From Sphaeroforma arctica JP610 (taxonomy: Eukaryota): a stretch of DNA of 40,572 bases. Shown here in pieces: positions 1 through 40,572 of this stretch. The notes under the pieces are model-generated. The model made no database searches. It was given only the letters and a program-made list of their open reading frames with translations, and had not been told where the DNA came from. The stretch spans positions 159,075 through 199,646 of the forward strand of contig NW_014040519.1 in the NCBI RefSeq assembly GCF_001186125.1, written 5' to 3'. The position numbers and the translations under genes are program-made. Each line of letters starts with the position of its first letter. Position 1 is the first letter of the stretch.

Positions 1-1008
1 GGACGATATATCTGATAGTGCAATGCTATTGGAAATAAAATACTTGAAAGAGGGCGTGTAAGCTAGAGCCGCGGCAATTGGAGCTGGTGGTCGTACGACC
101 GCTACAATTTCTAGTGATTGGCAATGCCAATATATAGTGGATCGAAGTGAACTAGAAATACACTTAGAACAAATAATCATACCAGCAATAACGCTGAATA
201 GGATGGTGAATTCGTTAATGTTGAGTGGGATGTTGTCAATACGACAGTTGACATACACTCAAAGGTCCATATTTTCCAGTTTTCTATCAACACCCTCAAC
301 TCGAAAATAGCCTACCGTCTCGCGCATACAAATACAGAACGGCGATCTGTGTGTTACGGAAATTTTGTGTCTTCATACATGTGAAGAACATTCAGTGGGT
401 CGGCCCTAATTTTAGCGTCGATTTGATAAGGGTAGATAGATATTACGTTATGTCAATGATTGGCGCTATCAATCTAGGCCGTTTGTTGAAAGAAGTAAGT
501 ATCATACCTTCACCTGCAACAGCGAACACCAGTCTAGTTAAAATGATGAAGAATTTTATTTATTTATATCTTATATCTACCGGCGAAAACCGATACTCGA
601 ATGTCCAAGTGGTCAGATATGGAAAGTAGAGTAAGCAGCAGGCGATGTTGTATGGGTACACATGCTGTTGGAATATCTTAAACAGTATCGTAAGTATGAT
701 GCTGTGAAGACTGTGCATCTTCTCCGTATATGTACAATAGAAGTGGAAAGACAGGTGAGGTAACTGCAGAGCGATGGTAGATGGAACAAATGGAATTTCA
801 GCTGAATCACACATGAGAATCCGAACAAAAGGTTTGAGCATTGATTATGTGTATAATACGTTAGACTTAGGTAAGCTGGAGAACGCAGCAGTTATACCTC
901 AAAATTTAATACCAAGAAAAACTAGAAAAATATTAGCGAATTGCAGGCTAACAACCTTTTATATAGTGCAGAAAATTAAAACGCTCTCACGCGTTATTGT
1001 CCCTGAAA

Positions 1009-3274
1009 AGGGATAATATTATTTATTTCAAAACGATAAGATACTATGTATGAACATATGGTATGGCTTTCATAGCCGTTGTAGTGGTTCGGGAAAGATC
1101 GATGGGAAGAAGTGGTCAGTATATTCCTGTTTGAAGCTTGGGCCAAGTGAGTTGACGATGGAGGATATGCGCTGAGTCAATTCGGGCCGGTGCTGACAAA
1201 ACACTGATACCACCGAATGGGCCATGTATTCGCTTGCTGACCTACTAAGTAGCGTACCCACCTCTGTGGTACGGATCGAGTCTGCGCCGTGTAGTGCCGT
1301 GGAATGGGTTGGTGCAGAGTACGAAATACCGAATAGGACCAGGTTATCCGTCATAATTCGGTCGAGGAGCGAGGATGGGGGTAAGCCAATGCCGCACCAG
1401 ACCATGGATGCATTCGGTATGTGCTGGCTGGCCTGGATTGGAAGTATCATAGGCGGAATCAACAAGCGCGATGATTTGGGTTGAACCGAAATTCGGAAGT
1501 AGTACTTCAAGAGCGTGATTAGCCGGGGTATGGGGAACATCTGTTGATGTGTCAGAGACGGGTGAGGGTACGGTGGTTCTTCTACATGCTGGAGAAAAGA
1601 TCCAAAGTGTTCGTGGAGGGGTAATTGCTGGAGGAGGTCAGGACCAATGGGCGGCAATTTCGGGCCTACCAGGATGTGTCGAATCAGTTGTTGGATGCAG
1701 GTAAAGTGGCTGGTGGTGAACTTGTGGCTACTGTAAGATTCGGTCTATCAAGGCGATATTAACGCCTTAGAGTAATTAAACGCGTGGATAAAGTCTAAGT
1801 ATCGTGAAATTCAATGTAAATAAACGAAATGAGTCTTTTAGTAAAGTTAGGTATGCCTCGTGAAAACAGCAATACTCTGAGGGAGTGTGAAGCTGAGACA
1901 TTGCCTATCTATAATCCTCTCAGTACTGTTTTCGCCGAAGATATTTTATTTAGTGTTTCGTTGTCGCTCTATTAAAAACTATGGTATGTTTCGTTGGGGC
2001 GAATCCGAGAGACTCATAAAATCCTATCTTTAGAAAAAGAGAAAAGAAAAAAAGAAAAAAAACTCTTGATGTCCATGGTTAGTGCATTATCCAATAACTT
2101 GCCACTTATCAAAATTACCGACTTAGCCTTCATCAGACTGGCACATCTGGTTGGCTGAACGGAGGATAAACTAGGTAACGTTAATAGTCCCTAGAAACCT
2201 ATATTCGGTTGAGCCATCTCGCTACCGAAGTATTCAGATATAAATAGATTTGGAAAGTAAACATAGTTCTATTAATAGAACTAGACCAAATCTTACGTTT
2301 GGTATTTTACTGGGGCCTTTTAATGGCCTTGTCCAAATTTCTGAAATGTAAAATGGAAAAGGTATTTATTAATAAAACCGTTAAAAACCATTTAGGAAAC
2401 TTAAGTTCCTCGTACTATTAAGAGTACGTTTATGGTTTACGTACTGCTTAAGAGTACGTTTATAACATAGAGTCTAATGTGGAGGCCCGGCTATTACACT
2501 ACCTGGGCAGGCAGGGCAGATACAGCCGTCGGTGCGGTAGTCGAGCAATGAGAACATGTACGTATTCGTTGCAATCATAGCACAGAGCCGGATTGGTGTA
2601 AGCTCGAGGCAGCGGTTGAAGCTGTCGTGTCTGGCTTTGTCTCGGTTTGAGGTTGGCGGTTTACCCATAACTAGTTGGTAGTAGTAGTATTGGCGCCGGG
2701 CCATTGCCGCGATCTCCTTGTTGGACCAGCGTTTTGTTGAGTTTTTCCTGATGTCGCCACAGCGTTGGCGGAGGGCTACATGGACGGGTGTACGCCCGCC
2801 CGTGGTTTTGTGTACAGTTTTCTGGTGAGCATAAATACTGTACGGGAAGAGCAGTAATGGTTTGTCGTGGGCCCAGGCGGGTTGCGTCAGAGGGGTGAGT
2901 AGATATGTGCTGGCCATCGAGTCGAGTTATATTCCCAGGCAACCTCCGAGGTAGTTCGCGAATGGTCACGCGGGGAGCAGGCCACAAAAGTGGAGTAAGT
3001 TTGTTTGATGTTTGGGAAACCGAGGGTATTTAGTGCCCGTGATGATGGCTGCTGCCTGGATGAGTGCTGAGTTAAAGCGTTCGAACAGGGGGTCCAACGC
3101 ATCCTTCCATATAGGCGGAGCCCAGGCAATAATGTTCAGGCCATATGTAGCCGTGGATAGGATGAATGTTTTGAAGAGCACCAGTCGGTTGCGGGGGTTT
3201 TTTGGTGGAGGGTGAGAGCCACATCTCAATAAATATGCGCAGTTCTTCCATGCTCGTTTGTTTCTGATATTCAC
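1009..3274 (-). mobile_element. 5'-truncated non-LTR retrotransposon (LINE) ORF2 remnant: RT thumb region, CCHC knuckle, C-terminal extension and short 3' UTR; split by a ~735 bp insert
   Basis: ORF 2966-3274 has LVLFKTFILSTATYGLNIIAW (post-RT 'LYKxxIxxxxxYGxxxW' pattern). ORF 2474-2917 ends CPACPGSVIAGPPH*TL (CxxC..H). Frame resumes at ~1730 as SHKFTT... into ORF 1070-1657, followed by AATAAA and an AT tail. A second copy of the 3' end lies at 11941-12169. Confidence 0.65.
1732..2467. repeat. AT-rich LTR-like insertion (TGTAAGA...TATAACA) interrupting the LINE
   Basis: Abrupt GC-to-AT transition, TG...CA termini, no ORF; no clear TSD. Confidence 0.4.
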
Positions 3275-3568
3275 AATCTACGCAGCTATTGCTATGTACT
3301 CCCTGGGCATTCACAGTGTTTACAATGATTTCTACCTCGACATTCTACTGACTGACAGTGTACACACGTTCACAGTGTTCTCACTTTTTTAATAGGTACC
3401 GATCCTATACTTTTTATTTTTGATGTTCACAATCTACACCTCTGTTGTTATGTACTCCCTGGGCGTTCGCAGTGTTTGTAATTATTTCTTCCTCGATATT
3501 CTACTGACTGACAGTGTACACAAGTTCGCAGTGTTCTCACTTTTTTATTAGGTTCTGATCCTGTACTT
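3265..3568. repeat. Diverged tandem duplication, 156-bp period, 2 copies
   Basis: tgatattcacaatctac... at 3265 recurs as tgatgttcacaatctac... at 3421; both share ttctactgactgacagtgtacac. Confidence 0.9.
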
Positions 3569-4013
3569 GTACACCATGGTTTATGTTTAGATTGCTGTAG
3601 TACTAGTGTTTGGTTGTGGTAGTATAGCTCTTGGAGTTTAAGAGTGATGATTTGTATCGGTGTCTTGCAGCAGGACAAGATATTCTGTGTCTAGCGTGGG
3701 CCGTTTAAAAACCTTCTTTACTGGCTCAGCCGGTACTGTTTTTTGTTTTGTCGTAGACCAGCCTTGAGCACTTGTACCAGGAGTATGAAGCGTTTTTGCG
3801 ACAGAGAAGATTCAGTTCCTAATTATTCGTGCACGTGTATATTATGGGTGTTGGCACAGGTATGTCAGTATTATAAAGTATTGGTACATCATCACTAGTA
3901 GGCCTCTGCACATCTCCACTACACGGCGGCTGCGAACTATATAACTTCGTACAGATAGCATCCCTGTCGATTTTGGTCTAGGTCAACTAAGGACCCTTCT
4001 AACATTTAGAAAA

Positions 4014-5632
4014 CTAGAGCTCAGGATTTTGTATATCTGTTCTAGACCCTGCCATATATATATACTTGTCTAGATGGAAATGTGAGATCAAAGACAATAT
4101 CGTGTAATCTATTCTGAGAGACGATCCTTTGGACCTAATGTAGATGTGACCCAGACCAGGGAGATGACCGCGTTTGTTGACATAGGTAATTGAATTGTCC
4201 GCCAAAATCAGAGGAAATTTAATGTGCTCTATACGTGTGAGCAAATTTCGTGCAGTATTATGCAGATAGTTTACTGTCGCACCCCCATCAATCAGCAGAA
4301 TATCGTCAATTTTAGCAGAGCATGACGTATGGATGGGTATTGTGATACGAGCAATTGACGCAGTGTACTTGGGATCCAGATACATTACGCTTGGTGCATA
4401 CTTTGGAAATATGACCCTTGATGGAACAGTAAGAACGAGTCAAAGGGCCAGCGTCACAATTTGCGTTGCGATGACTATGATTTCCGCATCGTGCACAACC
4501 AGAAACACAGTCACTAGCAAAGCAATCTGCCTTCCAGCAAACAAAACAAGGGGGTGGGTCACCAGTTTGGTCAGGTCGATTGTTGCGACGTTCACGTCGT
4601 TCACGGCCCACAATGATGTGTTCAATATTGTCAAGGCTTTCATCAGGTCTCGGGTAGATAAATTCGGAGGGGTAGTTATAGGGGGCTTGGCGCTAACAAA
4701 AAAAACACTATTTCAGTGGGTTGATGTTCTGGGTTGGTGTACTCCCATGTTTCAATGTGCTCATTTTTGTGATTAGGGAAAATAGTATTACGATCATTTG
4801 TCAGTAGAAATTGACGAGCCTGATCGTGGAAAGTCATAGATGCATCTTTGAAAAAAATATTTGGAAGAAAATTTCCTTGACGACCAGCATCACGTTTCAA
4901 TTTGTCGCAACGGTGTGTCCATACTCTCATAGATTCGACGATAGAACGTCTAAATTGTTCAAGATAAGAGAGGCTAATTAGCCGAATGAGCGCAGCTGAC
5001 CGGTGAAAGAACATGGCTCGAAGAATCTGGAATAAAGTTCAAGGATCAGTTATAAGTTCATCAGTCTCGAGAGATTGGTAATTCAACGGTCATAGAATTG
5101 AATACTACCTGAAGAGCCGCGTGATATGTGCCATTTTCGAACCTAGCGGTTTGGAAGTTTGTGGTCCAGAAGTGGGGTTGTTGAGGGATGTAGACAACAG
5201 GAGTTTGTCCAAGGGGAACAATGGTTTAACCTTCTTGGGTAAACTGGAGGACAGGCAGGGCCTTTTTTGTGCCGAATGAGGTAGCAACTAAGATATCATT
5301 GAGCCACAGGTCGTGGTGAAGGCTATCTAAGTCTAGCTGTGTCCAGCGTTTCAGTGATTAAATGGTATTTATACTACCTTCGTCCATGATGATAGTAGGA
5401 GAAATTTAAGCTTAAAAATTATAGCCTATAACCTAATAAGCACTAAAACCCATTTATTAGACGAACTAAACTTTATTATATTTATGTTGTACATATATGT
5501 ATAAGTTATTTGTTTGTTTGTGAAGAGGTTGTTTTTGTATAAAAGATATTTGGTTTTTGTGGAAAAACCTTATCTGAATGAAAAATTATGTTTGAGATTC
5601 TAAACCCAGTTTGAATTTCCAAAACTCTTACT
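4014..5632 (-). mobile_element. Decayed Ty1/copia element A: LTR (~5434-5632), PBS, gag with three zinc knuckles, aspartic protease
   Basis: PBS-like GGTTATAGGC (5424-5433). Gag starts MDEGSINTI. Knuckles CFVCWKADCFASDC / CARCGNHSHRNANC / xSYCSIKGHISKVC (ORF 4312-4611). Protease LIDGGATVNY (ORF 4014-4385). Confidence 0.8.
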
Positions 5633-8373
5633 TTCTCTCTATTCATGTATGTCGGACTTTGAAATCACACAAAAGTTCAAAACAGAGTATATAAAAACAG
5701 ACTGTCACAATAGGCCTATATAAAAGGATATTTTTAGCACAAGCCGGGACAAGAGGGTATTTTATGTAAATTAAATACGAATTGCACGCTAGTAGTAAAC
5801 ATGCACATTAGACAAAGTAGAGGGTCAATATCGCTTGAATCAACGTATAATAAACTCAGCCATAGCACCGGTTTTTACTAGTAATCTGTTATAACTTATA
5901 GGGAGTTAAATAGACCTGTTTTCTCAAGATGGGAGTACTTGGGTTACTGACGTTCTTAGAAGTTGACGATCAGTCGATCGGCAAACACACAATGACTGTA
6001 ACACACGTCTCTGTATTCATACCACATACTGAGAATAAGTACTTCTTTGTAGTTGTATCGTGGTAGTCTGGAACCCGGTCCAGTAGCGAATACTCTCGAC
6101 GCTATTTCCAATGTGAGAAAAACTTAAGTTTAAACACCATATTTTTATGAGTGTTGATACTCATACCAACGAGCTTGTACCTTAAATGTCCTATTTCATT
6201 CTCTTTGTACTTGATCGCGCGGTTTAGACCATCTGCTTGATTTTCCAATCGATTCTTTTTTAAGTGCTATTTCGAAAGGCCTCTATAGTAGTCTTCAATT
6301 GCGTTGCTAGATTACCTACCGCATTTTCAAGAGCCAGTCTTACTTCCTTTAACTTTAATTCTAATACATATCGTGCCAGACTTGGCATGTATTACAGTCC
6401 AACAGTGTTCGTTGAGCTACACGCTGTACGTTCGCTTCTGCGTCTTATAGGCTTGTCAGATCCCAACAAATCATATATGAGTGAACGTTCTGGCATATAT
6501 TCTGAGCTTGGTCCCCTTTGGTTTGCCGCTCCGTCGAGTTTACTGCCATGAACTGGTTATACGTGATAATGTTCGCATCTTTTGTTAGTTTGCATACCTT
6601 ATTCTTCTTAACTATATACTTCGCCGGTACACATGCTTACGACAGACCCTGTAGTCTTTACCGATGTATTCATCGATAGGGCTACTCTCTTTGTTCTGCC
6701 TAGCTTCCGGATTCTCTCTTGAGCTTTCCTTCAACACAGACTCGACAGTGTAGTTCAAATTCGGTATGGGCCCTTGCAAATTCAATAGCAGCTTTGAAAT
6801 CTGGACCTGGCAAGACAGTGTGGCGAATGGGACCGACTAGGACAGCTATAGTGTATTCCCAGATGATTTTCCAACCGCTGTGATACCATGACGTAGAAAT
6901 GTGTTTGCTGTGGTGTGTGTCATGTAGAAATATTTTTGTATTTGGCGTATAAAAAAGGCAACTATAGTGCATGAGGTCGAACAGGCACACCTATTGCAAT
7001 TTTGTATCGGTAGAAGTATTCAGTTTGAGTAAATCTGAAATATCTGACCATCGCGAGTTTCTATAAACATTTTTTTAATATTATGTTAGCCTTCCGGAAG
7101 TCGTTGACGATCCCTCCTTCGGAGCCGGCGAATTGAGAGATTTGTCCAGTTTTGTGTGATGCACAGAGATCGGTGGTAGAAGTGTATTCGAGAATTGACA
7201 TAGCTCGCGATGTAACATCCAGTCCTCACAATGAACGCGGGGTGATGGTCGGTTAGTCAAAGTAATATTGTCCTTGAGTGCCGTTTTGAGTGTGTTGGCC
7301 CGACTACGATAACCATTGTTGCGATGGTACTCATTATATGTCAACGTGATTTTTGGAGTAGAGGTGTTTGTATTGGCGGAAGACTGAAATTGAGTAGTTT
7401 GTGCAAAGACCGGGACTAAACTTGTGTTGCTATGCAAGGGATTCCGATGTGTCTGATTGACTAGCGACACAATCAGAAAGAGACAGGTTCAGGGGCAGCG
7501 AGAGAAGGGTTAATTTGTTCCCAAGCTTCGATCCATTCAAATATCAGTGGTGGTAACTTCGTCATGGTTGTTGCTGAGGAGGAACTGTTTGGCTTGTTTT
7601 TGATATTGTTGACCAAGGCCGAAGATAAATGCATCTTAGGTACAAGCATTTGTCAGAAGGTTTTTCTGACGAGCGGCGTCAGGTTTGAGATGATTGAGCG
7701 CGTTTGAACAGTTCAAGGTAGTCAAGAGTGATCGGTTTGGCGATAGGAGAAGATTGGTGGGAAAGCATGGTGCGAAGAAGTTGAAACAGTGGCCATGGGG
7801 CAAACATGAGATATTCAGCTTCAAGGCAGTGGCGAATTTTAGTGGTCATAGAGTTGAAGAAGACGTGACAGGCAGCATGTTACGATCCGCCTTCTTTAGT
7901 GGTAGTTCTAAAATTCGTTGTTCGTAAGTGGGGGGCAGGAGATAGATAGACGCTAGGTGTCTGACCAAAAGAAATGACTGGTTGGCCATCCTGGATGAAC
8001 TATAGAGCAGCTGTAGGGCGTCCTTTTTGCCTGCGGAGGCGGCAACGAAGACATATGAGAGCCACACATCAGGATTGCGGCCATCTGTATTGAGTTGAGT
8101 CTATTTGTGGGGAGAAATTACAGTAACTGTATTATTGCCATCCATATTGAGAGAGTTTAATAGAGGTAAATACAGCCCATAAACTAATAGACTAAGAAAG
8201 CCTTTTTGGAAAGACTGTTTATTATATTTGTCACACAAATATATATACTATTTGAGATGTATACATCTGGCTGTCAGGTTGTCAAGTAGAATAAGTTTTT
8301 GTAACACTTGTTTAACAGTAAATAAACTCTGCTTATGATTCTAAACGTAGTTGGACTTCGAGTCCTAAAAACA
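5633..8373 (-). mobile_element. Decayed, internally deleted Ty1/copia element B: LTR (8185-8373), PBS, gag, MTase C-terminal part plus integrase CxxC, unknown 3' region
   Basis: PBS-like GTTTATGGGC (8175-8184). Gag homologous to A (LKPDAARQKNLL..QAKQFLL vs LKRDAGRQGNFL..QARQFLL). HCRVCVEGK integrase half zinc finger in ORF 6700-6990. LTR shares gattctaaac..agtt.ga with LTR A. Confidence 0.75.
6735..7075 (-). pseudogene. Remnant of Dam-like adenine MTase domain directly before the copia integrase CxxC (element B)
   Basis: KNVYRNSRW (AAC TCG CGA TGG at 7048-7059, two substitutions from NPPW), then IGVPVRPHAL*, then IWEYTIAVLVGPIRH..DFKAAIE..HT..CRVCVEGK; aligns with copia D. Confidence 0.7.
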
Positions 8374-9589
8374 ATGAGAAAAGCATATTTTTCTTTTAGA
8401 ACGAACAGAAAAACTGGAATCCATCGTTGTTTCAAGAATTTTGGTGTTTTATTTAAAACCGATCAGACGACGACTCGATGAATGTAAAATTGTAAATATA
8501 ATTTTTGATTCATGAATTATAACTAAAATCCTAACCCCTTAAACTCGGCTTTCTTCTTTAAACTACAAACCTCTTAACATTTGGTGTTTTACCTCATAGT
8601 TTATTTTCTAACCCATCATGACACAAACCTAGAACCTACATTTTATAATTATTTACCAACAGAATTTAGAATAAACTTTAGTCTTTGAGATAATTCCTTT
8701 GAAGGCCTTTTAACTACTATCGAACTGTTTTTGAGATAAAATAATCAACATGCTTTCAAGCACTCAACTTACTCCCAAGAGCACTGTGGTGCCTTGGACT
8801 GTGCTAGCCTACGATAGATCTAACATTGACTTATGGAGCAGAACATGGAACTAACAATGTCCTCTCATTACATCGACGACTTAACTTCTATTCTGCACTA
8901 TGATCAGGAACTTCCTAATGATAAAGCCTGTGCCGACATGTTTAACACTCGTAATGAAGAACAAGACAATTCCCAGAACTACATGGTTGAAAACGAAACA
9001 TTTATTACGTCAGTGCGCAATATTTGCAAATACCAGAAAGCGAAGACACTTATAATTTCATCTGTGGATCCCTCTCCGACTTCAGTTGCCACGACGATCA
9101 AAAATGAACACCCCTGGAGTAAATTTTATTTCCTTAAGTCGAAATATAAGCACCAGTCTAAGCTTATCTATAAGGTTTACGCCGCTGACCTTGCCGCTAT
9201 GTGTCGTGTACCTACTGAAGATCTCCGTGAATGGTTCTTCCGCTGTGAAACTTCTATTGCTACCGCATCCACTCAAAGTACAATCTTGAATTCTCGTGTT
9301 CAACAAAGCCTTTTTTTTGGCGAACTTGGTCAAGCTGACCCAGACCTATCAACTTCGAAATGTCTATATATGCAACTTCGTGACCTCACTCTGATTGAAA
9401 TTGATTATCTATGTACATACCTAAAAACATAACATCGATATACACAGTCTACTTCTGTAAACAGTAGTGAATATTACTCAATTTGAAGCTATGTTGAATA
9501 TACTACGACACAATTTAAGCCAGTTATGATTTAGCAGTGGTAGCTTGTGTAAGACTGATCGGGACTACCAGGATGTACCTCTAGCTGTT

Positions 9590-11560
9590 TCAAAATCTTT
9601 TCTCGAATTTATTTTAATGAAAAATTGAAAGTACATTTACAGACTTTTTATGTACATTTAGTGACCTTCCGGTGCTGTATTTTTTTTTGATGACACCGGG
9701 GTTCGACACCAGTTCGGAACCTTTTCATAATACATGGGTTCAACACCAGTTCGGTATTTTACATGGCCGCGTGTTTTACAGTGAATTTGATTTTTCAAAA
9801 CCAGTCTCTGAAGAATTTTCCACGACAAACAATTACTTTCATACTAAAATCTTTCTGCGCACCATTATACTGCTGAGAGCTTGTTGTTGGATCACATAAA
9901 ACAGTTCCAGCTAATAGACTCGGTAAGAGTTATTCTTATGAAGGGTCCCAGACACTACATTCGTAGTGTATAAAACTATATGTTCCTACGTAGGAACCGA
10001 TATTCCTATGTACGACGGAATCTACTTAGCACTTGGTGACATGAAGCGAGTTTATAAGTATCTACCAAGATGGGGTACGTTTGATGCTGCACATATGAAT
10101 ACTGTTTCCGGTGGCGTACTTCAGTTTCTCACCACATACAATGCTAATGGTCATCTGGAGTTGTTAGCTATTTCGACAGCGAGCAAATAGAATGGGCCCT
10201 AATGGAACAGATTCAAAGAGCTCTCTGATAGTTGTTTTCCAAATATGTCTTCGTACCTCGTAGATAAAGAAAAAAGTAAGTATTTTCGTTTTGAATTCAT
10301 AGCTACGATATCATGTTTCAAGTGGGACAAATATTTATCTGATTTTTTTTATTGCAAAGCAAGTCTTTATTAATTAAGTATATTCGTGTTTTAATAGGCA
10401 TTCATCAGAGCATCGCAAATTCAGTGCATCAAGTTCAAGCTAGAACTTGTATCCTTCATATCATCAAAAACGTGATGAACAAAGGGCTACTTGGTAGAAA
10501 CGATAAACCAACTCATCAATTGGTAATTGCTATGACTAAAGCAGCTACCGAACAGGGATACATTTACCACTCTCAGGTAAGCTTTCATTTGTATACAGGC
10601 AAGACTCGGAATGGGCTTTTTCTTGCACTTCATGCACAAATTGCGGGTTGGTTTACTATTTGCTTACTTGTGAATCTAAGAGTATACGGGACAACCACGA
10701 GCTTGGAGACAAGATTATGGATTACTTGGAGAGGCGAAAGGAAGAATTAACCAATTATCTATTCGTGGAGGCTCGTCGACAACACAATGCAGTCTACTAT
10801 ACAAGTATCGTAGGGCAGAAAGCTTACGACTTAAGGGACCACCACAGGTGTCCGAAAGGATCTCTGTATTGATCCCATGGAATCATAGCAACGCACATTG
10901 GAACTTGGGCGATTGTTATATTGTACACAACTAACGCTACAGTTACTATTTCAGATGGTATGCCAAATCCTGTTAGAGCTGACGAACAATTCAATTATAT
11001 AGTACGATGGATGAAATGTTACCTCACAGATAATGTTACATACAGCCTAAAAGTAGGCGGTATAACCCAACACGACAGTTTTAGCTGTGGGGGTTTGCTT
11101 TGTGCCTATACTAGAGCAGTATCAGAAAATCCACAACTCGTGCATAATTTGGAGGTATTGTCTTCGCACGAATATGTCACAAGCGTCCAACATGACAACA
11201 GAATTAGAAAATGGATTTCCAAAACACTATTCCCGTATATTCCTGTAAAAGAGCACCACGTGAGTTGCGAACCAGGCAGTGATATAAGCTTGAATGAAGC
11301 AGCATATATCAACACCAATCAATAAAGACAACATACCCCCCCCCTTCAACACATTTATTCGTAAAAAATGGATATAGCCGAAGGCTCTTTGATTTAAATT
11401 TAAGCAAGTTTTGCGCGATAAAGTCACTAAACGTACATAAAAAAATTGGAATTGTCGCTAAGTACAGATTCAATCAATATTTCAGTACGTTTTCATCGAG
11501 AAAAAGGGTGAATGTACATTTAGTGACTTCTCTACATTTAGCGATTTTGTTCATGATTCA
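9590..11560 (+). mobile_element. Mutator-like (MULE) DNA transposon remnant: spliced DDE transposase plus Ulp1/C48 protease domain
   Basis: FDAAHMNTVSGGVLQFLTTYNANGHLELLA..W..F..LVDKEK, intron 10276-10397, then SIHQSI..RTCILHIIKN (MULE D..D and CxxH). VLIPWNHSNAHWNL and QHDSFSCG (Ulp1 His and Cys motifs). Inverted motif tgtacatttagtgac (~9651) / gtcactaaacgtaca (~11423). Confidence 0.8.
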
Positions 11561-11940
11561 TACCAATTACTCGGAATATTGGAACCATCAAAGTGAATTC
11601 AGAACACTTTGGGAATATTGGAAAAAGAACTTGTATTAAATTTAATACAAATAAAAATCAATGTGATATCTCATTTGATCTTGATATTTTAGACTGACCA
11701 GAGGCCGCATTTCGACTCTTCTCACATGCCTGCTGCCACCGCGATTACAACGTCCGCACCTCCCAAACCCATTCCTGATTTGGTACGAACAGCTAACGAT
11801 CTCAAACCTCAACGCAACAACAACACTCGTACACCACGTACGCATAAATTTTCTCTTTGCTGGGACACAACACACATATCTTCTCTCTGCCCTTAAGGGT
11901 GTGGCCGCTGTGGTCATAAGGGACACAATGCTCCACGAAT

Positions 11941-12169
11941 GCCACGAATATGTAGCACACTCGATGATGACAGTGTTTTGTCAGCACCGGCCTGAATCGA
12001 CCCAGCGCATATCCTCCATCGTCGACTCACTTGGCCCAAGCTTCAAACGGGAATTCACTGGCCACTTCTTCTCACCGATCTTCCCCAAATTAATACAGCG
12101 GCTATGAGAGCCATACCATATGTACATACATTGTAACTTTTCTCTTTTGAGATAAATAATATTATCCCT
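11941..12169 (+). mobile_element. Short 5'-truncated copy of the LINE 3' end inserted in copia C gag
   Basis: Reverse-complement match to 1009-1232 (EYVAHSMMTVFCQHRPESTQRISSIVDSLGPSFKREF vs EYMAHSVVSVFCQHRPELTQRISSIVNSLGPSFKQEY), including the 3' UTR ending aataatattatccct. Confidence 0.85.
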
Positions 12170-13009
12170 AAGATCATGTCTTCTGTAATTTGTACAATAT
12201 TTTCATGTACGGGTCATGTCGATGATGTATATAGTCAACGAGTGAATAGAAACAGGCTTCTTGTCCTACGTCTATTATTCAAACACTACCTGCTATCGTA
12301 GCTCGTATTGCAGTTTGCGCAGCACAGATCACAGACAACGACATCAATATAGATGACGGCGCCATGGTAAGTCACATGTACACGAAAACACGTCACTGTC
12401 TACTTCATGACATTGAACAGGATAGGTTTCCACTGTTAAATATAATAAGGAACATGGAACCCTCCCTATTCTGGGACTCATATACCTGGACTCAGACAAC
12501 ACAACCCCTCATTTTCTAATACAATATGTAAGACTGATCTCCGGGTTTGCGATCGTATTTACAACCCAAAAAAAGGAGATGCCAATGAAGTATTTTCACA
12601 ATAACCGATGGTAGAGAAAGTTTCGTTTCACATATGATCATGATTAATAAAGACAGCAGACGCGCCATTCCCAATAGCTCTTCTGACTGAGTTCAATTAT
12701 ATCATACGTAACACTCTTTACTAAGCGTTACTTGATTTTGACCACAAACATTGATGGCACAACACTCACCCTTCCACGTATAAAGGGTAGCTACTATGTT
12801 CAATACAGCGCTCTTTGTGACTTACTCACGCCCCCGTTACAAAGGTTACTACCCCTCTACCAACACCAACTGCCACACACATAGTCATGACATACGACGC
12901 CTATCACCGTTCTACTGACGACCGTCAACGGTCTAAAACAACTTCATACTTACTCATTTCCCTCCACCATGCGTGGACACCAAAGCCTGACAATTTAACA
13001 CAGCACTGG

Positions 13010-13370
13010 TCACTGCTGCGTGTGATTTCTTGAATTTCACTCTGACAATTGACATCTGCACTGTTCCTATTAATGTTCTATTTCCCTGGTCTATTTCTGG
13101 ACTGATCGGAGGTGAACCTCACCAAAACAGAACTCGCATATGCATTATGCTTCCCTGGTCATTGATCGCCCCTAGCATTCAAGCCAACACTAAAACTAAT
13201 TTTCAAACTGTGATGGTTGTCTCTCTCCGGCCATGCGCTCCTTGGTCGACCGCATTTATAACACATATCCACGGTCAACCTTTAAAAGTCCAAAATACCA
13301 CTGCCAAGCGACAAGGTACCACTGCTGTAGGAAAACCGTCCTGGGTGTGTACTAAAGTGGCACTCCTTGA
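13010..13370 (+). pseudogene. Degenerate MTase-like insert between HH (~12965-12980) and CAIC (13444-13455) of copia C integrase
   Basis: TLTIDICTVPIN (motif I position), RICIMLPWSLI (NPPW position), VMVVSLRPCAPW, GKPSWVCTKVALL; collinear with the copia D and gypsy MTases. Confidence 0.65.
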
Positions 13371-15600
13371 TAACTTTACTACCCATTCTAACCATGGTCC
13401 GGAGGCCATCGACGTCAAACAACATCCGGAGTTTCCTAACCATTGCGCTATATGTGTTAAATTCAAGTTCCGCGCCACTGCGGTCTCTCACTCCTCATCT
13501 ACACACAACGCTTATGGAACTGGCGAAAGACTACATGTTGACATGCAAGGGCCGATCCCGCCTGATCGTTACGGCAACGAATATACACTTAATATGTTCG
13601 ATGCAAGCTTTCATTACGGCCTTCATTCTCTTCTCCCTAATCGCCAAAATATGTCCAAAAACATACAACGGCTTTATACTGTTGTCACTCCTCACTGGAA
13701 ACCCGATACCTTGGTCGCTGACAATGTCTTGGAATTTCACAGTACCTCTACGTATAATCTTATGCATGACCATGCAATGCAGCTTCTCAAGCCCCCGCCT
13801 CGCACCCCCCAGCGTAACGCTAAGATCGAACGCCTACATGATGCTCTAAACAGTTATGTGCGTATACTACTTAAGGACGCTGGTATACATAAACCCTGTT
13901 GGGGCGATACATTTATGTACGCCTGCGATTTTTGTAACCATTGTCTTGGCCGCAACGACACCATTCGCACATCCGCCGAGACATTTATCTAACGATCCGA
14001 ATTCCGTGACCCGAGAGCTCGTTTCGGCTGCCTGGTTGTGTTTAAACTATGGAGCCGTGCTTAAGGCCAGCAGGAATATCTTCCCAGTGCGTGTATGGTG
14101 TCCTTCTAGGACGCACCAGTAACTCCTTTCAGGGCTGCTACTGCATACAAACTCTTGGCAGATTCGGATTCACACTAAATATCTCAGATTTATCACCGAT
14201 CGCAACGTCCAGTGGTCTGCAGATGGAAAGTCAGACTCTCTATCAGAGACACCTAGCTCGTGTGACATCCCTGTCGACTGGATGAACATTGACTCACCAC
14301 TGGGCATTACCAGCGTTTCATTCATCGTGCACCCCTCCCCCTCTCATTGGCCTCTTCAACTCACTCTTTCAAGATGCCATCACGCCTGAACCGACAGGTC
14401 TACTCTCGCTCTCTTTCCTGAACACATTACGCAATAGGACATCCCGCATGTCCGCAACTTTCCCTCCTCCTTTTTCACCAGCTCTACCCATCATTTTTCC
14501 TCCCGAGCCAGTTGCGGCTCCTCTTCCACCGCTTATCAGTATCCCTTCTACGCCCATCACTGTTTTACCTACACCGCATGACTATCAGTGGACTCCTGCC
14601 TCCCAATACTTCCGACCAACACCCTCTTACCGCCCCTTCCTCACCTGCAACCCCTGATTCATCAATGTATCCGACCCCCGGTGCCTATTCCAGTCTCTCT
14701 CCATTGACCTGGACACCCGCTCCTGGATATGTACACCAACACCCTATGTCATCTGTTCCCACGACCCCCTCCTCCAATAGTGGCTTTGGTCACCTTCTAC
14801 CTCTCCATTGGACCCCTGCTTATAAATCCGGTCATCAACATGCATCCAAGTCCCCTATGCCGACTGTCACCTCTCCCCCAGCCCCTATATCTCCGCGTCT
14901 CATCCCACTTCGTTCCCAACACACGAAGTACCCACCTGGCCACCTCCCCCAACCAACTAACACCTCTTCTTACCCCTCCCTCCGCTATTCTTGATGACTT
15001 CCCTTTAACCATTAACTTCCGTCGACAACCCCATCTCGATGCTTCATTCGCTACCTATCTTCTTTATCACCTATTACTCCGTTACGTCCTATCACTACCG
15101 CAGCAAGAAATATCACTCCCACTACCCGCACGTCTCCTAACCTTCTTCCTGGAACTCGATGTTTTACATGATCCTAAATTCTAATACGCTTAAATCTATC
15201 TCTAGCGCCCAGAAGTCCCCCCCCCCTGGGCTGATTGATACGAAGTTATAGAGACAGAGCACAACAACCATCTACGCAATAACCTGGCCGATGTCCTTCC
15301 CCTGTCTGCCGCCCCCTCTTCTACCAAAGTGATACATAGTAGATTTGTTTTTGTACTTAAACGTGATGAACATAGTAAACTCACCAGGTTCAAAGCCATA
15401 ATGGTTGCTTGTGGTGACGAGCAGGTCGGAGGTGACAGCTATACTGATACATATGCGCCGGCTGCCCATTCTATGACGCTTCGTCTCTTCCTAGCTATCG
15501 CTGCATTTACCGGTAAGCAAGTTCATCACTTTGATATGATATCGGCTTTTCTTTACAGCAAATTAGATACACCTGTCTATTTGTTTCCGCCGAAAGGATC

Positions 15601-15934
15601 TGTGGAACTAGGCTACTATGTAGAGTATGGAGAGTAGCTTAAAGATACGAGTCAAAGGATACAATAGACCTCTTCTCAAGCACTGTTACCTCAGCTACGA
15701 AGAGTCCTTCAGCTGAGGGAACCAAACTGAGTCTTTATTTGTGTTTTCTAATTCACTAGAATCAGGTTTCTACTTGAGTGTTTCTCTCACGCGCGGAGTC
15801 CCGGTACAAGTTACCGGTTCTACCACTGCTATTTCTGATGACTCTATTACCAGGAATATTTGAATTTGAATTCCAAAACTCAGTATTTGATGATTCTGTG
15901 GTTTTGGAATTTGGATTGGCTTTTTGATATCTGG
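15601..15934 (-). repeat. LTR family X copy (probable 3' LTR; continues at 23944-23950), truncating copia C RT and split by copia D
   Basis: Reverse-complement match to ~28610-28955. Starts TGTGG where the RT similarity ends. After the TCTGG TSD it ends tgctaca next to gcccccc (PPT-like on the minus strand). Confidence 0.8.
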
Positions 15935-16057
15935 TGATAGAACATATATTTACAAGTAAGTTTATTATCATATTGTAGGTCTAATATGTATTGACACTCT
16001 GACACTCTGACACCAAATATCTCTAAGGTTAGTTTAAGTTTTAAATTCGCTCCAACA
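15935..16057 (-). repeat. 3' LTR of copia D (123 bp; ~57 bp shorter than the 5' LTR)
   Basis: Matches 23759-23938; preceded on the minus strand by AGGAG and the pol C-terminus HHMHFTPHFGIQIQECW. Confidence 0.9.
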
Positions 16058-16103
16058 CTCCTGAATTTGAATGCCAAAATGTGGTGTGAAGTGCATGTGG
16101 TGA

Positions 16104-16949
16104 NNNNNNNNNNNNNNNNNNNNNNNNNNNNNNNNNNNNNNNNNNNNNNNNNNNNNNNNNNNNNNNNNNNNNNNNNNNNNNNNNNNNNNNNNNNNNNNNN
16201 NNNNNNNNNNNNNNNNNNNNNNNNNNNNNNNNNNNNNNNNNNNNNNNNNNNNNNNNNNNNNNNNNNNNNNNNNNNNNNNNNNNNNNNNNNNNNNNNNNNN
16301 NNNNNNNNNNNNNNNNNNNNNNNNNNNNNNNNNNNNNNNNNNNNNNNNNNNNNNNNNNNNNNNNNNNNNNNNNNNNNNNNNNNNNNNNNNNNNNNNNNNN
16401 NNNNNNNNNNNNNNNNNNNNNNNNNNNNNNNNNNNNNNNNNNNNNNNNNNNNNNNNNNNNNNNNNNNNNNNNNNNNNNNNNNNNNNNNNNNNNNNNNNNN
16501 NNNNNNNNNNNNNNNNNNNNNNNNNNNNNNNNNNNNNNNNNNNNNNNNNNNNNNNNNNNNNNNNNNNNNNNNNNNNNNNNNNNNNNNNNNNNNNNNNNNN
16601 NNNNNNNNNNNNNNNNNNNNNNNNNNNNNNNNNNNNNNNNNNNNNNNNNNNNNNNNNNNNNNNNNNNNNNNNNNNNNNNNNNNNNNNNNNNNNNNNNNNN
16701 NNNNNNNNNNNNNNNNNNNNNNNNNNNNNNNNNNNNNNNNNNNNNNNNNNNNNNNNNNNNNNNNNNNNNNNNNNNNNNNNNNNNNNNNNNNNNNNNNNNN
16801 NNNNNNNNNNNNNNNNNNNNNNNNNNNNNNNNNNNNNNNNNNNNNNNNNNNNNNNNNNNNNNNNNNNNNNNNNNNNNNNNNNNNNNNNNNNNNNNNNNNN
16901 NNNNNNNNNNNNNNNNNNNNNNNNNNNNNNNNNNNNNNNNNNNNNNNNN
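16104..16949. other. Assembly gap (N run) inside copia D RNase H
   Basis: Run of N. Confidence 1.
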
Positions 16950-19042
16950 GTATTTGGTGTCAATCACGCCTTGTTCCTATAGATCGCGGATATGATGTAC
17001 ACGGATGTCGATGTGTTTCAGTTGTTTTAGCGTGCCCGTGTTGGTAATGACGTGGACAGCAGACTTGTTATCGCAGCATAGTGTGGTTGGGCTGTCAGGT
17101 GCGAGGTTTGAGTTCAGACAGGAAGTTCCGTAGCCACTGTATGTGTTTGGCGGCCTCACTGGCGGCAAAGTACTCGGCCTCAGCAGTGTTATTGCTGACT
17201 GTTTTCTGTCGCCTGCTTTTCCAGATAACGGGTGTGTTGCAAACACGGAGGACATAGCCTGTCGTTGATCGGCGTGTGTCAGGGTAACTAGCATAGTCTG
17301 AGTCTATGTATGTGTCGGTTGATAGGGGTTGTTGACACTTTGCGTATGTGAGTCCAAGTGTGGGGTGTATTTTGAGATAGCGTAGGACTCTGCAGACGGC
17401 GTTCCAGTGGTCCTCGCATGGGTTATTGAGGAACCGCGAAAGGGAGTTCACGGCGAAGGTGATGTCAATACGGGTGAGGATAGACAGGTAGAGGAGGGTG
17501 CCGACGAGTTCGCGATACGCGCAGGGAAAGGGCGGGCCATGATGAGCGGAAAGGATGGTTGCGGGGAAGGGCGTGTGGGTGGCGTGGACAGACTCAAGGC
17601 CGAAGTGCTAGACGGCCTCGTCGATGTAGGAGGTCTGGACAACGCTAGTGGATATATTGTTTGTGACGATGCGACAGCCTAATAGCCAGGTGAGCTCTCC
17701 GAGTATGGAACAGTCGAAGACGGCAAGGAGTTCGCTTGAATATGTCCACATTTTTGCGGGTAAAACCGCAAATAATGAGGTCGTCGACATATATAAACAC
17801 CGTGCAGTTATATGTGAGGGTGCGGATGTGAAAGAGACATCGGTCAGTGTGTGCTTAGGTGAAGCCAAAGGATAGGAGCTTGGACTTGGATCAGAGAAAA
17901 CCAGAGCTTGCCGGACTGCTTGAGCCCGTAGAGGGACTTTTTGAGGGCGACAATTTTGGAAGGGTCAAGGCCGATTTAAGCGGGGCCTGATGGAGCTTTC
18001 ATGTAGATCGGGTGGTCGAGGTCGGCGTGAAGGAAGGCGGTATTGACATCCATTTGCTCTGTGTGCCAGTCCTGGTCGGCGGCAACAGCGAGGAGTGTGC
18101 GGATACTGTCATGAGTGCAGGTAAGTGCGTAGGTCTCCGTGAAGTTTACGTCCTTGGTTTGTGTGAAGCCGCGAACGACTAACCGAGCCTTGTACTTGTC
18201 GATGACGCCATTGATCATCTTTATCTTGAAGACCCACGTAGATGTGACAGGAAAGACGTCAGGTGGGAGGTCAATGGCATCACAAATGACGTATGTGCCG
18301 GTACTGCGGAGGCTGTTAAGCTCGCATTGAATGGCCGCGCGCCAGAGGTCAGTTTTAGGGGATTTCAGTGCTTATTTGATGGTAGTAGGGGTGATTGGTG
18401 TGTTTTGTATAGATTCGCATACACTGTAGACATGCTTGCGCACTTTCTCGAGTTCCTCTTGGTCGGCCTTTTGCTTGCGCGTGAGTGGAGGAGGGTTGGA
18501 CGTAATAGCAGGGATGTCGGTGTGGTGTGTGTTGTCACATGTGTCGATGAGAAGGTTGCGTAGTTCATGGGAGTTGGAACGTTTACGGATGTGTTGTTGT
18601 AGCTGGTCATTGTGTGCATTGCCGAGGATGCGTGATTGTTCCTGTGTGTGGTGTGCGTCAGTGCTAAGTTGTGCCTTGTTCGCTTGCCATGCAGCAGGTG
18701 TTGACTTTGTAGGGCGAGTGACACGCTGAGTGGCGGCTTGGAGGCGATGATGGAGATTAGGGGGTGCAGGGTTGTCGGAGGTCGCCGAAATGGGGTAGGT
18801 GGAGGGCGAAGGTGTGTCCTCTGCGTGTGAACTGGATGTGGTGAGTGGCTCGTGAGTGGGTGCGGGCTCGAGGTCAGTGGATTTGCGTTGTGGATCCGTG
18901 GGGACGGATGGGAGAGTGTCACGATACGTACCTTGGAGATTTGGTCCTCGGTAAAATAGGGACGGGATTTGGAGCCATGTGATTGCCAAAATGGGAAGAT
19001 TCCTTCGTTGAAGGTCACGTGACGCGTGGTGATGACCTGGCT

Positions 19043-19920
19043 TGTGGCGGTGTTGAGCATGCGGTATTCTTCAGGGTTTTTGGAGAAGGGATCGCGAGCA
19101 AGGATAACGCCGAAACGAACTCGTTTACGGAGCTTTTCTTTGTTACTATGATCGATAGACATAGTCATGCAGCCGTAGACTCGTAATGCATGCACATGGG
19201 TGGTGGGTTTGCGGCCGAAGAAGTGCTCGTAGGGACTGGCACGGCCTGGGTTGGTGTCACGAGGAGAGATTTTGGGTATAGGGGTTGCGTGAGACTTAGC
19301 TTCCGCCCATATGTGGCGGGGTTGCTTACATTGGGCGATGAGGCAGAGAGCAGTCTTCATATTGACCTGGTGACCACGTTCAACGCCGCCGTGTTGGGCA
19401 GAGTCGTCCGTGCCGTTGCATAGGATTTGTACTTGATATAGATGGTTCACTCGTTTAAATTCGGCGGAAATGAACTCACCCTGTGGCGGTGTTGAGCATG
19501 CGGTATTATTCAGGGTTTTTGGAGAAGGGATCGCGAGCAAGGAGAACGCCGAAGCGAACTCGTTTACGGAGCTTATCTTTGTTACCATGATCAATAGACA
19601 TAGTCATGCAGCCGTAGACTCGTAATACATGCACATGGATGGTGGGTTTACGGCCGAAGAAGTGCTCGTAGGGACTGGCACGGCCTGGGTTGGTGTCACG
19701 AGGAGAGATTTTGGGGTTAGGGGTTGCGTGAGACTTAGCTTCCGCCCATATATGGCGGGGCTGCTTACATTGGGCGATGAGGCAGAGAGCAGTCTTCATA
19801 TTGGCCTGGTGGCCACGTTCAACGTCGCCGTGTTGGGCACAGTCGTCCGTGCCGTTGTATAGGATTTGTACATGATGTAGATAGTTCACCCGTTTGAATT
19901 CGGCGGAAATGAACTTACCA
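19043..19920. repeat. 439-bp tandem duplication within copia D integrase
   Basis: tgtggcggtgttgagcatgcgg at 19043 and 19482; about 24 substitutions between copies by manual count. Confidence 0.95.
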
Positions 19921-20289
19921 TCGCGGCCGGTGACGATAGTGCATATGCGATGGCGGCCTATGTCTTCAATTCAGGTGTAGAAGCGGTCAAGGGTGGCAGC
20001 GGCGTCGTCTTTGTGTTCAAGGTTTTCCTCGTATTCGAGACCAGAAGTGCGTTCAAAGTAGCGGATGGTATAAGCGTGGCCCCCGTAGCTTTCTTCGAAT
20101 TTCCCTTCAAGGTCGACTTGCCATTCGGATCCGATGTCAGGAAGAGAACGGGGCTTGTTACGAGTGGCTTTCTTGCGCATCTTGCCTCTCGCGCAGGAGG
20201 TGCAAGTGCATTCAGGTTTGCCGGTGTGGAGGATAGAGATGTCAATGGCGGTTTGGAGGTCGGCGGCAATGGGGTCGGCGTATTTGGTG

Positions 20290-20730
20290 GGACCGAAAAT
20301 GGCGACACCAGTGTAGAGCCAGGGTGGATTGGTAACAAACTCTTGGGAGCCATTGGAGCCACGGCGGATGAAAGTGGTGGGCGATGATGGGATGATTTCG
20401 ACGTGAGACTGAAGGTGGTCCATGAGTTGTGTCCACCAGGAGGCGCGCGGTTTCACAGGGAAGACCATGATGACTCGGCCGGCGTCTTTGTCGAGTTTGC
20501 GACAGCTTTTGGGGAAATTTTTCTAGGGTTGATTTCCGTAGAGCTTCTTGTTTGGTTTATGCCAGTTTTGTTTGTATGCGTCGTGATAGTGCGTGTCTTT
20601 GTCGGTGAAGTCTTCGGTACAGTAGGTGGGTACTTGTTTGTTATGTTTGGATGAAAACAAGTCGATGTCGATGGGGCCGAAGGGCTTTTGAACGTGGTCT
20701 TCGAAGAGATCGGGTGCGAGTTGGTAGTCG
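20290..20730 (-). pseudogene. Dam-like N6-adenine DNA methyltransferase domain inserted in the copia D integrase zinc finger
   Basis: DYQLAPDLFEDHVQKPFGPIDIDLFSSKHNKQVPTYCT..DAYKQNW..KLYGNQP* (TAG for TGG), KAVA(K)LDKDAGRVIMVFPVKPRASWW (frameshift-repaired), TNPPWLYTGVAIFG; flanked by HHARFGH (~20805-20825) and CTSC (~20193-20204). Confidence 0.85.
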
Positions 20731-21314
20731 TTGCAGTAGGTTAATGGCGGTTTGATGGGGAGGTTGTTAGCGAGAGCCATAGCTTTGGTGGTGCGTGTGG
20801 ACTGGTGTCCGAAGCGTGCATGGTGGAGGTGGAGGCTCTCGGCTTGGAAGGCGTTGAGTTGGTAGCGGCCGGCGGCCTCGGTGACGATCTGAATGGTGTC
20901 AGTGCCATAGGTGATGTGACTTTCGCCTGGAGTATTGGGTGTGTTGATCTCGGGGAAAGTGACTGTATAGCCATTGCATTGGAGATTGCGGACGGATAGG
21001 ATAGGTTGGGCAGCAGTGGGTAGCACGAGGGTAGGGCCGAGGCCAAGGATGGTACCGCGTGTGTATGCGGTGGTAGTAGATCCGCCAGCGAGTTCAATAG
21101 TATATGTGCCGGACTGAAGGTCAGTTAGGTGATCGGTGGAGGTGACGATGGAGATATCTGCCCCTGAGTTGATGAGGGCGGTGGAGAATGTGGTGGCGAG
21201 GGCGGTGTCGAGTTGGGGCGTCGCGCGCAGAGTGAGAGATTGCACAGTATAGTAGGATGGGAGGGTGGTACTAGAGGAGGGGGCGGGTTGGGTGGCGCGC
21301 GTTGCCCTGGCATC

Positions 21315-23043
21315 TCAGTTGGTGGTAGCGGCAGATGAGTTGCGCTTGCCGCGAATACACGCTTCAGTCGTGTGGCCGGTGGAGTATCTACAATGGTCGC
21401 ATGTGAGTTTTCCTGTGGTGGTGCAGGCATTCCCTTTGTGGTCTTTGCTGCCACATCGGCGACAAGTAATATTGGGACACTCATATGCAGTGCGGCCAGG
21501 CTGGTGGCAGGCGACGCAGTTACCGGTGGTATGGTTTATACCAATGGGTGGGCGTTTGAGGGTATCGGTGCCATTACTACGTGGTTGGAAGCGAGTACTG
21601 GCTACGCCATAGAGAGAGGGACCCCTTAGTACTGCACTGGTATTGATTGCGTGATTGCGAATCTTTGGGACTACGGTGTCAAAGGTGTATGTGTTGTCGG
21701 TAGTGGCCATGATATCCTGTGCGACGAGCTGGAAGCTGTCTGGCAGGGATTGAAGGAGGGAGCAGATATGGTAATATTCAGGCGTAGTGGTGTTGAGGCC
21801 TTTGAGTTGGTCCCTGAGCAGAGTTACTTTAGCGATGCTGTCGTGTCTAAGCAGGGTTGCTGTGGAAGTGTGAGGAGCTGCACTAAGAGTTCCCAAATGC
21901 GGCCAATTGTGACGGAGGTAAAATCTTGGCATATGTGTTGGTAGAACAGACTCGGGGGTTGATCGAGATATATGTGTCATATTGCTCGGGTATGCCGGGG
22001 CCAAGGGATTCGAAAAGGATCGTAGTACCGACGGTGAGCTCGGCATCATCGGCAGTAGTGTTGGGGTGTAGGGTGTGGAGGACGTCGTGCTTTTTCATCA
22101 TATGTCTGAACTGTCTGTGCCAATTAGTGAAGTTTTTATCACCCGTGAGTTTGGTGGCTACATAGGTGTCATTGTATTTGAAGGCTTTGGCAGTGCTGAC
22201 GCGGGAGGCAGGGAGGTTGTGGAGTTGTTGCGTAGATTGAGTGTGAGAGGTACCGGAGGGGGAGTGTGGGGGTGGAGTAGTCGGTGGTGTCTGAGGACCT
22301 GCCATACGGCGAAGCTTTTGCTCGGCAAGAAGGAGACGGTGACGAAGTGTGGTGGAGTCGGTGTCGATGGGCTGAGAGCGTGCTGTGTCAAGTTGTGTTT
22401 TGAGTTGCGCGATGTCTGTATGGGCGTTGTGGAGGGATACCTGTAGGGCATCCATTTCGGCAAGAGTAGCAGTGAGGAAATCATTGTGTTCGTGTCGGAG
22501 ATAAAAGATGGTGGCTTCGAGCTGGACATTGGTGGCACGGAGTTCAGATATAGTGTAAGTGTGGGCAGTGGCTTCGGCGACGGAATCATCGCGGATTTTG
22601 CGAAGGCGCTTGTTGTCGGCGGTGAGATCGGATGTGTCGGGGTGAGGGGATGCGCGAAAGTGATCAAGTTGTTCGTTCAGCGAGTTGCGATCAGCGATGC
22701 AGGCAGTGAAGTTGGCTTGGGTGTCGTCGCGCTCCTTGCGGGCGCTTTCGAGTTTGGTGATGAGAATGTCCTTGTCTTGCTGGAGTTGGTCGAGGATTTC
22801 TTCGAGGTTGGAGGTAGAGTTGGCATCACGCTGTGTACGAGCCTCCTTGAGTTTGTCGAGTAAGGTGTCCTTTTCTTCTTTGAGGACGTAAATGGTGGCC
22901 TCGTGTGCGTCATTAGTGGCACTAAGGGTGTTATATTCAGTGGTGTGCGTGGCATACGCGTCATTTCGTTCAGCGATCGCACGTGTGGTTGCGAGGTCTG
23001 AGAAAGCAGCATGTGCTGCGAGGTATATAGTGATGGGATGCAC
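21315..23043 (-). pseudogene. Copia D gag with long N-terminal coiled coil and three zinc knuckles (frameshifted)
   Basis: ORFs 21883-23043 and 21315-22049; knuckles CVACHQPGRTAYEC, CRRCGSKDHKGNAC, CDHCRYSTGHTTEAC. Confidence 0.85.
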
Positions 23044-23307
23044 TGGTGGGCGGTTGTCATGATCAAGGACGCGGTCAAGAATTTTGTTTAGTATGTTGAG
23101 GTGCTGGTTGGCGTGGCTGATGGATTGATAAGCGTCAAGGCGAGGGAAGAAGTTTGTGTGAAATCTTGTGGCGGAATCGAGGTTTGTGAAAGTAGATCGG
23201 GGTATGAGGACCCCTTTTGGTTGAGTTGGAGGGTGAGATGTTGGTGCGAGGTACGGGGGTGGTTGGGTGGTTGTTGCCTGGGTGGTAGCGACTGAATAAA
23301 AAGTATG

Positions 23308-23732
23308 TGTTAGAGTGTAAGATGGTAGTCTTTGAATAAAGCGTAATTGTATATCTTTATTTACAACCTCACCTTTGGTTTTATACTCAAGGTGTTTGTG
23401 CCAGTGTTCAACCGCTTAGGTTGGCCAGGGTGAAAACTCATATGGTCAGTATGAGAAACCTTTTGCAGAACACTTTAACACTTATATATTGTTCTATAGC
23501 ATAATCTCTGCTACTCGCTCTTACGCCGATCAATCAATGTTGCTTGGCTTTCAGAGCAAATTTCTCCTAGGTATCGGCTTTCGGAGCAATGCTCTCATAG
23601 GAGCAAATGTATTATTAACATGATGTGGTTAATACTTTGATCCGCTTTTCGGAGTGACGCAACTCCTGTGATTTTATTCAAGAAAAAGAGTTTTCTTGCT
23701 ATTGAAACTTGCTTGAGATCTGTAGTCTCTCA
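23308..23732 (-). repeat. Solo LTR family Y inserted in the leader of copia D
   Basis: TGTTAGAG...CTCTCA termini; TSD GTATG at 23303-23307 and 23733-23737; TATAAAA and AATAAA on the minus strand; homologous to 25424-25930. Confidence 0.9.
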
Positions 23733-23748
23733 GTATGGTACCAAGTAT

Positions 23749-23758
23749 GCCCATAACC
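23749..23758 (-). promoter_or_regulatory. Primer-binding site complementary to the tRNA-iMet anticodon arm (half-tRNA priming)
   Basis: GGTTATGGGC immediately 3' of the 5' LTR. Confidence 0.85.
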
Positions 23759-23938
23759 TCTTAGAACATATATTTAAAAGTAAGTTTATTATCATATTGC
23801 AGGTCTAATATTTACATAGTCTCAATATTCTATGGCATGTATGCCACGCTGTATTTGCTTAACATGACATTTTGACACTCTGACACTCTGATACCAAATA
23901 TCTCTAGGGTTAGTTTGGGGGTTAAATTCGCTCCAACA
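23759..23938 (-). repeat. 5' LTR of copia D (180 bp)
   Basis: Begins TGTTGGAG on the minus strand; matches 15935-16057; flanked by TSD and PBS. Confidence 0.9.
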
Positions 23939-24379
23939 TCTGGTGCTACAGCCCCCCAACTTTGTGCTTCTTAGCCTGAGTAGGTTGATAAACTGATATC
24001 CTACAGTACTAGATCATCTAGAGATTGATGTTTCTGTACAGGGAAAACTCGTCCCTTAGGGGGTTAAGATGAAAAACCTGCCACCATTATCTATTCTTAC
24101 ATATTACCTAATTTAATATTTATACTGTGACGGGAGTTCTCAACCATGCTAATCGGAGTCGGTCTTGACCGGTGCTCTCGGTTGATCTCAACTTGGCTTA
24201 GGAAAACGCATCTCAATGGTGGGTCTACAACCGAGTCTTTGGTCCTTATCCCTCTGGTATGTGGGCGGAGCATACTTCAAGGTGAATACTGTGGGAGTGT
24301 CCCTTGGTATCAGTGAGACTTGGTTAATCCCCCCGCCTCGTGCGCTTTCTTTTACTCACTGATCTTTCATAAGTACTCG

Positions 24380-24540
24380 TTGCCGTTAGATATAGTGTAT
24401 GAACATCAGCATCTGCGATGTCTGACTCATGCGTCCAGGTGTCTAGGTTCGCTCCCCATGTGTCCATTGTAGTAGGTACTCTTGGGACGTTCACCACTTG
24501 GATGGACGGCCTGTGGTCGAGTATCGAGGAAAACTGAGTC
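24380..24540 (-). pseudogene. Chromodomain at gypsy integrase C-terminus (frameshifted)
   Basis: FSSILDHR..QEYLLQW..WGANLDTWTHESDIADADVHTLY. Confidence 0.75.
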
Positions 24541-24566
24541 TTCTCCGATGGTTGTACTTGGTTATT

Positions 24567-24985
24567 GAAAGTAAATTATTCCGGAGCATTGGCTTTTGTA
24601 CGAGTCCAATTAGCTCATCACTGACCGAGTTAGAATATTCCAGGGCTTCCCATCAAGGTTTCAGACAAAATATCCGTTGCCCTCCCTGCATACTATTTTG
24701 TATGGGAAGTAAGTTCTGCCGGAGCATCGTCTGTTTTACGAGTCCAATTAGCTCATCACTGACCGAGTTAGAATATTCCGAGGCTTTAGTCCCATCAAGG
24801 CTACAGACGAAATATCTGCTGCCCTCCCTGCATACTGTTTTGCAGGGAAAGTAAATTCTTCCGGAGCATTGGCTTTTTTACGAGTCTATTTAGCTCATCA
24901 CTGACCAAGTTAGAATATTCCGGGGCCTTAGTCCCATCAAGGCTACAGACAAAATATACGTTGTCCTCCCTGCATACTATTTTGA
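24567..24985. repeat. Tandem triplication, ~140-bp unit, in gypsy integrase C-terminal region
   Basis: ccggagcat...agctcatcactgacc.agttagaatattcc...ctccctgcatact occurs three times. Confidence 0.95.
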
Positions 24986-25423
24986 ATGGCACGCCATAGG
25001 GTGCTGTCATTTTGTTCATGTCAACTTAATAATGAACCTGGACAATGTCCCCTTCCTGGAAATGTACAAACTTCTTTTGGTATTTTTGATCGTATGCTGC
25101 GCGTCTTCTCTTGATATTGCCCAGCATTAGTGTATAGTTGTGGCCTGGTTGCCTCTTCTAGATTCTGCAGTCGCTCCTCCCATGATATTGTCGTACTGGG
25201 TGCGTTCACTGCTGCGTTGTAGTCCGGGAGTTGATTCTGTCTGCGATCAAAGTACACATTAAATCTCGGTGGTTTATGTCGTCTTGATGTGCGCAGATTG
25301 TGACCCATTTGTACGAAGGGAAGTTGTGAGCACCAGTTGCCTGGGGTTTGTTCAACGAATTTTCGTAGCAATTGTATGATGTCTCTATGTAATCGCTCGT
25401 TAGCACCTAAGACTTTAGGTTGG

Positions 25424-25930
25424 TGTTAGAGTACAATGTAGTAGACTTTAAATAAAGTGCAAATGTATGTATTTATTTCTGACCTCACCTTTGGTTTTAT
25501 ACCGAAGGTGTTTGTGCTAGTGTTCAGCCGCTTGGGGTGGCCAGGGTAAGGGGTTTTTCTTTAACACCTGCGGAACACTTTAACACTTCGATGTTTTTCT
25601 ATTTCAACTTCGCTGCAACTAAATCTCACGCTGATCACATGATGCCTTTCCGCATAGGTTGTGACTCACATAGAATCGCAGCTATTATTAATATGTTGTG
25701 GTTGACAGGCTTAATCCACTCTCGGGAATCGGTTGAGAAACTAAATCTGCTCTCGGAAGTCGGTAAAGTAATAACTCAACTCTTGAGAGTAATTTGAGCA
25801 ACTTGATTAGCTCTCGGGAGTGAGCAAACTCTGATGACTTAGCTCTCGGTAGTGAGCTAATTTTGATGACTTCCATAAATCAAAGATGGTTTCTTGCTGT
25901 AAAATCTGACCTGAGACCTGTAGTCTCTCA
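25424..25930 (-). repeat. Solo LTR family Y inserted in gypsy integrase core
   Basis: TGTTAGAG...CTCTCA; TSD GTTGG at 25419-25423 and 25931-25935; removal restores SRPYQPKVLGANERLH. Confidence 0.92.
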
Positions 25931-26519
25931 GTTGGTATGGGCGAGAGACTAGGTGTTGTGTCGGCGCTTGTTCAATGACTTTTGAGAGTATATCATTAAC
26001 ATATTCAGTGCCTTAGTCTGTCTGTATGATTTGTGGGAACCCATGTTCGCACATTATTGGAACCAGCGTGCGTGCTACATACAGTTTCTGCTGATTTGTC
26101 CATCATTGGTCCGAGTATTACATATGATGAGCTAACACATATGTGTGGCCTCTTTTTTGAGTCCAATAGTGGGTTGATGGTGTCCCTTCGAACTCTGTCT
26201 CCTGGAAAAGCGGCTGCGATTAATTGTAAGGGATGAAAACCCTTTTTGTGAATTTTATTTTTGAGACACGGTACACACCCTTCAATGTATCTGTGTACAT
26301 GTTGTTATATTTGTGGCCAATCGTATCCATCTGCTTGCAATTTATTTGCCGTTTCCTCAGTAGTGTAATGTCCCAAGTTGTGGTATTACCCGATGATGTT
26401 GTCGTGTGTCTCGTATTTAGTCTCATTCAATGCATCTCCAGATTTATAACTGCTTGCGATGCTGAAACGTGTATGACAGGTTGTTCCCGCGTTAAGTCAA
26501 AGTATGGAAACTTCACTCA

Positions 26520-26910
26520 TATCTTTGCTACGAATGTGACACCTCATGGGGACTTGCCACACGCTTTCGTGACGTGTTGTTTGTGTTTTCCATTAGCATC
26601 GGTTCTTCTTCTAGGAAATACATGAATTTCGGAAACCACATTGCATTTAGGTAGTAAGGTACACTTATCGTGATGCTGGTTGCCTCTTCAATGAATGTGT
26701 CGAGGACATCAGTATGAGTTCCCAAGGCGGGTTTGCCCATGCATTTACCATTTAATTTTCTGTGCCCACTTCTGTATGAGCGCATTCTGGTTTTTTTTGT
26801 AGTATTTATCTGTGTGTGCATTGCGTGCTGATGCAAACAGATCTACTGTGAGTTTCTCAAGCAGTCTTTCAGCTTCTTTATATAATCTGGGGTGTAGCAT
26901 TAAGTCTATA
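26520..26910 (-). pseudogene. Dam-like N6-adenine DNA methyltransferase domain between RNase H and integrase of the gypsy element
   Basis: DLMLHPRLYKEAERLLEKLTVDLFASARNAHTDKYY..NALIQKW..NAWANPPWELI..DVLDTF..ITISVPYYLNAMWF..CGKSP*GVTFVAKI; DLFAS at 26829-26843, NPPW at 26722-26733. Confidence 0.9.
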
Positions 26911-28609
26911 GCTGATATGGTTAGGGGCATGTTTATTACCAGGGTATTGTACTTTTGGCTGTTGTGTGTTGTTTTGTTCGCGTCTTTTAATTTCTCCGAC
27001 GTTTTGATATTAAATGTGAATTCGTGTAGACATGACAGAAAATATCTGTAATCTGGTTGTTCTTGCCTGGTACATGTATGATGGAAAAATGGTGGTGGGA
27101 TGTCTTTGCTATCCATTTGGCTAGTATTGGGTGTAACATCTATTGATTGTTCATTTGCGTGAGCGCTTTATGATCTGTCTATAGTGTTATGCATCCTCTT
27201 TTGATGTATTCAGAGAAATGTTCGAGACTGTATACCAGTTCTAGTAGCTGTTTAGTGTTTGTACCATAGCGTTGATAGGCTGGGCTCAGGCCTTTAGAAT
27301 AGTATAGAAAAAAATCTTCTGACTCCATCTTAGACTTGAAATAAACATCCTCCTATGCCATAGTCACTAATGTCGTTCATGATCTGGAACGGTCCCCCAT
27401 CAGCTGGATATGAGTGTCGCTGCTCGCGATGGCTTCTTCAAGTTTTTCCCACTTCGTTAAAAGTTCCGGTATCCATAACATGAACATGTTTTGATACATT
27501 TTGCCTTTATTAGGTTGCGGAACTGTTTAGTTGTGCAGGCAAAGTTGGGGACATGGTCACGCATATATTATTCGGTGCAGATCTATTTTTGTTCTGGTTT
27601 GTGGCCAGTCCATCATTATTTTCTGGGGGGGTTTTTTTTTATCAGCTTTGAGTCCTTGTGTGGTGACCTTCACTCTTAGAGTGTTGACCACTTTGGCCAC
27701 GAAGGCACATTTGTTGTGATCGAGTCGGAAGTTGGCTGTATTCAATCGTTTCATTGCTTTAAGATGACTCTTTGGAATTGTGCTGTGAGTGAGTCCAGGT
27801 CGAATGGCGCGGACTTGAGTTAGCATTGCCGCCCTTCTTCACAAGAATGTGAAGAAGTGTGGGTTTGCTTCATAGACTAAGAAGTGATGGAACCTTCCTG
27901 CGAGATCTAGTTTCGAGAAGATATGAGTTCCTTGTAGATTGTGTAATACTTTCTTTATGTTTGGAAGAACGAATTTGCCTTGTTTATATTGATAATTGAT
28001 CTCGCTTAAGTCCAAACATGATCTGACTTTCTTCAGGAGACCTGTTTGGTCATGTTCTCCTGTAGATAAGAAGGGTAAGTTCACCGTTGTCGGTGTTGTT
28101 CGTTTATATAGGTGACATCTTCACATTTTCATCCGTTTGTGGGATATATTTATATGGTATAGGTTTACTTTGGCGTGTCTATTTTGTCTAACATTGATTT
28201 CATTTGCAGGCGCTGCGACTTTAGAGCCTGGCAGGTTACAATATACGTCAGGGGGTATGTTCGCATTGGCCTCAAAGAGGTCTACAAGTGACTCTCTGAA
28301 CCCTTCTAGTTCGTGTTTTTGGTCTTCCTCATGTGGAGTGAGTAGTGATTCCTATTTTGCATCTGTTTTTTTAAGTAGATTTATCAATCCTGCTATGTAT
28401 ATACCTACGAATGGAAGAATGTTCATTCCTTGAAGTATTGGTGCCTCCTTATCTGGTAGGCCCAACACTTCGGAACACTGAGAGGATTTCCTTCCTCCAT
28501 ATTTAATGTCACATACTTGAATTGACCCTGTTCTTTGTATTCTCGCATTTGTTTGTGTTAGTTGTATATAGCCTGGTTGCGCTCTGACTGATGGGTATCG
28601 CATCCAGGG

Positions 28610-28955
28610 ACCAGATTATTAAAGAGCCAATCCAAATCCCGAAACCTCAGAATCATCAAGTATTGAGTATTGGAATTAGGGTTCAAATATTCCTGATATT
28701 AGAGTTATCAGAAATATTAGCGGTAGAACCGGTAAGCTATACCGGGACTCCGCGTGTGAGAGAAACACTCAAGTAGAAACCCAAGTCTAGTGAACTAGAA
28801 AACACAAATAAAGACTCAGTTCGGTTCTCTCAGCTGAAGGACCTTTTCTAGATGAGAAAACCGTACTTGAGAAGAGGACTATTGTATCCTTTGGCTCGTA
28901 TCTTTCAGCTACAATCCTCTCCATACTCTACGTAGGTACAGTTCAGTTACCTACA
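28610..28955 (+). repeat. LTR family X copy inserted in the gypsy protease (left boundary uncertain)
   Basis: Inverted match to 15601-15934; AATAAA at ~28807; ends ...CCTACA; separates DSGA from the rest of the protease. Confidence 0.8.
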
Positions 28956-30516
28956 TTTGTCCATACATAAGCGTTGTGCACCCGAGTCTACATGTTTGCC
29001 ATTTATTTGTATAATAATGTGTAATCTTTGGTCTCGTGGTAAGGAAAGCAAGGATAAAGACTAGTAATTTAAATCATTCGCATTTATTAACAACATTTCT
29101 TTATTTGTATTTACATTCAAATCAGGTCTGCTTCTGTCCACCAATTGTTTCAGGAGTCGTCGCTATCTGTTAGCTCCTAAGGTAATAGGTAGTCGTGCTT
29201 TGCATATCATTCTTGGCACGCTCATCAGCCTTCTCATTTTGATTTGGTGTCTTCATATGACATTGGCTAAATCGATGTGGGGCTGGTGATACCTTACAAC
29301 AAGGACATGCACGTGCTTTGCGCGCCCCTTTCTTCTCATGGGGCTGTCGTATTGTATTGGTGCGCTTTGGTGTGCCATTGTCTGGTCTGTGACGCTTGTG
29401 GGCAGAGGTAGTGGCGTTCTGTGTTTGTGTGAGTGGACCATGTTCGAGTTGTATATCTTTTAGTCTCCGTATATTCGGTCCGCCTGCACATTTGCTACCG
29501 CTCTTATGGATGCTTCTGTAAGAGAGTAGAACACATTTTGTTTCATATCTGATAAATGACCACTACTTCCATCAGGCAGTTTGTCTGCGATTACGTCTAC
29601 TTTGTCTTGTTGACAATAGTACACGAGTGCCTTGTATCTCGCTACCTTATAGTGACATGGACTTAAATAAGAACAGGTCGATACATTGAGGAGTAAACTC
29701 TGTAATGTCTTCGCAATTTTTCATTTTGAAGGAACTATCTTTCGATAACTTCGGAAATTCTGAGGCCTCTTGTAGTTTAGATAGTGCTGGTTCATTAACC
29801 TCGTCACATAAGCGTGAAGACATGATTTCTAGATCACTAATGTATTGACTGGTTTGAATCGCTTCATCCTCTTCGTCATCCCCACACGCATTAATGGTTT
29901 GATCGTATATTTTTCTGAGCTCTGTGTCGACCAGAGGCATGCGACGCTCAGGTTGCTAATAGTAGATGCCCACTCTCATTGTAGACTAGCGATAGCTACA
30001 GGTGCTGTTCCTTCTAGCTTGGTGACGAATCAGCTGAACAGGAAATAATTGCCTTCACAAATGCTCTTATCTATCTCTAAACGCATTGCTGACGCCTGGA
30101 TGAGTACCCCATTAGGTGTCTGTAGTTTCGAGCTGCTACCTGGGGTTGGCTCCCCTGCTTGGCTTTTGTCCACGCCATTCGCGTTAGCGTCACTCCCTTC
30201 ACCACCATACACCCCTGCTCTGGTTGCTGTTGACATCTTGAGTTGTCTGTGTTGTGTCGCAGGTTACTAATAAAGACTTGTGCTATATTCGTCCGAATGA
30301 GCGCTTCACCCCCCTTGTCTTTGCTAGTAACGTAAAAAATAATTCGTTGTAAATACGCTTTGCTGCACTTCCCTGTGAAGTGTTTACTGTTATGTGTTGT
30401 GCGGTAGTTTGTTGCGTTCCTTCCTGTGATTGGGAAGGTGTATTTGTTGTTTGTTTGTCATACTTATTTTGTCACGTATGGTTTTAGACATGTTTTCTCA
30501 CATTGGATAACAATCT

Positions 30517-30982
30517 TATTCTGTCGTGTGTGATCTTAGCTAAACTTATATTCTCATTTGAGATTTTAGCTTCTATTTGACACGTGTTATGATATATTGA
30601 TGTTCGGTCCTATATCGAACGGTTGTGTCTTACAGGAGTCAATTGTGATGTTGTGTCTTACAGGCGTCACTTGTGATGTTCGGTCGTATTGACGTCACCT
30701 TTGATATTCGGTTCCTTACCCATATTCTGTCGTGTGTGATCTTAGCTAAACTTATATTCTCATATGAGATTTTAGCTTCTATTTGACACGTGTTATGATA
30801 TATTGATGTTCGGTCCTATATCGAACGGTTGTGTCTTACAGGAGTCAATTGTGATGTTGTGTCTTACAGGCGTCACTTGTGATGTGCGGTCTTATCGACG
30901 TCACCTGTTATGTTCGGTCGTATTGACTTCACCTGTGATGTTCGGTCGTATTGACGTCACCTTTGATATTCGGTTCCTTACC
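30517..30982. repeat. 206-bp tandem duplication containing ~27-bp subrepeats (tgtgatgttcggtcgtattgacgtcac)
   Basis: tattctgtcgtgtgtgatc at 30517 and 30723; the second copy has extra subrepeats. Confidence 0.92.
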
Positions 30983-31060
30983 CAACTATGTCTGAAATAT
31001 TCTGTGTTCTACTTGAACCTATAAATGCCCTTCTCTGAATCTAATACAGTTCAGTGCGTC

Positions 31061-31703
31061 TGTGCGTCTGTGCTGTTGAGCTAATGTGTTNNNNNNNNNN
31101 NNNNNNNNNNCTAGACATTCGCTGTGACCCTCGAATTCGTGATGTTTCGTTGAGATTTAACATGTTCGTGCAATCTCATAGATATCTATACCCTTGTACC
31201 CAAACATTATTTGTTCATGTATTGGAATGGAGAGATCTGGTCACTTTGTATAGTGTTAACCCTTCTACCTTCGACGTGACGTGGTTACAATGCTGTGCGT
31301 CTGTGCTGTTGAGCTAATGTGTTCGTATTTACAGAGTTTTGTGTTGTAGTCAACTATATTGGAAGCTTATCTATGTTAAATAGCCACTATTCAATCCTTG
31401 TGTGCCCCTCGTACTTCGTTTAGATGTTCGCATTTCAAACCTATTTGATTCTTTGCGTACTAAGTGTTGGAGGTCTTGTTGGATGATGTGTGCTCTGTTG
31501 CTCTTATTGTAATCTTTTACTTCTAGACATTCGCTGTGACCCTCGAATTCGTGATGTTTCGTTGAGATTTAAGATGTTTGTGCGATCTCATAGATATCTA
31601 TACCCTTGTACCCAAACATTATTTGTTCATGTATTGGAATGGAGAGATCTGGTCACTTTGTATAGTGTTAACCCTTCTACCTTCGACGTGACGTGGTTAC
31701 AAT
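31061..31703. repeat. ~412-bp near-identical duplication spanning a 20-N gap, LTR-like end (TGTAACCAC on minus strand)
   Basis: 31111-31290 matches 31523-31702; 31061-31090 matches 31294-31323. Confidence 0.8.
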
Positions 31704-33344
31704 GGTAATAATTAAGCACTCATTTAGTGTCTTACGATCAGTAATGGATGATGCAGATTCGAACATGTCTTCATCAGGCGTTGAATATAAGCCTATATAA
31801 GCGACCAAATACACGAGATGATTTGCCTGACTCGAATTGTGCGGATAAATGCATTTCTCCTCTAATCATGGCACCAATGGTTTGCTTTATGAATTTTTAT
31901 TCCTCGGCCATTGCTGGAGTGTACAAAATTGTCGCTGTTTATTTCTCAGCAAAGTTCGATTCAAGTTCAAGAATGGATCGTGTGTTAAAATGATATGGTT
32001 CGTCTTCTTGTATAAACTTCGTATTTGGATCATTCCAATGCGAAGCTCCAAGATATTGTTTTGGAAAGGGCACATGGCAGAAAATTATCGGTAATATTAT
32101 TAATGACATCCTTATGAAGATTGGCAATCACGGCTATGATCAATGATAACAGGTTTGTCCACAGTGACAAGCATTATAAAACATGCTCGTGAGCCGGGGT
32201 GGCAACACTATCAACATGGCCACCAAATCATTTCACTATATACCAATGCTAAATGTGCAAGGTATAGCACGTGCGAATACAACAGACATGCTATGTACAA
32301 ATACAGAGAAAGGAGAACACACACTGATACGCAATGTACTGCAATGGAGAAAAATGACGCATAGATCTGTGGCAATTTAGACTACTTCGCCGTGAACTTG
32401 CTTGGGCTAGAAATAGCTTGAGGAGAACCCTCGATGTATGTCTACATCTAGGGAAACGAAGGCCGCCACTTGCTTGAGAGTGTTAAGCGGTCTCGGAGAA
32501 ATAGAGGCACAGACACTAAGAAAGTTTACTTGGTATCACAAACCAACGAATACGAATTAGTGGCTTCTGAGTGACAAGCGTGAATACTGAAGGTTCTTAC
32601 AGACGTACGTCCACACTACCTATATTCTACTGTCTACAATGACTTGTGAATATGTGGTACAAAATATCCAGGACTTCCTCTTTATGACCACATGCTTGTT
32701 TTTAGGACTCAAACTTGGGGTTCTCCTTCTTGATCGAACCCTACCTTGGGTCTCTAGCCTTCCCGTTTTCTCAAAGCGAGATCACCCCAAATATCCTTAC
32801 CAGGCTTCTAGTCTAAACCATTTTATTAAAAATTGTCGATAACTACTAAAGATTCGGTCTTTGCGAAAGTACTCGAGGTTTCAACTAGTGTTGCGATTAT
32901 ATCATAGCCTGATGCGAACCATCAGCGAGATATTCGGCGAATGTTTCGCGTAATCTAATTGTAGACAACTTATATCGTACCGATGATTAGTGCAGCCCAT
33001 TCGCGCAAAATCGCAGGCCTCAAATCCAATAGAGTAAACACTTATGATTGATACATGTCACAATGTCTCAGGGCGGCTTGTGATACAGCTCCGGAGATCC
33101 CACTTCATGGACAGCTCAGACTGAGTCTTCTAATCGTACTGGTTTAGTTTTACGGGCTGCAATAATCAAACAGAATGTCGACATCTAGACCGCACATTGT
33201 CCGAGATTAGGTATCCCGGCATCACATCCACAAACATACGCACAAGTGGCCGATACTTGGAAACTTAAAGCCAGCCAGAACCAAAACATAATTGTTTAAT
33301 CTTATTTACTAAGTTTATTGCAATTTTTCTTGAATTACAACCAT

Positions 33345-36300
33345 TTATTGGCCGTATTTATTTCGAACGAGTTGACTTGGCAAATCCGCTAAGATAGACG
33401 ACCAGGGCCTTTCCGCCACCACAAGGTCTCCAGCTCTGGTAAAGTCGGCAAAAAGCATCGGTTTGTACATATCCGTGGTGTACAGTTGCGGTGTCACTGT
33501 ACGGGTCTTGCTGGCCTGTGTGTTACCCGTGTTCGACTCAGAGTTTTTTCGTCCACGACGGCCGGAATCAATCGATACCAGATTATCAGACATCGGTTGG
33601 GTTATATCCAGGCGCGCGAGCATACCACTATCATAGGAGAATACGTAATTTTCGCGCGTTGGGTCGTGTATGATACCCACGGTATTAGCGTACTTCTTCA
33701 GATATGCGCCAGGAAACTTTGATACGTTATCACGCGTCCTGTACAGTAGTTGGTGCATACAAGGAATAAAAAGGGCTTAATTGAGAAAACAGCAACACAG
33801 CGACAGATCGAGACAAATGACAATGCAACACTATTTCGGAATGTGTTAAACAGGGCGAGCAGGGAAGAACAAGAATACCAATTAAACATAATATGAGATG
33901 ACATGTAAGATAAGCATACTTTTGGCGGCATATATTTTGTGCCGAGCTGAATAATACAAGCAAAAAACGTAGTAAATGAAATTACAAAAATGCAGGTGAG
34001 TTTTGTCAACATACTTCAACTCAACAGGGAAGAGGCAAGACTAACCAAAGATTAAAAAACGAATTAATTTCCGTTATGTGGGACTGACGGCCCCTTACTG
34101 TCACTCAAGGGATCGGAACCATTCTGCGCGCAACAAAACATAGTGTATTCTTATTCATGCGTATGCAAGCTACACATACCAGTCTGATATACGCTTCTGC
34201 TTGGTATCAATCACATGGATTCGGTTACAGCTCAATACAAGCACGAGGTCGTCCGTCTTGGGGCGGAAGGACATCGCCGTCAAAGTGCTGTCAAATTTAT
34301 TTAATGTATAGTGCACAGCACCGGCTTGTAGATCGTATATTGTGATATTCTTGTTCGCGTCACCGACAGCCAAGTATTGACCTGATGAACTCACCTCCAG
34401 ATGTGTGATGGGACCTAAGTACGTGCATGAGTGCAAAAGAGGAATTGAAAATTTAGATTTGTACAATGACTTTATGACAAACCGTACCAGGACGACAACA
34501 AAAAGCATCCACTCCGATATTGGTAACATAAAAACACAAGGAGGAATGCTATACGCCCAGAGCAAGACATGATTTCTACATCAACAGTAACAAATTAGGT
34601 AGCCGCGTGGAATCTAACCAATGTCTAAGTCATCAATTGGGGAGTGGTGGAGTGATTGAAACCAAATGGTCACATACGCGACAAGAGAACAGCTCAGAAC
34701 AAGCGATCTTACTAGATTGCGAAGTCATTAACGATACAGCTGACAGTACTATCCAGATCGCTTCCTAACCGAGGGGTCGAACAAGACGTATCGGGCCTGT
34801 AAACATATCAGTAAGCATACACTACACGTTGATATTGTTCCTAACAGACAGGCAACGATAACCACTTCCACTGTAAGCTCACCTGTGCCCTTATGTCCAT
34901 CAAATTCGGTTTCCACTACCCCAGTTTCTAGATTTAGGACTCGAACGACCCCGTCTGAACCCGCGGATACCAGTTGGGAGTTGAATGGCGTGAACAGAAG
35001 CCTACAAGGAGATAAAACAGTAACGACCGCGTATAAGCATTACACTGAAGATCATTTACGGCATATTCAAAATCGGATCGAGTTCAAGTTTGCACGGGAA
35101 TGGAAGATACACTTAATGACTGAAATGTGAATTGGTATCACGATCGAATTCGAGATAGTATACATAGCTCGTCATAAGATACAAAACGAGATACATTGTT
35201 CATAGACTAACAATTATTTTACAGCAACATCAATATGGTGCTGGCAATTCACAATAGTGTGCTCAGTATATATATTTCTTCCGTCGTGCAGTTATGAACA
35301 AAAATCACGATAACCTAAAACTCTTCCAAAAACTGTACAAAAATTGATATATGAACACTATTCGCAGCCTGCCATTCCGTATATGGCCAAAATAAGAATT
35401 CGCTGTGAAAATATAAATATATACATACATACACTACATTCAAACACTTACATAATTATATATATATATGTATATAGATACACCCGCACCCATCCGCACA
35501 CGTATATGCATATATACATATGTAACCGTACACCTATATCTAGTGGTAAACGCCAGACTCGATAGGCCTCTTATTGAACAGAGACGAATCGCGACGTACA
35601 GATGGAAATTTGAGCCTCATTTCCAATTTTTAAGAATTTCGTATATATTTTGAGCCTCCACTTATATTGCGTAAATGTGCACAAGCCCAGGTTGCCGATT
35701 ACCAAATACGTCCACAACGAAATATGCGAAAATATACAGAACCGCACCCACCGAGAAAAGAACATCACGTAATGGGAAAAAAAGAAAAGAAAAAAGAAAC
35801 CTCGCCCACCATGTTGCCAAACGACAACTAATCACTTTATCTTGCTAAGCGAGATGTGCAAGTATGTTGTGGTAGGACTGTTTACCTGTGACTATATACT
35901 TCGGAGAGAGCGTTCGTGTCCGACTTAGTGATCTTGCATCTGCGGCCGGTAGAGTCGTCATGGTACTGTAAGTGGAACACCTTAGTGCTGTCTACGTCCG
36001 ACAACGCAATATACTCACCGCTTGCTGAGATATTGGAGCACATCAGATTACCATCGCCCTGAAGATACATGAATACATACAATCAGTACATAAATGCCAG
36101 TACAGCCGATTACTATGGCACACTGCTGCGACTACGATCAGAAATAGGGTTGAACAAGAGAAGCTAGTTTAGTCAATCTCCATAAAAAAAAGATCTAGGT
36201 CAATACTCGTGGTTGTGAAGATGACCATTCAGGTGCCTGCTATTTTCGAGAGCAAAACTCATGGTAGCCACCAATACTCTGATGCTACACATGCATACAC

Positions 36301-38563
36301 TTTTGTAGTAGATTTGAATAACATATCTAAGCTCCATTTCAGGTACAAAGTAGTATACTACCGAGGTATCTAACAGTGGCTCAATTTCCTTGTGATTGTC
36401 GTGGTGTGCCATACTATGTACAGACACGGCTTTAGCTGAATGTCTGTTGCTAAGAATATTTTAAAAAGCGCGAAGACGACAGATACATATTTATAGATTG
36501 TCATATCCAATTAGCAAAATTGTATCAATACACGTTCAAGATTAGTAAACCATTCAAATCTAGCGGCACGTTCACGTTTACTGACCTATCAAGACTTGGC
36601 ATTGGTATGATGGACACCGTTATTGTGCATATAGATGCAGGAGTACTAGTGATCGATAAACTAGTGGACATGTGGTGTTCAAATCTTTCATACAGAACTC
36701 CCTATCAAAAGTGTCTTGATCGATACATTAAAAAACCCCATCTATACCCTAAAAGTACGAAAGTACAGCATTCTACGAGGCTGTTATATATGCTGGGTAC
36801 GATATGTGCATACCTGTGTAAACGAACACGGGCATGCGGATATGAAATAGAATTGGAGTGATGTGGGGGCCAGCCATGCAGCGAAATACTACTAAACACA
36901 GACACGCACTTCATGCAGATAACGACTCCACACTAATTCGACCATACTCGACCATTTATGGACTGAAGTTAATTCAAGAGGTAAGCACGCCTGTGCGCAG
37001 TAAGTAAATAACGGTTGCTGCAAAACCCAATACAAGCAGTGCGATGGAGAACTTGACCACACACACACACGCACACACATATATATAAGCACACATACAC
37101 ACACGCACATAATATGTATATATAGATATACATGTATATATATATATACAGATATGCAAAAATATAGAACACAAGATATATAGAAATAACAAGTCACAAA
37201 GAATAACATATATATTGATGTACAGAACACAGTCAAAACCACACAGAGAACGCATTTTCTTCACAAGTGAGAGGCAAGTTCAGAATATGACCAGTGCATT
37301 ATACCGGCTACAACAAAACACTTGGACTGCCGAAGGTCGACGAATATATATGTTTCTAATACATCTATAAATAAAATCTACAAATACATAAACATCAGTC
37401 GATCTGATTATGTTCCAACACCATACGTATAGAAATAAAATCCAGCGTACCTTAAGAGATAGCTGCGCAACCATGGCTGGGTTTCGCGTCACTGCCTCCG
37501 CATCTCCACTTCCCAGTCGCCACAACTCCACGTGGTTTGACAAACGGCACAACAACATATCCGACTTTCGCGCTATATGAATGATGGGTGAATGAGGGAA
37601 CGGCGGGATCCGTCTGGGCGCTGAGTTCTCGAACTTACTAGTATTGTACACCACTAACTGAGTGTCCACACCTCCAGACACAAGGGTTGCATCATTCGTC
37701 GACAAGGCGAGTGCACGTACATCATGGGTGTGCACACGCATCTTCTTCGCAAACACCCACTTGGCCTGACCCAGGCCATTCGCATTCCTCGCCAGTTTGT
37801 ATTGCGCTACTTTATTATCTACACCGGAGGCATACACCGTTTTCTGACAGGAACTCACACTCAAGGCCAATACATCGGCCTCGTGCGATTTGAAGGTCTG
37901 TGTGAGGGTGCCAAACGCACCGTCCCAGAACTGTGTATTACCCAGCGAGTCTCCGCTTATAATTGTAAAGTCCGCCAGCACCGCAATAGCCCATACGATA
38001 GTACTTTCTTTGAGGAAATCAGCAATGGTGATATGCAGCGTAGACCGTCCTGATGCGACAGACCACTTATGTATCACACTATTCGAAGTCCCACTTACTA
38101 TTACCTGTCCATCCGTATGCCAGGCAAGCGCCAGGATACGGCCCTCGACCTTGTCAAAGCCCTTTTCAAACAACAGACAGTTATTTGCGATATCGAATAA
38201 TCTCACACGCCCGTCTTCGCAGCCAGCCGCTAGCATTTCTCCCTTCTTGTTCGCTTGCAAACACCAAACTGCACCGCCTGCGGTGTCTATGGCCTGCTTT
38301 GAGGTTAAGGTCGCCAAGTCCCATTCGACGATATAGCCGTCTAGACCAGCGGAAAACAAGCGCGTACCGGCCCAGGCTATGGCTTCTACGCTCACATTCT
38401 CACCCCCAAGTATACATCGCTCCATAACCCAATCAGCAACATGCCATATCTCGATGTTTCCATCAGCACGCGATACGGCGAGTAGACTGGAGTCACTGTT
38501 GAATGCGAGACAGTGGATGGGCTGAGGTACATATTCTACAAACTTACACCTGTGTACACTCAT
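33345..38563 (-). CDS. UTP4: U3 snoRNA-associated protein 4 / cirhin (WD40), 5 exons: 37451-38563, 35886-36058, 34883-35001, 34180-34414, 33345-33738 (2034 nt, 677 aa)
   Basis: N-terminus MSVHRCKFVEYVPQPIHCLAF..LAVSRADGNIEIW, HTHDVRAL, C-terminal LVVAERPW..LP..L.RNKYG are typical of UTP4. All four GT-AG introns join in phase (0, 2, 1, 2) with no stops. Confidence 0.93.
37058..37150. repeat. (CA)n/(TA)n microsatellite in UTP4 intron 1
   Basis: Direct observation. Confidence 0.9.
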
Positions 38564-39785
38564 GCTGGCTTTATGTCTCTATACGCATGCAAGGGAGTAC
38601 CTGTAATTTATCTTTGCGCTACTCGCTACTTGCTACTTGCAGTCTCTTTGGCAGGTTGTGTTGTAACGATTGTATTGTCCAAATATTTACCTGTGTACAC
38701 CTAGGTTCTAAAACTCTATATGACAGAACCGATAAAGCAACGTGTTCAGTTCCTTCCATTCCCGTCCCAGGACATTTGGTTAAATATTATAAATAGACAT
38801 AGTACAACCTGAGGTTATATTTTATGTGTAAAAAATAATAATTTAAATATGAAAGCGTTAACAAAAGCTTAATTTTTTTTTAGTCCCCGAATCCCTTCAG
38901 AGCTTACATATCAAGAGAGAATTTTGTCACGGTTTTAGCAATTCCGTCTTTAACGTAATGCATTCAACGCTTTCAAGTCAGCAGCTATATTTCTATAGAG
39001 TACATATATAAGTGGTCAGAGACTCTGATCAGAGACTCAGACTCAGAGTGCGGAGGACTGAAGTCTTTTTTGTTCTCTTACATTTGGCGCCGCGGCCCGC
39101 GAGTCCCATTTGCGAGTCCTGAGGTGCGAGAGTCGAGACTGCGAGTCCACTAAAATGTAGATGTCTAGTGTTTCTTTTTCAGGGGGGGGGGGGGCTTATG
39201 TATGGTCAAGTTACCAAAACAAACCCCTACCATATTTTAAATTTATTGAACAAACTCTCACATCTCTCAGCCGACAGCAGGGGTGGAAATACTTACTTTC
39301 CAAAAATAACGTCATAGCCTTCATCAATCTGAACACAAAAGCAGTTGTTTTTTTCCATTGAGCCACGTGTATTTGAACTAGTACCGAACATGTCACAAAT
39401 ATATCTTAATTTCATTGGGCGATTAAACTTTTTTTTTCGCTTCGAACAGATCTAAAGTGATCAAAGTCCGATAAGATTTTTAGATTTGATTTGATTTTTT
39501 TAAAGTTGTGAAAGGTCTGTACCACCAATATACAATATAGAGATGTCAAGTTCTGTCTTCCAAGCTAGCTGAGAGCATCCATATGAGAAGCCTGATCTAT
39601 AATGTAATAAAGTACCGTATGCCATTGTGAATACATATCGATATATGTATCTATCCATCTATATATATACATATATATGTGTGGATATATATGTATACAT
39701 ACATATTTATAATAGGACTACAGTGCGCCAATATAGCTTGGTCGGTTCATACTGCTCGAGTGTGCTTTACCCCACAAGCAGTACC

Positions 39786-40135
39786 ATGGAGTACAATGCA
39801 GCGTGCACTATCCAGCGGGCATGGAGGTGCAGTTTAGCCCGAACATTTTGCAAAACGATAAGAAGACGTATACACATAGTGAACGAGATCGTGGAGAACG
39901 AACGAAAATACGTATCAAATCTTGCGTATATTAGTATACTTTACGAACAGCCACTACTGAATTTACTGCAGGAAGGGAAACCCCTGGTGTCCGGGGGGAC
40001 AATCCAAGCAATATTTAAAGACATTCAGAGAATATTGAAAGTACATACAGTCCTGCTAAGGATTATAAATGGCCGGCTTAAGTCTTGGGAACATGACAGC
40101 ACAATTGGCGATTGTTTTGTGGAGATATGGAATGA
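39786..40135 (+). CDS. Exon of an IQ-motif + Dbl-homology (RhoGEF) protein; gene continues beyond the window
   Basis: AACTIQRAWRCSLAR (IQ); RRIHIVNEIVENERKYVSNL..IQAIFKDIQRILKVHTVLL..W..TIGDCF (DH N-terminus); donor GA|gtaag at 40135/40136; possible upstream acceptor at 39715. Confidence 0.85.
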
Positions 40136-40364
40136 GTAAGTCAAACACTATCACACAAAGATTGCAGTCATCTCACCGTGCCTGCATATATCTTAATCTT
40201 GTAAAGAGTTTCGGCTTGATTTTCATTGAACATTACTGATTATAGTGGACATATAGCCGTTGCTTTTGTTCCTAACACGACATACTACTACAAATACATA
40301 TTTTTTGCTAATATGCGTATACAAATATGTAGGAGTACATAAAATTCTTCTACACATATATAAC

Positions 40365-40572
40365 CACATACACACTAAAACACACACACACACACACACA
40401 CCCAGTTACAAACACCAGCATACGCACACACACACACAACCACTCTTCCTCATCCACACACACGTAACACACATAAACACACACACACTATGTGTATATA
40501 TATTCATTTATATATATATATATATATATAATATTTAATATATATATATATATATATATAAATAATATATAT
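40365..40572. repeat. (CA)n and (TA)n microsatellites, intronic
   Basis: Direct observation. Confidence 0.9.

What the first reader, a model, noticed from the sequence alone, without database searches (positions are those of the whole stretch)
6735..26910. One MTase family shared across copia and gypsy superfamilies (four copies in one window)
Seen: copies at 6735-7075, 13010-13370, 20290-20730 (copia) and 26520-26910 (gypsy) share a distinctive C-terminal motif beyond the core: TNPPWLYTGVAIF / GKPSWVCTKVALL / KIIWEYTIAVLV / GKSP*GVTFVAKI. The copia carriers have two different gag types. Inference: the domain moved between unrelated LTR superfamilies, or was captured repeatedly, each time next to the integrase N-terminus. 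This suggests a lineage-wide retrotransposon 6mA system. Established context: 6mA marks active chromatin in several unicellular eukaryotes, so mimicry or escape from silencing is plausible but untested.
Basis: partly seen in the sequence, partly recalled or inferred. Interest (0 to 1): 0.9.

Follow-up and report, generated by a model that had tools for sequence, protein, structure and literature searches.

The report
Adenine methylase inside copia integrase finger
Four decayed jumping genes carry the same adenine-methylase-like domain; the gypsy-type carrier is already described, but the three copia-type carriers have it inserted in the middle of their integrase's zinc-finger motif, which likely keeps it attached to the integration machinery so that it would mark new copies as active.

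Summary
All four copies are real and belong to the DIRS-type Dam family (PF05869, PCIF1-like fold). Near-identical proteins are labelled Sphaeroforma arctica. The gypsy carrier (RNase H-Dam-integrase) is the DAM-LTR class of a May 2026 preprint, which covers this species and its 6mA map; this scan also met a gypsy carrier in another genome. That main text never mentions copia. Here a full-length copia (LTRs, target duplication, RVT_2) and two decayed relatives carry Dam between the His-His and Cys-x-x-Cys halves of the integrase zinc finger (189-200 residues apart, 28 without the insert). An open database protein confirms the layout; a metagenomic copia has Dam upstream of the protease instead. 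Three reader claims need correcting. The 'distinctive' C-terminal motif is family-wide (42 of 54 DIRS-like domains have its Trp). Copy 1 is longer than given. Copia-gypsy transfer is unresolved (not sisters in the best tree; AU p 0.12). Activity is unproven: 0 of 6 Sphaeroforma copia carriers keep the catalytic Pro-Pro, though most are decayed. Verdict: new variant of a known kind.

The parts
6829..7230 (-). Copy 1: Dam-like domain, five frameshifts in the cassette; motif I DLCA at 7171-7157, motif IV position reads NSRW at 7059-7048
7309..7326 (-). Copy 1: first half of integrase zinc finger (HRNNGY; second His replaced by Tyr)
6724..6747 (-). Copy 1: second half of zinc finger (CRVC); no integrase core or RT detected behind it
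7480..8400 (-). Copy 1: decayed gag of family B (approximate limits)
   Evidence: E 5e-15 to the gag of the truncated element at 5400-4300
12905..12922 (+). Copy 2: decayed first half of zinc finger (HRSTDD)
12979..13377 (+). Copy 2: Dam-like domain, strongly diverged, short deletion, motif IV position reads MLPW
13444..13992 (+). Copy 2: CAIC half of zinc finger and integrase core, same open frame as the Dam domain
15239..15634 (+). Copy 2: copia-type RT (RVT_2), cut short by the gypsy LTR
   Evidence: (E 3.4e-20)
15935..23938 (-). Element 3: full-length Ty1/copia, gag-PR-IN-RT-RH, 5-bp target duplication CCAGA, inserted in the 3' LTR of the gypsy element; assembly gap 16104-16949 inside
23759..23938 (-). 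Element 3: 5' LTR, followed by primer-binding-site-like GGTTATGGGC (copia-type, recalled)
15935..16057 (-). Element 3: 3' LTR, 112 of 123 aligned bases identical to the 5' LTR
21318..23300 (-). Element 3: gag of family A (coiled coil, Retrotran_gag_2, zinc knuckles)
20805..20822 (-). Element 3: first half of integrase zinc finger (HARFGH), within the weak gag_pre-integrase match
20289..20735 (-). Copy 3: Dam-like domain in frame with protease and integrase; motif I DLFS 20663-20649; motif IV position NQP followed by a stop at 20525-20523
20181..20204 (-). Element 3: second half of zinc finger (CTSC), 200 residues after the second His
18365..20150 (-). Element 3: integrase core and SH3-like domain, with a 439-bp tandem duplication
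16977..18371 (-). Element 3: RVT_2 reverse transcriptase and RNase H region, broken
   Evidence: E 6e-27
26520..26912 (-). Copy 4: Dam domain of the gypsy element, frameshifted; motif I DLFA 26843-26829, motif IV NPPW intact at 26733-26722
27002..28495 (-). Gypsy element: decayed region upstream of Dam holding RT and RNase H
   Evidence: RT_RNaseH_2 E 2e-6; E 3e-22 to P0156
25084..26385 (-). Gypsy element: integrase H2C2 (26385-26266) and core, split by a solo LTR
15616..15934 (-). Remainder of the gypsy 3' LTR (its first 12 bases lie at 23950-23939, behind a G-rich tract)

Best explanation
A DIRS-type Dam-like adenine methyltransferase domain sits between RNase H and integrase in the gypsy element and inside the integrase zinc-finger motif in two divergent copia families; the copia insertion likely happened once, long ago, and likely leaves the domain fused to the mature integrase, where it would methylate adenines on the element's cDNA or its insertion site so that the host's 6mA maintenance would keep the new copy transcribed. 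Shown: family, fold, position, the same insertion point in both copia families, retention at about the same divergence as the protease. Inferred: single copia capture, fusion to mature integrase (the protease could not cut it out without splitting the HHCC motif), catalysis, substrate and benefit. All four copies in this window are broken. The donor of the copia domain (DIRS or gypsy) is unresolved.
For: Position: His-His to Cys-x-x-Cys spacing 189, 200 and 194 residues in copy 1, copy 3 and the open protein P0027, against 28 in copia P0050, which has no insert there. P0027 aligns through protease, His pair, Dam and Cys pair with element 3 (E 2e-28). P0010 and P0002 show the same His pair-Dam junction. 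Retention: element 3 vs P0027 is 32% identical in Dam and 33% in protease; vs P0010 53% in the Dam first half, 41% in integrase core, 33% at the protease end. Tree: five Sphaeroforma copia domains form one group, 94/85, not starred. Fold: model pLDDT 82.9; best matches are N6-adenine methyltransferases, PCIF1/CAPAM first (Foldseek E 1e-4; Z 9.8, rmsd 3.0, 134 aligned). Motif I Asp kept in 6 of 6 and the motif IV Asn in 5 of 6. Context: DAM-LTR insertions in S. arctica are more often 6mA-methylated and more expressed than other LTRs (preprint).
Against: The catalytic Pro-Pro is intact in 0 of 6 Sphaeroforma copia carriers against 142 of 146 other rows, though in the four least decayed this is not significantly worse than their other conserved columns (3 of 8 vs 22 of 29, p 0.08; p 0.17 without one doubtful position). 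Eukaryotic Dams gave no 6mA in E. coli. Iyer et al. call DIRS1 MTases likely inactive. The nearest solved folds act on RNA. The model does not show the zinc finger re-forming: residues 34-39, 208-211 and 214-222 are under pLDDT 50. FastTree on 151 rows split the two copia families. The published 6mA enrichment was reported for elements described as gypsy.
Confidence: 0.5

Rival explanations
1. The copia domain is a catalytically dead or weakened binding module. It would bind nucleic acid, methylated adenine or transcription machinery and steer integration or packaging, as a chromodomain does, rather than write 6mA.
For: 0 of 6 copia carriers keep the Pro-Pro; forms seen are NPIW, NIPF, NILS, NSRW, MLPW, NQP-stop. 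A Trp kept in 94% of other rows is Lys, Arg or Ile in the five carriers that cover it. Negative E. coli assay. Iyer et al. propose inactive DIRS1 MTases that bind transcripts or mimic PCIF1. A place inside integrase suits targeting.
Against: Most of the six are decayed or mis-annotated and the erosion is not significant against their other columns. NIPF also occurs in an open 1208-residue gypsy polyprotein (P0116). Motif I Asp and motif IV Asn are kept.
Confidence: 0.3
2. The domain is an active RNA methyltransferase of the PCIF1 kind that modifies the element's own transcript or the RNA strand of the RNA:DNA intermediate inside the particle.
For: PCIF1/CAPAM is the top structural match in both searches, followed by DIMT1, Erm and KsgA; E. 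coli Dam and T4 Dam come at Z 7.9 and 7.8. Pfam PCIF1_WW is hit by several relatives. Iyer et al. derive the DIRS domain from PCIF1. No DNA methylation in E. coli.
Against: Z differences are 2 or less, and the domain lacks a target-recognition part, so fold does not give substrate. Pol is cut up only inside the particle, after translation (established). The preprint's tree places the family among prokaryotic and phage Dams.
Confidence: 0.15
3. Evolutionary rival: the copia domain came directly from, or went to, the co-resident gypsy DAM-LTR by template switching in this lineage.
For: Both carriers share a genome and are nested in each other. FastTree groups copia family B with the gypsy copy and P0013 at local support 0.89. 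The AU test does not reject copia + copy 4 + P0013 as a clade (p 0.119). Copy 1's best non-copia matches are gypsy domains.
Against: Careful tree: not sisters, forced clade 20.8 log-likelihood units worse. For P0027 the gypsy copy ranks 44 of 152 hits, behind DIRS-like domains. The shared motif is family-wide. Insertion points differ.
Confidence: 0.3
4. Artefact: the copia-Dam junction is a nested insertion of a DIRS or gypsy fragment, or a mis-assembly.
For: The window is a nest of insertions with two assembly gaps. All evidence for the zinc-finger layout comes from proteins labelled with one species.
Against: The junction is in frame and at the same place in three window copies and in P0027, P0010 and P0002 from contigs of other lengths, across families about 30% identical. 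Element 3 has paired LTRs and a target duplication around the whole.
Confidence: 0.03

Closest known systems
DAM-LTR retrotransposons, ichthyosporean lineage (Fernandez-Moreno et al., bioRxiv 10.64898/2026.05.21.726589; whole main text read, supplements not seen)
   Same: Same Dam family, same species named, gypsy layout like copy 4, same proposed 6mA-permissive-chromatin model.
   Different: The text describes transfers into Ty3/gypsy only; 'copia', 'Ty1', 'PF07727' and 'zinc' occur 0 times. Its RT tree uses RVT_1 and its Dam cut-off is E 1e-5, which the copia carriers reach barely or not at all in my Pfam scans (P0027 1.2e-5, P0010 1.2e-3, P0003 none). No insertion inside integrase is described.
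DIRS1-type tyrosine-recombinase retrotransposons with an MT/Dam domain (passages of PMC4738411 and PMC5890265)
   Same: Homologous domain, including the C-terminal Pro-x-Trp motif; 54 of the 148 scanned relatives have RT and/or RNase H followed by Dam without integrase in the same protein (my label 'DIRS-like').
   Different: Carriers here use a DDE integrase and direct LTRs; no tyrosine recombinase was hit in the frames scanned.
Retrotransposon-borne cytosine methyltransferases (SymbioLINE-Dnmt, SymbioDIRS-Dnmt3, KnitGypsy-Dnmt3; passages of PMC5890265)
   Same: Repeated capture of a DNA methyltransferase domain into pol.
   Different: Different enzyme class (C5 cytosine); that paper states that Symbiodinium Copia lacks a DNMT.
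PCIF1/CAPAM cap-specific adenosine methyltransferase (PDB 6irv, 6irx)
   Same: Best structural match of the modelled copia domain.
   Different: Cellular RNA enzyme of about 490 residues in the solved chains, 11-16% identity; no evidence here for the same substrate.

Membership tests
DIRS-type Dam domain (PF05869) | Sequence homology to the family | tested here: met
   Pfam Dam on copies 3 and 4 (E 0.0039, 7e-5; under cut-off) and on P0027 (1.2e-5); 383 relatives at E <= 0.001; copies 1 and 2 link through P0027. The profile (copy 3 E 5e-38, copy 2 4e-4, copy 4 3e-7, copy 1 no hit) was built from hits to copy 3, so it is not independent for that copy.
DIRS-type Dam domain (PF05869) | Rossmann N6-adenine methyltransferase fold | tested here: met
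   Model of the P0027 cassette, pLDDT 82.9; PCIF1 Z 9.8, rmsd 3.0, 134 aligned.
Active N6-adenine methyltransferase | Catalytic motif IV NPP[Y/F/W] | tested here: inconclusive
   Met in gypsy copy 4 (NPPW) and copia P0050 (NPPF); not met in 6 of 6 Sphaeroforma copia carriers, which keep the Asn in 5 of 6 but are mostly decayed.
Active N6-adenine methyltransferase | SAM-dependent methyl transfer to DNA | not testable with these tools
   Published E. coli assay of other family members was negative.
DAM-LTR (Fernandez-Moreno 2026), gypsy copy 4 | Dam in a Ty3/gypsy pol with RT, RNase H and integrase | tested here: met
   Order RT-RH-Dam-H2C2-core, collinear with open polyproteins P0156 and P0157. 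No chromodomain hit in the frames scanned.
DAM-LTR (Fernandez-Moreno 2026), copies 1-3 | RVT_1, Ty3/gypsy-type reverse transcriptase | tested here: not met
   Elements 2 and 3 have RVT_2 (E 3e-20, 6e-27) downstream of integrase; copy 1 has no RT.
DAM-LTR (Fernandez-Moreno 2026) | 6mA enrichment and expression of insertions | not testable with these tools
   No methylation or read data could be examined.
Ty1/copia | Order gag-PR-IN-RT-RH with RVT_2 | tested here: met
   Element 3 complete; element 2 up to a truncated RT.
Ty1/copia | Direct LTRs, 5-bp target duplication, primer binding site | tested here: met
   Element 3: LTRs 112/123 identical, TG start, 3' LTR ends in CA, duplication CCAGA. 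Not found for elements 1 and 2.
Ty1/copia | Copy 1 has its own integrase core and RT | tested here: inconclusive
   No hit better than E 0.08 in 5300-6760 with five integrase queries; assignment by kinship of the cassette with P0027 (98 / 96-95 support).
DIRS | Tyrosine recombinase and no DDE integrase | tested here: not met
   DDE integrases in elements 2-4; no recombinase hit among 20 + 99 frames scanned.

The most novel reading that the evidence does not exclude
Ty1/copia elements captured the Dam domain at least twice, and in ichthyosporeans it went into the integrase zinc finger, making an integrase-methylase fusion that writes 6mA on the new copy at the moment of integration.
Probability: 0.3. 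Interest if true: 0.75.

Novelty: new variant of a known kind. Interest (0 to 1): 0.5.

Why it matters
It extends Dam capture from DIRS and gypsy to the other main LTR superfamily, in two layouts that an RVT_1-based screen would not classify. The place of the insert is informative: a domain inside the HHCC motif cannot easily be cut away from integrase, which points to action at or near integration and so narrows the open question of when and on what these retrotransposon Dams act. It is directly testable, because Nanopore 6mA data for this species exist (GSE331346). It also means that the published DAM-LTR versus other-LTR comparison may have copia carriers in either group. An integrase N-terminal domain that tolerates a 150-residue insert is of structural interest too.

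Tried and rejected
No whole genome is held and no read data could be examined, so copy numbers, young copies, dN/dS and expression were not measured. Word-based protein searches found no zinc-finger-insert carrier outside proteins labelled S. arctica (2 of 80, 4 of 921, 8 of 7995 candidates); they are insensitive, so this does not show absence. Viral contigs: none with the copia alignment; six weak partial hits with the mixed alignment, not examined further. Metagenome scan with P0050 gave one locus, L001, integrase only, no Dam. Phage records: four hits at 24-26% identity, E 2e-3 to 4e-3; not used as outgroup, so the trees are unrooted. Single-sequence fold of P0027 failed (pLDDT 30.7). ESM Atlas: no hit by features; by structure eukaryotic RT-Dam and Dam clusters at TM 0.60-0.66, none with copia domains among ten rows. 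AU tests rejected neither 'copia + gypsy copy 4 + P0013' (p 0.119) nor 'Sphaeroforma copia + P0050' (p 0.286), so two copia captures rest on the different layout, not on the tree. Rejected: the C-terminal motif as a marker of transfer; copy 3's C-terminal NPPW as the catalytic motif (it aligns with the family's terminal Pro-x-Trp). PMC13308828 proved irrelevant. Literature: eight searches listed no paper whose title or abstract start describes Dam in copia; most listed papers were not opened, subscription journals and Repbase are not covered, and the preprint's supplements could not be seen.
Full report
Observation. The four quoted motifs exist where stated and end four homologous domains. An open database protein, P0027 (named SARC_09551, Sphaeroforma arctica), aligns to copies 1-3 at E about 1e-27 and to the second half of copy 4 at 6e-5. 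Frameshift-aware scores are 373, 282, 212 and (against P0013) 156, with six shuffles each at most 53. Copy 1 starts near 7230, not 7075, and its 'KII' is off-frame. No fifth copy appeared with a profile of 149 relatives, which also missed the frameshifted copy 1. A protein identical to copy 3 over 70 residues is labelled S. arctica, so the window is very likely from this ichthyosporean.

What the domain is. Copies 3 and 4 hit Pfam Dam weakly. A search of 1.84 billion representatives gave 383 relatives, of which 150 were listed and 148 scanned with Pfam. By domains in the same protein I labelled 54 DIRS-like (RT and/or RNase H then Dam; recombinase not checked), 10 gypsy, 4 copia (P0003 by similarity only) and 80 unclassified; P0001 and P0002 were left out as near-copies of copy 3. 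A model of the P0027 cassette (50-row alignment, pLDDT 82.9) matches N6-adenine methyltransferases, PCIF1/CAPAM first, which agrees with Iyer et al.'s placing of DIRS1 MTases in the PCIF1 clade (passages). It says nothing about transfer.

The elements. Element 3 is a full-length Ty1/copia, 23938-15935: LTRs 112/123 identical, target duplication CCAGA, gag, protease, integrase, RVT_2. Element 2 is a copia cut in its RT. Copy 1 has a gag, the cassette and nothing recognisable behind it. Element 4 is a gypsy with order RT-RNase H-Dam-H2C2-core, collinear with open polyproteins P0156 and P0157. The elements are nested in each other. All four Dam copies are broken or strongly diverged.

The copia layout. 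In copies 1-3 and P0027 the domain lies between the His pair and the Cys-x-x-Cys of the integrase zinc finger. The spacing is 189, 200 and 194 residues in copy 1, copy 3 and P0027, against 28 in copia P0050; copy 2's His pair is decayed but aligns. P0002 and P0010 show the same first junction. Two families with different gags share the site while only 30-34% identical along protease, His region, Dam and Cys region, so the insert is old and has diverged no faster than the protease. P0050, from an unnamed metagenome record, is a copia with Dam upstream of the protease: a second layout.

Origin. A careful IQ-TREE run on 51 rows (6 copia, 11 gypsy, 8 unclassified, 26 of 54 DIRS-like picked at random; P0010, P0151, 72 unclassified and 28 DIRS-like left out; unrooted; bootstrap not fully settled) groups the five Sphaeroforma copia domains (94/85), leaves copy 4 unplaced and puts P0050 loosely with gypsy domains (80/82). 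The quick tree held copy 4 in a gypsy-rich group without the Sphaeroforma copia rows (96). FastTree on 151 rows instead joined family B to copy 4 and P0013 and put family A elsewhere. AU tests reject neither a copia-gypsy clade (p 0.119) nor a single copia clade with P0050 (p 0.286). Transfer versus independent capture is therefore open.

Mechanism. Shown: family, fold, place, retention. Inferred: a domain inside the HHCC motif stays on the mature integrase, since cutting it out would split the finger (established polyprotein processing, recalled), so it travels with the cDNA to the target. The most likely job is to seed 6mA on the cDNA or new insertion, which the host's AMT1 would maintain, as proposed for gypsy DAM-LTRs, where S. 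arctica insertions show more 6mA and expression. I give this 0.5. Against it: the Pro-Pro of the catalytic motif is intact in 0 of 6 Sphaeroforma copia carriers versus 142 of 146 other rows, although within the four least decayed this is not significant against their other conserved columns (p 0.08-0.17); related enzymes were inactive in E. coli; the nearest folds are RNA enzymes; and the model does not show the finger closing. A non-catalytic targeting module (0.3) and an RNA or hybrid methylase (0.15) are the rivals.

What is known. Fernandez-Moreno et al. (bioRxiv 10.64898/2026.05.21.726589, whole main text) describe Dam in gypsy LTR elements, with an ichthyosporean lineage that includes S. 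arctica, incongruent Dam and RT trees, and 6mA mapping. The text has no mention of copia, Ty1, PF07727 or zinc and builds on RVT_1; its supplements were not seen and may bear on this. De Mendoza et al. 2018 (passages) know Dam only from DIRS. Eight literature searches listed nothing on Dam in copia. Of four look-ups in this scan's earlier notes, one gave a gypsy Dam carrier in another genome (e1-9950609) and one gave several copia elements with a cytosine methyltransferase between protease and integrase (unchecked); none gave copia with Dam.

Verdict. Real. The gypsy copy is a member of a described class. The copia carriers, and the insertion inside the integrase zinc finger, are a new variant of that kind as far as my searches reach. 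Evidence for that layout comes from one species' records, all window copies are dead, and activity is untested. Interest 0.5; 0.75 if the integrase-methylase fusion proves active.

Noticed in passing
window 15616-28495: Three-level nest: the gypsy element's 3' LTR cuts copia element 2's RT at about 15634, and copia element 3 sits inside that LTR with target duplication CCAGA.
   Followed up: yes
window 23308-23732 and 25424-25930 (-): Two solo LTRs of one further family (TG...CA, 5-bp duplications CATAC and CCAAC), one in element 3's 5' leader, one splitting the gypsy integrase.
   Followed up: yes
window 28610-28935 (+): Inverted second copy (86%) of the gypsy-type LTR sequence at 15616-15935; no directly oriented 5' LTR of the gypsy element was found.
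   Followed up: partly
window about 4000-5400 (-), and 1009-1232: Truncated family-B copia with gag and protease (57% to P0027 over 49 residues) but no Dam; a further gag fragment 85% like element 2's.
   Followed up: partly
window 19043-19919: 439-bp tandem duplication (94.5%) inside element 3's integrase; may be real or an assembly product.
   Followed up: no
P0027, P0002, P0010, copies 1 and 3: A Cys (His in P0010) opens the inserted domain 23-26 residues after the His pair, about where the first Cys of an uninterrupted finger would lie; it may be a relic of the insertion point or an extra zinc ligand.
   Followed up: no
P0050 (JGI/IMG, 1647-base contig): Copia-type pol fragment with an intact-motif Dam upstream of the protease and a normal zinc finger: a second copia layout, host unknown.
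   Followed up: partly
P0035, P0062, P0005, P0083, P0074, P0117, P0141: Dam sits at many places in gypsy-like proteins: after an EEP endonuclease and before RT (P0035, P0062), before a protease-like part (P0005), after integrase (P0083, P0074, P0117, P0141).
   Followed up: no
window 10873-11325 (+): Frame with a Q-x-D-x3-C-G motif like Ulp1-type cysteine proteases of DNA transposons (recalled); no Pfam hit.
   Followed up: no
window 2966-3277 (-): Frame resembling the end of a LINE reverse transcriptase (recalled resemblance; no Pfam hit).
   Followed up: no
window 33345-38578 (-) and 39603-40139 (+): Host genes: a WD40 protein (UTP4-like by recall) and an IQ + RhoGEF protein.
   Followed up: no
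window 24510-24989, 30517-30984, 31060-31704; gaps 16104-16949 and 31091-31110: Tandem repeats of about 142, 28/206 and 412-base spacing, and two assembly gaps.
   Followed up: no

What the first reader, a model, noticed from the sequence alone, without database searches (positions are those of the whole stretch)
26520..26910. Chromoviral Ty3/gypsy element with a Dam-like MTase (DLFAS and NPPW motifs preserved) between RNase H and integrase
Seen: LTVDLFASARNAHTDKYY..NALIQKW..AWANPPWELI..SVPYY...W lies between RNase H (TDHK) and the integrase HHCC. Established: this RH-MT order is typical of DIRS tyrosine-recombinase elements, whereas this element has a DDE integrase and a chromodomain. Inference: a chromatin reader and a putative 6mA writer were encoded in one polyprotein.
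Basis: partly seen in the sequence, partly recalled or inferred. Interest (0 to 1): 0.88.

Follow-up and report, generated by a model that had tools for sequence, protein, structure and literature searches.

The report
Adenine-methylase retrotransposons, gypsy and copia
This is a dead copy of a gypsy-type jumping gene that carries an adenine-methyltransferase domain, a combination already described in a 2026 preprint, but it also ends in a faint chromodomain, and a neighbouring copia-type jumping gene carries the same kind of domain (a second carries half of it) inside what is likely its integrase zinc finger, where it would mark the element's own new DNA.

Summary
Observation confirmed. A decayed Ty3/gypsy pol on the minus strand reads PR-RT-RH-Dam-HHCC-DDE integrase-chromodomain-like tail. 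The Dam segment (26499-26901) is broken by 3 frameshifts and 2-3 stops, and the RT catalytic motif is deleted. Four relatives carry RT-RH-Dam-IN in one open frame. RT and RNase H are Ty3-like, not DIRS-like. The host is most likely Sphaeroforma arctica. Gypsy DAM-LTRs, including this species' lineage and chromodomain-bearing algal forms, are already described (bioRxiv 10.64898/2026.05.21.726589), and this scan noted one on other DNA. The headline is therefore known. Two additions are not in that preprint's text. (1) This lineage, which the preprint says lacks chromodomains, ends in a divergent one. It keeps only 1 of the 3 cage aromatics, so 'methyl-histone reader' is doubtful. (2) A Ty1/copia element in the window carries a full Dam domain (Pfam E 4e-7) in frame between the HH and CC halves of the integrase zinc finger. 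A sister copy shares the junction, and a second copia family has the C-terminal half at the same site. No intact copia copy was found. Methylase activity is unshown; the preprint's E. coli test was negative.

The parts
28394..29099 (-). Gypsy aspartic protease region, interrupted by an unrelated ~325-bp repeat (28610-28935, 86% to 15616-15935)
   Evidence: tblastn and frameshift alignment to P0001/P0006; self-blastn
27665..28140 (-). Gypsy reverse transcriptase; about 31 residues including the YVDD motif are deleted; 3 frameshifts, 2 stops
   Evidence: 71.5% to P0006 over 158 residues
27027..27473 (-). Gypsy-type RNase H (TDHK at 27178-27167)
   Evidence: 73.0% to P0006; relatives hit PF17917/PF17919 at about E 1e-24
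26499..26901 (-). Dam-like (PF05869) adenine methyltransferase domain of the gypsy element, with DLFA and NPPW; 3 frameshifts, 2-3 stops
26251..26398 (-). Gypsy integrase HHCC zinc-binding domain, whole and downstream of Dam
   Evidence: 56% to P0006; Integrase_H2C2 in relatives E 2e-5 to 2e-3
25098..26203 (-). Gypsy DDE integrase core, split by a solo LTR
   Evidence: 77-79% to P0006
25424..25930 (.). Solo LTR (TG...CA) with 5-bp target duplication GTTGG, related to the LTR of copia element 1 (73% to 23307-23532)
   Evidence: contigs of 4 of 4 runs join 25418 to 25931 without it
24563..24989 (.). Tandem 142-bp duplications in the integrase C-terminal region
24390..24537 (-). Divergent chromodomain-like tail; 2 frameshifts; cage W kept, first and third aromatics absent
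   Evidence: relatives: Pfam Chromo E 0.004-0.015, HP1-beta E 1.7e-5, Atlas Chromo 0.92
21318..22094 (-). Copia element 1 gag
   Evidence: Retrotran_gag_2 E 3.8e-4
20805..20825 (-). Copia 1: HH half of the integrase zinc finger (HHARFGH)
   Evidence: gag_pre-integrs E 0.0065
20289..20729 (-). Copia 1: full-length Dam-like domain, in frame, one stop at the NPPW-like motif (NQP then stop)
   Evidence: Pfam Dam E 4.4e-7, 30.2 bits, above the 28.1 cut-off; PHROG 111 E 5.3e-7; 29.7% to gypsy Dam
20193..20204 (-). Copia 1: CC half of the zinc finger (CTSC followed by ARGK), 201 residues after the second His
19809..20123 (-). Copia 1: integrase core (read by motif and by alignment to copia 2 and gypsy cores; no Pfam rve hit)
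17979..18410 (-). Copia 1: RVT_2 reverse transcriptase, downstream of integrase (copia order)
   Evidence: PF07727 E 8e-27
12960..12992 (+). Copia 2: frameshifted HH-like motif (LHHA / GHQS)
   Evidence: read by eye
13150..13362 (+). Copia 2: C-terminal half of a Dam-like domain; N-half not detectable
   Evidence: score 87 against shuffled 32 +/- 4, max 43 of 30 shuffles; tblastn E 7e-4; no Pfam hit
13444..13839 (+). Copia 2: CxxC (CAIC) and integrase core
   Evidence: PHROG transposase E 0.013
15239..15634 (+). Copia 2: RVT_2 reverse transcriptase
   Evidence: PF07727 E 3.4e-20

Best explanation
This is a decayed Ty3/gypsy DAM-LTR retrotransposon whose intact relatives encode PR-RT-RH-Dam-integrase-chromodomain-like tail in one open frame, and whose Dam domain likely travels in the particle and would methylate adenines of the element's own cDNA or RNA:DNA hybrid before integration. 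Shown: the architecture, the continuous frame in relatives, Ty3-type RT and RNase H, conserved DLFA/NPPW motifs, and a multi-copy family. Inferred: the domain was captured from the DIRS-type retroelement Dam pool without the DIRS RNase H. Inferred, following the preprint's model: the primed 6mA is maintained by host AMT1 and keeps new copies transcribed. The copia elements beside it place the same kind of domain between the HH and CC halves of the integrase zinc finger. It would there stay tethered to integrase, which favours action on the pre-integration DNA. Identity of the element about 0.95; mechanism about 0.45.
For: 4 of the 6 long relatives inspected (P0001, P0006, P0007, P0014) have RT-RH-Dam-IN in one frame; P0013 is a Dam-IN fragment and P0012 an RT fragment. 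P0001's best solved relative is Ty3 Gag-Pol, E 7e-60, whereas a DIRS-like RT-RH-Dam ORF reaches only E 2e-10, to HIV-2 RT, and is 23% identical to P0001. Its RNase H hits the LTR-type profile at only 7.6e-4, against 8e-25 for P0001. Dam has aged like its neighbours: window against P0006, Dam 68.7%, RT 71.5%, RH 73.0%, IN 78.7%. Between distant relatives Dam keeps 59-61% while the following linker keeps 20-26%, which fits purifying selection. The 8 retroelement Dams form one clade against 10 prokaryotic Dams, 100/100. The preprint reports more 6mA and expression on DAM-LTRs than on other LTRs in S. arctica.
Against: No activity has been shown: representative eukaryotic DAMs raised no 6mA in dam-minus E. 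coli, and they lack the N-terminal catalytic and recognition parts of T4/E. coli Dam (preprint). Iyer et al. call DIRS MTases likely inactive and PCIF1-derived (passage). The 6mA enrichment is a correlation and could come from host AMT1 alone. The Dam tree does not resolve donor or order: AU p 0.22, 0.39 and 0.35 for the three groupings. No LTR pair of the gypsy element was found in the window. No intact copia-Dam polyprotein was found.
Confidence: 0.6

Rival explanations
1. The domain is a conserved but non-catalytic, or RNA-directed, module: it binds SAM and nucleic acid or methylates the element's RNA (PCIF1-like), rather than writing 6mA on DNA.
For: Negative E. coli assay and truncated fold (preprint); the PCIF1-origin and inactivity proposal for DIRS MTases (PMC4738411 passage). 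Copia 1 reads NQP at the catalytic motif.
Against: DLFA and NPPW are intact in 5 of 5 relatives that span the domain. Nearest profiles are phage and bacterial DNA methylases (Pfam Dam; PHROG 111 E 3.7e-13). No PCIF1 chain appeared in two PDB sequence searches at E up to 10, though no solved Dam appeared either, so this is weak.
Confidence: 0.25
2. The methylated cDNA is protected in the cytoplasm or nucleus (self/non-self mark against nucleases or deaminases, or an integration signal), and transcriptional activation is incidental.
For: DIRS elements keep Dam in hosts that lack AMT1 and genomic 6mA (preprint). A protective role for cDNA methylation is discussed for DNMT-carrying elements (PMC5890265 passage). 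The placement beside or inside integrase in both superfamilies fits action before or at integration.
Against: DAM-LTRs are enriched in AMT1-positive hosts (9 of 13) and show more expression in S. arctica (preprint).
Confidence: 0.12
3. The Dam segment is a separate nested insertion, or the element is a DIRS/gypsy chimera made by nesting or misassembly.
For: The window is full of nested insertions, such as the solo LTR in the integrase, and RH-then-MT is the DIRS order.
Against: Open RT-RH-Dam-IN frames in relatives from NCBI, Logan, ENA and JGI. Equal divergence across domains. None of the 15 joints listed skips the Dam segment (303 more were not shown), whereas the true insertion shows a joint and many loose ends; a diverged sister contig spans 26572-26991.
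Confidence: 0.03

Closest known systems
Ichthyosporean DAM-LTR lineage (Fernandez-Moreno et al., bioRxiv 10.64898/2026.05.21.726589; whole text read, figures and supplement not seen)
   Same: Ty3/gypsy-like LTR element with a PF05869 DAM in Pol, NPP triplet kept, reported from Sphaeroforma arctica, Pirum and Abeoforma.
   Different: The preprint says this lineage lacks chromodomains (HMMER cut-off 1e-5); this family has a divergent one scoring only E 0.004-0.015. The text never mentions copia. Whether this family is among its sequences could not be checked.
Chlorophyta DAM-chromovirus-like clade and EpiLTRs (same preprint)
   Different: Green algal and euglenid hosts, detectable chromodomains, and an added DNMT in EpiLTRs; no DNMT was seen here.
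DIRS1-like tyrosine-recombinase retrotransposons with MT domain
   Same: Dam placed directly after RNase H; homologous Dam (one clade).
   Different: No protease or DDE integrase in the DIRS-like loci examined; RT-RH-Dam only 23% identical to P0001; Dam ends the ORF there, whereas here it is followed by integrase.
Group II chromodomains of plant chromoviruses (PMC3350952, passages)
   Same: Lack the first and usually the third cage aromatic while keeping W45.
   Different: Described only from plant gypsy elements; common descent with this tail was not tested.
KnitGypsy-Dnmt3 and Symbiodinium DNMT elements (PMC5890265, passages)
   Same: A DNA methyltransferase built into a retrotransposon polyprotein.
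   Different: Cytosine (C5) enzymes, unrelated to Dam.

Membership tests
Ty3/gypsy LTR retrotransposon | Pol order PR-RT-RH-IN with DDE integrase | tested here: met
Ty3/gypsy LTR retrotransposon | RT/RH closest to Ty3 | tested here: met
   Ty3 E 7e-60 for P0001 against a DIRS-like control; by similarity, no tree
Ty3/gypsy LTR retrotransposon | Paired LTRs, PBS, PPT, TSD | tested here: inconclusive
   no LTR pair found in this decayed copy; no DNA of intact relatives available
DAM-LTR (Fernandez-Moreno 2026) | PF05869 DAM in an LTR-element polyprotein with NPP triplet | tested here: met
DAM-LTR (Fernandez-Moreno 2026) | DAM inside the retroelement DAM clade | tested here: met
   100/100 against 10 prokaryotic Dams, with only 2 DIRS-like rows
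Ichthyosporean DAM-LTR lineage | Ichthyosporean host | tested here: met
   a public S. arctica gene model is 100% identical to the adjacent copia piece; S. arctica P0005 groups with the window Dam
Ichthyosporean DAM-LTR lineage | Lacks a chromodomain (as described) | tested here: not met
   divergent chromodomain-like tail; probably a threshold difference, so the family may still be the one described
DAM-LTR (Fernandez-Moreno 2026) | Raised 6mA and expression of insertions | not testable with these tools
   needs nanopore modification calls
Chromovirus | Chromodomain at the integrase C-terminus | tested here: met
   weak but concordant sequence evidence; fold searches inconclusive
Chromovirus | RT within the chromovirus clade | not tested
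   no reference chromovirus RTs at hand
Group I (HP1-like) chromodomain | Three-residue aromatic cage | tested here: not met
   only the W is kept; first position H, S or T, third in a gap
DIRS1-like | Tyrosine recombinase instead of DDE integrase, no protease | tested here: not met
   protease and rve present in relatives, no recombinase domain in their Pfam scans
Ty1/copia (neighbouring elements) | Order gag-PR-IN-RT-RH with RVT_2 | tested here: met
   RVT_2 E 8e-27 and 3.4e-20 downstream of the integrase region; integrase cores read by alignment
Ty1/copia (neighbouring elements) | Dam present in an intact, open polyprotein | tested here: inconclusive
   window copy in one frame with 2 stops over 377 codons; sister fragment P0011; no full-length copy found

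The most novel reading that the evidence does not exclude
Dam capture extends to Ty1/copia, the other great LTR superfamily: in this genome two copia families, only about 25% identical, carry the Dam domain inserted into the loop between the HH and CC halves of the integrase zinc finger, making a methylase-integrase that cannot be cleaved apart, while gypsy carries it just upstream of an intact finger together with an unrecognised chromodomain. Both superfamilies in one host would have converged on methylating their cDNA at the intasome.
Probability: 0.6. Interest if true: 0.68.

Novelty: new variant of a known kind. Interest (0 to 1): 0.46.

Why it matters
The gypsy-plus-Dam headline is already in a preprint. 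What could matter is the copia case. It would add a transfer into a superfamily that an RVT_1-based classification cannot place, and may explain part of the 46% of 'orphan' eukaryotic DAMs in that preprint. A Dam held inside the integrase zinc finger also gives a concrete answer to test for why isolated domains were inactive in E. coli: assay it as a Dam-integrase fusion on cDNA or hybrid substrates. S. arctica already has nanopore 6mA data, so copia-DAM copies can be compared with other copia copies at once. If such copies were counted as 'LTRs without DAM', the published contrast would be understated.

Tried and rejected
No genome is held for the window, so copies could not be counted. Search for a full-length copia-Dam polyprotein of 661-2000 aa: none among 498 candidates (weak evidence, and a polyprotein near 2000 aa could fall outside). 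Metagenome scan with the copia piece: 76 pattern matches, 0 confirmed. Viral contigs with P0007: 4 matches, 0 confirmed. Sister copia copies were not examined in sequencing runs, and the Atlas was not searched with the copia domain, so both remain open. The single-sequence model of the copia piece failed (pLDDT 31.5) and was not used. Fold searches with the 61-residue tail model (pLDDT 67; three strands and a helix) were inconclusive: no E below 0.001, chromodomains among weak rows; best Z 3.8, CDYL2 chromodomain Z 3.4. The window's own tail gave no Pfam hit in one frame, and P0001, P0013 and P0014 gave no Chromo hit at E 0.05. The first Dam tree had a misframed window row and was replaced, which left out the two half-length copia rows and 16 of 26 prokaryotic rows. 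The reading that CNDY at 20735 is the finger's CC, as Pfam's pre-integrase match suggests, was considered: DYQLAP aligns to the Dam start DW.L.P, the sister copy also has Y, and a true CxxC-x2-GK follows Dam; it is disfavoured, not excluded. P0002 and P0003 are repeat artefacts. The recombinase of the DIRS-like loci got no Pfam hit; that label rests on architecture and motifs read by eye. No RNA holder was listed. PMC9289625 and PMC13269885 passages were irrelevant. No tRNA genes.

Full report
Observation. The minus strand of 24300-29100 is a decayed LTR-retrotransposon pol. The N-half ORF alone hits Pfam Dam at E 7.3e-5.

Intact relatives. A search of 1.84 billion representatives with that ORF gave 5 hits: one 1288-aa polyprotein (P0001), two fragments of the family (P0004, P0005) and two repeat artefacts. 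A Dam-region search added P0006 and P0007 (3 of 88 candidates), and P0007's cluster added P0012-P0014. P0001 and P0006 scan as protease, RVT_1, RNase H, Dam (E 2e-14, 4e-15), H2C2 and rve; P0007 and P0014 the same without protease. Aligned to P0006 with frameshifts allowed, the window copy has 17 frameshifts and 12 stops upstream of the solo LTR, and 3 frameshifts and 14 stops downstream, most of the latter inside a tandem duplication. It has lost the YVDD region. It is a dead copy.

Gypsy, not DIRS. P0001's best solved relative is Ty3 Gag-Pol at E 7e-60 over RT-RH. A metagenome scan with the Dam motifs returned 80 loci (best 80 of 174 confirmed); 5 of 80 had an RT beside Dam and 0 of 80 a DDE integrase. 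Those read (L010, L014, L024) have RT-RH-Dam ending the ORF, with an overlapping recombinase-like ORF in L010 and L014, so I use them as DIRS-like controls. L010 reaches only E 2e-10 in the PDB search, is 23% identical to P0001, and its RNase H scores 7.6e-4 on the profile where P0001 scores 8e-25. So the gypsy element took the Dam domain but kept its own RNase H (inference). No RT tree with references was possible.

Not a separate insertion. Domain identities to P0006 are even (Dam 68.7, RT 71.5, RH 73.0, IN 78.7). Among intact relatives Dam keeps 59-80% while the linker after it keeps 20-39%. Contigs of 4 runs cover all 30 bins and show many variant copies. The real insertion (solo LTR 25424-25930, TSD GTTGG) shows as a joint in 4 of 4 runs, while none of the 15 listed joints skips Dam; 303 joints were not shown.

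Host. A public Sphaeroforma arctica gene model (SARC_01068, P0010) is 100% identical to the copia piece at about 20526-20850, and P0005 is also from that species.

What is known. bioRxiv 10.64898/2026.05.21.726589 (whole text read; figures and supplement not seen, and they may bear on the copia and chromodomain claims) describes DAM domains in Ty3/gypsy-like elements in five lineages. These include chlorophyte DAM-chromoviruses and an ichthyosporean lineage in S. arctica that 'lacks chromodomains'. It reports more 6mA and expression on DAM-LTRs in S. arctica, a negative E. coli assay, and a model of priming on RNA-DNA intermediates followed by AMT1 maintenance.

Chromodomain. The C-terminal 50 residues give Pfam Chromo E 0.015 (P0006) and 0.0042 (P0007) over profile positions 4-53, but no hit at E 0.05 in P0001, P0013 or P0014. 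The P0007 stretch matches HP1-beta at E 1.7e-5 with 16 or more chromodomain chains among 18 hits, and the Atlas gives Chromo at 0.92 with 27 of 30 hits in that set. Fold searches were inconclusive. It is 92% conserved between P0001 and P0006. In the HP1 alignment the first cage aromatic is replaced, W is kept and the third falls in a gap, like plant group II chromodomains (PMC3350952 passages). It is below the preprint's 1e-5 cut-off, which likely explains the discrepancy. Methyl-lysine reading is doubtful.

Copia with Dam. The GC-rich element at about 17000-23400 (minus) has copia gag, a protease-like motif, an integrase region and RVT_2 (E 8e-27) in copia order. Read through in one frame with X at 2 stops in 377 codons, it shows HHARFGH (20825-20805), then a full Dam (Pfam E 4.4e-7, above cut-off; PHROG 111 E 5.3e-7), then CTSC-ARGK (20204-20193) and the core. 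The second His and first Cys are 201 residues apart, against about 23-32 in ordinary integrases (recalled). A sister copy on another contig (SARC_02379, 83%) keeps the same HH-to-Dam junction. A second copia family (plus strand, RVT_2 E 3.4e-20; 25.5% identical to the first over Dam and core) has the C-half of Dam just before its CxxC: score 87 against 32 +/- 4 for 30 shuffles. It has no Pfam Dam hit and its N-half is missing. The copia Dam is only 30% identical to the gypsy Dam, so it is not a nested gypsy fragment. In the tree the retroelement Dams form one clade (100/100), but whether copia's came from gypsy or DIRS is unresolved (AU p 0.22-0.39; long branch). Against this reading: no intact copy was found, the catalytic motif here reads NQP then stop, and the fold could not be predicted. 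'Copia' and 'Ty1' occur 0 times in the preprint text; paper searches listed nothing describing copia with Dam (listings and abstract starts only), and the library lacks most subscription journals.

Mechanism. Shown: Dam is an in-frame, conserved part of Pol. Inferred: it is packaged, acts on cDNA or hybrid before or at integration, and the host maintains the mark. The copia placement, if it holds in intact copies, ties the enzyme to integrase and favours action at the intasome. Rivals are a non-catalytic or RNA-directed role (PMC4738411 passage) and cDNA protection (PMC5890265 passage).

Verdict. The finding as posed is real and largely known. The divergent chromodomain is a small correction; the copia insertion is the part worth following. 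Interest 0.46; new variant of a known kind.

Noticed in passing
window 20193-20825 (-) and 12960-13455 (+): Two copia elements with Dam (one full, one C-half) between the HH and CC halves of the integrase zinc finger; treated in the report.
   Followed up: yes
L010:3673-4341 (+): A PHD finger (Pfam E 3.2e-7) lies inside the recombinase-like ORF of a DIRS-like RT-RH-Dam element from a metagenome: another reader-plus-Dam combination.
   Followed up: partly
window 21886-23415 (-): A 510-codon open frame with a long coiled-coil-like stretch precedes the gag of copia 1; no ATG near its start, only weak Pfam hits.
   Followed up: no
window 19043-19919: 438-bp tandem duplication (94.5%) inside the copia 1 integrase.
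   Followed up: no
window 28610-28935 and 15616-15935: A ~325-bp repeat (86%, inverted) inserted in the gypsy protease and at the end of the copia 2 RT; high contig depth; probably another solo LTR or MITE.
   Followed up: partly
window 30517-30984 and 31060-31704: Arrays of 28-bp units and longer duplications upstream of the gypsy gag region.
   Followed up: no
window 37283-38578 (-): Host WD40 beta-propeller ORF of 432 codons.
   Followed up: no
window 1009-1232 and 11945-12169: 85% inverted pair with a protease-like ALVDS motif near 1450 (-): a further decayed element related to copia 2's upstream region.
   Followed up: no
window 16105-16949 and 31091-31110: Assembly gaps (866 N in all); the 3' end of copia 1 runs up to the large gap.
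   Followed up: no
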